A stretch of 34,576 nt of DNA from Candidatus Omnitrophota bacterium (GTDB lineage Bacteria > Omnitrophota > Gorgyraeia > Duberdicusellales > 4484-171). The stretch is taken from positions 1 through 34,576 of the forward strand of contig JBAYMZ010000001.1 of assembly GCA_041663385.1 (NCBI GenBank), written 5' to 3'. Each line of letters opens with the position of its first letter. The stretch's first letter is position 1. Under the pieces are notes generated by a model, which saw nothing but the letters and a program-made list of their open reading frames with translations, made no database searches and was not told where the DNA came from. The position numbers and the translations under genes are program-made. Positions 1 through 34,576 of this stretch are shown piece by piece.

Positions 1-92
1 CTATCGTTATACGGTTGCGTTTTAAATGACGCTTACCGCTTGACGCAACCGTAACGAGTAGCGTAACCGCAACCGATTAACACAACCCTTAA
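1..92. repeat. Family-A intergenic palindromic element (GGTTGCG/CGCAACC words), copy 1, truncated by window edge
   Basis: Perfect 11-bp stem tacggttgcgt 10-20 / acgcaaccgta 43-53. The 34-nt module 54-87 differs at only 2 positions from 6404-6437 and is about 27/34 identical to 2285-2318 (hand alignment). Confidence 0.75.
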
Positions 93-95
93 TAT

Positions 96-305
96 TTACG
101 ATTTAGTTTTTTTAGCGTACTTTTTAATAAACTTATCCACTCTACCCTCAGAGTCAACAAACTTCTGTTTTCCGGTAAAGAAAGGATGGCAATGTGAGCA
201 GATATCAACATTCAATGTTTTTCTTGTTGACCGTGTGTGCAATACGTTGCCGCAAGCGCACATAATTGTCGCCATTTCGTATTTTGGATGTCCTTTTTCC
301 TTCAT
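96..305 (-). CDS. rpmE: 50S ribosomal protein L31 (bL31)
   Basis: 69 aa with a Zn-ribbon Cys pattern (CAC...CSHC) and the HPFFTGKQ...DSEGRV...F signature of bL31. ATG at 305 is preceded by AGGAGG. Confidence 0.95.
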
Positions 306-316
306 GATTCCTCCTT

Positions 317-1579
317 TTATTTGTTTAAAGTTAATAGAAATTCTACGTTATTTTTAGTTTTCGCCAATTTTTCAATAAGAAGCTCTAAGGCCTCTACTGA
401 ACTTAATTCATTTAAGGCTTTCCTAAGCATCCAGATTCTTTGAAGTTCATCCGGATGAATCAGCAACTCTTCCCTGCGGGTGTTTGAACGCTTAATATCT
501 ATGGATGGGTAGATTCTTCTCTGGAAAATATTCCTGTCCAAAGATATTTCCATATTTCCGGTTCCTTTAAACTCTTCAAAAATTACATCATCCATTCTTG
601 AACCGGTATCAACAAGCGCGGTTGCCATAATCGTCAAAGAACCGCCTTCTTCAAGCGCGCGTGCCGCGCCAAAAAATCTTTTCGGCTTGTGCAATGCCCC
701 TGAATCAATACCGCCGGAAAGTATCCTTCCTGAATGCGGCTCAACCAAGTTGTAGGCTCGTGCCAAACGGGTGATACTGTCTAAAAGAATTACCACATCT
801 TTTTTATGTTCAATCAGCCTTTTGGCTTTTTCAATCGCCATTTCCGCAACCTGAACGTGGCGCTGAGCAGGCTCATCAAATGTCGAGCTGATTACCTCCC
901 CCTTAACTATTGCCTTCATCTCCGTTACTTCTTCAGGCCGTTCATCAATAAGCAGAACCATCAGGATTACATCCGGATAATTCTTCATTATCGCGTTGGC
1001 AACTTTTTGCAAAAGCACGGTTTTTCCACTGTAAGGCGGAGCAACAATCAAACCACGCTGACCCTTGCCTATCGGGCTCAACAAATCAAGGATACGCGTT
1101 GAAAGTTCATCCGGAGCGTTCTCTAAAATAAATCTTTCTCTCGGATATATCGGTGTAAGGTTATCAAAAAGCACCCGGTTACGCGAAGCTTCCGGATCTT
1201 CAAAGTTAACCGCTTCAACTTTGAGCAGGGCAAAATATTTTTCATTATCCTTAGGCGGCCTGATTTGTCCGCTTATCGTATCGCCGGTTTTTAAAGAAAA
1301 TTTCCTGATTTGCGAAGGCGAAACATAAATATCATCCGGCGAAGGAAGATAGTTATAGTTTGTTGAACGAAGGAAGCCAAAACCTTCCGGTAAGACTTCC
1401 AAAACTCCACTGCCAAACATCAACCCTTCTTTTTCCGCCTTAGCCTGCAAAATCGCAAAAATAAGATCCTGCTTCTTTAAGCCGGAAAGGCCGTTGATGT
1501 CGAGCTCTTTGGCCATTTTGCTTAAAGCAGAAATTTTCATATCCTTTAACGCCGCAATATCAATCGTAGCTCCTTCCAT
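317..1579 (-). CDS. rho: Transcription termination factor Rho
   Basis: Rho N-terminal/RNA-binding region ([38 protein letters not shown]), P-loop PPYSGKT, RecA-type ATPase core. The ORF track starts at ATG 1618, which has no SD and overlaps coaE. ATG 1579 has GGAGG 5 nt upstream and matches canonical Rho N-termini, so it is preferred. Confidence 0.95.
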
Positions 1580-1599
1580 AATAACCTCCGTTTTTTCTT

Positions 1600-2208
1600 T
1601 TATTGTTTGTTTTGCCATTTCATTCTATTCCATAAAGCATTAGCTTTACTTTTTAATGCTTTAATATTAGAGTTATTATTAACAACGAAATCCGCACACT
1701 TTATTTTTCTTTCAAGAGGGCTATAAAGCTTAAGCCTGGCCGAGACTTTAACCCTTGAGAGCCCTAAATTATTTTCAATTCTCTTTATAAGAATATTTTC
1801 TGGCGTATAGACTAAAATTGTCGCACAAAAAAGTTTTTCCAGTTTCTTTTCAAAAAGAAGCTGAACTTCAGCGACATAAATTCTTTTAGATTTTTTTGCT
1901 TTATTTATCCACAGTTTTAAATCTTTTATTATTTGCCCATGAACAATTTCTTCAAGGATTTTAAGTTTTTTAGGCTCGGTAAAAACTATCTCGCCAAGAA
2001 GTTTCCGGTTGATTTTGCCTTTTCTAAATACTTTTGGAAAATTTGAGGCGATTTTTTTATAAATACTGCTTTTTCTATTTTTATAATATTTATGAACCTC
2101 TTCGTCAGCGTCAAAGACTATCGCGCCTTTGGCTTTAAACAATTTAAGCACTGTGCTTTTTCCACTTGATAAACTACCGGTTAGACCGAATACTGACATA
2201 ATTTCCAT
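1600..2208 (-). CDS. coaE: Dephospho-CoA kinase
   Basis: About 200 aa with N-terminal P-loop [12 protein letters not shown] and overall CoaE-like layout. The start could also be ATG 2199. Confidence 0.85.
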
Positions 2209-2210
2209 CC

Positions 2211-2322
2211 GATTGCGTTTTTCGGTTACGGTTGCGCGACTCGTATCGGTTGCGTTTTACGTAGGACGTATAACGATAAACGAAACAAGCAACGCAACCG
2301 CAGCCGATTGACGCAACCTTAA
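2211..2322. repeat. Family-A intergenic palindromic element, copy 2
   Basis: 10-bp stem cggttgcgtt 2247-2256 / aacgcaaccg 2291-2300. An alternative outer pairing is cggttacggttgcg with cgcaaccgcagccg. The right module 2285-2318 is homologous to 54-87 and 6404-6437. Lies between the glgA stop and the coaE start. Confidence 0.75.
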
Positions 2323-2330
2323 ATAATCAA

Positions 2331-3713
2331 TTATTTTAGCGTTTGTGCTTTCTTATACATATCCATATACTTCTTCGCGGTCTCATCCCATGAAAAATTG
2401 TATCCCATTACTTTTTTCATAAGCGCAATTTGCTTTTTTTCATTTTTAAACACTGCGGCACACTTGTCTACCGCTTTAATCAAACTCTCGCTTGAATAGT
2501 TATCCAACACATACCCTCCACCTGAGTTCGCCACATCAACTACTGTATCTTTGAGGCCTCCCGTAGAATGTACAATCGGCGTAGTTCCGTATTTATAGCT
2601 AATCATTTGTGAAAGGCCGCACGGCTCAAACCTTGAAGGCATAAGAAAGCCATCACAGGCCGCGTATATGCGATGGGCGATTTTTTCATCAAAGGTTAAA
2701 TTTAAAGAAAAGGCTTTTTTAAATTTATCAGCTTTGCCTTTAAGAATCTTCTGATATTTTTCATCGCCAACACCAAGAATTACCACCTGATATTTTTTTA
2801 AAATGTAATCAAGGGAGCTGGAAAGTATATCGATACCTTTTTGCTCGGCAAGCCTGGTTACCATACCTAACATAAGCGTGCCTTTATCAACTTTGAGCCC
2901 GAGCTCTTTTTGAAACATTGTTTTATTTACGTATTTATCCTCGAGCTTCTTTACAGAATAATTTTTATAAATCAATTTATCCGCCTCAGGGCTCCACACG
3001 TCATAATCAATAGCATTAAGTATGCCTATGAGCCTGTCTCTTTTTTCTCTTAATACGCCATCAAGTCCACAGCCATAATCAGGGGTTTGAATCTGTTTCG
3101 CGTAAGTCGGGCTTACGGTATTTATAATATCCGAAAATATAAGCCCGCCCTTTAAAAGATTGATTTTGCCGTAAAATTCTAAGGCATGCATATTAAAATA
3201 ATCCCAGGATAGCCCCATAACCGGATATTTGTCTTTTTCAAATAAACCCTGATAAGCAAGATTATGCACGGTAATGGCCGTTCTTGTTTTCTTAAAAAAT
3301 TCATCGTTCTTGTAGGTTGTCTTTAAATAAATATTAACTAATGCTGCCTGCCAATCGTTGCAATGACAAACGTCAGGTTTAAATTTAAGTTTTTTGAGCA
3401 ATTCTAAAACCTGCTTGCTATAAAAAGAAAATCTCTCAAGATTATCCGGATAATCACCTTGCGGCGTTCCGTATAAAGCGTCACGAGAAAAATAATTGTC
3501 ATTTTTAATAAAGTAAAATTCTACTTTTCCTTCTTTGGTTAAACCATAATCATCAAACATTTTTTGCGGTTTAACATTCTTATAAAGCGGCATAAATACT
3601 TTTACTTCACAGCCTTTTTTGCTCAAGGCCGCGGGAAGCGCGCCGGTTACATCCGCAAGGCCGCCGGTTTTGGCATAAGGAAAAACTTCCGAAGAACAAA
3701 TAGCTATCTTCAT
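2331..3713 (-). CDS. glgA: Glycogen (starch) synthase, GT5
   Basis: N-terminal SEVFPYAKTGGLADV motif, C-terminal PSRFEPCGLSQ motif, 460 aa. ATG is preceded by AGGAGG. Confidence 0.93.
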   Translation of the reverse strand: MKIAICSSEVFPYAKTGGLADVTGALPAALSKKGCEVKVFMPLYKNVKPQKMFDDYGLTKEGKVEFYFIKNDNYFSRDALYGTPQGDYPDNLERFSFYSKQVLELLKKLKFKPDVCHCNDWQAALVNIYLKTTYKNDEFFKKTRTAITVHNLAYQGLFEKDKYPVMGLSWDYFNMHALEFYGKINLLKGGLIFSDIINTVSPTYAKQIQTPDYGCGLDGVLREKRDRLIGILNAIDYDVWSPEADKLIYKNYSVKKLEDKYVNKTMFQKELGLKVDKGTLMLGMVTRLAEQKGIDILSSSLDYILKKYQVVILGVGDEKYQKILKGKADKFKKAFSLNLTFDEKIAHRIYAACDGFLMPSRFEPCGLSQMISYKYGTTPIVHSTGGLKDTVVDVANSGGGYVLDNYSSESLIKAVDKCAAVFKNEKKQIALMKKVMGYNFSWDETAKKYMDMYKKAQTLK

Positions 3714-3730
3714 TTAAAACCTCCTTGTTG

Positions 3731-3800
3731 ATGTCTCACGTAACAGGTAACACGTATCATGTTTTTAAACGTGTTACGTGAGACGTGTAACGTGTTACAA
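3731..3800. repeat. Family-B intergenic palindromic element (GTAACACGT/ACGTGTTAC words), copy 1
   Basis: 13-bp perfect stem gtctcacgtaaca 3733-3745 / tgttacgtgagac 3772-3784. Extra register options: gtaacacgt 3747-3755 with acgtgttac at 3769-3777 or 3790-3798. Lies between the polA stop and the glgA SD. Confidence 0.75.
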
Positions 3801-3809
3801 GTATTTATT

Positions 3810-6308
3810 TCACACTTCTTTCGTATCACCCCAATTCGGGCCGGCTTCAAGATTAACCTCTAGACGCACATCAAGTTTTATGCTCTCTTCCATATTTTGT
3901 TTAACGATTTTTTTAACCGTATCCAGTTCGTTTTCCGGCACATCAAAAACCAGTTCATCATGAATTTGCATGATGAGTTTGGTTTTAAGCCTGTTTTCTT
4001 CTAACTTCTCATTTATCCGCACCATCGCCAGTTTTATAAGATCCGCGCATGAGCCCTGAATTGGCGTATTCACTGCTTGCCTCATGGCAAAATCTTTAAG
4101 CTGTAAATTCTGGCTTTTAAAATCAGGCAGATACCTTCTTCTGCCAAGAATAGTCGTAACATATCCATATTCATCAACATCCTTATAAATCCCCTGGATG
4201 TAGGTTTGCACTTTTGGGTAACGCTTGAAATAATCGCTGATAAAAATTTCCGCTTCCTGCACTCCGATATTTAATTCTTTGGAAAGCCCATACGCGCTCA
4301 TTCCATAAACTATTCCAAAATTAACTGTCTTGGCAATATTTCTCTGGTAATCATCAACGTTTTCTTCTTTTATGCCGAATAGTAGCGCCGCGGTATAACG
4401 GTGTATATCTGCTCCTTTACTGAAAGCGATTTTTAAGTTTTCATCGCCGGAAAAATGCGCAAGTATCCGCAGCTCCACTTGTGAATAATCCCCGCAAAGG
4501 ATAACCCCTTTTTCAAAGGAAGGAATAAAAGCACTTCTTAGCTGTGTAGAAAAGCTCCCTTTTATTGGTATACTTTGCAAATTCGGTGATGAACTTGAAA
4601 GCCGGCCGGTCTGCGTTTGGGTCTGGTTAAATTCTGCGTGCAGCCTTCCATTTTTTTCTTTTGCTATTTCAATAAGCGGGGCTACGTAAGTACCTTCTAA
4701 TTTATTCAACTCACGGTATTCCAGAATAAATTTTGCTATTGGATGCTTTAGGGATAATTTTACAAGCACATCTTCATTAGTTGAATAACCGGTCTTGGTT
4801 TTCTTAACCGGTGGAATTTTTAAGTCAGTAAATAGTACTGCTCCTAATTGTTTTGGGGAATTAAGATTAAATTCTTTTCCCGAAAGATTAAAAATTTCTT
4901 TTTTCAGGCCTTCAATCTTTTTTTGGACTTCTTTAGAAAGCGTAACCAGTGCGGCACTGTCCATCTTTACTCCCCACTCCTGCATTCCATATAAAACATA
5001 TACAAGCGGCATTTCAACGTTAAAAAAAAGATCTTCTAACTGGCACTCCTTTAATTTTGAAGCGAATAACTTATAAAGCCTGGCAATAAAGTATACCTTC
5101 ACCTCGGAAGGAATTTCCGAGATATATTCTCCAAGATAATGCGATGCAAGAGCCGGTAGTCCATAATCGCTAAAAGAAGAATCTAATAAATAAGCCGCGA
5201 TTTTCACATCAAACCACGCCCCAGGCATTGCCTGACAAGACGCGGAAAATTGCGCTTTAAAATCGTAAGATACTTTTTTTAACTCTGGCGACGCGAATAT
5301 ATCTTTTATATCTTCCAAAGGTATTCGATAAACAACGTCATCGTCCCCGCAAACATAAGCCATTTGATTTTCTGTGTATAGAATTATTTCCTTACTCTTT
5401 AATTTTTTCAAAAAATCCTTCGGCAATTTGTCTTTTATGTCTACCTTTACATTAAGCGCTGGCGCGGCAAAATCTTTTAAAAGGCTTTTAAACTCCAATT
5501 CCTGGAATAATTTACGTATTTCTGATTCATCTTTTTCTTTAATCATAAAATCCTGCCAGCCCAAAAGAAGGCCATAGTCGCTCAAAGTTACCAGTTCTTT
5601 GCTTAAAATAATATTTTCCTTTTCTCTAATTAATATATCCTGAATTTTTTGCGGCAATTTATCGATATTATTAAACATATTCTCAATTGTGCCAAACTCT
5701 GCCACAAGTTTTGTCGCGCTGACCTTGCCGATGCCTTTTGCTCCGGGAACGTTATCCACGCTGTCGCCGGTTAAAGCCAAATAATCGATAATTAGGCTTG
5801 GATTAAAACCAAATTCGTCTTTAAAATTATTTTTATCAATTAATTTGTCATGGACATCATCGTAAATCGCCACTTTACCCTTATCAAGCAATTGATACAT
5901 ATCTTTATCGGAGCTCACAATAACAACCTTCTTATTTTCTTTTATTGCCTTCTCGGTAATTGTCGCGATGACATCATCGGCTTCAAAACCCTCTTTCTCT
6001 ATCAGTGTAATACCTAAAAAACCTATAAGCTTTTTTATTACCGGGATTTGGCTTTTTAAGCCGTCCGGCAGCGGAGGCCTTTGAATTTTATATTCCGTAA
6101 ATTTTTCATGGCGGAATGTTTTACGCGAAACGTCAAAACATATCCCGATATAGGCCGGTTTATATCTTGTAATTATTTTTTTAATTGTCTGATAAAAACC
6201 GAATACTGCCCCGCTAGGAAAACCTTTTGACGTAGAAAGCCTTATCGCAAAAAAAGAGCGGTAACAAATGGAAGTACCGTCAACAAGATATATTGTTTCT
6301 TCAGACAT
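3810..6308 (-). CDS. polA: DNA polymerase I
   Basis: 832 aa with an N-terminal 5-prime nuclease domain and family-A polymerase motifs: DYSQVELR (A), RNIAKTVNFGIVYG (B), QIHDEL (C). Confidence 0.96.
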   Translation of the reverse strand: MSEETIYLVDGTSICYRSFFAIRLSTSKGFPSGAVFGFYQTIKKIITRYKPAYIGICFDVSRKTFRHEKFTEYKIQRPPLPDGLKSQIPVIKKLIGFLGITLIEKEGFEADDVIATITEKAIKENKKVVIVSSDKDMYQLLDKGKVAIYDDVHDKLIDKNNFKDEFGFNPSLIIDYLALTGDSVDNVPGAKGIGKVSATKLVAEFGTIENMFNNIDKLPQKIQDILIREKENIILSKELVTLSDYGLLLGWQDFMIKEKDESEIRKLFQELEFKSLLKDFAAPALNVKVDIKDKLPKDFLKKLKSKEIILYTENQMAYVCGDDDVVYRIPLEDIKDIFASPELKKVSYDFKAQFSASCQAMPGAWFDVKIAAYLLDSSFSDYGLPALASHYLGEYISEIPSEVKVYFIARLYKLFASKLKECQLEDLFFNVEMPLVYVLYGMQEWGVKMDSAALVTLSKEVQKKIEGLKKEIFNLSGKEFNLNSPKQLGAVLFTDLKIPPVKKTKTGYSTNEDVLVKLSLKHPIAKFILEYRELNKLEGTYVAPLIEIAKEKNGRLHAEFNQTQTQTGRLSSSSPNLQSIPIKGSFSTQLRSAFIPSFEKGVILCGDYSQVELRILAHFSGDENLKIAFSKGADIHRYTAALLFGIKEENVDDYQRNIAKTVNFGIVYGMSAYGLSKELNIGVQEAEIFISDYFKRYPKVQTYIQGIYKDVDEYGYVTTILGRRRYLPDFKSQNLQLKDFAMRQAVNTPIQGSCADLIKLAMVRINEKLEENRLKTKLIMQIHDELVFDVPENELDTVKKIVKQNMEESIKLDVRLEVNLEAGPNWGDTKEV

Positions 6309-6317
6309 GATAAAATC

Positions 6318-6438
6318 GTTTTACGGTTGCGGTTGCGCAGCTGGTCTCGGTTGCGTTATACGTTAATCGTCATTCATAACGCAACCGAATAACGCTTAAC
6401 GAAACGAGTAGCGTAACCGCAACCAATTAACGCAACCT
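6318..6438. repeat. Family-A intergenic palindromic element, copy 3
   Basis: 12-bp perfect inner stem cggttgcgttat 6348-6359 / ataacgcaaccg 6376-6387. Outer stem ggttgcggttgcg (within 6321-6337) pairs with cgtaaccgcaacc 6412-6424 with 1 mismatch. Tandem GGTTGCG heptamers are present. Lies immediately upstream of the polA start. Confidence 0.8.
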
Positions 6439-6523
6439 TATTTATTAGAGGATTAGCCATTAAAATAATGCGTGATTTGTTTTATCAATAATTATTAATT
6501 ATGAGGTGCTTGGCTGGAATATA

Positions 6524-7567
6524 TTATTGTTCCTGTGTAACGCTATAAACTGTAGAAAGAGCGCTCCTAAGCTTTTTTGCAGCTGCATCGTAATCATCAT
6601 TCTTAATGTCTTTTAAGGCACTTTCCGCTTCTTTAAGCGACGCTTGTCTAAAGTAAGCTTTTTCCGCTTTCTTATGAAACTCCATTATTTTTACTCTTAG
6701 CCTGTTATCTTCTGGTTTTGAAGAAAGAGCCGCCTCAAATTCTTTTAACGCGGCTTTATAGTCTTTTTTCGCATAGAGGCTCGCGCCAAGATTAAAATGC
6801 ATTTGTGCGTCTTCAGTGGCCTGCTCTTGCCTTAATATTCTGTTTTCAGAGTAATCCCGCGAAAGCATGGCCACTTCTTTATCAATCATATCTCTCTGAA
6901 CTTCCGGATATGTGCCAAGCTGCATAAGATGTTTGCGCGCGGTCTCCCGCCAATAATCACCCTGACGGCCCAATTCATATCTTTTACGCCAATAATAAGT
7001 GGCGTTTTGCGTGTCATTTTTTGCCTCATACAACAATGCAAGATTAGTATAGGCCGCGAGATAGCTGGGATCCATTTCTATCACCTTTTTATACATATTT
7101 GCCGCGGTTATTGTGTCGCCAAGGCCTTCATAAATTACACCTATATCATTGATAGTTTCCACATTGTATGGGGAAAACTCTAAAGCCTTTTGATAATAAT
7201 TCAGCGCTCCCGTCAGGTCTCCTGCTGATTGCAATTTACGCGCTTCTTTACGATAGGATACAGCCTCTTCATTTAACAAACCTTTCGCGGTGGTTATATC
7301 ATCTCTATCTGCGGTATCAGCTTGCGTTTTAGATGTTTTTTGCTTTTTAGATTTATCTTTTTTGGAAACAGTATTATTTTTCACTGTACGATCTTGCTTC
7401 TTTTCCACTACATCAGAGCTGCGGGTAATAACTGGCCCACCGGTACGGGTTGTAACAGTGCCTTTGTACGAACTGCGATATTCAATAAGAGGCTCGCCCG
7501 TATTTTGAGCTGTTAAATAATGTATGGGAAAAAGGAAGAGTGGTAAAAAGAATAGAAGATTGCGCAT
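6524..7567 (-). CDS. Secreted tetratricopeptide-repeat (TPR) protein
   Basis: ATG 7567 gives the signal-peptide-like N-terminus MRNLLFFLPLFLFPIHYLTAQ. This is followed by a Lys-rich low-complexity linker and then several TPR-like A..Y/A..P repeats (ALNYYQKALEFSP, ANMYKKVIEMDP, etc). The ORF-track start 7666 would overlap secG. Confidence 0.8.
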   Translation of the reverse strand: MRNLLFFLPLFLFPIHYLTAQNTGEPLIEYRSSYKGTVTTRTGGPVITRSSDVVEKKQDRTVKNNTVSKKDKSKKQKTSKTQADTADRDDITTAKGLLNEEAVSYRKEARKLQSAGDLTGALNYYQKALEFSPYNVETINDIGVIYEGLGDTITAANMYKKVIEMDPSYLAAYTNLALLYEAKNDTQNATYYWRKRYELGRQGDYWRETARKHLMQLGTYPEVQRDMIDKEVAMLSRDYSENRILRQEQATEDAQMHFNLGASLYAKKDYKAALKEFEAALSSKPEDNRLRVKIMEFHKKAEKAYFRQASLKEAESALKDIKNDDYDAAAKKLRSALSTVYSVTQEQ

Positions 7568-7574
7568 TTTTTTT

Positions 7575-7603
7575 AATTTAACATAAATGGATAAAAGTGT
7601 CAA
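7575..7603 (-). promoter_or_regulatory. Putative sigma70-type promoter for the TPR gene, possibly giving a leaderless mRNA
   Basis: On the minus strand: TTGACA (7603-7598), 17-nt spacer, TAAATT (7580-7575), then AAAAAAA and ATG 7567. No SD is present. Confidence 0.4.
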
Positions 7604-7655
7604 GGATAAACACAAGTTACCACGAACTTGCAACAAATCTCCACAAATAAAGAAA

Positions 7656-7970
7656 TTATTTTGCACTTTGCGCAGGTTGGTCTACTGCGGGCGCGGCTTC
7701 CTGTTTTGCCGGCGTATCTTTATATTTATCCAACAAAGACTTTCCACGTTCTTTTGATAAATAAGCAAGAGAAATAGAAGTTATAAAAAACATGATCGCG
7801 AGGGCTACTGTTACCTTCACAAAAAAAGCGCTGGTTTTTGTTCCAAAAATAGACTCAACGCCACCTAAGGCCTCAACTAAACCGCCGGATCTTCCACGTT
7901 GGACAAGGATTGCGGCAATTAAGCCCATTACCACAAGAACATGCAGGATTAGTACTAAGTTATATAACAT
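7656..7970 (-). CDS. secG: Preprotein translocase subunit SecG
   Basis: 104 aa with two TM helices flanking a Gly-rich loop (LVQRGRSGGL...GG), typical SecG. It sits directly after tpiA, a widely conserved adjacency. Confidence 0.85.
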   Translation of the reverse strand: MLYNLVLILHVLVVMGLIAAILVQRGRSGGLVEALGGVESIFGTKTSAFFVKVTVALAIMFFITSISLAYLSKERGKSLLDKYKDTPAKQEAAPAVDQPAQSAK

Positions 7971-7971
7971 A

Positions 7972-8727
7972 TTATATAGAGTTTTTTATTATATCAGTAA
8001 AAGAAGAAACTTCAAGAGAAGCCCCTCCGACTAATGCTCCGTCAACATCTTCTTGAGCCATCAACTCTTTCGCGTTTTGCGGCTTAACGCTTCCTCCGTA
8101 AAGTATTCTTACGGTATTAGAAACGCCCTGCGAAAACCTTTCAACAATCCAGTTACGTATAAATTTGTGCACTTCCTGGGCCTGGGCGGCAGTCGCGTTC
8201 TTTCCGGTTCCGATTGCCCAAACCGGCTCATATGCGATTGTCACATTAAGCATATCTTCAATGTTTAGCTCTAATAAGCCACCAGATAATTGAGTTTTTA
8301 TTACTTCAATAGTTTTATCAGCTTCGCGCTCTTCAAGCGTTTCACCCACACAAACAATAGGTTTTAACCCAACTTCCAAAGAAACTTTTATCTTTTTATT
8401 AATGGTTGCATCGGTTTCATGAAAATATTTACGCCTTTCCGAATGTCCGATAATAACAAATTCGCAGCCGCAGTCTTTAAGCATGATCGGTGAAATTTCT
8501 CCGGTAAAAGCGCCTTCTTTTTCCCAAAATAAATCTTGAGCCCCCAATTGCATATCCGTATCGTTTATTACATTATACACCGTATTTAATACCGTAAAGG
8601 GCGGGCACAAAACAACATCCGCGGCGGTAAAATCTTTCAGAGAGGCTTTTAGCCCCGCGCTAAGCTTAACCGCTTGGTCGCTAGTTTTATACATCTTCCA
8701 ATTTCCGGCAATTAGTGGTTTACGCAT
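7972..8727 (-). CDS. tpiA: Triosephosphate isomerase
   Basis: Motifs AGNWKM, IIGHSERR, AYEPVWAIGTG, YGGSV; 251 aa. Confidence 0.96.
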   Translation of the reverse strand: MRKPLIAGNWKMYKTSDQAVKLSAGLKASLKDFTAADVVLCPPFTVLNTVYNVINDTDMQLGAQDLFWEKEGAFTGEISPIMLKDCGCEFVIIGHSERRKYFHETDATINKKIKVSLEVGLKPIVCVGETLEEREADKTIEVIKTQLSGGLLELNIEDMLNVTIAYEPVWAIGTGKNATAAQAQEVHKFIRNWIVERFSQGVSNTVRILYGGSVKPQNAKELMAQEDVDGALVGGASLEVSSFTDIIKNSI

Positions 8728-8745
8728 TGGTTAATCCTTTCTTTT

Positions 8746-8810
8746 GGTAACACGTAGCAAGCATCACGTAACATGTCTTTAAAAACATGTTACCTGTTAC
8801 GTGTAACATG
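8746..8810. repeat. Family-B intergenic palindromic element, copy 2
   Basis: 9-bp stem gtaacatgt 8768-8776 / acatgttac 8785-8793 with an 8-nt loop. An alternative pairing is cacgtaac / gttacgtg. The reverse complement shares cacgtaacaggtaaca...tttttaaa...gttacgtga with copy 1. Lies between the pgk stop and the tpiA start. Confidence 0.7.
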
Positions 8811-8816
8811 ATACTA

Positions 8817-10001
8817 TTATTTCTTATCCTGTATAATCGCAATCCCGGGAAGCGGTTTACCCTCCAAAAATTCGAGCGAGGCTCCTCCTCCGGTTGAAAC
8901 ATGCGATAATTTATCTGCTACTTTAAATTTCTTTGCGGCTGAAGCAGAATCTCCGCCGCCAACGATAACTGTAGCTTGCTTCAAATCTGCAAGGCATTTC
9001 GCTAATTCTTCGGTGCCTTTGGCGTAATCATCTTTTTCAAAAATTCCCACCGGGCCATTCCAAAGTACAGTTTTCGCATCGCTTAATTCTTTTTTAAAAA
9101 GCTCAATTGTCTTTGGGCCAATATCAACACCTAAAAACCCAGCCGGAATTTTATCGACTATTTTTTTAACCGTTGGATTTTCAAAATTGTCTATAATAAG
9201 GTGGTCTACGGGCAAAACTATTTTTACATTTTTACTTTGAGCCTCTTTTAAAATACTTTTTGCCACATCAAGTTTATCTGCCTCAACCCTTGAGGAACCG
9301 ACATCTTCACCTTGAGCTTTTAAAAATGTATAAGCCATTGCTCCGCCGATTAAAAACTTATCCGCTCTTTTTAAAAGACTCGAGATAACATCAATCTTAT
9401 CTGAAACCTTTGCACCGCCAAGGATAACCACATATGGTTTATCCGGGCAAAGCGCGGAAGATAAATATTTAACTTCCTTTTCCATCAAAAATCCGAGGCA
9501 TGACGGAAGGAATTTGGCAATTATCGTTGTTGATGCGTGCGCACGATGCGCGGTTCCAAAAGCATCATTGACGTAAACATCCGCTAAAGAGGCAAGCTCT
9601 TTAGCAAACTTTTCATCGCCGGTTTCTTCTTGGGCATGAAACCTTAAATTTTCAAGCAAAATAACCCGCTTTGAAGTTGAAGCAATTTTATTTTTTACGT
9701 CTGCGCCAACACAATCGTCAAGCTTTTCTACATCTTCGCCTAACAACTGGGCTAATTTTTTTGCAACCGGAGTCATGCGAAGACCATCAACAACTTTACC
9801 ATCCGGCCGGCCTAAATGGCTCATCAGAATAAGCTTAGAGGCTCCTTTTTCAAGCACATATTTTATCGTTGGTAATGCTTCTTTAATACGCGTATCATCC
9901 GCAATCTCACCGGTTTTCTTATCCAGCGGTACATTAAAATCAACGCGCATGATCACTTTCTTACCTTTAAAATCCATGTCTTTTACAGTTAGTTTCGCCA
10001 T
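8817..10001 (-). CDS. pgk: Phosphoglycerate kinase
   Basis: Motifs RVDFNVP, SHLGRP, AFGTAHRAH, STGGGASLE; 394 aa. Confidence 0.96.
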   Translation of the reverse strand: MAKLTVKDMDFKGKKVIMRVDFNVPLDKKTGEIADDTRIKEALPTIKYVLEKGASKLILMSHLGRPDGKVVDGLRMTPVAKKLAQLLGEDVEKLDDCVGADVKNKIASTSKRVILLENLRFHAQEETGDEKFAKELASLADVYVNDAFGTAHRAHASTTIIAKFLPSCLGFLMEKEVKYLSSALCPDKPYVVILGGAKVSDKIDVISSLLKRADKFLIGGAMAYTFLKAQGEDVGSSRVEADKLDVAKSILKEAQSKNVKIVLPVDHLIIDNFENPTVKKIVDKIPAGFLGVDIGPKTIELFKKELSDAKTVLWNGPVGIFEKDDYAKGTEELAKCLADLKQATVIVGGGDSASAAKKFKVADKLSHVSTGGGASLEFLEGKPLPGIAIIQDKK

Positions 10002-10017
10002 AGTCTACCCCTCTAAA

Positions 10018-10092
10018 TAGTAGTTTGTTGTTGGTAGTTTGTTTAATAAAAATCAAGTTTCCTTTTCAACCAACTACCAACTACTAACTACT
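10018..10092. repeat. Intergenic palindrome built on GGTAGTT/AACTACC words
   Basis: Bipartite stem: agtagtt 10019-10025 / aactact 10086-10092, and gttggtagtt 10030-10039 / aactaccaac 10072-10081. The right arm ends 1 nt from the gap stop codon. Confidence 0.7.
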
Positions 10093-10093
10093 T

Positions 10094-11240
<1,147 letters not shown>

Positions 11241-11254
11241 CTGTTACTGTTTTA

Positions 11255-12256
11255 TTACTTTACTTCCCGCAAATACTTTGCGGCCAATTCAGGCGGAGTA
11301 GCAACTACGTAGAATCCGCTTCCCCATTCAAAACCCGCAACCCTTGATAACTTCGGCATTATTTCTATATGCCAGTGATAAGACGCGTGCGTATCTGTAT
11401 TAACCGGCGACGTATGGATAATATAATTATACGGGTGCTCACCTAATACCTTTTTAAGACGGGTTAAGGAATCTTTTAAAATTACCGCGAGATCTTTTAC
11501 ACGGCTATCATCTATTTCTCCAAAATCTCTTGAATGCTCTTTTGGTATAACCCAGACCTCAAAAGAAAACCTGCTTGAAAGCGGGCAAAAAGAAATAAAA
11601 CTATCATTCTCGGCAACGATTCTTTCTTTGCCGTTTTCTTCTTCATAAGCGATCATATCGCAAAAAATACATCTTTCCCTGTATTCATAAAAATGTTTCG
11701 CGCCGTTTACCTCATCTAAAACGTTCTTAGGCACCATCGGAAGAGCGATTAACTGAGAATGCCCGTGTTCAAGGCTGGCTCCTGCATCAGCACCGACATT
11801 TTTGAAAATCAAAAGATATTTAAACCGCCTGTCTTTTCTTAAATCAAGTGTGCGGGAACGATAAGCTTTTAGCATGTACTCAACTTCTAAATCAGTAAGT
11901 TCAGGGATTCCTTTAAAATGATAAGGGCTGTCTACTATTACCTCATGCGCGCCAATACCGTTTGAAACATCATACATGCCTATCGCGTGTTTATCTAAAT
12001 CACCTTCAATTTTTAAAGCCGGAAATTTATTAGGCACAACCCGCACTTTCCAACCGGGAGTATTCGGAGCTCTCCAATTTTCTGATATCGCCTCAATTTC
12101 TGGGGGTGTCATATGTTCATTTCCATTACAAAAAGCACAATCCTTTTCACCTTTCCAGACAAAAGGAGTCACGCCGAAATCCTTCGGCAAGAATGGCTCT
12201 TCGACATTTACCACAACCCATCGGTTAACGATTGGATCTTTTCTTAAATCAGGCAT
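11255..12256 (-). CDS. galT: GalT-family (HIT superfamily) hexose-1-phosphate nucleotidyltransferase / NDP-sugar phosphorylase, catalytically canonical paralog
   Basis: CAFC zinc motif followed by TPPE, and the HGHSQLIA (HxHxQ) active-site motif; 333 aa. Substrate (UDP-Glc/Gal-1-P versus ADP-Glc phosphorylase type) cannot be decided by eye. Confidence 0.85.
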   Translation of the reverse strand: MPDLRKDPIVNRWVVVNVEEPFLPKDFGVTPFVWKGEKDCAFCNGNEHMTPPEIEAISENWRAPNTPGWKVRVVPNKFPALKIEGDLDKHAIGMYDVSNGIGAHEVIVDSPYHFKGIPELTDLEVEYMLKAYRSRTLDLRKDRRFKYLLIFKNVGADAGASLEHGHSQLIALPMVPKNVLDEVNGAKHFYEYRERCIFCDMIAYEEENGKERIVAENDSFISFCPLSSRFSFEVWVIPKEHSRDFGEIDDSRVKDLAVILKDSLTRLKKVLGEHPYNYIIHTSPVNTDTHASYHWHIEIMPKLSRVAGFEWGSGFYVVATPPELAAKYLREVK

Positions 12257-12288
12257 AATATTATTTTAATTATTATATATTAAAATTT

Positions 12289-12352
12289 CTAATTGCTAAT
12301 GACAAATGACTAATTAATGTCTAATTTTCTAATAACTAATGGCTTAGACATT
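12289..12352. repeat. Intergenic element: six CTAAT words plus a 9-bp inverted repeat
   Basis: CTAAT at 12289, 12296, 12310, 12321, 12329 and 12336. aatgtctaa 12316-12324 pairs with ttagacatt 12344-12352. Ends 1 nt from the stop of the second GalT paralog. Confidence 0.6.
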
Positions 12353-12353
12353 T

Positions 12354-13361
12354 TTACACTTTCGTTTCAGCTAAGAACTTGGCTGTTTCTTCCGGAAGCG
12401 TCGGGCAAATATAGAATCCGCTTCCCCATTCAAAACCCGCAACCTTTGTTAAGCGGGGAGTAATTTCAATATGCCAGTGATAATCCTCTTCAATTGTCGC
12501 CCAATAGCCTGGATACGATCTCCTGAAAGGCGCGGTATGCACTACATAATTATACGGAGGATCATTAAGTAAAACTTTTATTTTAAGAAGGACTTTCTTA
12601 AATACTCTTGCCAGGCCCCCTACGTTTCTATCGCAAACCGTATAAAAATCAGGAGAATGATCTTTGGGCAGTAGCCAAACTTCAAAAGGAAAACGGGGGG
12701 CAAAAGGAACAATCGCCACAAATCCATCTTCATCTAAAACAACGCGAGAGCCATCATTAAGCTCTTGACGGATAATATCACAAAAAATACATCTTTCGTG
12801 ACGATTATAGTAAGCCTTGGCTCCTTCCAATTCCTCTTTAACTCTTTTTAAATTAACCGGAGTGGCTATAAGCTGAGAGCGCGCGTGTTGTAATTTGCCG
12901 CCGCCGGCATCCCAGCCGTAATTTTTAAATGCCAGCACATATTTAATGCGATTGTCTTTACTTAGTTCTTTAAAACGCAAACAATAAGTCTGCAAAACAT
13001 CCTTAACCTGGTCTTCTCCTAAATCCGCAAGATTTGCTATATGATCGGGAGTTTCTATTACTACTTCATGGCTGCCGACCGCGTTTATAAGGTCATAAGG
13101 CCCTTTGCCTTTTTTCCATAATTCCGCGTTTAAATTCAAAAATGGCGATTGACTGGGAATAACTCGGACCCGCCAATTACCATTATTATCTTTTATAGAA
13201 AAAATTTCAGGCGGGGTTTGGCTTTCCTTGCCCCGGCAAAAAGGGCAATCTTCCGTAACAGGGGAAGACTCTACGTGCGGAAAATCTTTTGGCCTTTTAG
13301 CTCTCTCGGTTGAAATTATAACCCATCTACCTAAAATCGGGTCCTTTCTTAATTGCGGCAT
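12354..13361 (-). CDS. GalT-family paralog with the nucleophilic His replaced by Arg (HARSQ)
   Basis: Same fold signatures as 11255-12256 (CPFC...TPPE, GFEWGSGFY C-terminus), but the active-site motif reads QHARSQLIA. I checked the codons on the DNA: CAC GCG CGC. Confidence 0.85.
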   Translation of the reverse strand: MPQLRKDPILGRWVIISTERAKRPKDFPHVESSPVTEDCPFCRGKESQTPPEIFSIKDNNGNWRVRVIPSQSPFLNLNAELWKKGKGPYDLINAVGSHEVVIETPDHIANLADLGEDQVKDVLQTYCLRFKELSKDNRIKYVLAFKNYGWDAGGGKLQHARSQLIATPVNLKRVKEELEGAKAYYNRHERCIFCDIIRQELNDGSRVVLDEDGFVAIVPFAPRFPFEVWLLPKDHSPDFYTVCDRNVGGLARVFKKVLLKIKVLLNDPPYNYVVHTAPFRRSYPGYWATIEEDYHWHIEITPRLTKVAGFEWGSGFYICPTLPEETAKFLAETKV

Positions 13362-13427
13362 ATGTTTTTAGTTTACTGCTTGCTGCTAACAATGTATTTT
13401 TATTGTAAAAGGCAAGTTAACCGTGAT

Positions 13428-13455
13428 ATTATAACAACCGTAAAGCAAATTGCAA
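13428..13455 (-). promoter_or_regulatory. Putative sigma70-type promoter upstream of the GalT paralogs
   Basis: On the minus strand: TTGCAA (13455-13450), 16-nt spacer, TATAAT (13433-13428). About 65 nt upstream of ATG 13361. Confidence 0.45.
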
Positions 13456-13462
13456 GAAAATT

Positions 13463-13499
13463 ATAACCATTTCCGGCCTCGTAAGTTGGAAATGGTTAT
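13463..13499 (-). terminator. Putative intrinsic terminator of tyrS
   Basis: Perfect 12-bp stem ataaccatttcc 13463-13474 / ggaaatggttat 13488-13499 with a 13-nt loop. It starts 4 nt after the tyrS stop and is followed on the transcript by AAUUUUCUU. Confidence 0.5.
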
Positions 13500-13503
13500 T
13501 TAA

Positions 13504-14697
13504 TTACAAGGTAACCCTGAGGAACTTTTTCTTCCCTATCTTAAGGGCCAAACCGTTTGAAGGTATTTCCAATGCGGCGTTTTTGACGGTTCCGCTATCG
13601 GATGAACCGCCCATAATGGAAATACTGCCTTGCGCCAACAGGCGGCGGGCTTCGTTTTTGGAAGTAACTATTTTTGCGATAAAAAGCACTTCTATCAAAT
13701 CCACAGGTGAGCCTTTGGCTTTATATAAAGGCATATCCTCGGGTATTTCTTTTTGCGAAAATATTTTTTCAAACTCTTCCTTTGAAGATTTACCCATTGC
13801 TTTTGAATAATAGAACGAAACAATTGTTTCAGCTAGTAGCAACTTTGCAACTTTAGGATGCATTTTTTTGGCGGCCTCGCTATCACAATCCGTAAGCAGC
13901 CGGAAATATTCCCACATTACTTCGTCAGAGATGCTCATTATTTTTCCAAACATCGTTTTGGGCTCATCGGTTACGCCGATATAATTACCCAAAGATTTAG
14001 ACATTTTATTTTTTCCGTCAAGGCCAACAAGAAGCGGCATGGTAACGATGCTTTGGGGAGGTTTGCCAAAAACTTCTTTTAAATGCCTGCCGACAATTAG
14101 ATTAAATTTCTGGTCAGTACCTCCAAATTCTATATCCGCATCCACCACCACAGAATCATAACCTTGTATTATAGGATAAACCAGTTCTAAAATCGTAAGC
14201 GGCCGGTTCTCCTTCATGCGCAAAGAAAAATCATCTCTTTCTAAAATTCTTGCGACAGTGTAAGAAGAAAGCAAGGAAAGAAATTTTGATATATCCATTG
14301 ACTTATACCAGGAACTGTTAAATTTAACTTCGGTTTTTTTCTCATCAAGAATTTTAAAGGCTTGTTCTGTATAAGTTGCAGCGTTTTCTTTTATCTCTTC
14401 ATCACCTAAAACCGGGCGCAGTAAAGTTTTTCCGGAAGGATCTCCGATTTTAGCCGTAAAATCACCGATAATTAAAATTACCGTATGCCCCAAATCCTGT
14501 AATTTACGCAGCTTACGTAAAAGCACCGTATGCCCCAAATGGATATCTTTTGCGGTAGGGTCAAATCCGATTTTTAATTTAAGCGGTTTTTTACTTTTTA
14601 GGGAATTTTCTAAATTGGTAAGCAGTTCAGCTTCAGAAATTACGTCAACGGCGTTTTCTTTTATGCAATCAAAATGGCACTGTATTTCCTTGTTCAC
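13504..14697 (-). CDS. tyrS: Tyrosyl-tRNA synthetase
   Basis: Class-I signatures HLGH and KMSKS, GDFTAKIGDPSGK, and a C-terminal S4-like domain. The start codon is GTG (14697) with AAGGGAG upstream. Confidence 0.95.
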   Translation of the reverse strand: MNKEIQCHFDCIKENAVDVISEAELLTNLENSLKSKKPLKLKIGFDPTAKDIHLGHTVLLRKLRKLQDLGHTVILIIGDFTAKIGDPSGKTLLRPVLGDEEIKENAATYTEQAFKILDEKKTEVKFNSSWYKSMDISKFLSLLSSYTVARILERDDFSLRMKENRPLTILELVYPIIQGYDSVVVDADIEFGGTDQKFNLIVGRHLKEVFGKPPQSIVTMPLLVGLDGKNKMSKSLGNYIGVTDEPKTMFGKIMSISDEVMWEYFRLLTDCDSEAAKKMHPKVAKLLLAETIVSFYYSKAMGKSSKEEFEKIFSQKEIPEDMPLYKAKGSPVDLIEVLFIAKIVTSKNEARRLLAQGSISIMGGSSDSGTVKNAALEIPSNGLALKIGKKKFLRVTL

Positions 14698-14720
14698 CGG
14701 GACAATACTCCCTTTATTTT

Positions 14721-14826
14721 ATGTTACGTAGGTTACGGGAAGTTACGAAGGTTACGGATGTTACACCTAAGACCTCGTGTTTAGTGTAACCTTCGCAACC
14801 TACGTAACATTCGTAACTTTCGTAAC
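14721..14826. repeat. Intergenic element: five GTTAC words at 9-10 nt period followed by five G(T/C)AAC words at 9 nt period
   Basis: GTTAC at 14723, 14732, 14742, 14751 and 14760. GTAAC at 14786, 14804, 14813 and 14822, plus degenerate GCAAC at 14795. Stems: gttacgtaggtt / aacctacgtaac (12 bp) and gaaggttac / gtaaccttc (9 bp). Abuts the rpsA stop codon. Confidence 0.8.
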
Positions 14827-16383
14827 TTAACTAGCAGCTTGTTCTGTTTTTGCCGAGAGCCCTATCTTCGCAGAACCTGGATCAATCTTTATTATCTTTA
14901 CCTTTATTTTATCAGAAGGCTTTAGCTGATCCATAACTTCTTTTTCTATTTCTCCGGAAAAAACCAACCCTTCAAGTTCTTCTTCAATTTTAACAAACAC
15001 GCCAAAATTTGTAACCTTTACTACTTCACCCTCGATAACCGTATCAATTGGATACTTGGCCTGAATCTCGTCCCACGGATCAGCGGCCAACTGCTTAATG
15101 CCAAGGATTACCTTTCGACTTGACTTGTCTATGCCCAAAACCTTAAACGCATGGCCTGAGCCTCTTTTGAGAACTTCCTGAGCGCGCGTTACACGCTTGG
15201 TCCAGGAAATATCTTCATTGTAAATTACGCCTTCAAGGCCATTTTCAAATTCAATATACGCGCAGCCTTCGGCATAACCGGAAATTTTTCCGCTAACCTC
15301 GGAATCTAAGGCCACAAGGGTTTCAACATCTTCCCACGGATCACGCTCAAGATGTTTAATGCTTAAAGAAATTTTTCTCTCCGATGGTTCAATACTGATT
15401 ACCTTTGCTTCAATCGCATCACCGACAGCAAACATTTCATAGAGGTTCAAGAATTTTTTCGTCCAGGAAATTTCGCTTACATGCACAAGCCCCTCTATAC
15501 CTTTTTCGAGCTCCACGAATATACCGTAGTTTTGGATATTCGTAATTCTTCCTTTTATCGTTGTGCTTTGAGGATACTTGCTTTCAATCTCTTTCCAAGG
15601 ATCAGGAGTTGTCTGTTTAAGCCCTAAGGAAATTTTACCTTTTTCCTTATCAAAATTTAAAATCATTACCTGTATTTCATCAGACACAGCAACGATTTCC
15701 GATGGATGGGTAATCTTTTTCCAGCTCATATCCGCGATATGTAAAAGCCCATCCACTCCGCCTAAATCTATAAACGCTCCAAAATTGGTAACGCTTTTTA
15801 CTTTTCCTTTTAATACTTTGCCTATTTCTATTTCTTCCCAGATTTTTTTGCGGGAAATTTCTTTTTCCATCCTCACCGCGTCTTTACGGGAAAGGATAAA
15901 ATTTTCCTTGTTCTTGCTCATCTTGACTATCTGGAGATAGCTCTTTTTATTTATTATATCTTCGTCGCTTACATTCCTGAAAGATGATAAGCTTTGCGGC
16001 AAAAATCCTTCGACACCAAAAATTTCAACAATATAACCGCCTTTTACCTTCCGGGTTATAACACCTTCAACCAAGTCGCCTTCTTTGTGGTCATTCAAAA
16101 GCGTCAACCATCCTTTTTGCTCTTTAGCTCTCCGGAAAGAAAGGATAACCTTGCCTTCATCATTTTCCACGTTCTCAACAAATACCTCAATTTCTTTGAG
16201 ACCTTCCAGATCAACACCGACAAATTCATTCCGGGAGATTACCCCTTCTGACTTGTAACCCACGTCAACAACCACTTCATTGTGAGTCACTCCCACGATT
16301 TTGCCTTTTACGATTTCACCTTCATTTAATTCTTTGATGGAATCGTAATAAGCTTTTTCCAATTCTGATGATACTTTTTCCAT
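14827..16383 (-). CDS. rpsA: 30S ribosomal protein S1
   Basis: 518 aa of tandem S1/OB-fold repeats with recurring G.I..G.V..V..FG.FV..G..GL.H.S patterns. ATG is preceded by GGAGG. Confidence 0.93.
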   Translation of the reverse strand: MEKVSSELEKAYYDSIKELNEGEIVKGKIVGVTHNEVVVDVGYKSEGVISRNEFVGVDLEGLKEIEVFVENVENDEGKVILSFRRAKEQKGWLTLLNDHKEGDLVEGVITRKVKGGYIVEIFGVEGFLPQSLSSFRNVSDEDIINKKSYLQIVKMSKNKENFILSRKDAVRMEKEISRKKIWEEIEIGKVLKGKVKSVTNFGAFIDLGGVDGLLHIADMSWKKITHPSEIVAVSDEIQVMILNFDKEKGKISLGLKQTTPDPWKEIESKYPQSTTIKGRITNIQNYGIFVELEKGIEGLVHVSEISWTKKFLNLYEMFAVGDAIEAKVISIEPSERKISLSIKHLERDPWEDVETLVALDSEVSGKISGYAEGCAYIEFENGLEGVIYNEDISWTKRVTRAQEVLKRGSGHAFKVLGIDKSSRKVILGIKQLAADPWDEIQAKYPIDTVIEGEVVKVTNFGVFVKIEEELEGLVFSGEIEKEVMDQLKPSDKIKVKIIKIDPGSAKIGLSAKTEQAAS

Positions 16384-16560
16384 TATTCTAAAACCTCCAA
16401 TGTAAATTAGTTCTGTCCCGTTTAGGTACTCGGTAAGAACCTGATTTTTCTTACTTAAATAGGAACCTCTTGAATTTTCTATCTGAAATCAATCTGTATA
16501 CCACTTTTTTAAAATAGCGGGCGAATCTTGAGGTTCGATCGCGGCCTTTTAAGGTTGGTA

Positions 16561-16589
16561 ATTATCTCCCAAAAGGCTATTTTTGTCAA
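16561..16589 (-). promoter_or_regulatory. Putative sigma70-type promoter of rpsA
   Basis: On the minus strand: TTGACA (16589-16584), 17-nt spacer, GATAAT (16566-16561). It starts 6 nt after the flippase stop and implies a roughly 170-nt rpsA leader. Confidence 0.55.
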
Positions 16590-16594
16590 TAAGT

Positions 16595-17743
16595 TTAGCT
16601 ACCCCTAAATACCAGATAAACCGCTGCTGCGGCAGTTATTAAAAGGCCGATGTTCTGGCAGAAAGTAAGTATTGCTAATTGTTTTAAACGGCTGGTTCCG
16701 GAAAAATAAGCCCGGCCAATAAGCAGATACCCGGAAATAAAAGCGTAAATCACCAGAAAATTAAAAATCAAAATACTGTCGCGATAAGCCGGGAAGAAAC
16801 TGCTGATTATTCCAAAAGACAATAACAAGCAGCAAATTGAACCAAATATTGCTATAGGAGTATAAAGCAAAATTGATTTTTTTACCAGCTGCTTTAACTC
16901 CTGTCCCTGGTTTGACAATCCGGAAAACTTTGGAAACAACACAGTGGAAAAAGCTGTGGGAATAGAAATCGCCGCCTGGTAAAAAATCATGGCGAAAGAT
17001 AAATAACCGATTAGTTTCTGATTAAAAAAAACGCTAAGCACCGGTATAGCCACAAGCCCTATAAGCCCCGGAATTACCATAAGATACATGGGGATACTGT
17101 AAGATAAAAAAACAGATTTAAATTCCAGGGCATCCTCTCCGCTCTCGCGGATATTCTTTTTAAAGAAAAATAAAAGACAAACTATATTGCCTAATAAATA
17201 ACCTGACGCCCAACCGATAATCGCCCAAAAAATACCAAATTGCCGGCCAAGAAAATAACTGGCCAGCCCCATAACCGCGAATGTAAGCATCTGGGAAAAA
17301 GCATAAATTTTAAACTTCTGGAAACCAATAGCGATTTGTTTAAACAATTCTAAATAACTTAACGCAAATAATAATATACCTGCAGCGATAAGCCCTGCCT
17401 GATTAAAATCTTTTAAAAAAAACCCGGCAATCGGTCCGCGAATAAAAAACATCCCTAGGGTAAGCCCTGAATAAACCCAAAACATCAAACGGACAAATTT
17501 TAATATCAAAGGATAAACCCGCTGATCGCGGTAATGAGAGATATACCGTACCAGGGTCGCCCCGGCCCCTAAATCGACCAGGCTTGGCAAAAACGAAAAC
17601 AAAGCTATCACTACTTTAAAGGTGCCAAAATCCTCGGGCCCAAACTGGTTGGCTAAAAGCATATTAGCAATAAACAACAACGCCCCGCCAATATAGTTAG
17701 CTAAAGTAATAAAAAGGGCGGGTTTAAACAGAGTTTTATACAT
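16595..17743 (-). CDS. Polysaccharide biosynthesis protein, Wzx-like (MOP superfamily) flippase
   Basis: 382 aa, about 10-12 predicted TM helices, with an N-terminus typical of oligosaccharide flippases (ANYIGGALLFIANMLLANQFGPEDFG). Confidence 0.75.
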   Translation of the reverse strand: MYKTLFKPALFITLANYIGGALLFIANMLLANQFGPEDFGTFKVVIALFSFLPSLVDLGAGATLVRYISHYRDQRVYPLILKFVRLMFWVYSGLTLGMFFIRGPIAGFFLKDFNQAGLIAAGILLFALSYLELFKQIAIGFQKFKIYAFSQMLTFAVMGLASYFLGRQFGIFWAIIGWASGYLLGNIVCLLFFFKKNIRESGEDALEFKSVFLSYSIPMYLMVIPGLIGLVAIPVLSVFFNQKLIGYLSFAMIFYQAAISIPTAFSTVLFPKFSGLSNQGQELKQLVKKSILLYTPIAIFGSICCLLLSFGIISSFFPAYRDSILIFNFLVIYAFISGYLLIGRAYFSGTSRLKQLAILTFCQNIGLLITAAAAVYLVFRGS

Positions 17744-17810
17744 ACAAATAAATTTTGTAGCAAACGAATGGAACCTTTTTCATCGCAGAGCATAAACAGT
17801 AATATCTAAA

Positions 17811-17981
17811 TTAGTATTGCCAGGCTTTAGCTTCGAACACCGATAGGTTCTTTTCATCATAAACCCGCCCGGCATAGTTAATGTAAGTTTTACCGGGAAC
17901 AAATTTATCTTTGGTTTTGGTAAAGTAATATTTTTTTACCAGTTCTAAAATTTTACTGCGGATAATGCTTTCTTGGCTCAT
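17811..17981 (-). pseudogene. N-terminal remnant (56 codons) of an RfbH/DdhC-like (DegT/DnrJ/EryC1 family) NDP-hexose 3-dehydratase/aminotransferase gene
   Basis: My translation is MSQESIIRSKILELVKKYYFTKTKDKFVPGKTYINYAGRVYDEKNLSVFEAKAWQY*. The ...I.E.V..YY......F.PG.T.INYAGRV.DE... pattern matches RfbH N-termini from memory. The remaining ~380 aa are missing. Confidence 0.55.
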
Positions 17982-17996
17982 ATTTTTTTAGTTTAA

Positions 17997-18112
17997 TCCC
18001 TCGCAGAAATCCTCGGGCTTTAGGCCAACAGGCCACCCTGTTGGGTAGCCCGTAGGATGAATGGATGTTATGATTTCTGCTCGGGAGGAAGCCCCGGTCT
18101 TTAGACCGGGGA
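17997..18112. other. GC-rich multi-hairpin element (candidate structured RNA or REP/MITE-like remnant)
   Basis: Nested stems: gcagaaatc 18003-18011 / gatttctgc 18072-18080; cctcgggc 18011-18018 / gcccgtagg 18048-18056 (1 bulge); ccaacagg 18025-18032 / cctgttgg 18037-18044. A separate hairpin is ccccggtc 18092-18099 / gaccgggg 18104-18111. Clearly more GC-rich than its surroundings. Confidence 0.6.
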
Positions 18113-18136
18113 GACTTCACTAAATTATTAACTAAT

Positions 18137-19195
18137 TTAAAGGCTCAATCTACCGGTAAAACGGGAAAAAAACCTATCCAAGAAAGCAACAACCGGTTTA
18201 CCTAATCCACAAATAGCAGCCGGTAATAATATAGCATAAATACAGATTTTACAGAAATTACGCAAACTCTTCAAACCCTGGACTAAATATTTCAAAGAAA
18301 AACTTTTCAAGAGCAACTTAACCGCGGTTTTTCTGTCGCCAGCCTTTATCATGTTAGTTGCAATTTTAACATCATCCCAAAATTTATTATAGTCATATTG
18401 CGCTAATACGCCTGGGGTTATCGGTTTGCTCAACGCTGGGGAATCAAGAAAACAATCCAAAACTTGGATAACTTCTGATCTTGTAACCCGCGAACTTTCA
18501 TAAAGTGAGGAAGCTTGACGCGGATGAACTCTGCGCCGGATTAATCTTTCATTAATAACGCCTATTTTATATTTTTCGGCTATCTTCAAATATAAGAAAA
18601 TATCACTCGCTCCGCCCATCCAGTCGAGACACTCATCTAAATACTCCGTAGGATGCATATTTAAAAGAATTTTGCGGCGACCCATAAGCGTTGGGTACAC
18701 TAAAAAACTTCCTGATCGCTTAAGCATGTCCTGGTATAACTCCTCGAACGCATAAACGTTCTTCCCAGCTAATCCAGGGGGCAAATCAACTCCTTTAGAT
18801 ATTATTTCATCGTCTTCATTAATAATCCAATCCCCTGTTGAAACTACCGCTACATCCGAATTATGCAAAAGCATTTCTAATTCAGCAGCCACTATGCCGG
18901 GTTCATAAACATCATCGGCATGATAAACCGTCACGATATCAGAACTTGCCAACTCAAGGCAACGACGAAAATTTTGGTTACCTTCAATATTAGTAGCATT
19001 GCGATAATATTTTATCCGGGAATCGCCAAACGATTTAACCACGCTCTCAGTGTCATCCACTGAAGCATTGTCGCTGACTATAAGTTCAAAATTCGTATGA
19101 GTTTGTGCCAGCAAAGATTGAATCGTGCGGCCAATAAACCGGCCATAATTATATGTTTGAATGGTTAGGCTAACACGAACTCCGGATAAATCCAT
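18137..19195 (-). CDS. Family-2 glycosyltransferase with C-terminal membrane-associated extension
   Basis: SLTIQTYNYGRFIGRTIQSLLAQTHTNFELIVSDNASVDDT (GT-A N-terminus) and the YHADDVY DxD-like motif. Confidence 0.85.
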   Translation of the reverse strand: MDLSGVRVSLTIQTYNYGRFIGRTIQSLLAQTHTNFELIVSDNASVDDTESVVKSFGDSRIKYYRNATNIEGNQNFRRCLELASSDIVTVYHADDVYEPGIVAAELEMLLHNSDVAVVSTGDWIINEDDEIISKGVDLPPGLAGKNVYAFEELYQDMLKRSGSFLVYPTLMGRRKILLNMHPTEYLDECLDWMGGASDIFLYLKIAEKYKIGVINERLIRRRVHPRQASSLYESSRVTRSEVIQVLDCFLDSPALSKPITPGVLAQYDYNKFWDDVKIATNMIKAGDRKTAVKLLLKSFSLKYLVQGLKSLRNFCKICIYAILLPAAICGLGKPVVAFLDRFFSRFTGRLSL

Positions 19196-19197
19196 AG

Positions 19198-20106
19198 CTA
19201 GATTTTCTTAGTTGATTGATAAAAAAATAAATAATTTGTGTAACTCGTATCATCATCCACCAGGCCAAATTTTTCTATTTTTTCTCCGTTAATCACATAA
19301 CATTCATAACCGATATTCCTAAACATTTTAATAACGTCATTGGGGTGATACCCGAATTTTTTCGACCATTTCCTGAGCAGCTCGGAAAAAATTACAGGTT
19401 TATACTTTTTTATAGTCTCGAATCCGCCGTCAAAAACAAGTTTTTCCGCGCCCTCAACATCACATTTTATAAAATCTAACCTATCAACTCCCAGGGTAAA
19501 GAAAACATCATCTAATCTCTTTACCGAATGTTTAACCTTCACGGTGTTTCCACTATCGCGCAAATCAACCATTGATGAGGCACCGCAGCGCTCTTTGTCA
19601 AAGAAAAAGTCAACCTCTTCATTCACGTTTGCTAAACCAAAATTAAACGCGTTTTTAGTTTCCTGGCCGTTTAATGCTAAGTTTTTAATAAGCTTGTCAT
19701 ATATCTCCGGCATGGGCTCAAAAGAGAAAACTTTTATCTCTTTGAAATTTTTGAGCCAATTTAAGGTATACCAGCCTGAGTTGGCCCCAATATCAAGTAT
19801 TACATCCCCATCTCTGACCGTATTCAAAAGAACTTTTGTTTCTGCCTTTTCATACGAAGCAAAATCCAAAAAGGTAAACGGTACAGAAGTAACATCATAA
19901 GGAATACACACCATCTTAATCTGTGCATCGGCACTGCGAAAAGTGAAATAAACTTCGCCCTCTTTTATGGTTATATCCAAGATATCAGTGCCTTTAATAA
20001 AATCAGCATACTCATACAATATTTTATGGGCATCAAACATCTGTGCCATATACTGATACTTATCGAACTGATTACCTTTAAAAGCTTTCTGAATCTCTTT
20101 TAACAT
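19198..20106 (-). CDS. FkbM-family SAM-dependent methyltransferase
   Basis: DIGANSGWYT, FSFEPMP...Y..L..N and DFIKCDVEGAE motifs typical of the FkbM family. Confidence 0.85.
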   Translation of the reverse strand: MLKEIQKAFKGNQFDKYQYMAQMFDAHKILYEYADFIKGTDILDITIKEGEVYFTFRSADAQIKMVCIPYDVTSVPFTFLDFASYEKAETKVLLNTVRDGDVILDIGANSGWYTLNWLKNFKEIKVFSFEPMPEIYDKLIKNLALNGQETKNAFNFGLANVNEEVDFFFDKERCGASSMVDLRDSGNTVKVKHSVKRLDDVFFTLGVDRLDFIKCDVEGAEKLVFDGGFETIKKYKPVIFSELLRKWSKKFGYHPNDVIKMFRNIGYECYVINGEKIEKFGLVDDDTSYTNYLFFYQSTKKI

Positions 20107-21167
20107 TACACACCGCCACCTTTAAGAAAACTTTTAATAGTTCTTAAAAAACCATCTTTAACGCTGAAACGGCACCGATAGCCAATTTTCTCTATTTTTG
20201 CTGTTGACAATACCGGGCGTATTTTGTCCTTATTCTCAAGATAGAAACTGTTGTTGTCGCGGCTGGCGTAAACTACTTTTAATTTTTTTTCCGGGAACAA
20301 AGAAACAAGCAGATGTGCCAGTTTGCCTATCGCCATCTGCCCGTCTTTATTACCAACGTTATAACTTTCACCGGGATTGCCTTTCAATAAAACCCTGAAA
20401 AAACCTTCAGTAGCATCGCTGATATAGCAAAAAGTCCGACAGGCCAAACCGTCACTTTTTAAAACAATATCCTGGCCATTTACAATATTAGAAACAAATT
20501 CCGCAAACACTCTTTTGTCAATTTCTAAATCCATAGCCGGGCCATAGGTATGTTCCGGCCTTACCACAAATGTCGGTATTTTATACTGATAATGCCAACA
20601 CTTACACATATTCTCACCCATACGTTTACTCTCACCATAACAACTACGGACATCCATAGAATCCAGATAACCACTATCCTCCTCACTTATAATATTTTTA
20701 TTAACAGCTCCGCAAACTTCGCCGCTGCTAAAAAACAAAAAACCTTTTGATTTTTTTTCTCTGGCAAGTTCCAATAAGTTATAAGTGCCTAAAATGTTCG
20801 GGGTAATCACATTTATCGGATCGCTGCCATAGAATTGAGAACTGGCTGGGCTGGCGGCATGAATAATATAATCAATTTTTTCTTTAATTTTAAGCTTATC
20901 AACTACATCCGCGCAAATCACCTGGAATAAGGGGCTGTTTAAAAAATCGGCAAAGCGTTTTTTTGCTTTTTCAGGGTTACGGCAAAGCGCTAAAACTTTT
21001 ATATTTAATTCGGGACGGATATCATTCAAATGCATCAAAACAAACACCATATACAAGGGCAGCATCCCATAGGCTCCGGAAATCAAAACCGTACTGTCCT
21101 TAAATTTTTCCCAATCCAAACCACTCGTGCAAATGTTTTCTAAATCCTCTCTAATTATTTCATTCAT
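20106..21167 (-). CDS. Extended-SDR NAD-dependent sugar epimerase/dehydratase
   Basis: Rossmann N-terminus (VLISGAYGMLP), FSSGEVCG, and canonical YGESK (YxxxK). The ORF-track start 21173 is TTG. ATG 21167 is preferred. Confidence 0.85.
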   Translation of the reverse strand: MNEIIREDLENICTSGLDWEKFKDSTVLISGAYGMLPLYMVFVLMHLNDIRPELNIKVLALCRNPEKAKKRFADFLNSPLFQVICADVVDKLKIKEKIDYIIHAASPASSQFYGSDPINVITPNILGTYNLLELAREKKSKGFLFFSSGEVCGAVNKNIISEEDSGYLDSMDVRSCYGESKRMGENMCKCWHYQYKIPTFVVRPEHTYGPAMDLEIDKRVFAEFVSNIVNGQDIVLKSDGLACRTFCYISDATEGFFRVLLKGNPGESYNVGNKDGQMAIGKLAHLLVSLFPEKKLKVVYASRDNNSFYLENKDKIRPVLSTAKIEKIGYRCRFSVKDGFLRTIKSFLKGGGV

Positions 21168-21169
21168 AA

Positions 21170-22330
21170 TCAATATAATGTTATTATTTCGTTGGGCAGT
21201 TTTAGTTTTTCTTTAATCTGCCTGGCAACTTCATCCTGATAAGAATAAGTTGATATCAAAATTGGTATATCATCTTTTATGTCTTTCGGCAATCTTATTT
21301 CTACATTGTTTATTTTTTTACCACTATATCTGCTATTTGAATCCACAAAATACAATATTCTGGAAAGATCTAAACCGGAACCAATAAGCCTCTGGGTGTG
21401 TGTCCCCACGCCCCAAACTATTATCTTTTCTTTACCCTTAAGCTTCTCTTTTAGCTTTTCCTTAATTTCTAAATCCATTTTCCGGCATTTATCAATATAA
21501 TTTCTCAAGCACGGGCCGCAAGCCTCGTCCCTGACAATTGCAAAATCCTGCTCAATCGATTTAGATGATAAAATAAAAAGGTCAGGGTCTACTGTTTGAT
21601 TTACCCGGTTTTCATCTTTCAGCACTTTAACTATATTAAAAAAAGCGCTTGATAATAAATTTACGATTGAATACTGGGAAAAATAATTAATATGTTCAAT
21701 GCTGAATTGCTGAAAAGGGGTAAATATATAAGAATCAAAACGTTCCGCGTCAGGAATCTCAATAAACAACAAACCATTGTCTTTAAGCAGCGCTCGGATT
21801 TTATTCATGGCCGGCATGAAATCAACCAGATGTTCAAGAACTGCCGATAAAATAACCAAATCGAATGTTTCCTTGCTATAAAAATCTGAAATATTACCTG
21901 CTACAGCATCAACACCATATAATCTTTTTACAGAGGCTGCGCATGTTGACGACGGATCAAGCCCTAAAAGGTTTGAATATCCATGTTCCTTAAATAACGC
22001 CAATAGGCCGCCGGTGGAACAGCCAATATCCAATATTTTAGCGTTTTTATCGCTCATATAAGGGGACACAAACTTAACAATTTTTTCAAAATGCTCAGTA
22101 TAATTTTCAGAAACAATACCGTCATCATAATTAAATTCGTATTTGGACATGGCTGCATAATAGCCATTAAATTCTTTTTGCGATGGTATATTGTCGCTAT
22201 ATACAAACCCGCAGTTTGCGCAAAGAACAACATCGTAGCCATCCATTAAAGCAATGACTTTGTTGTTAAAATTCTGTCTGTATAACTGGGTTTTATTCGC
22301 ACAGGAACAAATAGGACAAAGTCTATTCAT
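21170..22330 (-). CDS. Class-I SAM methyltransferase with N-terminal Zn-ribbon and C-terminal Rossmann-like domain (TylCIII-type NDP-hexose C-methyltransferase architecture)
   Basis: CPIC...CANCGF Zn ribbon and SAM motif ILDIGCSTGG. The C-terminal IIVWGVGTHTQRL...YFVDSNSRYSGKKINNVEIRLP resembles the C-methyltransferase C-terminal domain (pattern recognition only). Confidence 0.7.
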   Translation of the reverse strand: MNRLCPICSCANKTQLYRQNFNNKVIALMDGYDVVLCANCGFVYSDNIPSQKEFNGYYAAMSKYEFNYDDGIVSENYTEHFEKIVKFVSPYMSDKNAKILDIGCSTGGLLALFKEHGYSNLLGLDPSSTCAASVKRLYGVDAVAGNISDFYSKETFDLVILSAVLEHLVDFMPAMNKIRALLKDNGLLFIEIPDAERFDSYIFTPFQQFSIEHINYFSQYSIVNLLSSAFFNIVKVLKDENRVNQTVDPDLFILSSKSIEQDFAIVRDEACGPCLRNYIDKCRKMDLEIKEKLKEKLKGKEKIIVWGVGTHTQRLIGSGLDLSRILYFVDSNSRYSGKKINNVEIRLPKDIKDDIPILISTYSYQDEVARQIKEKLKLPNEIITLY

Positions 22331-22347
22331 ATTTTAATTTTCCGGGT

Positions 22348-23361
22348 TTAATAAATTTTTTTAAGGCGCTCTACCGCGCCGTCGAGAACGTCTTCGGGAA
22401 ACAACCGATACTTAATAATATCGCATTTAGAACAGACTTTACCTGCAGCGTTAACCCCCTCAAGCATTAGGCGCCTGAATTTTCTAAAATGCTCGCTGTT
22501 CCAAATTTCGCATGCCGATTGATTATTACAGTCGCCAATAATCTCCGGATATTCAAACGAATAGCAGGGCACTACTTTTCCATCCGGGTTTATTTGCATG
22601 GTAAAAAAAGGTTGAGGGCATATTTTTACTTCTGAAACCGGTAATCCGAATTGAGTAACCGGCAAATCATTATTCTTTAATAATTTTCCATAATCTATGC
22701 CATGATGGATAGGCACCGTATGCTCAACAGACAAAGCATCACAAATATCTCCAAAAATATCATAAAAACGCTGCTCATCATTTTTATCTTCTAAAGCCGT
22801 ATCAACTATTTTAATATAAACCTGAGCTTTGCCTTTATTTTTAAAGAAGTATCTCAAATTTTCGATATATTTGTTAAAATCAATATCCACCCCGGAAACT
22901 TTCTTATATTTTTCTTTGGTTGTCCCCTGTACCGATACAACCAATCGCGAAAGGCCGTTCTTTATAAGATTTTTCGAAAGTTCTTTGGTTAAAAGCGAGG
23001 CATTGGTTAAAATCTCTAAAACATTAGCAACGTTTTTAGAGGCAGCATATTTAATCATCGCGGCAATATCTTTATGCAAAAGAGGTTCTCCTATGCCCAC
23101 GAAACGCAAAACTTTTATTTTATCAGGGAACGAAACCATATCGTCAATACATTTCTTATATAGATTAAAATTCATCATAGTGTCATCGGAAATAAAACCT
23201 CGTTTGGCCTTAGCGATAGAAAAAATACAATAGCAGCATTTAAAATTACAGGCATAAACCGGGAATATCTGCACAACAAAAGGAGTCGCCAGTGGCACAA
23301 CATCCGCCAAAAGAGTTCTTTTGCCTCCAGGAGCCTGCCCTCTGATATTTTTAGCCTTCAT
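22348..23361 (-). CDS. Radical SAM enzyme with Cys-rich C-terminal (SPASM/twitch-like) extension
   Basis: CNFKCCYC (CX3CX2C). C-terminal Cys residues in CPQPF...VVPCYSF...GDC...CEIW...CSKCD. ATG 23361 with GAGGT upstream is preferred over TTG 23367. Confidence 0.85.
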   Translation of the reverse strand: MKAKNIRGQAPGGKRTLLADVVPLATPFVVQIFPVYACNFKCCYCIFSIAKAKRGFISDDTMMNFNLYKKCIDDMVSFPDKIKVLRFVGIGEPLLHKDIAAMIKYAASKNVANVLEILTNASLLTKELSKNLIKNGLSRLVVSVQGTTKEKYKKVSGVDIDFNKYIENLRYFFKNKGKAQVYIKIVDTALEDKNDEQRFYDIFGDICDALSVEHTVPIHHGIDYGKLLKNNDLPVTQFGLPVSEVKICPQPFFTMQINPDGKVVPCYSFEYPEIIGDCNNQSACEIWNSEHFRKFRRLMLEGVNAAGKVCSKCDIIKYRLFPEDVLDGAVERLKKIY

Positions 23362-23375
23362 CGCCAACCTCTACG

Positions 23376-23870
23376 TTACATGTATTTACGATATAATTTA
23401 TGAAACTTTAGAATATTTTTGGGGCAATTGTCGTGCCATTTTAAATATCCTGGATCTTTTTCAGACAGCCCCTCATTCTTTGGTACAAACTTACCGGAGA
23501 CAAAACACTTATATAATATTGAAATAAAATGACTTCTTACTTTGAGTTCGGGATGAATAAGTTGAATTATTGCTAAGGGCACTTTTTCAAAACTGATACT
23601 AGTTCCTATTTCGGTTTTTGCGACCTTTTTGATTCTGGCTTCTATTGTTTCCTTAAACCTGACAATACCACCAGGAACATGCCAACCCTTGCCGCAATGC
23701 TCATCATCCCGCCAAGCCAAAAGAATACGCCCGCGTTCATCCTTGATTAAAAGATCCACATTTACCAAAGGTGTTGTTTTGCTAATGTAATAAAACAATT
23801 CTTGCGGCAACCCCAGCTCAGGCTTAGGGGCCTTTTTGCTGAGAACAGCTATAGCCTTTGTTATATTCAT
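23376..23870 (-). CDS. NUDIX hydrolase, GDP-mannose mannosyl hydrolase (Gmm/WcaH)-like
   Basis: Nudix box GGIVRFKETIEARIKKVAKTEIG preceded by GKGWHVPGG, which resembles the Gmm-type nucleotide-sugar hydrolase signature. Confidence 0.75.
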   Translation of the reverse strand: MNITKAIAVLSKKAPKPELGLPQELFYYISKTTPLVNVDLLIKDERGRILLAWRDDEHCGKGWHVPGGIVRFKETIEARIKKVAKTEIGTSISFEKVPLAIIQLIHPELKVRSHFISILYKCFVSGKFVPKNEGLSEKDPGYLKWHDNCPKNILKFHKLYRKYM

Positions 23871-23927
23871 ATAATCTCTATATCGTGAAAGAAGAAGTGT
23901 TGATTTGTTCTATCAATTATATTATGA

Positions 23928-25007
23928 CTATTTTACCTTATTAAACAGGATTTGAGTCTTGTCTTCATCATTAAAAACCTCGTCGCAGGGAACAGGCAAG
24001 GATTTTCCGTAAATCTTTTTAACCACATATTTGTCAATAAAATCACGGTCCTCGGCAATAAGGCAAGTGTCTACATGCCCCCCAAAATATTTGATATTCA
24101 GGCCCCGTTGAATTATATCTTTTAACGGCTCTTTAAAGACGTTGCCCAGCGACGTATGAATATACGGGCAAGGCAGGACATCGCCATATTGAGTTACGGA
24201 AAACATTCCTTTAACCGCGATACAACCCATATTTAGCCCATAAGCTGGCGTCAAATGAGTGAACACTTTATATTTTTTTTCAAGCGTTTCCATGTATTTC
24301 ATATCAGCTTTATTTACCAAAACATCAAAGTTGCCTTCCCAGGCACCAACGGGCTTAGCATAAGTCACAAACACACCTATACCTTTATTATTAAAGTACT
24401 CAACAAATTTAATGAACTCTTCACTATAAAGCCTTTGCTTAGTGACTACAGTTTGTATGAAAATAGCCAACCCGGCGCCTAAAACCGCATCAATCGCTTT
24501 GATGGCTCTTGCATGCGAACCTTTAGCCCCTCTAAAACTATCGTGCTCTTCGGGATTCAAACTATCGATACTTAATTGTATGCGGTCGATACCAATGCTT
24601 TTTAGATGCTTAGCTCGTCTTTCATCTAAAAGCCATCCGTTGCTATCACAGTTAATATAAAACTTTTGCGGATCGATAGACGCCACCAAAGCGTCTAAAT
24701 CTTTAAACACCAGCGGTTCTCCGCCGGTAATTGTTACCCGGGCCAGGCCAAGTTCATCTGCTTGACGGAAAAGATCCTTTACGTCAGCTATGGTAAATTG
24801 ACGCTTAGATTCTTTCCCCTGAAACCCTTTAACCGAACAATGCTGACATGCTAAATTGCAGGCATAATTATATTGAAATTGGATAATCGCGATGCTTTCC
24901 CCGCGTTTAAACTTTTCTTCAAATTTTAAGATTTTCGTGTAAACATACGGCTTCTCATTTTTTAATTTATTACGGTTATCTGTTTCTTGTGGTTTTAATT
25001 GTCCCAT
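23928..25007 (-). CDS. Radical SAM enzyme (MoaA/PqqE-like core with C-terminal Cys motif)
   Basis: CNLACQHC (CX3CX2C), GGEPL glycine motif, and C-terminal GDVLPCPY...C..ED Cys residues. Confidence 0.85.
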   Translation of the reverse strand: MGQLKPQETDNRNKLKNEKPYVYTKILKFEEKFKRGESIAIIQFQYNYACNLACQHCSVKGFQGKESKRQFTIADVKDLFRQADELGLARVTITGGEPLVFKDLDALVASIDPQKFYINCDSNGWLLDERRAKHLKSIGIDRIQLSIDSLNPEEHDSFRGAKGSHARAIKAIDAVLGAGLAIFIQTVVTKQRLYSEEFIKFVEYFNNKGIGVFVTYAKPVGAWEGNFDVLVNKADMKYMETLEKKYKVFTHLTPAYGLNMGCIAVKGMFSVTQYGDVLPCPYIHTSLGNVFKEPLKDIIQRGLNIKYFGGHVDTCLIAEDRDFIDKYVVKKIYGKSLPVPCDEVFNDEDKTQILFNKVK

Positions 25008-25008
25008 A

Positions 25009-26817
25009 CTAATCCTCTAGAGGCTTAACAAGCATATTCTCTTTAAATTCTTGCCGGTCTAAAAACGGCCACATATCCTCCATGGGTTTGGAGGTTACTG
25101 TACCATCAGGATTTAATTTAGAAACTACCCGCGGCGCGACAACTTGATCAAGAGAAACAGCTACCTCACAAATAACTGGTCCCGGCATTTTCAAAACTTT
25201 ATTTACTTTTTGTTTTATGCCGCTATGATTTTTAATGCGCGCAGTTTTAATACCATAAGCTTTGGCCAACTTAATAATATCAGGCAAAGTCAGGCCGCTG
25301 GAAGCATCACAAGCCACTAAATGACCGGAAAAATTATTTTTCTGAGTAGCCTTAATTGAAGCGTACCCGCCGTTACTTAAAATAAAATATTTTATAGGCA
25401 GCTTCAGACGCCGCAGTGTTTCTAATTCCTGAATGTTAAGTTGAAATCCTCCGTCGCTATTTATGCAAATCGTTCTCTGCCTTCCTGACGCAAGGCAGGC
25501 GCCGATACTAGCCGGCAAACCAAACCCCATCGCGCCGAGCCCCGGCGTATTAATAATCCGCTGGCCGGCCTTAACTTTAAAAGACTGCATAAATAATTCA
25601 CTGCATTGGCCGGAGCTTCCCGGGACGATCACGTCATTGCTTTTTAAAACATCGGACAACACATCAATCAAAATATAAGTATTAACCGCGCTTTTTTCTT
25701 TTCGATATTCCGGCAAAACAACCGGATATTTATTTTTCCACTCTGCGCAGCGCCGCAGCCACGCTATTCGATTATTAACCTTTATTTGCTTTTTATTTTT
25801 CAAAACTTCTTTCATAAAAGCTCCAGCATCAGCACAAATTGAGACATCGGCTTTAAATTTAAATTTTTTAATTTCATTAGGATCTATATCTATAATCACT
25901 TTGCTGGCTTCCCGGGCAAAATCTTTATGATTAAAAGCTAATTGAAGTAAATCCATGCGGGTGCCAAGCATGATGATGCAATCGCTGTTTTGCTGAATAA
26001 AATTAGCTCCCCGCTGGCCGATAATTCCCGGACGGCCAAAATAAAGATTATGACTTTCTGGAAGAAAATCAGCAGATTTCCAGGTAAGAAGTATTGGTAT
26101 ATTTAAATATTGCACAAGCGCACGAAAATCTTCTAGCGCGCCGGCTAAGCGTACGCCATTACCGGCAAGCAATACCGGACGCTCGGCTTTGTTAATGAGA
26201 GCTATAAACTTACCAACACTGCTTTTTAATTGCTCATCATTTTTTGATGCTTTAGGCAACAAAAAACTTTTTAGTTTAGTTTCATCAATCATAGCTGATT
26301 GCACATCTAACGGTATGTCCAACCATACCGGGCCGGGCCGGCCGCTTTTTGCTAAATATACTGCCTTCTCCAAATGATAACGTATGTCCTCAGGCTTATC
26401 CACTCTAACAACATATTTCGTTATCGGTTTAACCATAGGCACAATGTCAATCTCTTGCGGCCCCATTTGGCGCACGCCATGCAATAACGCTGAATCAGCG
26501 CGTTTAACCTGGCCGGAAAAAATTATTAAAGGTGTTGAATCCAGCCAGGCACCGGCTATCCCAGTAATAGCATTAGTGCCTCCCGGGCCGGAAGTTACCA
26601 CAGCTACGCCCAAATTTCCGCTATATTGACTGTAGCTTTCAGCACCAATAGCACAAGCCTGCTCATGGAGGTTACAAACATATTCTATTTCTTTATATTT
26701 ACCGACTGAATCAATTAAATGCATACAGCCACCGCCAGGCAATAGAAATACATGCCTTACGCCTTGCCGGACTACAAATTTAAATACATAATCAGAAAGT
26801 TTAATCATTGGGCACAT
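25009..26817 (-). CDS. Thiamine-diphosphate-dependent enzyme, acetolactate-synthase-large-subunit family (YerE-like candidate)
   Basis: GPGGTNAITGIAGAWLDSTPLIIFSGQV in the Pyr domain. ThDP-binding motif GLGAMGFGLPASIGA...SDGGFQLNIQEL...N. About 600 aa. The start may be ATG 26808. Confidence 0.85.
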   Translation of the reverse strand: MCPMIKLSDYVFKFVVRQGVRHVFLLPGGGCMHLIDSVGKYKEIEYVCNLHEQACAIGAESYSQYSGNLGVAVVTSGPGGTNAITGIAGAWLDSTPLIIFSGQVKRADSALLHGVRQMGPQEIDIVPMVKPITKYVVRVDKPEDIRYHLEKAVYLAKSGRPGPVWLDIPLDVQSAMIDETKLKSFLLPKASKNDEQLKSSVGKFIALINKAERPVLLAGNGVRLAGALEDFRALVQYLNIPILLTWKSADFLPESHNLYFGRPGIIGQRGANFIQQNSDCIIMLGTRMDLLQLAFNHKDFAREASKVIIDIDPNEIKKFKFKADVSICADAGAFMKEVLKNKKQIKVNNRIAWLRRCAEWKNKYPVVLPEYRKEKSAVNTYILIDVLSDVLKSNDVIVPGSSGQCSELFMQSFKVKAGQRIINTPGLGAMGFGLPASIGACLASGRQRTICINSDGGFQLNIQELETLRRLKLPIKYFILSNGGYASIKATQKNNFSGHLVACDASSGLTLPDIIKLAKAYGIKTARIKNHSGIKQKVNKVLKMPGPVICEVAVSLDQVVAPRVVSKLNPDGTVTSKPMEDMWPFLDRQEFKENMLVKPLED

Positions 26818-27394
26818 TCAAGATTTTAGTTAATAAATTTAAAGTTTCCTGAAGCGGAATTTTGGCTGCATTCCAAGGCTGAGGGATTAATATTCCTTTT
26901 ATTCCTAAAGAATCAACCGCCTTCACATTCAGAAAATTATCATCCACAAAAATATCGACTTTTCCAAGCCATTTCAAATATTCACTTTTATTAGCATCAT
27001 AAGCAATAATCCCTTCTTCTACCCTGTCCGGAACAAAACTAAATGTTCTAACCCAATTTCCAAAATACTTAAACACCCACCCGGACACCTGTGGAATACT
27101 CGATACCGGACGGCCGGTAATGGCTAAATGCCTGGCATGCCTGCCATATTTTTGAAACCAGTTTAAAATATCATCATCGGGTTTCATTAACCCGGCCTTA
27201 TCAGAAATCCTAAAAGCATCTAAAGACTTCAAGTACTCCCGTTCGGATATTCCTAAAATTCTACAGGGAGGGTTTTCTGTAATATTCTCATATTTAACCA
27301 AACATTCCGGATGCTTCGGCAACCATTCAAGTTCCAGCCACGAACGCATAAGACCATTTAAAACATCATCCACATCCCAAGCAATAGTTAACAT
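26801..27394 (-). CDS. HAD-superfamily phosphatase (NT5C-like DxDxV motif)
   Basis: N-terminal IAWDVDDVLNG (motif I) and C-terminal IFVDDN (motif IV). The ORF-track start 27400 is TTG. ATG 27394 is preferred. Confidence 0.7.
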   Translation of the reverse strand: MLTIAWDVDDVLNGLMRSWLELEWLPKHPECLVKYENITENPPCRILGISEREYLKSLDAFRISDKAGLMKPDDDILNWFQKYGRHARHLAITGRPVSSIPQVSGWVFKYFGNWVRTFSFVPDRVEEGIIAYDANKSEYLKWLGKVDIFVDDNFLNVKAVDSLGIKGILIPQPWNAAKIPLQETLNLLTKILNVPND

Positions 27395-27409
27395 AAGCAA
27401 TTTTCTAAT

Positions 27410-28915
27410 TTAGTCCAACCAGTCAGTTAATAAAGTTTTACGATTTTTGTTTTCGCTTATTTTAGGATCAGTATAATAGGAATCATCCTTATAATGCGTT
27501 GAAGAAATCTCTTCAATTACAGTTCCGCCTTTAGTGCTAAAGCTATGCCTTACGCCTCTCTCTACAACAACCACATCTCCCGGATGACAAACCTTATCCT
27601 TGCCGTCAAGCTTGATCTCTATGTCGCCGTATAAAACGTTGAATGTCTCTTCTTTTTCTTTGTGGTATTGCTCCGGATGGGCTTGCCCAGGCATCAGAAC
27701 AATAATTTTTTTACAGTACTCACGATTTATGCAATTTATAATAACTCCGCCGTAACGTTCAAAATCATCAATCCCGTAATGATAAGATATTTCCAGCCCC
27801 AGCTGGTTAGGCACAACCACACCACTTTTCCTTATAATTTCTTTAGCCTGCGAAACAATTTTATATACCTTTTCCCGTAATTCTACAATTTTTACGTCCT
27901 TAAAAAATACAGCCTGTTTATTGCCAATGTTAATTTTAGCATAAAATTCAGTATATTTGGAAACCTCACTGGCAGATATCTGCCCATCAGCAATAGGTAT
28001 AGCGAAAAACAATTTTGCCGGATCTATTTTATCTCCTGCCTTAATCGACTCGGAAACAAACGCACCTCTCTTTAATGCCCGTAAATCATTTAACTCTTTC
28101 TCGCTAAATTTATACCGTTCACCGTAAAGTCCGCAAAATGTTAAAGCTTCCTGCGCGGCCGATAACCAACCAAAAATCTCTTGCGGCATTGCCGAATAAG
28201 CATTCAAACTATCCGGGCCATCTTTAACCCCAACATGCTTTTCAAATATAGTTGCTCCTTTAGAAATTGCCAGTTTTACAGACTCAACGCTGCTACCTGT
28301 CTCATGGTTAGAATAACCAATTTCCATACCGGGATAACGCCGCTTAAGAAAATCTATTTGATTAAGTTGTAGATTTTCTTTTAAGGTGGGGTATTCTGAA
28401 ACGCAATGCAGAAGCGAAAGTTTCTTATCACGATGCAGAAAAAAACTTACAACCCTGTCGATGTCATCAACAGTAGCCCCGGCCACTGAAGCAATAATCG
28501 GTTTATCAGTTTTGACTATCCGCTCAAGCAAAGGCCAATCCGTAAAAGAACAACTTCCAAGTTTGATTATATCCCAATCCTGTTTTTCAATAAGCCCCAC
28601 GGATTGCTCATCAAAAGGCGTGCAAATTGAAACAAAGCCGCATTTATCTATCTCTTCCTTGAGGCGTAAAAATTCTTCTTCTTTCAGCCTGGTCTGGGAA
28701 AACCGCTTTATGTGCTTATACTCATGCCTGCCTTTAAAATCAGGATGGATAAAAGTGTCTAAATCGCGGTATTGAAGTTTGAATGCAAAATTGAAAGGAA
28801 ATTTTTTACTTACCTCGTATATTTCCCTTACAATCCTTAATCCGTGTTCTAATTTTCCCATATGATTATTGGCCATCTCAAAAATAAATAACGGCCGCAA
28901 ACTAATATTACTCAT
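27410..28915 (-). CDS. NeuB-family ulosonic (sialic-acid-type) acid synthase fused to SAF domain and a C-terminal cupin (D-lyxose/D-mannose isomerase-like) domain
   Basis: NeuB signatures IFEMANNHMG, GYSNHETG and EKHVG. SAF-like KRGAFVSESIKAGDKI. Extra ~130-aa C-terminus MPGQAHPEQYHKEKEE...GD..V...G..HSF...EEISSTHYKDDSYYTD. Length is 501 aa versus ~340 for typical NeuB. Confidence 0.8.
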   Translation of the reverse strand: MSNISLRPLFIFEMANNHMGKLEHGLRIVREIYEVSKKFPFNFAFKLQYRDLDTFIHPDFKGRHEYKHIKRFSQTRLKEEEFLRLKEEIDKCGFVSICTPFDEQSVGLIEKQDWDIIKLGSCSFTDWPLLERIVKTDKPIIASVAGATVDDIDRVVSFFLHRDKKLSLLHCVSEYPTLKENLQLNQIDFLKRRYPGMEIGYSNHETGSSVESVKLAISKGATIFEKHVGVKDGPDSLNAYSAMPQEIFGWLSAAQEALTFCGLYGERYKFSEKELNDLRALKRGAFVSESIKAGDKIDPAKLFFAIPIADGQISASEVSKYTEFYAKINIGNKQAVFFKDVKIVELREKVYKIVSQAKEIIRKSGVVVPNQLGLEISYHYGIDDFERYGGVIINCINREYCKKIIVLMPGQAHPEQYHKEKEETFNVLYGDIEIKLDGKDKVCHPGDVVVVERGVRHSFSTKGGTVIEEISSTHYKDDSYYTDPKISENKNRKTLLTDWLD

Positions 28916-30045
28916 TTCTTACCCCCAATAGTTGAATAAACCTTGCAATTCTTGCAAACTTGAGGAAACCGGTTAGATTTAAGAGTGGATAAAAAGCTTT
29001 TAAATTCTTTTGAACGCCAAAAATTACGAAAATCCCCTTCTAAAAGATTCATAAAAGCATTATTCTTCTGAAATTCCCTGTCATTAGCTTCATTTAACAC
29101 ACAGCAGGGTTGAATATGGCCGCTGGATAAAATAAACGGTTCGCTCCATTTTGTGCACATAGAAGGGCATTGTTTACGGCTTATATTTTCGTTCCAATTA
29201 ACAAAAATTCCCTTTTTGTGAGCTGCCTCCTCTATTTTATTTTTTAATTCCTCAGAAACATTATCAACTCGCAAATCTTTTGTCTCTTTAAAATCCATCA
29301 GGCCGGTATAAAAAATTAAGGAAGCTGCTTGAGGTACATCCTTCATCAGCTCAGCTACAAAATCCACATAAGCAAGCATTTCCGGATAATTATATTTGTT
29401 GATGATAAAATGAAACCAAACCTCCGGCAGCAAGGCTTTTTTGCGCTTTTTTATTTCAAAAAAGGTTTTTATGTTAGCAATAACTTTTTCAAAATTTGCC
29501 CCAACTCTTATTTTCTCGTAAGTCTCTTTTGTTGTAGCTTCGATAGATAACCATATCCTGTCGATATTTAAATCAATTATTCTTTCAGCAATCTTATCAT
29601 CCACAAGCGTAAAAGTATCATAAAATTCAACATACATGCCTTTTGACTTAGCATATTCCAGCATTTTCATATAATCTGGATTCAAAAAAGATGAGCCTAT
29701 GCCGGTAAGGCCTAACCACTTAAGCCGCGGAAATTGATCAACTATCTGCCTGAATTGAGCATAGCTGAGATCCCTGACAGGCTCCTTCCAAAAAGTATGT
29801 TCACAAATCACGCAACGCAAATGACAGCGAGTAGTTGGTTCTATCTCAATGGCTTCAGGATAGGGCGTAAGCGCGGGAAACCTTCTCCATAAAGGATCAA
29901 ATAGCGCGATTCCTGAATCTCGGGTTACTATCGCGCTCCATAAATAACAATAAGCGTTTCGAAACTTACCTCTAGCTAAAAGGTATAAAGTATTTCTTAA
30001 GCGTGAGCCAACCATCCCTAAAAATTTTAAACGACGCGCATCCAT
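28912..30045 (-). CDS. Radical SAM enzyme with Cys-rich C-terminal (SPASM-like) extension
   Basis: CHLRCVIC (CX3CX2C). C-terminal CPSMCTKW...GHIQPCCVL...CKNCKVY. There is a 4-nt ATGA overlap with the downstream NeuB-like gene. Confidence 0.85.
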   Translation of the reverse strand: MDARRLKFLGMVGSRLRNTLYLLARGKFRNAYCYLWSAIVTRDSGIALFDPLWRRFPALTPYPEAIEIEPTTRCHLRCVICEHTFWKEPVRDLSYAQFRQIVDQFPRLKWLGLTGIGSSFLNPDYMKMLEYAKSKGMYVEFYDTFTLVDDKIAERIIDLNIDRIWLSIEATTKETYEKIRVGANFEKVIANIKTFFEIKKRKKALLPEVWFHFIINKYNYPEMLAYVDFVAELMKDVPQAASLIFYTGLMDFKETKDLRVDNVSEELKNKIEEAAHKKGIFVNWNENISRKQCPSMCTKWSEPFILSSGHIQPCCVLNEANDREFQKNNAFMNLLEGDFRNFWRSKEFKSFLSTLKSNRFPQVCKNCKVYSTIGGKK

Positions 30046-30057
30046 ATTATTTACTGG

Positions 30058-30786
30058 TTATAAATGTTCAAAATAGCTTCTTGTTTTATCTAATTCATCT
30101 TTATAGTTAACGTTTATGTAATCCGAACAGATCACAAATGGCTTAACCACCTTTCCATCATCAATCGCGCACTGAATAAGATCGGGTAATTCTTTTTGCA
30201 TCCTCTGCTGATTTATCGGAGTATGTTTTATGTAATCTAAGATCGCATTTTTAAATATACAGTTTCCTGTACCCATAAAATCGTTTATCGGGTTTCGAGG
30301 CTTTTCTACCAACCGCCAGATACGAGCATCGTTATCCGTAAATATCGTGTAGGTTTTTTTGATAAGGTTTCTATCTGTTACTTTCAATACTCCGCAAAGC
30401 GCAAACACCTTACTGCTTATAAATTCCTGAATAAATTCTTTATGCCTGGCGTTAATCATAACCTCATCGCCAAGCATTAACATGAAATCGTCTTTGCCCA
30501 ATGCATCTTTAGCGCATTCTATGGCATGCACAAGCCCAAGTTGTTCTTCCTGTTTAATATAAATAACAGGCTTGCCTTGATACGACTCTCCAAAACGCTT
30601 GATGATATCCTCTGCTTTATAACCCACAAGCAGGATTATTTTGTCTATCTCTTTTAGATTAGCAGCTGCATTAAGGCTGTATTCAATTAAAGGCTTTCCA
30701 GAAACCTCTAAGAAGCATTTATTGACTACTTCTGTAACGCTGCCGATTCTTTTACCTCGGCCGCCGGCTAAAATCAAAGCCTTCAT
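30058..30786 (-). CDS. Sugar-1-phosphate nucleotidyltransferase (RmlA/GlmU-type NTP_transferase fold)
   Basis: MKALILAGGRGKRI (GxGxR signature) and a GDEV motif. ATG 30786 with GGAG upstream is preferred over TTG 30801. Not a CMP-ulosonate synthetase type. Confidence 0.85.
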   Translation of the reverse strand: MKALILAGGRGKRIGSVTEVVNKCFLEVSGKPLIEYSLNAAANLKEIDKIILLVGYKAEDIIKRFGESYQGKPVIYIKQEEQLGLVHAIECAKDALGKDDFMLMLGDEVMINARHKEFIQEFISSKVFALCGVLKVTDRNLIKKTYTIFTDNDARIWRLVEKPRNPINDFMGTGNCIFKNAILDYIKHTPINQQRMQKELPDLIQCAIDDGKVVKPFVICSDYINVNYKDELDKTRSYFEHL

Positions 30787-30790
30787 TGTT

Positions 30791-31822
30791 TTAATCTCCA
30801 AATAAATCAGGATTAGTTTTAATCCAATTAATTAAATTTTCTACTCCTTGGCGCGGCTGGACTTTTGGCAACCAGCCTAAAGCATTAAACGCTTTTTGGC
30901 TGTTACAGGCAAAATACAACAAATCACCAAACCTGCCGGGACAAAATTCTATTTCAGGTTTCTTGCCTAAAATATCAGCAATCATACTTATACATTCCAA
31001 TAAAGAAATCATGGTAAGTTTTCCACCGCCGATATTATAAATACCGGGAATTTGCTTTTCATAGAACGCGTTAAAAGCCGCCACCAAATCAGAGGCATAA
31101 AGTATATCACGAACCTGTTTACCTGTTCCATAAACCCGCAAAGGCATATTTTTAATCGCCCGGATAGCAAAGTTAGCAACCCAGCCATGATCCTCTCCGC
31201 CAAGCTGACGCGGTCCGTATAAGCCGGTTAAACGAAAACTTGCAGCTTTAACTTTGTAAGTATCGGCATACACTTTGACATAAAAATCAGCCGCGGCTTT
31301 TGAGGCATGCAAGGGCGTTAAAGTTCCACCCAATACCGGGTAATTTTCATCAATTAATTCTTCCTTACGTAAATAACGGGTATCTGCTTGTGTCAACTCC
31401 TCATTAAGTTTATTACCGTAAATATGTATCGTGGCACAGCTGACCACAGGGATTTTGAATTTGCGGGCAGCTTCCAGCACATTTATTGTCCCCATAACAT
31501 TGGTAGTAAAATCCAGTTCCGGATCTTCTTCGCTAATCGTCATAGCCGGTTGAGCCGCAGTATGAATAATAAAATCACATTCCTTAGCATACTCAAATAA
31601 AGCTTCCCGGTTACGAACATCCTCTTTAATCAGTTCCACTCCTAATGCTTTTAAATAATTCCAGTTATAGCCTCTGGCTGAATCTGTATTATAGCCGGTA
31701 CGCATTAATTCGTGCTTAGTCATGTTGTCATATGAAATAACTTTGACTCCAAGCTTAGCATAATATTCGCAGCACCATGAACCAATAAAACCGCAACCAC
31801 CGGTAACAAGAATTTTTTTCAT
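30791..31822 (-). CDS. Extended-SDR, CDP-paratose/tyvelose 2-epimerase-like, with non-canonical active-site segment
   Basis: GGCGFIGS, AAQPAMT, GEDHGWVANF and GTGKQVRDILYASDL resemble the RfbE family. The expected YxxxK position reads LHASK. Confidence 0.8.
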   Translation of the reverse strand: MKKILVTGGCGFIGSWCCEYYAKLGVKVISYDNMTKHELMRTGYNTDSARGYNWNYLKALGVELIKEDVRNREALFEYAKECDFIIHTAAQPAMTISEEDPELDFTTNVMGTINVLEAARKFKIPVVSCATIHIYGNKLNEELTQADTRYLRKEELIDENYPVLGGTLTPLHASKAAADFYVKVYADTYKVKAASFRLTGLYGPRQLGGEDHGWVANFAIRAIKNMPLRVYGTGKQVRDILYASDLVAAFNAFYEKQIPGIYNIGGGKLTMISLLECISMIADILGKKPEIEFCPGRFGDLLYFACNSQKAFNALGWLPKVQPRQGVENLINWIKTNPDLFGD

Positions 31823-32985
31823 TATTTACCCTCTTTCGTTGCTTGTTGAAAAATATCAATATACTGACGGCTAAATTTATCCCAAGTTAAATTTTCTTTC
31901 ACCCAAACTGAAGCCTTTGAAGCTTGCTCTTTATATTTTTGGTACGAATTATGGATATTGATTAAAGCGGAAGCTAAATCTTGCGTTACAGTGCCTAAAT
32001 TATTATCCTGAACTAACGTTGCCGCGCCCATCTGTGGATAAACCACAACCGGAACAGCACAGGATAACGCCTCAAATACCGATAGATAACCGCCTTGTAA
32101 TTTTACTGGAAACACACACAAATTACAAGCCGAATACAAATCATAAACATCTTCCTTATTAAGCATGCCGGTAAAAATCACCTTTCCAGGCAGAGAAAGT
32201 TCAGAAACTTCTTTTTTAAGGCTCGCGGCATAAGCTCCGCTATCATTGCCGGCTAAAATTAATTTTGCCGAAGGAATTTTATCTGTAATTTTAGAAAATG
32301 CCTGGATTGTATCTTCCTGATTTTTAGCCGGAGAAATCACCCCTACTTGCAAGAGCACAAAAGAATCATCGCTTAAACCATATTTGCTTAACACCTCTTT
32401 TTTTGAAGCCTTTCCAAAATCAGCAGGCGGCTTATCTATGCCGTAAGGAGTTAAAATCGCAGTTTTACCGTAACGCTGTTTAACCGTTTCTGCGTTAAAC
32501 CGATCAGCCGCGCATATTACATCTACGCTGGAGTTAATTATTGTTTTATCAAGTTTTACTCCAAACCAACGTACAAGCTTAAGAGGCAGGGAAAGTTTTT
32601 TGTTATTATAAAAATCAGGAATCTCATTGCACAGCCAGACTGTTGGTTTATCGATTCCAAGCCCAACCCAACTTGCAGGAAAATTATGCAAGTTGATAAC
32701 ATCAAAATCTTTACAATATCGCTTAATTAATTTTCGTAAGTAATATATCTCTTTAAATATGCCAAGCGACGACAAAAAAGAACGGCTGCGGAATTCATAT
32801 TTAAATTTAGTTTCCGGGGTAACTATATTTATCCCCTTACATTTATCCGCTACCTCCTTAGAAAGATTAAGCGTAAGTACAGTATTCTCCACTCCCAAAC
32901 GGGTAAGGTTTAATGACAACTCTTTTACTACCTGTTCTGCCCCGCCATAAAGCCCCATAAATCGATTAACAATTAAAACTTTCAT
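31822..32985 (-). CDS. GT4-family (GT-B fold) glycosyltransferase
   Basis: N-terminal MKVLIVNRFMGLYGGAEQVV and C-terminal GGYLSVFEALSCAVPVVV (E..E-type motif). Confidence 0.85.
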   Translation of the reverse strand: MKVLIVNRFMGLYGGAEQVVKELSLNLTRLGVENTVLTLNLSKEVADKCKGINIVTPETKFKYEFRSRSFLSSLGIFKEIYYLRKLIKRYCKDFDVINLHNFPASWVGLGIDKPTVWLCNEIPDFYNNKKLSLPLKLVRWFGVKLDKTIINSSVDVICAADRFNAETVKQRYGKTAILTPYGIDKPPADFGKASKKEVLSKYGLSDDSFVLLQVGVISPAKNQEDTIQAFSKITDKIPSAKLILAGNDSGAYAASLKKEVSELSLPGKVIFTGMLNKEDVYDLYSACNLCVFPVKLQGGYLSVFEALSCAVPVVVYPQMGAATLVQDNNLGTVTQDLASALINIHNSYQKYKEQASKASVWVKENLTWDKFSRQYIDIFQQATKEGK

Positions 32986-33938
32986 TTTTTTAAATGTTTT
33001 GCTCCGGCTAATTCCAAATCACATATTTCAGCACAGGGAGAATGGCAAATTGTGTCGCCTTGACGCAGCTTAAAACTTCCATCAAATAAATTACCCATTC
33101 TAAAAATATCCCGGCTGTCAGCTCTGCCCTGATAAGGCAAACATTCAGAATAATAATAGCCCTCCATGCAGCTATAAACATTTCCGTTAGATATCATTAT
33201 AAAAAAACCGCTGCCGGCTTTACATTTCTTAGGAGAAAAATCATTAAAATTGTATCCTCTTGTCCGGTTGGGCGCGATAAAACCTTTCTTTTTGTATTCT
33301 TCAATTAAACTAAGCTCTTTCTGGCTATATTCATATCCGGGTTCTTTATAGGTATCAACTTTAAAAGCTGCCAAGCCTTCTTTTTCAAAATATCGCTTTA
33401 ACTCAGGAATTAAAGCGATCTGTTTAGGGTGCGCCACAAAATTTACCGTAATATTTTTAAAACCATGCGCATGAATTTCTTTCAATCGAGATAAAAGCTC
33501 TTCTTTAGTAGCCATTGAAGGATGGAAGCTGGCCATTATCCGAAAATTTTTATTTCTCACGGCATAAAGACGGTTTAAATTTACGCTTAAATTCGTAACC
33601 ATTGATGAAATAACATGTTTTGAAGGAAAATTATCAATTAATTCGGTAATATCTTTATACAAAAGAGGTTCTCCTCCGGTGATAGTAAAAACTGAAGGTG
33701 GAAAATTTTCAAAAACCTTAACCCAGTCCTGCCATGAACGATACGATGATTTTAAATTGTCCGGAGTAAAACGATTCCAAATACAATAAGGACAATTATA
33801 GTTACACCCCAAAAATGGTAAAAAAATTACATTCCTGACTCCAGGGAATAGCTTTCGATAATAAGGCAGCAGGGCTTGCCGCAACCTTTCAGGAAGAAAT
33901 GAATTAACTTTTTTTAAAATAGAAATAAAAAGATTCAT
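32982..33938 (-). CDS. Radical SAM enzyme
   Basis: CNYNCPYC (CX3CX2C), TGGEPLL, and C-terminal Cys residues (CKAG...SCMEGYYYSEC...CHSPCAEIC). Confidence 0.85.
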   Translation of the reverse strand: MNLFISILKKVNSFLPERLRQALLPYYRKLFPGVRNVIFLPFLGCNYNCPYCIWNRFTPDNLKSSYRSWQDWVKVFENFPPSVFTITGGEPLLYKDITELIDNFPSKHVISSMVTNLSVNLNRLYAVRNKNFRIMASFHPSMATKEELLSRLKEIHAHGFKNITVNFVAHPKQIALIPELKRYFEKEGLAAFKVDTYKEPGYEYSQKELSLIEEYKKKGFIAPNRTRGYNFNDFSPKKCKAGSGFFIMISNGNVYSCMEGYYYSECLPYQGRADSRDIFRMGNLFDGSFKLRQGDTICHSPCAEICDLELAGAKHLKK

Positions 33939-33953
33939 TATGCACCAAAAAAA

Positions 33954-34576
33954 TCATCGACAACCAAGATTATACCCCAGAAAATTCCATGCTCCGCGAA
34001 GTTTTCGGTAAAGATCTGAAAGAGAGTGTGTATCCAGAAGAAACTTCAGCATAAAGCCGGGACGAAAATAAAATTTTTTAAGCCCCAAATCCACATAATG
34101 GTTGATTTTTTCCTGGCTAATCCCAGGGTATTCAACAATACCTTTTTGCTCACCGGCTGAAAGCCAGCATCGCCAGTCTTTAGTTTTAAGCCAAGCTTCT
34201 TTTTCCGCCATCTCAAAAAATTTAGTTCCGGGAAACGGCACAGCTCCTGAAAATTGCAAGGTATCGCAATTAAGCGACATGGCAAACTCTACAGTTTTTT
34301 TAGCTGTACTTTCAGTTTCCCCGGGTAAACCAACAACAAAACATCCATGAACCTTAAAACCATGCTTATGAGCAGACTCGAGGAACAAACGGGAATCTTC
34401 GAGCCTGATATTTTTGTGGCTCTTATCAAGAATTTCCTGGCTGCCGGATTCAAAACCCGCTAAAAGCTCCCGGCACCCGGCTTGCCGCATTATTTTAAAC
34501 ATTTTTTCATCGAGGCTGTCGACTCTGGCATTAACGGAAAAAGTTATTTTTAAGTTGCGCCGCAAAATCTCTTCAC
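33954..34576 (-). CDS. Class-B (B12-binding-domain type) radical SAM enzyme, C-terminal part only (5-prime end beyond window)
   Basis: GFESGSQEILDKSHKNI, FVVGLPGET and QFSGAVPFPGT are typical of the radical-SAM core C-terminal half of B12-rSAM proteins. The frame stays open to the window edge, and the track start at 34565 is an internal TTG. Confidence 0.75.
   Translation of the reverse strand, partial: EEILRRNLKITFSVNARVDSLDEKMFKIMRQAGCRELLAGFESGSQEILDKSHKNIRLEDSRLFLESAHKHGFKVHGCFVVGLPGETESTAKKTVEFAMSLNCDTLQFSGAVPFPGTKFFEMAEKEAWLKTKDWRCWLSAGEQKGIVEYPGISQEKINHYVDLGLKKFYFRPGFMLKFLLDTHSLSDLYRKLRGAWNFLGYNLGCR

Follow-up and report, generated by a model that had tools for sequence, protein, structure and literature searches.

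Hairpins located between cistrons, such as the REP sequences of malE-malF in E. coli, the RNase III sites of the phage T7 early mRNA and those of the Zymomonas gap-pgk operon, set segmental mRNA stability, a function that has been shown experimentally. Tandem heptanucleotide repeats are known from the cyanobacterial STRR sequences, which are intergenic, lie near start codons, have a patchy distribution and lack a demonstrated function. The TAACTGA heptanucleotides of the Beggiatoaceae are likewise intergenic and near start codons, with a patchy phylogeny and no demonstrated function (MacGregor 2015, PMC4679880), and in BOGUAY 169 direct sets compare with one indirect repeat (PMC4679880). In Xanthomonas and Nostoc, the words GGGAATC and GGGGAYT form tandem intergenic heptamer arrays, including convergent inverted pairs (Rehm et al. 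2015, PMC4692102), so that a heptamer inverted-array architecture has already been described for the Xanthomonas repeats. These arrays lie at most 50 bp from stop or start codons, 70-75 inverted pairs per genome could form a stem-loop or cruciform, and no function has been identified; the Xanthomonas heptamers favour aligned ORFs, are rare between divergent ORFs and are mostly transcribed (PMC4692102). REP, BIME and REPIN sequences are extragenic, high-copy and hairpin-forming, with doublets of about 100 nt (Bertels & Rainey 2011, PMC3116915; Di Nocera et al. 2013, PMC3733652); they are found mostly between unidirectional or convergent ORFs, downstream of coding regions, and have been proposed to stabilise mRNAs (PMC3116915; PMC3733652).

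The window studied here is a stretch of 34,576 nucleotides from a Candidatus Omnitrophota bacterium. Gene calls place every gene of the locus at 1-14826 on the minus strand, and the spacers between them hold the elements collected in Table 1. These elements fill what little space separates a stop codon from the following SD, and they constitute repeat families at the DNA level, found in other spacers and other genomes and, at orthologous sites, present in some relatives and missing from others. They are probably dispersed repeats of the foldback type, akin to REP, REPIN and MITE elements, with arms assembled from heptamer modules; they would be transcribed together with the operons that contain them, and they are distinct from canonical terminators. 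An initial annotation had described nine long palindromes with tandem-repetitive arms in these spacers, an observation that is largely real.

Table 1. Genes, repeat elements and transcription signals of the locus, in window coordinates
Feature	Position	Strand	Location and basis
rpmE	120-305	-	followed by rho, coaE, glgA, polA, TPR, secG, tpiA
Gene order after tpiA		-	pgk, gap, galT x2, tyrS, rpsA
F1 (GGTTGCG) copy	1..102	-	spacer downstream of rpmE; 3' part lost at window edge
F1 copy	2211..2318	-	fills glgA>coaE spacer; 108-nt hairpin, 41 bp
F2 (GTAACAC/GTGTTAC heptamer)	3733..3798	-	polA>glgA spacer
F1 copy	6310..6441	-	TPR>polA spacer; ends 1 nt before polA ATG
Promoter-like TTGACA-17-TAAATT	7575-7603	-	upstream of TPR gene; promoter scan
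F2 element	8747..8814	-	pgk>tpiA spacer; starts 2 nt after pgk stop codon
F3 (GTAGTTN/NAACTAC heptamer)	10019..10092	-	gap>pgk spacer; 1 nt after gap stop codon
F4	11171..11244	.	+ (template) strand heptamers GGGTACA/GGGTTTA/GGGAACA/GGGTATA and one inverted copy; sequence, TRF period 7/14
F5	12289..12352	.	direct ATTAG (CTAAT on +), 7-nt phase; galT1>galT2 spacer; no inverted arm
Promoter-like TTGCAA-16-TATAAT	13455-13428	-	promoter scan, 10/12 with TG; downstream of 13463-13499 hairpin
Terminator-like hairpin	13463-13499	-	RNA fold
F6	14723..14826	-	five GTTACGNNN nonamers, then five inverted; rpsA>tyrS spacer; begins 0 nt after rpsA stop codon

Folding of the mRNA-sense strand, with z computed against 200 dinucleotide shuffles per spacer, identifies seven of the nine listed spacers as true long imperfect hairpins (z -2.4 to -7), and the same seven also fold as single-stranded DNA. 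The three F1-bearing spacers reach z -2.4 (1-119, where the element is truncated by the window edge), -6.7 (2209-2330) and -5.4 (6309-6450), the two F2 spacers -3.0 (3714-3809) and -4.0 (8728-8816), the F3 spacer -4.35 (10002-10093) and the F6 spacer -6.4 (14698-14826), the last folding into 6-bp helices with 3x3 internal loops between them. Two of the nine claimed palindromes do not beat their shuffles: the F4 spacer (11147-11254; z -1.5, not significant), in which four direct units face a single inverted copy, and the F5 spacer (12257-12353; z -0.9), which is not a palindrome. Read from the sequence, the plus strand of F4 is a G3N4 x4 quadruplex-type motif; a G3-type word, GGGAATA, also builds an array in L023. 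Alternative pairing registers exist in the elements, as had been anticipated.

An autocorrelation test on ten long spacers within 1-14826 reveals clear 7-nt periodicity in seven of them, six with z 3.6-5.4 (among these F2, 5.4 and 3.9; F3, 3.7; F5, 4.5) and the F4 spacer with z 3.0. The signal is marginal in the F1-bearing spacers 1-119 and 6309-6450 (z 2.2 and 2.1) and is not seen in the terminator spacer 13362-13503 (z 1.7), while the period in 14698-14826 is 9 nt (z 6.3). The 7-nt match fraction of the periodic spacers is 0.41-0.57; in coding sequence it has a maximum of 0.41 and a mean of 0.26 (141 windows of 100 nt). Period 7 also accounts for 25 of the 37 significant periodicities among 400 spacers from 80 pgk-centred loci, and inverted arrays of this kind are also seen in loci of Terriglobales, Elusimicrobiota and Planctomycetota. 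The arms are tandem-repetitive, as initially annotated, but with a dominant period of 7 (9 in one family) and not a continuum of 7-10 nt. Similarly, several words do coexist, but instead of one word per spacer there are six families over nine spacers, F1 occurring three times and F2 twice.

The distance from the stop codon to the 5' base of the hairpin is 0-12 nt in six elements and that from its 3' base to the next start codon is 1-32 nt, with tails that hold an SD and lack a U tract. This bears out the view that the elements sit close behind the upstream stop, end before the next SD and are not canonical intrinsic terminators. It could be argued that they are nevertheless intrinsic terminators without a U tract or Rho-related pause sites, each gene being its own transcription unit, since the long stable stems stand right behind stop codons and a rho gene is present in the window. 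This appears very improbable, because the 1-32 nt that remain, with the SD, leave no room for a promoter, and the only promoter-like sequences that relatives conserve lie before galT1 and the TPR gene. The former is conserved in the related contig L088, and the latter is kept in the secG>TPR spacers of L082, L084, L085 and L088. Furthermore, the sole terminator-like hairpin, already singled out in the initial annotation and recovered in the fold, looks different from the elements; together with the promoter-like sequence next to it, it likely marks a transcription-unit boundary upstream of galT1. Gene layout and the periodicity scan also agree that the glycan operon is devoid of such spacer elements.

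The words define at least six repeat families with further members in other spacers and in genomes of related Omnitrophota; cross-genome matches score 50-95, shuffled sequences reaching no more than 28. The F1 profile is matched by nhmmer at 90-2 on the minus strand (E 5.8e-19), in the glgA>coaE copy on both strands (E ~1e-22) and in the TPR>polA copy, which holds the conserved core GGTTGCGGTTACGCTACTCGTTTCG (E 2.6e-28) and has an orthologue in L088; the three window copies are 68% identical when aligned, and the two F2 copies 81%. F6 is found at rpsA>tyrS in the window and at polA>glgA in L085, which are non-orthologous spacers, with a symmetric change from 5+5 to 3+3 units. A GATGC family is shared by L084 glgA>coaE and L085 rpmE>prfA, and F5 has a counterpart array in the L088 rpmE>prfA spacer that lies the other way round (score 57; highest background score 28).

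Some relatives carry another word at the orthologous site. L088 has a homologue of F2 in its polA>glgA spacer and F3 at gap>pgk, where L084 has the word NNNATCA, and glgA>coaE holds four different words in four genomes. At pgk>tpiA, F2 is also found in L084. Relatives had been named in the initial annotation as the place to look for such structures, and they answer both ways: families recur in them, while L082 and L086 have the same operons with orthologous spacers of 14-49 nt that hold no element. Spacers with elements measure 92, 117 and 101 nt at gap>pgk and 89, 86 and 110 nt at pgk>tpiA, as opposed to 49 and 46 nt, and 24 and 26 nt, respectively, for the empty ones in L082 and L086. These clean pairs of empty and filled sites occur only between genomes with 15-30% gene difference. 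As neither a transposase nor a target-site duplication or an excision intermediate turned up, the case for mobility is a distributional one.

Exact matches to the F1 core pattern occur in at least 119 metagenome stretches. F1 combines a non-repetitive conserved 25-nt core with a conserved 3' block, is often nested within other inverted heptamer arrays and has a core spacing partly in 7-nt steps (47, 54, 61). Among the matches listed, the contigs that bear it span 37-66% GC.

Such a distribution bears on whether the elements could be a local mutational by-product, in which heptanucleotides slip in situ and template switching creates the inverted arm, with neither mobility nor function. Heptanucleotide repeats have been reported as the most abundant class of long SSRs in many bacterial genomes and have been explained by polymerase slippage (Mrazek et al. 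2007, as represented in PMC4679880), period 7 dominates across the phyla examined, unit number differs among copies, and direct-only arrays exist, both in the window (12289-12352) and in L043 (about 20 units). Even so, a purely local origin seems quite improbable, given the F1 core and 3' block in at least 119 separate stretches and the identical families at non-orthologous spacers; members with identical non-repetitive cores at unlinked loci of a single genome are partly seen here. Moreover, L001, an independent near-identical contig, differs from the window by 13 SNPs, all genic and none in repeats, and no change in unit number or length was seen between their arrays. Because the unit numbers are identical, the arrays are not hypermutable on short time scales, which weighs against the foldback-repeat reading too.

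With regard to the RNA level, the heptamer-periodic spacers found in pgk-centred loci lie between co-directional genes in 27 cases, between convergent ones in 2 and between divergent ones in none, compared with 254, 72 and 74 for all spacers (p 2.4e-4 and 0.0046). The gene-orientation classes of F1 among the matches listed are 20 (++), 8 (--), 8 (+-) and 8 (-+), so that its 28:8:8 ratio of co-directional, convergent and divergent contexts resembles that of all spacers; in co-directional contexts, the core is sense in 20 and antisense in 8 of the matches listed (p 0.036). The co-directional bias (27 of 29), together with this 20:8 ratio, hints at some transcript-level constraint. The elements may accordingly be viewed as primarily selected RNA stem-loops, namely upstream-cistron stabilisers, RNase III or RNase E sites or read-through attenuators, whose repetitiveness is incidental. 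Expression tuning in galT-gap-pgk-tpiA-secG and neighbouring operons would be the corresponding role. Besides these biases, their position, from 0-12 nt behind a stop codon to just ahead of the SD, fits this proposal, as do a slight sense-strand G-U excess in the MFE folds of most window elements (G-U allowed) and the hairpin, heptamer-built or ordinary, that stands behind gap in several genomes of Omnitrophota and Terriglobales. It is nonetheless unlikely as the primary explanation. The same operons run with empty spacers in L082 and L086, family members are found either way round, some of them between divergent or convergent genes, and two of the nine window elements have no significant fold. 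In an energy-independent alignment of the arms of 17 pooled elements, G-U mismatches (21) equal A-C mismatches (20). Covariation, put forward earlier as a check, was sought in an alignment of 35 F1 copies and yielded no compensatory change in the core, all 13 pairs being invariant. The mismatch balance and this invariance lend no specific support to selection for RNA processing or stability, a role that the elements, as intercistronic hairpins, may nonetheless have.

An F1 core that is conserved in sequence without covariation is also what a protein recognition site would show. The omega repressor of pSM19035, a ribbon-helix-helix protein, binds contiguous 7-bp heptads in direct and inverted orientation, a format that the contiguous direct and inverted units of the elements resemble by analogy. 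A protein partner has been speculated for the Nostoc heptamer repeats (bioRxiv 10.1101/2022.06.06.494920). Arrays bound by ribbon-helix-helix or nucleoid-associated proteins, forming a nucleoprotein complex at gene boundaries, are however very improbable: at least six unrelated words in 15 kb, and more in relatives, would require many cognate proteins, sites are missing from relatives, and no recurrent neighbouring gene was found among the F1 metagenome matches listed. The helical-phase iterons suggested initially are disfavoured because the dominant period is 7 nt and not 10-11 and six words coexist within 15 kb.

Read as dispersed foldback-type repeats, the elements form several non-coding families 65-130 nt in length, in which both arms are built from tandem 7-nt modules (9 nt in one family), the second running as the inverted complement to the first. 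They may have spread via a transposition-like or recombination process, with arms that would grow or shrink in 7-nt steps through slipped-strand events; the two arms might stay alike because of correction within the element or because pairing is selected. Being located inside operons, the elements are presumably co-transcribed, and each upstream cistron would then carry, at its 3' end, a long imperfect stem-loop. A 3'-exonuclease barrier or processing site is the most plausible proposal for its role, and the compact fold may make insertion within an operon tolerable. The initial judgement that function is not decidable from sequence alone holds.

The Galileo transposase belongs to the P superfamily. 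Foldback and Galileo elements (for example PMC3573991) likewise have inverted arrays of short sub-repeats as arms, variable arm length and a fold-back of the whole element, but they are eukaryotic and kilobase-scale, have known transposases and contain sub-repeats of 10-31 bp or more, so that the resemblance is an analogy of architecture only. The elements share with intercistronic hairpins of E. coli, T7 and Zymomonas the position right behind a stop codon; unlike them, they are known from sequence and lack an RNA-specific evolutionary signal in the G-U/A-C balance and the F1 alignment. In common with REP, BIME and REPIN sequences, they form several families per genome of extragenic, plausibly transcribed hairpins. 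REP monomers are, however, palindromes of 20-40 bp with short stems and an unpaired GTAG or CGTC tag, whereas no such monomer is found here and the arms are heptamer arrays. STRR and TAACTGA repeats are also tandem heptanucleotides concentrated in intergenic regions, but essentially as direct arrays of one or few words, while an inverted, hairpin-forming arrangement dominates here. The heptamers of Rehm et al. are alike in their 7-nt tandem intergenic units, inverted pairs and preference for aligned ORFs (PMC4692102), and the window element at 11171-11244 and the L023 array share a G3-type word with the Xanthomonas repeats. Xanthomonas, though, has one dominant G-rich word per genome, read as a G-quadruplex former (PMC4692102), in contrast to the at least six coexisting and mostly non-G-rich words here, of which F1, at least, combines a long non-repetitive core that is conserved with a broad spread across metagenomes.

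The repeat-filled spacers of the window are real, and their contents are better described as dispersed repeats of a foldback type that form several families, have arms made of heptamer modules and lie in minimal Omnitrophota operon spacers. The genes concerned follow the order rpsA, tyrS, galT, galT, gap, pgk, tpiA, secG, TPR, polA, glgA, coaE, rho and rpmE, all on the minus strand, and the elements are therefore to be read on that strand. Six of the elements start 0–12 nt from the upstream stop codon, and after every element the next start codon follows within 1–32 nt, a distance too short for a promoter, which places the elements within transcription units. Promoter-like sequences kept across relatives were found only ahead of galT1 and ahead of the TPR gene. 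A terminator-like hairpin is followed by the promoter-like sequence TTGCAA-16-TATAAT, which is kept in the closest relative (L088). Ahead of gap lie two galT-like paralogues in tandem, of 333 and 335 aa, an arrangement kept in all related genomes. The window is a contig of a Candidatus Omnitrophota MAG (ENA ERZ27247350; further source metagenomes ERZ27247363 and JGI 3300029288), and NCBI lists its exact Pgk protein under this name. A near-identical ENA contig (L001) differs from the window by 13 SNPs, every one of them within genes.

The hairpins and the periodicity of these spacers exceed chance. Folding of the mRNA-sense strand was compared with 200 dinucleotide shuffles (see table), and on these z-scores seven of the nine listed spacers form long hairpins beyond chance. 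The initial annotation had counted nine long palindromes, and this count stands except for the G3N4 spacer and the CTAAT spacer. The window hairpins are 65–130 nt long, and the elements fold as single-stranded DNA too. A clear 7-nt autocorrelation was present in 7 of the 10 long spacers tested in 1-14826 (z 3.0–5.4), with a 7-nt match fraction of 0.41–0.57 in periodic spacers versus never more than 0.41 in 141 coding windows. Period-7 rows were also returned by TRF, and one family has a period of 9.

Features of the window, with fold z-scores against dinucleotide shuffles and periodicity z-scores
Coordinates	Feature	Fold z	Periodicity	Remark
1-119	F1-bearing spacer	-2.4	7 nt, marginal, z 2.2	element truncated at window edge
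2209-2330	spacer	-6.7		
3714-3809	spacer	-3.0		
6309-6311	polA start region			
6309-6450	F1-bearing spacer	-5.4	7 nt, marginal, z 2.1	
6442-6523 (-)	first ~80 nt after TPR gene	-0.6		folding not significant
8728-8816	spacer	-4.0		
10002-10093	spacer	-4.35		
11147-11254	spacer with G3N4 array (F4, 11171-11244)	-1.5		not significant
11255-13361	tandem galT-like paralogues			
12257-12353	spacer with CTAAT/ATTAG array (F5, 12289-12352)	-0.9		direct repeats only
13362-13503	terminator spacer		no 7-nt periodicity	
13463-13499	terminator-like hairpin			
14698-14826	spacer with nonamer element (F6, 14723-14826)	-6.4	9 nt, z 6.3	
17811-17981 (-)	56-aa ORF			no Pfam match
17997-18120	G+C-rich stretch, ~125 nt	-5.7 and -5.4 on the two strands		-63 kcal/mol; no Rfam match

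A role as canonical intrinsic terminators, which the initial annotation had already discounted, was rejected, as the element tails (ATTTAGAGGGG, CAAAAGAAAGG, ATAAAATAAAGGGAG and similar) contain an SD and lack a U tract; a scan for terminators called no element. Integron attC sites do not account for them either, since their ends do not fit the RYYYAAC/GTTRRRY core sites, the flanking housekeeping genes are syntenic with their order kept across six genomes, and the window holds no integrase. The readings as a CRISPR array or as helical-phase iterons were rejected on anatomy.

The glycan operon is indeed free of such elements, as had been noted from the sequence, with spacers of at most 57 nt and no periodicity. 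A gap of 393 nt separates a flippase-like gene for polysaccharide synthesis from the glycan gene that follows, and in it the G+C-rich stretch of the table forms two hairpins, one of them CCCCGGTCTAAAGACCGGGG. The same gap contains the 56-aa ORF (MSQESIIRSKILELVKKYYF...), which we take to resemble the N-terminus of DegT/RfbH-type aminotransferases and which could be a gene remnant.

The same families are found at different sites and in different genomes. The three GGTTGCG elements of the window (family F1) align at 68% identity and the two GTAACAC elements (F2) at 81%. The proposal of a different word for each spacer thus holds only in part: six words do occur within 15 kb, but F1 occupies three spacers and F2 two, and families recur elsewhere. 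Syntenic loci of five related Omnitrophota (L082, L084, L085, L086 and L088) were compared, with Pgk at 84–88% identity to that of the window and genes at 65–87% nucleotide identity. At these orthologous sites the elements are either present or absent. The gap>pgk spacer (named in transcription order) measures 92, 117 and 101 nt with an element, and in L082 and L086 its length is 49 and 46 nt; for pgk>tpiA the lengths are 89, 86 and 110 nt versus 24 and 26 nt, and for galT>galT 97 and 294 nt versus 21, 40 and 14 nt. At three spacers the family in the window is also that of L088, namely F3 (GTAGTTN) at gap>pgk, F2 at polA>glgA and F1 at TPR>polA. L084 differs at gap>pgk, where its word is NNNATCA, and glgA>coaE holds four heptamer words in four genomes (GGTTGCG, NNGATGC, CAGAGNA and AGAAACC).

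Families also match at non-orthologous spacers, with local alignment scores of 50–95 against a shuffled maximum of 28 when all spacers were compared with each other. In the GTTACG nonamer family, the window has 5+5 units at rpsA>tyrS and L085 has 3+3 units at polA>glgA. The GATGC family occupies glgA>coaE of L084 as well as rpmE>prfA of L085. The CTAAT array of the window, which is not palindromic, finds its match in rpmE>prfA of L088, in the opposite orientation. The F1 copies of the window and L088 match at differing spacers. L084 and L085 (ENA ERZ27247363 k141_2442605) were considered as near-identical strains with different elements, but their identity is 100% over pgk-tpiA and ~80% elsewhere (76–87% from secG onward), so that L085 is either an assembly chimera or a recent recombinant between two Omnitrophota species; the pair therefore allows no conclusion on rapid turnover.

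Around polA, two further observations were made. This gene has no recognisable Shine-Dalgarno sequence in 6/6 genomes (the window and L082-L088), and in the window and L088 an F1 element ends 1–10 nt ahead of its ATG. The first ~80 nt after the TPR gene (TATATTCCAGCCAAGCACCTCATAATTAATAATT...) are conserved in all six genomes and the rest of the TPR>polA spacer differs among them; the conserved segment could be a polA promoter or leader, or else the place where the TPR gene really ends.

F1 is widely distributed, and what is conserved in it is the sequence, not the structure. Its core GGTTGCGGTTACGCNNCTCGTNNCG, common to copies from three genomes, is matched exactly by at least 119 JGI metagenome contig stretches; the 80 F1 loci among the matches listed represent many samples, and the G+C of their contigs runs from 0.37 to 0.66. 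GGTTGCGGTTACGCNNCTCGT and GACGAAACGAGCNGCGCAACCG are conserved core blocks of F1. In an alignment of 35 copies, the 5' core and the unselected 3' block GACGAAACGAGCnGCGCAACCGAT are equally conserved, with a variable centre and CG or ACG returning at 7-nt intervals. The distances between two F1 cores fall into classes of 47–49, 54, 61, 78–81, 87–88 and 104–107, partly a 7-nt ladder, and F1 is often centred in another inverted heptamer array (for example in the contigs L102, L137, L144 and L146). A profile search of 1.38 Mb of loci that were not pattern-selected found F1 only in the window, L088/L089 and L084, and it is absent from IMG/VR, PLSDB and phage GenBank records. With the gathering score of Rfam 15, neither the window nor eight F1 loci gave a match, and at E<=1 only chance matches to miRNA-precursor hairpins appeared. 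As far as checked, F1 is apparently undescribed, with no Rfam family and nothing in literature searches, and is spread widely among uncultivated bacteria of 37–66% GC. In the high-GC F1 contig L120, the named homologues of DnaJ are all below 50% identity, and a spread of F1 itself across phyla is therefore only a possibility.

With regard to gene context, crude ORF calling among the matches listed gave 20 ++, 8 --, 8 +- and 8 -+ cases. The resulting spacer classes (28:8:8) equal the background proportions (254:72:74), so F1 alone has no bias towards aligned ORFs, and sense exceeds antisense modestly (20:8, p 0.036). The ++ spacers are taken up by the element itself, with the stop codon 9–31 nt before the core and the next start codon 95–135 nt after it. 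No recurrent neighbour gene or transposase was present near F1 in the 80 loci listed, the loci examined showed no related autonomous IS with matching ends, and the flanks of ~20 copies, judged by eye, are AT-rich with inconsistent junctions and no clear TSD. One nearly identical F1 sub-family (…CGTTTATTGTCTTTCGGTTACGTC…) always lies after CAGCAGACCAGGGAACGAATATCC; it includes L092, L093, L103, L119, L122, L140, L148, L153, L158, L167 and others, has in common a low-complexity ORF, probably spurious, that forms a cluster of 8 loci, and could belong to a larger composite repeat.

Whether selection acts on RNA or on DNA was approached from several sides, and nothing specifically indicates selection at the RNA level. 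When the arms of 17 pooled elements were aligned without energy rules, the mismatches readable as G-U numbered 21 for the sense strand and 20 for the antisense strand, folding energies of the two strands did not differ consistently, and elements occur in both orientations. RNAalifold found 13 core pairs in the 35 F1 copies, all invariant and with zero compensatory changes, and an alignment of 12 short copies gave 19 pairs, one with a double change; this covariation check speaks neither for nor against a selected structure. An RNA effect of the elements may exist all the same.

Similar architecture is found beyond the window. Among the 37 significant periodicities (z >= 3.5) of 400 spacers from 80 pgk-centred loci, 25 are of period 7, the others being of period 9 (n=5), 8 (n=3), 6 (n=2), 5 (n=1) and 10 (n=1). 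The periodic spacers, in counts that include orthologous and thus non-independent spacers, are co-directional in 27 of 29 cases, convergent in 2 and divergent in none, versus 254/72/74 overall (co-directional enrichment p 2.4e-4, divergent absence p 0.0046). Among other Omnitrophota, L006 and L025 have tandem heptamers followed by their inverted complement in a long hairpin directly after a stop codon. Direct-only heptamer arrays are found in L043 and L046. Four Terriglobales (L015, L017, L019 and L035) carry inverted AGTGGCT/AGTGGTC arrays in gap>pgk, ~110 nt upstream of pgk, where other Terriglobales have ordinary GC-rich hairpins or almost no spacer. An Elusimicrobiota locus contains GGGAATA x9 plus its complement, a Planctomycetota locus the same inverted-array architecture as nonamers, and L064 (Verrucomicrobiia) a nonamer array. 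L043 (Ca. Aadella gelida) also has, at 7921-10255, a perfect hairpin TAGTAGCTGGGGTTTAAACCCCAGCTACTA in three successive spacers beside long heptamer arrays, which include ~20 direct ACGAATT units; this hairpin looks like a second, array-associated kind of dispersed repeat.

These observations suggest elements that would spread in a transposition-like manner, whose arms would grow by 7-nt slippage plus inter-arm correction, and which may act as intercistronic RNA stem-loops. A possible, if rather doubtful, generalisation is that inverted arrays of 7-nt modules constitute a distinct class of prokaryotic foldback mobile elements across several phyla, including the widespread F1, moved by a DNA transaction with a 7-nt ruler, which may be a dedicated transposase or recombinase, or a cycle of polymerase slippage and template switching. 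If true, such a class would give a mechanistic answer to the excess of heptanucleotides in bacterial genomes, of the unexplained kind noted since 2007, with the Xanthomonas inverted pairs known since 2015. The window and its relatives offer a compact comparative system, in which one operon has empty spacers, ordinary hairpins or foldback elements of different families, and the conserved F1 core can be traced through metagenomes. Element gain and loss, 7-nt arm growth and the effect on polycistronic mRNA are thereby opened to test. Moreover, when operons or terminators are predicted, or ncRNAs sought, in MAGs from uncultivated phyla, such elements can mislead.

Several known systems resemble these elements in part. 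With the eukaryotic Foldback and Galileo transposons the analogy is one of architecture only. For MITEs, which have terminal inverted repeats plus a target-site duplication, the comparison covers the arms, which are inverted here, and the F1 flanks with their inconsistent junctions. REP, BIME and REPIN sequences (PMC3116915, PMC3733652) are likewise extragenic, multi-family, presumably mobile hairpin doublets dispersed in many copies, as seen for F1 in its metagenome stretches and its three window copies. However, the 20–40 bp palindromic REP monomer with an unpaired GTAG or CGTC tag is missing in the F1 alignment and the window elements: GTAG occurs only within paired F3 heptamers, and the CGTY present in F1 has no 8–9 bp stem after it. 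REP and REPIN sequences also go with a cognate RAYT (Y1 transposase) gene that they flank, and near F1 no neighbour gene recurred in the 80 loci listed.

The elements consist of head-to-tail 7-nt units in at least three copies, as do the heptameric long simple-sequence repeats (Mrazek 2007; Rehm 2015). PMC4679880, citing Mrazek et al. 2007, states that among the long SSRs of many bacterial genomes heptanucleotides are the most abundant class, and that polymerase slippage has been suggested. Experimental work on Nostoc heptamer repeats is still speculative on mechanism (bioRxiv 10.1101/2022.06.06.494920). In Xanthomonas, GGGAATC heptamers form 70–75 convergent inverted pairs per genome, favour aligned ORFs, are rare between divergent ORFs and lie near stop and start codons; most copies are transcribed, and their function was not identified (Rehm et al., PMC4692102). 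The preference for aligned ORFs and the scarcity between divergent ORFs are shared by the periodic spacers, but not by F1 alone. Unlike the heptameric class, with one dominant GGGAATC-type G-quadruplex word per genome, the window holds six words in 15 kb, and a G3N4-type word only at 11171-11203. The element containing it is of the same G3N4 type as the Xanthomonas repeat, and the inverted GGGAATC pairs of Xanthomonas (PMC4692102) are the closest described relative.

Follow-up and report, generated by a model that had tools for sequence, protein, structure and literature searches.

Results

Organization of the locus

The window analyzed here, a stretch of 34,576 nucleotides, was the whole contig of a Candidatus Omnitrophota MAG, and the sequence ended at 34576, inside the last ORF. 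From 18137 to 34576, 16 consecutive ORFs were located on the minus strand, which also carried the RfbH stub and the flippase described below. The ORF layout confirmed the tight packing reported in the initial annotation, with extreme junctions of −17 nt (26801/26817) and +57 nt (23870/23928), and 4-nt overlaps of ATGA type were found at 21170/21173, 28912/28915 and 32982/32985. The Radical_SAM profile (PF04055) exceeded the Pfam gathering score in all five ORFs that had been named as radical-SAM (rSAM) genes, and in the four complete proteins the CX3CX2C motif lay at residues 40, 50, 74 and 45. Family profiles also agreed with the calls of a GT2, a GT4, two SDRs, FkbM and class I methyltransferases, a Nudix hydrolase, a nucleotidyltransferase, a three-domain ThDP enzyme, a NeuB+Cupin_2 fusion and a Wzx-like flippase. 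When the ORFs of the window were searched with family profiles, no intact gene for an aminotransferase, acetyltransferase, CMP-synthetase, Wzy or initiating transferase was detected, as had been stated, yet a 56-aa stub of RfbH was present at 17811-17981. The tetranucleotide correlation among the parts of the locus was 0.94-0.955, versus 0.964 for the within-housekeeping control, indicating that they belong to one genome.

The locus was supported as a surface-glycan operon. Its description as one integrated operon was not supported: two modules, each conserved independently of the other, are joined here. The cassette (28915→18137) contained the NeuB-cupin fusion, a HAD-like phosphatase, the ThDP enzyme, rSAM2, the Nudix hydrolase, rSAM1, two methyltransferases, an SDR and the GT2, while module D (34576→28912) contained an HpnJ-like B12-rSAM, rSAM4, the GT4, an SDR without catalytic Tyr, the nucleotidyltransferase and rSAM3. 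Read directly, the ATGA overlap of the rSAM3 stop and the NeuB-cupin start (28912/28915) lay exactly on their boundary.

The cassette core and its distribution

The first cassette gene (27410..28915; NeuB 137 bits, Cupin_2 44 bits) encoded a synthase of the NeuB family with a D-lyxose-isomerase-like cupin joined at its C terminus, and its PDB matches were 3G8R (E 1e-108) and the lyxose isomerase 2Y0O (E 1.6e-6). The NeuB domain scored 120-126 bits on the NeuB and PseI models, far below the equivalog cut-offs of both. The following ORF (26801..27400, 199 aa) had no match in Pfam or NCBIfam and matched HAD proteins in the PDB weakly (best profile match E 0.08). The earlier call of a HAD phosphatase was nevertheless upheld by the motif pattern, since D9-x-D11-D12 (motif I, WDVDDVLN), K138, D149 and D154 were invariant in 29 orthologues; on these motifs the protein is a candidate NT5C-like phosphatase. 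This gene was present in 52 of 85 cassette loci, mostly directly after NeuB-cupin, and in two others (L079 and L150) HAD_2-type phosphatases took its place. The filling of one slot by two unrelated HAD types suggested that a phosphatase step is needed.

The third core gene (25009..26817; TPP_enzyme_N/M/C) encoded a ThDP-dependent carboligase resembling YerE and JanthE. Residues 5-595 matched JanthE (PDB 8RPH, E 8e-125), indicating full-length homology, and PpYerE (PDB 5AHK) was matched with E 2e-82, while every AHAS equivalog cut-off of NCBIfam was missed. JanthE is a YerE-like carboligase whose own physiological substrates are not established (PMC12188165), and the enzyme here was compared with it by sequence. 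Its ThDP motif was non-canonical (SDG), the Ser of INSDGG aligning with the Cys of the CDG motif in JanthE.

The cassette core was found in 85 loci of about 20 phyla, including archaea, CPR, Mycolicibacterium rhodesiae and the isolate Geobacter sp. SVR; it is a widespread, horizontally distributed gene cassette. NeuB-cupin orthologues, full-length and 51-62% identical, occurred in all 85 loci, the ThDP gene in 67, RfbH in 63 and RfbF in 53, and RfbH-NeuBcupin-HAD was the commonest order. The core usually adjoined the CDP-glucose pathway genes RfbF/G/H. In Geobacter sp. SVR these genes exceeded the NCBIfam equivalog cut-offs (RfbF 393 against 300, RfbG 485 against 278, RfbH 730 against 423) and stood directly before NeuB-cupin, ThDP, HAD, rSAM2, B12-rSAM, Nudix, rSAM1 and methyltransferase genes. 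One related locus (L003) carried a gene of the YhcH/N-acetylneuraminate-anomerase family, and another (L005) carried two CTP_transf_3 genes together with aminotransferases.

A NeuB family member could also indicate that the end product of the cassette is an ulosonic acid in modified form, nonulosonic or other, comparable to sialic, legionaminic or pseudaminic acid. NeuB would then form the last C-C bond, the Nudix hydrolase would free the sugar, and the HAD-type enzyme would serve as the 9-phosphate phosphatase; tailoring of either the precursor or the acid would fall to the ThDP and rSAM enzymes. This reading accounts for the NeuB, NeuB-model and PseI-model scores and for the YhcH-family, CTP_transf_3 and aminotransferase genes of L003 and L005. 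In known NeuB pathways a nucleotide sugar is the source from which the aldose is released. The Nudix protein is of a sugar-releasing GDP-mannose hydrolase type, and HAD phosphatases are partners of Neu5Ac-9-P/KDN-9-P synthases. We nevertheless consider it improbable. A CMP-ulosonate synthetase was absent from the window, and no more than 2 of 82 related loci had a linked homologue, so the pathway probably continues beyond the NeuB product and a nonulosonate end product is unlikely. The core also lacked NeuC/LegG/PseG, aminotransferase and acetyltransferase, the NeuB domain stayed far below both cut-offs, and its tightest partners were the YerE-like carboligase and RfbF/G/H, which are jointly known for branched 3,6-dideoxyhexoses, not nonulosonates.

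The rSAM sub-module of the cassette

Next to the core lay rSAM2 (23928..25007; Radical_SAM 87 bits, SPASM 26 bits), whose invariant cysteines were C50/54/57 plus one auxiliary-cluster set, C262/280/315. Its best 120 homologues, 75-83% identical, spanned phyla including archaea, and its PDB and fold matches were generic (MoaA, SkfB, BlsE; TM at most 0.61). The Nudix hydrolase (23376..23870; NUDIX 28 bits, NF011963 44 bits) was of the GDP-mannose mannosyl hydrolase type, with 2I8T and 1RYA as PDB matches (E ~1e-9). The third gene, rSAM1 (22348..23367; SPASM 55 bits, Radical_SAM 55 bits), encoded a twitch-like radical-SAM/SPASM protein. Its best PDB match was BtrN (E 3e-13, C-terminal domain included), followed by BlsE and DesII; these closest solved relatives are carbohydrate enzymes.

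The sub-module was conserved with the sugar genes and not with peptide precursors, as had been proposed: rSAM2, Nudix and rSAM1 accompanied NeuB-cupin/ThDP in 18-37 of the 85 loci. The rSAM2 and Nudix genes each occurred in 37 loci, rSAM2 being present in 27 of the 37 with Nudix, in 18 of the 21 with rSAM1 and in 10 of the 11 with a 550-aa B12-rSAM found among cassette relatives. Relatives with the sub-module belonged mostly to anaerobic lineages. About half of the cassette loci had no rSAM gene, suggesting that these enzymes are accessory to the core chemistry.

The distal cassette genes and the RfbH pseudogene

The class I SAM methyltransferase (21170..22330; Methyltransf_23 77 bits) had a Cys-rich, Zn-ribbon-like N-terminal segment and was 56-65% identical to orthologues in L004, L005, L050, L065, L077 and L150; the orthologues carried PF22674 (C2185-like_N). 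It was followed by SDR_a (20106..21173; Epimerase 128 bits), an extended SDR with intact YxxxK (YGESK, residue 179), which is a candidate YerF-like side-chain ketoreductase and was 49-71% identical to cassette-locus orthologues; identity with the SDR of M. rhodesiae was 39%. The FkbM-family methyltransferase (19198..20106; Methyltransf_21 65 bits; TIGR01444 86 bits, above the cut-off of 37.7) was 65% identical to its L005 counterpart and 34% to that of M. rhodesiae. The GT2 glycosyltransferase (18137..19195; Glycos_transf_2 79 bits) was separated by 394 non-coding nt from the Wzx-like flippase (16595..17743; Polysacc_synt 67 bits), the last gene of the glycan block. Beyond it, at 16589-16561, lay the region's best promoter-like site, followed by rpsA.

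RfbH is the CDP-4-keto-6-deoxyglucose 3-dehydrase, E1. By tblastn, residues 1-47 of the 444 of L004 RfbH matched the stub (17811..17981, first ~47 codons) with 51% identity, and the rest of the window gave no further match. In 20 loci the stub also matched ~440-aa DegT genes at their N-termini, and these genes scored 730-761 bits on NF011936 RfbH (cut-off 423). Compared with the cassette-locus genes, no RfbF or RfbG orthologue was found in the window.

The reduction of RfbH to 47 homologous codons, the missing RfbF and RfbG and the 394-nt gap would fit a cassette that was inserted beside module D and then lost its nucleotide-sugar front end, leaving a decaying, non-functional remnant whose rSAM count is physiologically meaningless. 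Such decay appears quite unlikely: from NeuB-cupin to GT2 the cassette ORFs were all intact, full-length and 46-83% identical to orthologues, catalytic Cys and motifs were conserved, and the tight gene coupling was kept. The rfbFGH genes could sit elsewhere in this incomplete MAG, or the acceptor could come from module D.

Module D

The outermost ORF (33954..34576; Radical_SAM 45 bits) was the C-terminal 206 aa of a B12-rSAM cut by the contig end. It matched positions 271-466 of NCBIfam HpnJ, the C-terminal half, with 168.7 bits. Its full-length orthologues in two other Omnitrophota MAGs (L153:297-1733 and L152:1891-3321; 476-478 aa, 65-72% identical) carried B12-binding (PF02310) and Radical_SAM domains and scored 372-375 bits on HpnJ, below the cut-off of 577.6. 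These results bore out its earlier assignment to class B. The neighboring rSAM4 (32982..33938; Radical_SAM 43 bits) belonged to a rare family distantly like STM4011 (NF038073; 66 bits, cut-off 200), had its CX3CX2C motif at residue 45 and C-terminal Cys at 298/302/306, and found no match among PDB sequences. Its relatives, at most 39% identical, also had sugar genes as neighbors: in L087 the adjoining genes were rSAM3-like and Wzy_C, and in L088-L090 the relatives followed ThDP-NeuB-GT2.

The GT4 (31822..32985; Glycos_transf_1 87 bits, Glyco_transf_4 45 bits) had syntenic orthologues of 46-54% identity in L152/L153. Next came SDR_b (30791..31822; Epimerase 145 bits), an extended SDR resembling CDP-tyvelose 2-epimerase (9RL0, E 5e-49; 1ORR, E 6e-46). 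Leu171 (TPLHASK) occupied the position of the YxxxK Tyr and was invariant in the L152/L153 orthologues (67-70% identity); the alignment showed that the TDE motif was absent as well, and the window held no bona fide 4,6-dehydratase. The sugar-1-phosphate nucleotidyltransferase (30058..30801; NTP_transferase 95 bits) was AglF/RmlA-long-like, scoring 147 bits on AglF (cut-off 400), and 59-64% identical to its L152/L153 counterparts; with only 21-31% identity to the RfbF-type genes of cassette loci, it was ruled out as RfbF. The module ended with rSAM3 (28912..30045; Radical_SAM 49 bits, SPASM 32 bits), a member of a small family (249 matches, mainly Omnitrophota/Elusimicrobiota) with syntenic orthologues of 62-68% identity. 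Its AF2 model (pLDDT 90.4) was closest in fold to SkfB, SuiB, viperin and DesII (TM at most 0.61).

In L152/L153, where the cassette was absent, the order B12-rSAM, GT, GT4, SDR_b, nucleotidyltransferase, rSAM3 was kept at 46-72% identity and was followed by pil genes. These module D genes were thus co-conserved in other Omnitrophota, which supports the link between rSAM and sugar genes first suggested.

The SPASM/twitch rSAMs could instead be peptide (RiPP) or metallocofactor maturases lying merely among sugar genes. Fold matches to SkfB and SuiB point that way, as do the best NCBIfam matches, which included tungsten-cofactor maturase, GeoRSP, AhbD, MoaA and peptide maturases; yet all of these were far below, and none passed, the family cut-off. 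Gaps of at most 57 nt left no space for precursor genes, the neighbors were sugar genes with which every rSAM was co-conserved across phyla, and rSAM1 was closest to the sugar enzymes named above. A maturase role is therefore very improbable.

Discussion

The co-directional genes, with their close junctions and an ATGA overlap exactly on the module boundary, could be taken for a single pathway in which 16 genes make one heavily tailored sugar and the five rSAMs replace the PLP/NAD steps of 3-deoxygenation, 4,6-dehydration and epimerisation. RfbF, RfbG and RfbH are missing, SDR_b is Tyr-less, and radical enzymes could perform redox or deoxygenation steps; deoxygenation and oxidation of sugars have precedents in the AprD4 and BtrN types of rSAM, with weak family matches here. 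Such a pathway is unlikely, however. Module D stands alone in L152 and L153, and some 85 cassette loci do without it and normally keep RfbF/G/H intact beside the rSAMs, which argues for separate histories of the halves and against general replacement by rSAMs. As the PLP/PMP enzyme RfbH coexists with rSAMs in relatives, the proposal that radical chemistry extends the usual steps fits better than the proposal that it replaces them.

The locus had been considered impossible to map to any described pathway. However, its core of ThDP enzyme, keto-acid synthase, reductase and GT, to which relatives add RfbF/G/H, matches the YerE-type scheme (PMC9306805, PMC12247030). JanthE/YerE-like enzymes take alpha-keto acids of C3-C8, 4-hydroxy-2-oxo acids among them, and join them to either ketones or CDP-4-keto-3,6-dideoxyglucose; their genes adjoin aldolase, reductase and CDP-sugar genes (PMC9306805, PMC12247030, PMC12188165). 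We therefore lean, at somewhat better than even chances, toward two independently conserved modules placed head to tail, the cassette most likely making a 4-C-acyl-branched deoxyhexose by a YerE-type route. The published scheme for acyl-branched sugars (yersiniose, erwiniose, caryophyllose) fits the core, but its donor comes from pyruvate aldolases, whereas here a NeuB-type synthase, judged by gene adjacency, would supply it.

From the family assignments, synteny, co-conservation and RfbH pseudogene observed here, we infer the following substrates, step order and rSAM reactions. The cupin domain would yield an aldose by isomerising a sugar or sugar phosphate; the NeuB domain would condense this aldose with PEP to a 3-deoxy-2-ulosonic (4-hydroxy-2-oxo) acid, and the HAD-type enzyme would remove phosphate. 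The JanthE/YerE-like enzyme would decarboxylate this alpha-keto acid and join the resulting acyl anion to an NDP-4-keto-(3,)6-deoxyhexose at its keto group. The product would be a tertiary alcohol that bears a long, polyhydroxylated side branch. SDR_a may then reduce the branch ketone as YerF does, the two SAM methyltransferases may methylate, GT2 would transfer the sugar, and Wzx would flip the lipid-linked unit. The rSAM2/Nudix/rSAM1 set may tailor the branched sugar by oxidizing, epimerising, deoxygenating or C-methylating it. Alternatively, it may prepare a modified aldose and release it in free form from a nucleotide sugar for the NeuB step; since the fold matches of rSAM2 and rSAM3 were only generic, these rSAM roles are guesses.

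The Omnitrophota-specific module D would make and transfer a further rSAM-modified nucleotide sugar. It may also supply the acceptor here, because RfbF and RfbG are absent from the cassette and RfbH is a stub. Without a bona fide 4,6-dehydratase, and with the RfbH stub and Tyr-less SDR_b, the cassette may be crippled in this organism. These results indicated that a 16-kb surface-sugar operon with five rSAMs consists of a lineage-specific sugar module and a widely shared, uncharacterised cassette.

Gene layout of the contig

Every ORF in the window (34,576 bp) was located on the minus strand, and exact protein look-up showed the window to be a complete contig from a MAG of Candidatus Omnitrophota (NCBI proteins MFA62808xx). 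The sequence past 34576, whose recovery had been proposed in the initial annotation, was thus not recoverable. The look-up returned only two contigs of ~1.8 kb that shared the junctions of rSAM4 (32982-33938), and a metagenome scan with rSAM4 returned only relatives of <=39% identity, none of which extended the window. A housekeeping block (317-16383) with rho, coaE, glgA, polA, a TPR protein gene, secG, tpiA, pgk, gap, two genes for GalT-like HIT proteins, tyrS and rpsA was followed by a Wzx-like flippase gene (16595-17743, minus strand), a gap of 394 nt and sixteen closely spaced genes that reach from 18137 to the end of the contig. The two HIT proteins (11255-12256 and 12354-13361, minus strand) were tandem paralogues matching GalP_UDP_transf/DUF4921 and were encoded between the genes gap and tyrS. 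DNA polymerase I (3810-6308, minus strand, 832 aa) showed strong 5'-3' exonuclease and polymerase domains, and its match to a 3'-5' exonuclease-like domain was sub-threshold (21 bits, cut-off 27).

The junction distances of -17 to +57 nt claimed earlier for the sixteen genes were found again in the ORF layout, and all family calls were upheld by Pfam, in which five proteins matched Radical_SAM (rSAM), three of them together with SPASM. The CX3CX2C motifs and the additional C-terminal cysteines were both present, and the partial gene at the contig end (33954-34576), described as a class-B/B12-like rSAM, encoded a C-terminal fragment whose top family was the B12-dependent HpnJ. In NCBIfam, none of the 17 glycan proteins passed an equivalog cut-off, with an FkbM subfamily domain as the sole exception, and the window rSAMs matched dozens of models at no more than a quarter of the cut-off. 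The scan for promoters and terminators gave counts equal to those of shuffled sequence, so that no internal operon boundary could be called. The top sigma-70-like match of the region (16561-16589, minus strand, 11/12, TTGACA-17-GATAAT) was located just past the Wzx stop and upstream of rpsA, and the glycan transcription unit probably ends there.

Distribution and gene content of the cassette

The part of the glycan block running from 28915 down to 18137, here called the cassette, encodes a NeuB-cupin protein, a 199-aa HAD-like protein, a ThDP enzyme, rSAM2 (23928-25007), a Nudix protein, rSAM1 (22348-23367), a methyltransferase, the short-chain dehydrogenase SDR_a, FkbM and GT2. The NeuB-cupin protein (501 aa) had thousands of homologues, and the best 120 were full-length, 56-62% identical, and distributed over Patescibacteria, Omnitrophota, Planctomycetota, Endomicrobiales, Nanoarchaeota and Altiarchaeota. 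When one genome per species was scanned, 244 NeuB-cupin relatives were obtained, and 80 loci of ~20 phyla were fetched, among them those of Methanoperedens and of a single cultured isolate, Mycolicibacterium rhodesiae DSM 44223 (NZ_MVIH01000015.1, 58,003-79,478). When the plasmid collection was searched by tblastn with NeuB-cupin, only PseI/NeuB genes of ~30% identity and no orthologue were detected.

The gene content of 85 loci was determined from tblastn matrices and de novo clustering of every ORF. The core consisted of NeuB-cupin (85 loci), the ThDP enzyme (67), a DegT protein of ~440 aa (63), a nucleotidyltransferase (53) and the 199-aa protein (52), and the most frequent local order was DegT, NeuB-cupin, 199-aa protein. 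The radical part comprised rSAM2 (37), Nudix (37), rSAM1 (21) and a 550-aa B12-rSAM (11), and further members were two SDR dehydratase types (29 and 25), a Zn-ribbon methyltransferase (19) and SDR_a (12). The ~440-aa DegT proteins were RfbH (E1, 3-dehydrase), scoring 730-761 bits on NF011936 against a cut-off of 423. Of the other acceptor genes, RfbF was found in 53/85 and an RfbG type in ~54/85 loci, and the front end of the cassette in the relatives is the CDP-3,6-dideoxyhexose pathway.

Geobacter sp. SVR is in culture and its genome is complete; its cassette locus was placed in AP024469.1 at 4,560,336-4,581,421 (about 4.56-4.58 Mb). Its RfbF, RfbG and RfbH were all above the equivalog cut-offs, with scores of 393 (cut-off 300) for glucose-1-phosphate cytidylyltransferase and 485 (cut-off 278) for CDP-glucose 4,6-dehydratase, and the gene order was RfbF, RfbG, RfbH, NeuB-cupin, ThDP, HAD, rSAM2, B12-rSAM, Nudix, rSAM1, Zn-ribbon methyltransferase, GT2, GT2, epimerase, B12-rSAM. 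The same content, with four rSAMs, was found in a second Omnitrophota MAG (L151), which indicated that several rSAMs are normal for the cassette and not peculiar to the window. The M. rhodesiae locus was free of rSAM genes and contained SDR, DegT, nucleotidyltransferase, GT2, NeuB-cupin, ThDP, HAD, methyltransferase, FkbM, SDR and GT87.

Acceptor genes absent or degraded in the window copy

Between GT2 and Wzx, within the gap of 394 nt, a 56-aa ORF (17811-17981, minus strand) matched RfbH residues 1-47 with 51% identity. The remainder of RfbH, a gene intact in 63/85 related loci, was gone from the window. No RfbF or RfbG orthologue was found in the window, the nucleotidyltransferase of which was not of RfbF type, and the window copy thus differs from YerE-type clusters in that its CDP-sugar genes, those for an NDP-4-keto-3,6-dideoxyhexose acceptor, are absent or degraded. 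Given the RfbH stub, the lack of RfbF and RfbG and an SDR without dehydratase residues (SDR_b, see below), no recognisable keto-sugar acceptor route exists in the window. Either the acceptor is encoded elsewhere, or it is supplied by module D (the right-hand part of the block) or by an rSAM, or the cassette is impaired.

The stop of rSAM3, the last gene of module D, overlapped the NeuB-cupin start (ATGA). Tetranucleotide correlations among the housekeeping block, cassette and module D were 0.94-0.955, compared with 0.964 for the control, and this uniform composition indicated that the join of cassette and module D is old or well ameliorated. A chimeric assembly or a recent foreign origin was considered and gained no support from these uniform profiles. 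No independent contig spanning the rSAM3/NeuB-cupin junction was found by exact protein look-up.

Comparison with nonulosonic acid pathways

Like the pathways of nonulosonic acids (NeuB/LegI/PseI), the cassette contains a NeuB-family condensing enzyme, a candidate nucleotide-sugar hydrolase that could free a sugar and, as in the 9-phosphate routes, a phosphatase candidate. However, the cassette core lacked CMP-synthetase, aminotransferase and acetyltransferase, and the NeuB domain (137 bits on Pfam NeuB) was far under the equivalog cut-offs, with 126 bits against 399.65 on TIGR03569 and 120.5 against 340.25 on TIGR03586 (PseI). Pfam detected no NeuC/LegG/PseG-type hydrolase, aminotransferase or N-acetyltransferase in the window, in which the sole candidate sugar-releasing hydrolase was the Nudix protein of GDP-mannose-mannosyl-hydrolase type. 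A CMP-nonulosonate synthetase (CTP_transf_3) was likewise not found in the window, and homologues of the two CTP_transf_3 genes of the relative locus L005 occurred in <=2/82 related loci; this rare linkage of CMP-synthetase homologues argues against a nonulosonate end product. The synthase of the cassette also differs from those of the nonulosonic acid pathways in its fusion with a cupin and its coupling to a ThDP carboligase. The cassette is not a nonulosonate cluster.

Comparison with YerE-type clusters

The ThDP enzyme of the window contained three TPP domains (TPP_enzyme_N/M/C). Its closest solved homologue was 8RPH (E 8e-125, residues 5-595), followed by PpYerE 5AHK (E 2e-82), and on the biosynthetic AHAS model TIGR00118 it scored 400 bits, under the cut-off of 538. 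8RPH is JanthE, a ThDP enzyme described as 'YerE-like', in which the ThDP motif takes the unusual form CDG (PMC12188165). The enzyme of Janthinobacterium sp. HH01 (8RPH/8RPI/8RPJ) and that of the window share a non-glycine first residue of the ThDP motif, Cys in JanthE and Ser in the window ('INSDGG'). JanthE has so far been described only as a biocatalyst, whereas the window enzyme has a conserved gene context hinting at donor and acceptor.

In the reaction of YerE-like enzymes, an alpha-keto acid loses its carboxyl group and the acyl anion is joined to CDP-4-keto-3,6-dideoxyglucose; the donors are pyruvate (yersiniose) or longer 4-hydroxy-2-oxo acids (erwiniose, caryophyllose, gastriose), giving C-branched sugars of LPS or LOS (PMC9306805, PMC12247030). 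The clusters hold a keto-acid-making aldolase, a YerF-like reductase, methyltransferases, GT and CDP-sugar genes, as in those of yersiniose (YerE/YerF), erwiniose (ErwE/F/I/J), caryophyllose (MMAR_2331-2333) and gastriose (MyGE/MygI/MygF) (PMC9306805, PMC12247030). In both the cassette and these clusters, the neighbours of a ThDP carboligase of the decarboxylase superfamily are a glycosyltransferase, one or more methyltransferases, an SDR of NAD(P)H type and a candidate enzyme for making a hydroxylated alpha-keto acid; in the relatives of the window, as in YerE-type clusters, RfbF/RfbG/RfbH for the 4-keto-3,6-dideoxyhexose acceptor were directly adjacent, and the M. rhodesiae locus (L079) had the same layout. 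SDR_a, with a Rossmann fold and YGESK, was co-conserved in 12 loci including M. rhodesiae (39% identity) and is a candidate YerF-like reductase for the branch carbonyl. Judged from sequence, and with SDR_a as the candidate reductase, the cassette of the relatives has the gene content of a YerE-type cluster, except for the type of keto-acid-forming enzyme.

This exception concerned the aldolase, as which MygI of the gastriose cluster has been described. No pyruvate aldolase was found in the window, and its slot was filled by the PEP-dependent NeuB-cupin and the HAD-type phosphatase candidate. The cassette further differed from YerE-type clusters in having up to four rSAM enzymes and Nudix as conserved parts, and its hosts were mainly uncultured anaerobes, CPR and DPANN. 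No gene was more tightly linked to that of the ThDP enzyme than NeuB-cupin (67/85 loci), and the two reading frames often overlapped.

NeuB enzymes convert PEP and an aldose to a 4-hydroxy-2-oxo (3-deoxy-2-ulosonic) acid. This product class is the donor class taken by YerE-like ThDP enzymes. From its adjacency, NeuB-cupin was proposed for the aldolase slot, in which it would make the alpha-keto acid donor together with the phosphatase. The cupin domain matched D-lyxose ketol-isomerase 2Y0O (E 1.6e-6), which suggested a ketose-to-aldose step ahead of the NeuB domain. The 199-aa protein matched no family, and in a PDB profile search its family hit mainly HAD hydrolases at weak, not significant values (E >= 0.08). 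Among its orthologues, D9-x-D11-D12, K138, D149 and D154 were invariant, which is a HAD phosphatase pattern and is suggestive of a HAD-type phosphatase. The place of the 199-aa protein was taken in M. rhodesiae and Geobacter sp. SVR by unrelated, clearly annotated HAD_2/phosphoglycolate-phosphatase-like proteins, and this non-orthologous replacement argues that the phosphatase step is integral. If the aldose were a pentose (phosphate), a C8 acid donor and a C7 branch might result. Such a predicted branch would, speculatively, match in size that of gastriose, a highly hydroxylated branch reported as C7 (PMC9306805).

The rSAM2, Nudix and rSAM1 sub-module

The best 120 homologues of rSAM2 were 75-83% identical and were found in Nanoarchaeota, Patescibacteria, Geobacter, Smithella, Nitrospirota, Chloroflexota and Kiritimatiellota, with ~80% identity retained from Nanoarchaeota to Geobacter. 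Its invariant cysteines were C50/54/57 and C262/280/315. Nudix was present in 27/37 rSAM2 loci, and rSAM2 co-occurred with rSAM1 (18/21 rSAM1 loci), the 550-aa B12-rSAM (10/11) and a 318-aa SDR-like family (13/17). One MAG each of Endomicrobiales and Nanoarchaeota had the gene order of the window, rSAM2, (B12-rSAM), Nudix, rSAM1, Zn-ribbon methyltransferase, SDR_a, FkbM, GT2. In Nanoarchaeota MAG GCA_043814905.1 (L004), the rSAM1 orthologue (3919-4935) was called as two ORFs, a 150-aa Radical_SAM and a 184-aa SPASM protein, and at the margin of the glycan locus (19217-21530) a LAGLIDADG/NUMOD3 homing-endonuclease gene abutted one for a B12-rSAM. A 379-aa Zn-ribbon methyltransferase, similar to sugar C-methyltransferases, was observed in 28 loci, with or without rSAM2.

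rSAM1 matched the twitch dehydrogenase BtrN (4M7S/4M7T) with E 3e-13 in two stretches, one of which placed residues 251-320 on BtrN 170-240 and covered the C-terminal cluster domain; its Pfam SPASM score was 55 bits and its next closest solved relatives were BlsE and DesII. BtrN, BlsE and DesII are carbohydrate enzymes. The Nudix protein was closest to GDP-mannose mannosyl hydrolase, an enzyme that frees the sugar from a nucleotide sugar. For rSAM2, the sequence and fold neighbours were generic (MoaA, SkfB, SuiB, BlsE), and the fold search with its model (pLDDT 66) gave only generic rSAM/SPASM matches (TM <= 0.61) pointing to no function. The 550-aa B12-rSAMs of the relatives resembled C-/P-methylases. 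Compared with BtrN, DesII, BlsE, AprD4, GenK/Fom3-type enzymes and HpnJ, the scores of the window and its relatives were all well under the family cut-offs.

A peptide substrate, as for SPASM RiPP maturases, was also considered. No precursor peptide gene was found in the window, where junctions were <=57 nt, and all peptide-maturase models scored far under cut-off for the window rSAMs. The neighbourhood check named in the initial annotation was run, and the conserved neighbours of the rSAM genes were sugar enzymes.

The sub-module was carried mostly by anaerobes, CPR and DPANN, and as a qualitative trend it was absent from typically aerobic lineages, namely Mycolicibacterium, Solibacter/Bryobacterales/Acidobacteriota and Steroidobacteraceae. 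The loci of aerobic lineages without rSAM2, Nudix and rSAM1 were L027, L062, L074, L076, L079, L080, L082 and L084. As a best guess, the sub-module may tailor the branch or the sugar, or may prepare and free a modified aldose for the NeuB step.

Module D

Module D (34576 to 28912) encodes the partial HpnJ-like B12-rSAM, rSAM4, GT4, SDR_b, a nucleotidyltransferase and rSAM3 (28912-30045). Homologues of rSAM3 were few (249) and belonged mainly to Omnitrophota and Elusimicrobiota. Two other Omnitrophota MAGs (L152 and L153) had the order HpnJ-like B12-rSAM, GT2, GT4, SDR, nucleotidyltransferase, rSAM3, and the five shared genes were 65-72% (B12-rSAM), 46-54% (GT4), 67-70% (SDR), 59-64% (nucleotidyltransferase) and 62-68% (rSAM3) identical to those of the window, in which rSAM4 stood in the place of GT2. 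The NeuB/ThDP cassette was absent from both MAGs, and pilMNOQ came next in one of them. On the evidence of these neighbourhoods, the right-hand third is a separate, Omnitrophota-specific module.

Relatives of rSAM4 (<=39% identity) were also found in glycan loci, in L087 with two rSAM3-like genes and Wzy_C proteins, and in L088-L090 after RfbF, RfbG, RfbH, SDR, methyltransferase, ThDP, NeuB(SAF) and GT2. The confident model of rSAM3 (pLDDT 90.4) gave no close structural relative in the fold search, only generic rSAM/SPASM matches with TM <= 0.61. SDR_b (30791-31822, minus strand) was closest to CDP-tyvelose 2-epimerase and kept the NAD-binding GxxGxxG, with Leu for the catalytic Tyr of YxxxK ('TPLHASK') and 'TIH' for 'TDE', both of which were invariant in the orthologues (L152, 8219-9244; L153, 4258-5289); all three copies adjoined the nucleotidyltransferase and rSAM3. 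A 4,6-dehydratase, the top NCBIfam match of SDR_b, was ruled out by the PDB alignment, in which the catalytic Tyr and TDE were missing. Downstream of module D in L152 (GCA_040754255.1, 11706-21131), further rSAM systems were observed, namely an rSAM gene adjoining a Memo/AMMECR1 fusion, a MiaB-like enzyme and, close to rSAM/SPASM genes, an HxsD protein. They suggest an unusually high density of rSAM genes in this lineage.

HpnJ was the closest family of the partial rSAM and of its orthologues. On TIGR03471 the partial ORF scored 169 bits and the full-length orthologues 372-375, under the cut-off of 577.6, and the next family, BchE, scored ~170. HpnJ has been proposed to contract the glucosamine ring of hopanoids to a cyclitol (PMC9204698). 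No hpn genes were found beside the HpnJ-like rSAM, whose neighbours were GTs, SDR and nucleotidyltransferase, and in contrast to aminoglycoside, nucleoside-antibiotic and hopanoid pathways the window context is a cell-surface glycan operon. The glycan block is neither an HpnJ/hopanoid system nor, judged from its junctions and the conserved neighbours, a RiPP system.

Discussion

The initial annotation assigned the rSAM enzymes to sugar metabolism and regarded the cluster as matching no described pathway. The first part stood. The second did not, for the ThDP enzyme and the gene content of the relatives fit the YerE-type acyl-branched-sugar scheme, and the cluster is mappable in outline and composite. 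In the relatives, the rSAMs appear to extend, and not to replace, the classical enzymes. With moderate confidence, we favour a model in which the cassette would work like a YerE-type acyl-branched-sugar cluster. In the literature searched, no paper joined YerE-like enzymes with NeuB-type synthases or rSAM, although an earlier mention may exist. The broad logic of the pathway is probably known; uncharacterised are the donor route through NeuB-cupin and the tailoring by the conserved rSAM and Nudix enzymes.

From the conserved gene context, a physiological role can be suggested for JanthE-type carboligases, in which a NeuB product would be the donor and a CDP-4-keto-3,6-dideoxyhexose the acceptor. 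This would add a different, PEP-dependent way to make a sugar branch, and the acyl-branched-sugar scheme, described until now for a small number of pathogens and mycobacteria, would take in hundreds of species from ~20 phyla of both prokaryotic domains. Intact cassettes in the cultured Geobacter sp. SVR and Mycolicibacterium rhodesiae DSM 44223 make genetics and glycan chemistry feasible. Several sugar-linked rSAM families with uncharacterised reactions, one of them exceptionally conserved, are flagged as targets.

A bolder reading, which we hold only tentatively and consider rather doubtful, is that rSAM2, rSAM1 and the B12-rSAMs do carbohydrate radical chemistry with no characterised precedent on the branched sugar built by NeuB and ThDP enzymes, which could be a skeletal rearrangement or ring contraction, the formation of C-C bonds or the deoxygenation of the long branch, and that a new class of surface monosaccharides results. 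If true, this class would have spread horizontally among anaerobic bacteria, CPR, DPANN and Omnitrophota, and would possibly matter for the cell-cell contacts of these ultra-small organisms. In Omnitrophota, module D, with its HpnJ-like B12-rSAM, Tyr-less SDR and rSAM3, would then provide another radical-tailored sugar, independent of the first and possibly carbocyclic. CPR, DPANN and Omnitrophota, whose genomes are reduced, have kept these glycan genes despite their Fe-S-rich, costly products, a retention that hints at an important function at the surface.

Follow-up and report, generated by a model that had tools for sequence, protein, structure and literature searches.

The stretch of DNA analysed here, referred to as the window, comprises positions 1 to 34,576 of contig JBAYMZ010000001.1 of a Candidatus Omnitrophota bacterium, and it encodes a single polypeptide in which a NeuB-type synthase, a SAF domain and an isomerase-type cupin are joined. 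By sequence, this fusion belongs to a very large and widespread family that is uncharacterised and of which the structural-genomics entry 3g8r is also a member. Its gene forms a collinear, translationally coupled trio with those of a HAD phosphatase and a YerE-like ThDP enzyme, and the trio usually lies inside a CDP-3,6-dideoxyhexose cluster. We propose that the fusion protein and the phosphatase would make a 3-deoxy-2-ulosonic acid, which the ThDP enzyme would then use to branch a surface deoxysugar; on the sequence evidence, we believe this whole proposal slightly more than we doubt it. The counts of loci given below refer to a set of at least 80 species-representative genomes with a full-length fusion, drawn from 574 candidates among bacteria and archaea. 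The relevant features of the window, with the evidence for each in brackets, are as follows.

17811..17981, (-): rfbH remnant, the N-terminal 47 codons of a CDP-6-deoxy-4-hexulose 3-dehydrase (tblastn, 51% identity to RfbH aa 1-47)
20106-21173, (-): SDR, candidate side-chain reductase (Pfam)
21170-22330, (-): methyltransferase, candidate tailoring enzyme (Pfam)
22348..23367, (-): second radical SAM/SPASM enzyme, confined to some of the modules (Pfam; 18 of 80 loci, 61% identity)
23376..23870, (-): conserved NUDIX hydrolase of the module (Pfam NUDIX; 31 of 80 loci)
23928..25007, (-): conserved radical SAM/SPASM enzyme of the module (Pfam; 42 of 80 loci, 68% median identity)
25009..26817, (-): YerE-like ThDP-dependent carboligase, 602 aa (Pfam TPP_enzyme_N/M/C; PDB match)
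26801..27394, (-): HAD-superfamily phosphatase (NT5C-like), 197 aa, ATG at 27394 (AF2, Foldseek, orthologs)
27410..28915, (-): NeuB-SAF-cupin fusion gene, ATG start, 501 aa plus stop (Pfam, AF2, homologs)
27413..27880, (-): within the fusion, D-lyxose/D-mannose-isomerase-type cupin, about aa 346-501 (Pfam, Foldseek, YdaE alignment)
27881..28108, (-): within the fusion, SAF/antifreeze-like domain, about aa 270-345 (3g8r alignment; TIGR03569 alignment to aa 332)
28130..28897, (-): within the fusion, NeuB TIM-barrel, PEP-condensing synthase domain, about aa 7-262 (Pfam, 3g8r, conserved residues)
28912..30045, (-): upstream radical SAM/SPASM gene, 4-nt overlap with the fusion start (homolog in 2 of 80 loci)
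30058-30801, (-): sugar-1-P nucleotidyltransferase (Pfam, NCBIfam; below equivalog cutoff, not an RfbF equivalog)
30791-31822, (-): 4,6-dehydratase-like SDR (Pfam, NCBIfam; below equivalog cutoff)

The reading frame, Pfam, Foldseek and the alignments agree on the 501-aa NeuB, SAF and cupin protein that a first-pass annotation, made from the letters of the window, had described, and the motifs it quoted from the C-terminal part are found as GQAHPEQYHKEKEE, GVRHSF and EISSTHYKDDSYYTD. Pfam places NeuB at aa 46-245 (E 7e-40) and, in the C-terminal part that the annotation had singled out for a domain scan, Cupin_2 at aa 405-463 (E 2.3e-11) and Lyx_isomer at aa 362-436 (E 1.2e-5). The AF2 model of the protein has a pLDDT of 89.1 and a pTM of 0.60, the relative arrangement of the domains not being resolved by the model; in Foldseek, aa 1-340 lead to 3g8r and aa 340-501 to D-lyxose isomerases. 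Most likely, to judge from these matches, the protein is a bifunctional enzyme that combines an isomerase-type cupin with a NeuB-type synthase.

The synthase half scores 137.4 bits for PF03102 in Pfam, against a gathering cutoff of 22.1. Nine positions of this domain (K46, Q48, K118, S121, S143, S202, H204, E225 and H227) do not vary among the 49 aligned family members, and E13 is Glu in 43 and Asp in 6 of them. These invariant positions align with the residues of N. meningitidis NeuB that bind metal and PEP, and the comparison supports intact NeuB catalytic residues in the fusion protein. N184, D247 and the sugar-recognition residue R314 of the N. meningitidis enzyme are not kept at the aligned positions, the last of which is Ile or Phe in the fusion family. 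NCBIfam scores stay below the equivalog level, with 126 bits for TIGR03569 (cutoff 400) and 120 for TIGR03586 (cutoff 340). Pfam SAF gave no match in the fusion protein itself at E<=0.01; the SAF region is nonetheless aligned, by TIGR03569 to residue 332 and by 3g8r to residue 342, and several homologs have a precomputed PF08666 (SAF) match.

Regarding the cupin half, the Lyx_isomer match (PF07385) is marginal, with 25.1 bits against a gathering cutoff of 20.8 over profile positions 40-124 of 222. The best Foldseek matches of the cupin are 2y0o, 7nzo/p/q and 3kmh/3mpb, over 166-201 columns with rmsd 2.2-2.9, and in a sequence alignment it follows YdaE across both motifs and the C-terminal tail. 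H418, K421, E423, H457 and E469 are invariant among 49 family members, while position 416, that of the first metal His, is Gln in 25 of them, including the present protein, and His in 24; [Q/H]416, H418, K421, E423 and H457 correspond to H75, H77, K86, E88 and H143 of TsLI. The metal site that the earlier reading wished to see intact is therefore conserved at H418, E423 and H457, together with the catalytic K421, and carries Gln in place of the first His. R398, K402, R492 and K493 are further invariant basic residues in this part. Sequence and predicted fold alike support the assignment, already suspected in the first pass, of the C-terminal domain to the D-lyxose/D-mannose-isomerase-type cupins, and it is predicted to be an isomerase.

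The gene stands in a tightly packed row. Its start shares an ATGA with the stop of the upstream radical SAM gene, 15 nt separate its own stop from the ATG at 27394 that opens the next ORF, and the stop of that ORF overlaps the start of the TPP gene, for which the ATG at 26808 is the probable true start. The 4-nt overlap with the radical SAM gene had been pointed out in the first pass; the overlap is there, and a conserved partnership is not, because a homolog occurs in just 2 of the 80 loci and the coupling is specific to this genome. A functional link was rejected on this ground.

The HAD phosphatase had been read from the next ORF, and both its spacing and its fold were borne out. Taken alone, the ORF gave no Pfam, NCBIfam or PDB match in single-sequence searches, and a PDB profile search gave merely matches at E 0.1-0.7. 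Its syntenic orthologs match Pfam NT5C in 16 of 27 cases, and D7/D9/D10, K136 and D152 are invariant among the orthologs. The AF2 model (pLDDT 96.3) has 3bwv as its best Foldseek match, and the best 50 PDB matches listed are all HAD-superfamily proteins or HAD-derived designs; HDHD4 (NANP) is among the structural matches. Orthologs and model together indicate that the ORF is a real HAD-fold phosphatase. It is present and adjacent in 53 of the 80 loci, at a median gap of 33 bp after the fusion gene, and is absent from about a third, including the betaproteobacterial operons. In the latter, a conserved 265-aa protein was considered as a substitute phosphatase and set aside, since it has no family match that would support such an identity. 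In M. rhodesiae the TPP gene is followed immediately by that of an unrelated HAD_2 phosphatase, within one operon.

The earlier reading overlooked the third member of the trio, the ThDP gene, which is found collinear in 67 of the 80 loci at 57% median identity and a 24-bp median gap, as well as the CDP-3,6-dideoxyhexose context. The best PDB match of the enzyme is JanthE (8rph, E 8e-125), compared with E 2e-82 for the best acetolactate synthase. JanthE (8rph/8rpi/8rpj), from Janthinobacterium sp. HH01, is a YerE-like ThDP lyase and the nearest solved relative, so that the sequence suggests a YerE-like affinity; both enzymes have a non-canonical ThDP motif, CDG in JanthE and SDG in the window enzyme. 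JanthE was rejected as an ortholog, as it is at a similar distance from the window and C. violaceum enzymes. In the acetolactate synthase/decarboxylase superfamily, alpha-keto acids serve as donors and acceptors alike.

The fusion had also appeared to be undescribed. Database searches show that it is no rarity: the best 120 homologs listed all have the NeuB-SAF-cupin architecture, and at least 80 genomes carry it at full length. The literature on NeuB and cupin returned unrelated papers only, a phylogeny of nonulosonic acid synthases mentions neither the cupin nor the fusion, and a link between YerE and NeuB-type enzymes was found in none of the accessible papers. From phylum to phylum, no change is seen in the catalytic and family-specific residues of the fusion, in keeping with a single, universal substrate for the enzyme.

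Around the trio, RfbH at 45% identity or more occurs in 57 of the 80 loci, a glucose-1-phosphate (G1P) cytidylyltransferase-like gene in 55 and a CDP-glucose 4,6-dehydratase-like gene in 58; RfbF, RfbG and RfbH score above the NCBIfam cutoffs in M. rhodesiae and one Nanoarchaeota locus. The same operon type is seen in C. violaceum, in Azoarcus and in a Thermodesulfobacterium-type locus. CMP-ulosonate synthetase-like genes (CTP_transf_3) are absent from the window and occur in 2 of the 80 loci (L010 and L083). Aldolase families of Pfam are represented neither in the window nor in the seven Pfam-annotated loci, and the NeuB-cupin gene, with or without the HAD gene, sits where a pyruvate aldolase would stand beside the ThDP gene. 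Ribulose-phosphate 3-epimerase was considered as a recurrent neighbour that would point to xylulose-5-P, and was dropped because just 2 of about 88 loci have it.

The window itself lacks the full RfbF/RfbG/RfbH set: on the contig, RfbH is represented by the 47-codon remnant, with no intact copy, and the other two candidates fall below the equivalog cutoffs. The nucleotidyltransferase and the dehydratase-like SDR probably supply an NDP-4-keto-6-deoxyhexose acceptor, as their family matches suggest; because there is no intact RfbH and the nucleotidyltransferase is not an RfbF equivalog, it is uncertain what the acceptor is in this genome, where the pathway may have been altered or be in decay. 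The methyltransferase and SDR are 61-71% identical to their close orthologs in L010 and L080, and have just distant counterparts in the betaproteobacterial operons; this segment may play a YerF-like role. The conserved radical SAM enzyme is 45% identical to its C. violaceum and Azoarcus operon counterparts and has only generic MoaA and SkfB matches in the PDB. The NUDIX protein resembles, weakly, GDP-mannose mannosyl hydrolase, and long loci that bear it also have the radical SAM gene in 18 of 19 cases. A role of the radical SAM and NUDIX genes as a substitute for RfbH was rejected, as there is no anti-correlation and the radical SAM gene is present in 22 of 35 RfbH-positive long loci.

From the domain identities, the conservation of catalytic residues, the fold of the HAD protein and the synteny and co-occurrence, all shown directly, together with the likeness of the ThDP enzyme to YerE-like proteins, we infer every enzymatic activity, substrate, step order and product of the following pathway. 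The metal-dependent cupin would convert a ketose to the matching 2,3-cis aldose, its substrate most likely being a ketose phosphate of central metabolism; the favoured conversion would be fructose-6-P to mannose-6-P, with xylulose-5-P and sedoheptulose-7-P as alternatives. The NeuB/SAF part would condense the aldose with PEP to a 3-deoxy-2-ulosonic acid (phosphate), from which the adjacent HAD phosphatase would remove the terminal phosphate. An isomerase-synthase-phosphatase logic of this kind, Kdo-like or KDN-9-P-like, is by analogy the most economical reading of the fusion and its HAD neighbour. The free ulosonic acid, without CMP activation, could then be the donor for the YerE-like ThDP enzyme because it is an alpha-keto acid; decarboxylation would give a polyhydroxyacyl carbanion that is added to C-4 of an NDP-4-keto-(3,)6-deoxyhexose. 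The long branch would next be tailored by the SDR and methyltransferases, and glycosyltransferases would place the branched sugar in a surface glycan.

Several points count against this scheme. It is solely the HAD neighbour that argues for a phosphorylated substrate of the fusion enzyme, and the characterised D-lyxose isomerases, as well as bacterial NeuB, LegI and PseI, act on unphosphorylated sugars. Polyhydroxylated 3-deoxy-ulosonic acids exist mainly as cyclic hemiketals and are poor ThDP donors. The model does not explain the strongly co-conserved radical SAM/SPASM and NUDIX genes. MyGE and MMAR_2332 were inactive or not assayed with ketone acceptors. The absence of the HAD gene from about a third of the loci and the lack of an intact RfbH in the window weigh on the same side.

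Four other explanations were weighed. The cluster might hold a classical nonulosonic acid pathway, in which a KDN-like sugar is activated with CMP by an unlinked synthetase and used as a terminal acidic sugar, the ThDP enzyme separately making a two-carbon, yersiniose-type branch from pyruvate. NeuB homology with an adjacent HAD gene does recall the KDN-9-P and Neu5Ac-9-P synthase/phosphatase pairs, L010 and L083 have the CTP_transf_3 genes it calls for, and pyruvate is YerE's own substrate (PMC9306805). We nevertheless find it unlikely: such genes are missing from the window and 78 of the 80 loci, the fusion and ThDP genes are nearly always contiguous, co-oriented and translationally coupled, the NCBIfam scores are far under the NeuB and PseI cutoffs, and Ile or Phe replaces the sugar-recognition residue R314. 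The YerE-like partner, the CDP-3,6-dideoxyhexose context and the scarcity of CMP-ulosonate synthetases together favour an alpha-keto-acid donor over a KDN- or sialic-like end product. Equally improbable in our judgement is that the NUDIX protein, with or without HAD, frees a sugar from an NDP-sugar as a two-step equivalent of PseG, LegG or NeuC, after which the cupin would isomerise or 2-epimerise it, NeuB would condense it with PEP and the ThDP enzyme would use the product. This would suit the unphosphorylated substrates of characterised D-lyxose isomerases and bacterial NeuB-type enzymes, and likewise the resemblance of the NUDIX protein to GDP-mannose mannosyl hydrolase and its place in the module of many loci, including the HAD-less Betaproteobacteria. 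However, NUDIX and HAD are uncoupled (among long loci, 21 have HAD without NUDIX and 6 NUDIX without HAD), NUDIX travels with the radical SAM gene rather than with the fusion gene, and the very strong cross-phylum conservation of the fusion is easier to reconcile with a universal central metabolite than with an NDP-sugar product that varies.

The remaining two concern single enzymes. That the cupin is no aldose-ketose isomerase, and instead serves oligomerisation or regulation without catalysing anything or acts on NDP-sugars as an epimerase or ketoisomerase like RmlC/FdtA, could draw on the functional diversity of cupins, on the Gln that replaces the first metal His in half of the family and on weak sequence matches to quercetinases and PuuR-type cupins. 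We think this very unlikely, since the whole 160-residue domain best matches D-lyxose isomerases in sequence and structure, all 49 members keep the catalytic Lys/Glu and three metal ligands, the fourth being always Gln or His, and there is no Pfam match to the RmlC or FdtA families. The ThDP enzyme, for its part, could put the ulosonic acid to another use, either decarboxylating it to a 2-deoxy-aldose (a net two-carbon extension) or adding a pyruvate-derived unit to its 2-keto group in the manner of acetolactate synthase, as its superfamily, with alpha-keto acids in both roles, would allow. We give this hardly any credence: the nearest characterised relative is a ketone-accepting, YerE-like enzyme, the annotated loci contain no kinase or mutase to activate a free 2-deoxy-aldose, and the tight association with RfbF/G/H, the makers of the acceptor known for YerE, would be left without explanation.

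If the proposed route to a ulosonic acid donor is correct, it gives a first functional hypothesis for a large family annotated merely as "N-acetylneuraminate synthase family protein", including the 2009 entry 3g8r, and genes of this kind should not be scored as sialic or nonulosonic acid capacity in genome surveys. The route to long acyl-branched sugars (erwiniose, caryophyllose, gastriose) would gain a PEP-dependent donor supply, YerE-like ThDP enzymes, of biocatalytic interest for chiral tertiary alcohols, would gain candidate physiological donors, and new higher-carbon sugars would be predicted in many uncultured phyla. A bolder version, to which we grant not quite an even chance, is that the NeuB-family enzyme, instead of being a synthase of sialic-acid-type sugars, supplies a C8-C10 3-deoxy-ulosonic acid (e.g., KDN) for ThDP-dependent decarboxylation and grafting onto a CDP-ketosugar. 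Hundreds of lineages of bacteria and archaea, CPR and DPANN among them, would then bear undescribed branched "higher sugars" of 13 to 15 carbons on their surfaces and perhaps on their flagella, with the radical SAM and NUDIX enzymes adding further chemistry. Cultured carriers, namely C. violaceum, Azoarcus sp. KH32C, M. rhodesiae and Thermodesulfobacterium sp. TA1, make the hypothesis testable.

Among known proteins, 3g8r from Chromobacterium violaceum, a "probable spore coat polysaccharide biosynthesis protein E" to which structural genomics assigned no function, is of the same family; it shares 50% identity over aa 7-342 and ranks first among the structural matches (TM 0.85, 335 Foldseek columns). 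As it occurs in the organism, the protein (P0241) has 495 aa and the domains NeuB-SAF-Cupin_2, and its gene lies in an operon of the same type; the crystallised construct has 350 residues and lacks the cupin, and the operon lacks the HAD gene. With NeuB, LegI and PseI (PF03102), the fusion shares the TIM barrel, the SAF domain and the metal- and PEP-site residues at only about 22% identity, and it differs in the added cupin, the missing CMP-synthetase neighbour and another genomic context. The D-lyxose/D-mannose isomerases (YdaE of B. subtilis, 2y0o; TsLI of Thermofilum, 7nzo; Z5688 of E. coli, 3kmh) have in common with its cupin the fold down to its N-terminal helix and C-terminal tail, the motif GQ..P.[H/Q].H..K.E, the His of the second motif and the tail E.SST...D..[FY]TDP. 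They are free-standing enzymes that act on free sugars in catabolism, whereas the cupin described here, at about 20-25% identity, is fused, often has Gln for the first metal His and carries a C-terminal extension.

As to pathways, the Kdo enzymes KdsD, KdsA and KdsC, i.e., a ketose-P isomerase, a PEP-condensing synthase and a HAD phosphatase, offer no more than an analogy: the first two steps fall to a SIS-domain protein (KdsD) and a member of the KDO8P/DAHP synthase family (KdsA), the polypeptides are separate and the product is activated with CMP. In the KDN-9-P and Neu5Ac-9-P pairs (BT1714/BT1713 of Bacteroides, NANS/NANP of animals), a NeuB-type synthase is followed by a HAD phosphatase as it is here, an order that implies a sugar-phosphate substrate; these pathways have no fused isomerase, a phosphatase of another HAD subfamily than the NT5C-like one and a CMP-activated product. 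A further likeness lies with the acyl-branched sugar clusters, in which YerE, ErwE, MMAR_2332 or MyGE are encoded, and a neighbouring pyruvate aldolase (ErwI, MMAR_2331 or MygI) makes the keto acid, with CDP-4-keto-3,6-dideoxyglucose as acceptor (Steitz et al. 2022, PMC9306805). Both systems would place a YerE-like enzyme beside a maker of a 3-deoxy-4-hydroxy-2-oxo acid, and both have SDR and methyltransferase genes within a CDP-3,6-dideoxyhexose cluster, as is usual for the fusion loci. In the present one, a putative PEP-dependent NeuB-type synthase-isomerase and a phosphatase replace the aldolase, the predicted donors are longer (C8-C10), and radical SAM and NUDIX genes are added, so that the proposal would vary the known aldolase/YerE scheme by drawing on PEP.

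The NeuB and cupin domains noticed in the first-pass annotation do lie in a single 501-aa ORF, in which Pfam places NeuB at aa 46–245 (E 7e-40), Cupin_2 at aa 405–463 (E 2.3e-11), and Lyx_isomer at aa 362–436 (25.1 bits, gathering score 20.8). Its junctions are also as described there: an ATGA joins the start of the fusion gene to the stop of the upstream radical-SAM gene in a 4-nt overlap, and 15 nt separate the fusion stop from the ATG of the downstream HAD ORF, whose own stop overlaps the start of the gene for a TPP (ThDP) enzyme. The cluster proteins of the window were compared by tblastn with the 80 best full-length fusion loci, one genome per species, with the following outcome.

Genes around the fusion in the window, with their occurrence in the 80 loci and median identity
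27410–28915, minus strand: NeuB-cupin fusion ORF, ATG start, 501 aa
26801–27394, minus strand: HAD phosphatase gene; 53 loci, 46%
25009–26817, minus strand: TPP (ThDP) enzyme; 67 loci, 57%
23928–25007, minus strand: radical-SAM/SPASM protein; 42 loci, 68%
23376–23870, minus strand: NUDIX protein; 31 loci, 56%
28912–30045, minus strand: upstream radical-SAM gene; 2 loci, hence not a conserved partner
32982–33938 and 33954–34565, minus strand: further radical-SAM genes; like the upstream one, not conserved partners or only distantly matched

The fusion protein belongs to the NeuB superfamily. Its AlphaFold2 model, built from 49 homologs (pLDDT 89.1), is confident inside the domains and less so in their arrangement (pTM 0.60), and Foldseek comparison with the PDB parts it cleanly into two match regions, residues 1–340 and 340–501. 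The first is closest to 3g8r (TM 0.85, 50% identity), with NeuB, PseI, and SpsE as remoter matches, and because the protein scores far under the NCBIfam cutoffs for NeuB (126 versus 400) and PseI (120 versus 340), its synthase half is, as judged from these scores, a divergent NeuB subfamily. Across 49 family members K46, Q48, K118, S121, S143, S202, H204, E225, and H227, which align with the metal and PEP site of N. meningitidis NeuB, are invariant, and the one non-invariant residue of the aligned site is E13, replaced by Asp in 6 of the 49. Since Ser/Ala, Asn, and Ile/Phe stand where that enzyme has N184, D247, and R314, a ManNAc-like sugar substrate appears unlikely, and an identity as Neu5Ac, Pse, or Leg synthase fails on both the NCBIfam equivalog cutoffs and genomic context.

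For residues 340–501 the best Foldseek matches are the D-lyxose isomerases 2y0o, 7nzo/p/q, and 3kmh/3mpb (superpositions of 166–201 columns, rmsd 2.2–2.9 Å), and the sequence alignment with B. subtilis YdaE takes in the two cupin motifs as well as the C-terminal tail. In the Thermofilum isomerase TsLI, Mn is held by H75, H77, E88, and H143, K86 stabilizes the enediol, and E88 is the base (PMC8378251). TsLI residues H75, H77, E88, H143, and K86 map to [Q/H]416, H418, E423, H457, and K421 of the fusion, where H418, K421, E423, H457, and E469 are invariant in the 49 family members and position 416 is divided between Gln (25) and His (24). Together with the Lyx_isomer match, this bears out the earlier view that the C-terminal domain resembles a D-lyxose/D-mannose isomerase cupin; on the integrity of its site, which that view had left for checking, the cupin fold is predicted and three of the four metal ligands (H418, E423, and H457) never vary. 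The family-specific basic residues R347, R398, K402, R492, and K493, invariant in the fusions and without counterpart in YdaE, and a C-terminal extension missing from YdaE might make up a phosphate site or a domain interface.

As a single query, the 197-aa HAD-like protein had no match in Pfam, NCBIfam, or the PDB. Its reading as a HAD phosphatase is upheld by its orthologs, 16 of 27 syntenic ones matching Pfam NT5C, by the invariant motif residues D7, D9, D10, K136, and D152, and by the HAD fold of its AF2 model (pLDDT 96.3, pTM 0.91), whose top PDB matches all belong to the HAD superfamily or are designs derived from it, with the deoxyribonucleotidase-like 3bwv (TM 0.78) in first place. Phosphoglycolate phosphatase and HDHD4, the Neu5Ac-9-P phosphatase, are also among the matches. 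In Mycolicibacterium rhodesiae, where the NT5C-like HAD is not present, a 275-aa HAD_2 protein of phosphoglycolate-phosphatase type directly follows the ThDP gene (L084, 13367–14194) and looks like a non-orthologous replacement. The HAD-less betaproteobacterial operons share a ~265-aa protein without a Pfam match (Chromobacterium violaceum L086, 16354–17151; Azoarcus sp. KH32C L087, 19178–19966), of which no counterpart was found in the window.

The first-pass annotation knew of no description of such a fusion. A scan of one genome per species uncovers a large unnamed family of at least 574 candidates, the best 80 of which all cover the full length. These 80 come from Patescibacteria, Omnitrophota, Nitrospirota, Chloroflexota, Planctomycetota, Desulfobacterota, Acidobacteriota, Bacteroidota, Cyanobacteria, Verrucomicrobiota, Bacillota, Methanoperedens, Nanoarchaeia, Altiarchaeota, and the cultured M. 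rhodesiae. The top 120 homologs listed are 56–62% identical, all of ~500 aa with NeuB plus Cupin_2, and are named at most “N-acetylneuraminate synthase family protein” or “SpsE/cupin”. The structure 3g8r was itself solved on a shortened construct: the natural protein, P0241 of C. violaceum (L086, 10001–11488), is a NeuB-SAF-Cupin_2 fusion of 495 aa, which the name (“probable SpsE”) and length (350 residues) of the deposition conceal. All but two of its 120 best relatives are fused, and both exceptions lie on ~1–1.5 kb contigs. In an exhaustive search with the cupin only, 131 representative clusters reached E ≤ 1e-30, and the top 150 hits comprise 68 full-length fusions, 35 clearly N-truncated fragments, 24 unclassified proteins (mostly fragments), and 23 short proteins, maybe fragments or split genes. 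No description of the fusion or of its link to YerE-like enzymes was found in the accessible literature; the gene may already appear in an in-silico survey by Krug et al. 2024, which reportedly covers over 200 YerE-like clusters.

The dominant gene order is NeuB-cupin, HAD, TPP enzyme on one strand, with median gaps of 33 and 24 bp. Among solved structures the TPP enzyme comes closest to 8rph/8rpi/8rpj (E 8e-125; best acetolactate synthase, 2e-82), the entries for JanthE, a YerE-like ThDP lyase with unknown physiological substrates (PMC12188165). The ThDP motif of the window enzyme (aa 453–458) has SDG where GDG is canonical; among syntenic orthologs 68 have GDG and three SDG, and JanthE differs again, with CDG. 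RfbH (≥45% identity) occurs in 57 of the 80 loci, in many of them directly upstream. Genes resembling a cytidylyltransferase are present in 55 loci and those resembling a CDP-glucose dehydratase in 58; no more than two loci have CTP_transf_3-like (CMP-ulosonate synthetase) genes. The M. rhodesiae operon encodes glucose-1-P cytidylyltransferase, CDP-glucose 4,6-dehydratase, and RfbH (E1 3-dehydrase), all above NCBIfam cutoffs, followed by GT2, NeuB-cupin, ThDP enzyme, HAD_2 phosphatase, two methyltransferases, and an SDR; the same operon recurs in C. violaceum, Azoarcus sp. KH32C, and a Thermodesulfobacterium-type locus, and in a Nanoarchaeota locus the fusion gene is directly followed by RfbH (761 bits).

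The radical-SAM/SPASM protein is the most conserved of the module, its PDB matches being generic, and it accompanies NUDIX in 18 of the 19 long loci having NUDIX; both also occur in betaproteobacterial operons. A role as RfbH substitute was ruled out by a co-occurrence test. In Azoarcus a flagellin gene stands a few kb from the module (flagellin/giant-protein region, L087 2806–4401 and 20049–21491), and a giant protein with weak glycosyltransferase-domain matches follows the module there (1532 aa) and in C. violaceum (>1185 aa; L086 18329–21488). This may be a flagellin or surface-protein glycosylation system.

In the scheme of Steitz et al., YerE-type enzymes use γ-hydroxy (3-deoxy) α-keto acids of C4–C8 as donors, provided by neighboring pyruvate aldolases, and CDP-4-keto-3,6-dideoxyglucose as acceptor, with YerF-type reduction to follow, the products being erwiniose, caryophyllose, and gastriose (PMC9306805). 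No aldolase family was seen in seven Pfam-annotated fusion loci, and the place of the aldolase beside the ThDP gene is taken by NeuB-cupin, usually together with HAD. Condensation of PEP with an aldose by a NeuB-type enzyme gives a 3-deoxy-4-hydroxy-2-oxo acid, which is just this donor type. As we infer the activities, substrate, step order, and product, the cupin would turn a ketose (phosphate) into the 2,3-cis aldose, the NeuB domain would add PEP, HAD would take off the phosphate, and the ThDP enzyme would decarboxylate the ulosonic acid and join the remainder to an NDP-4-ketosugar.

The substrate of the fusion could be phosphorylated or free. A free sugar, perhaps supplied by the NUDIX hydrolase, is possible, because HAD is missing from about a third of loci, Betaproteobacteria included, and because the characterized lyxose isomerases and bacterial NeuB-type enzymes act, to our knowledge, on free sugars; NUDIX and HAD are, however, uncoupled, NUDIX going with the radical-SAM gene. 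We favor a phosphorylated central metabolite, since an operon phosphatase is kept, even from an unrelated family, where the usual HAD is absent, and since the catalytic and family-specific residues of the fusion are invariant from archaea to mycobacteria. For such a metabolite, the route fructose-6-P to mannose-6-P to KDN-9-P matches the precedents of both parent families, and the 2,3-cis stereochemistry would suit xylulose-5-P and sedoheptulose-7-P just as well. Two of ~88 loci have a ribulose-phosphate 3-epimerase gene close to the module (L088 4488–5144; L011 2635–3171, there directly adjoining the ThDP gene), a weak hint at xylulose-5-P that may be chance.

The window itself departs from this picture. 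A 56-aa ORF (17811–17981, minus strand) in the 390-bp Wzx-GT2 gap, with its first 47 residues 51% identical to the RfbH N-terminus, looks like a truncated rfbH remnant. As no intact RfbH was found anywhere on the contig, and the nucleotidyltransferase and dehydratase are no CDP-glucose equivalogs (NCBIfam), the probable acceptor here is another NDP-4-keto-6-deoxyhexose, or else the pathway has been remodeled. The cluster is incomplete, since the Candidatus Omnitrophota MAG contig, whose full 34,576 bp make up the window, ends inside the radical-SAM gene region; the gene at 33954–34565 is similar to the C-terminal portion of B12-binding radical-SAM enzymes that occur in 25 of the 80 loci. Outside the glycan cluster, two tandem galactose-1-phosphate uridylyltransferase/HIT-like genes of DUF4921 type (11255–13361, minus strand) sit beside a gap-pgk-tpi glycolytic block.

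Cultured carriers of the module, namely C. violaceum, Azoarcus, M. rhodesiae, and Thermodesulfobacterium, are available for testing. By its conserved ThDP partner and its 3,6-dideoxyhexose context the fusion falls within the acyl-branched-sugar scheme of Steitz et al., with a predicted PEP-dependent NeuB-cupin here and a pyruvate aldolase there. The three-step logic proposed for fusion and HAD is, as the first-pass annotation suggested, that of KdsD/KdsA/KdsC and mirrors KDN-9-P synthase/phosphatase pairs, and in its predicted activity the cupin is like the D-lyxose/D-mannose isomerases, with one metal ligand that varies.
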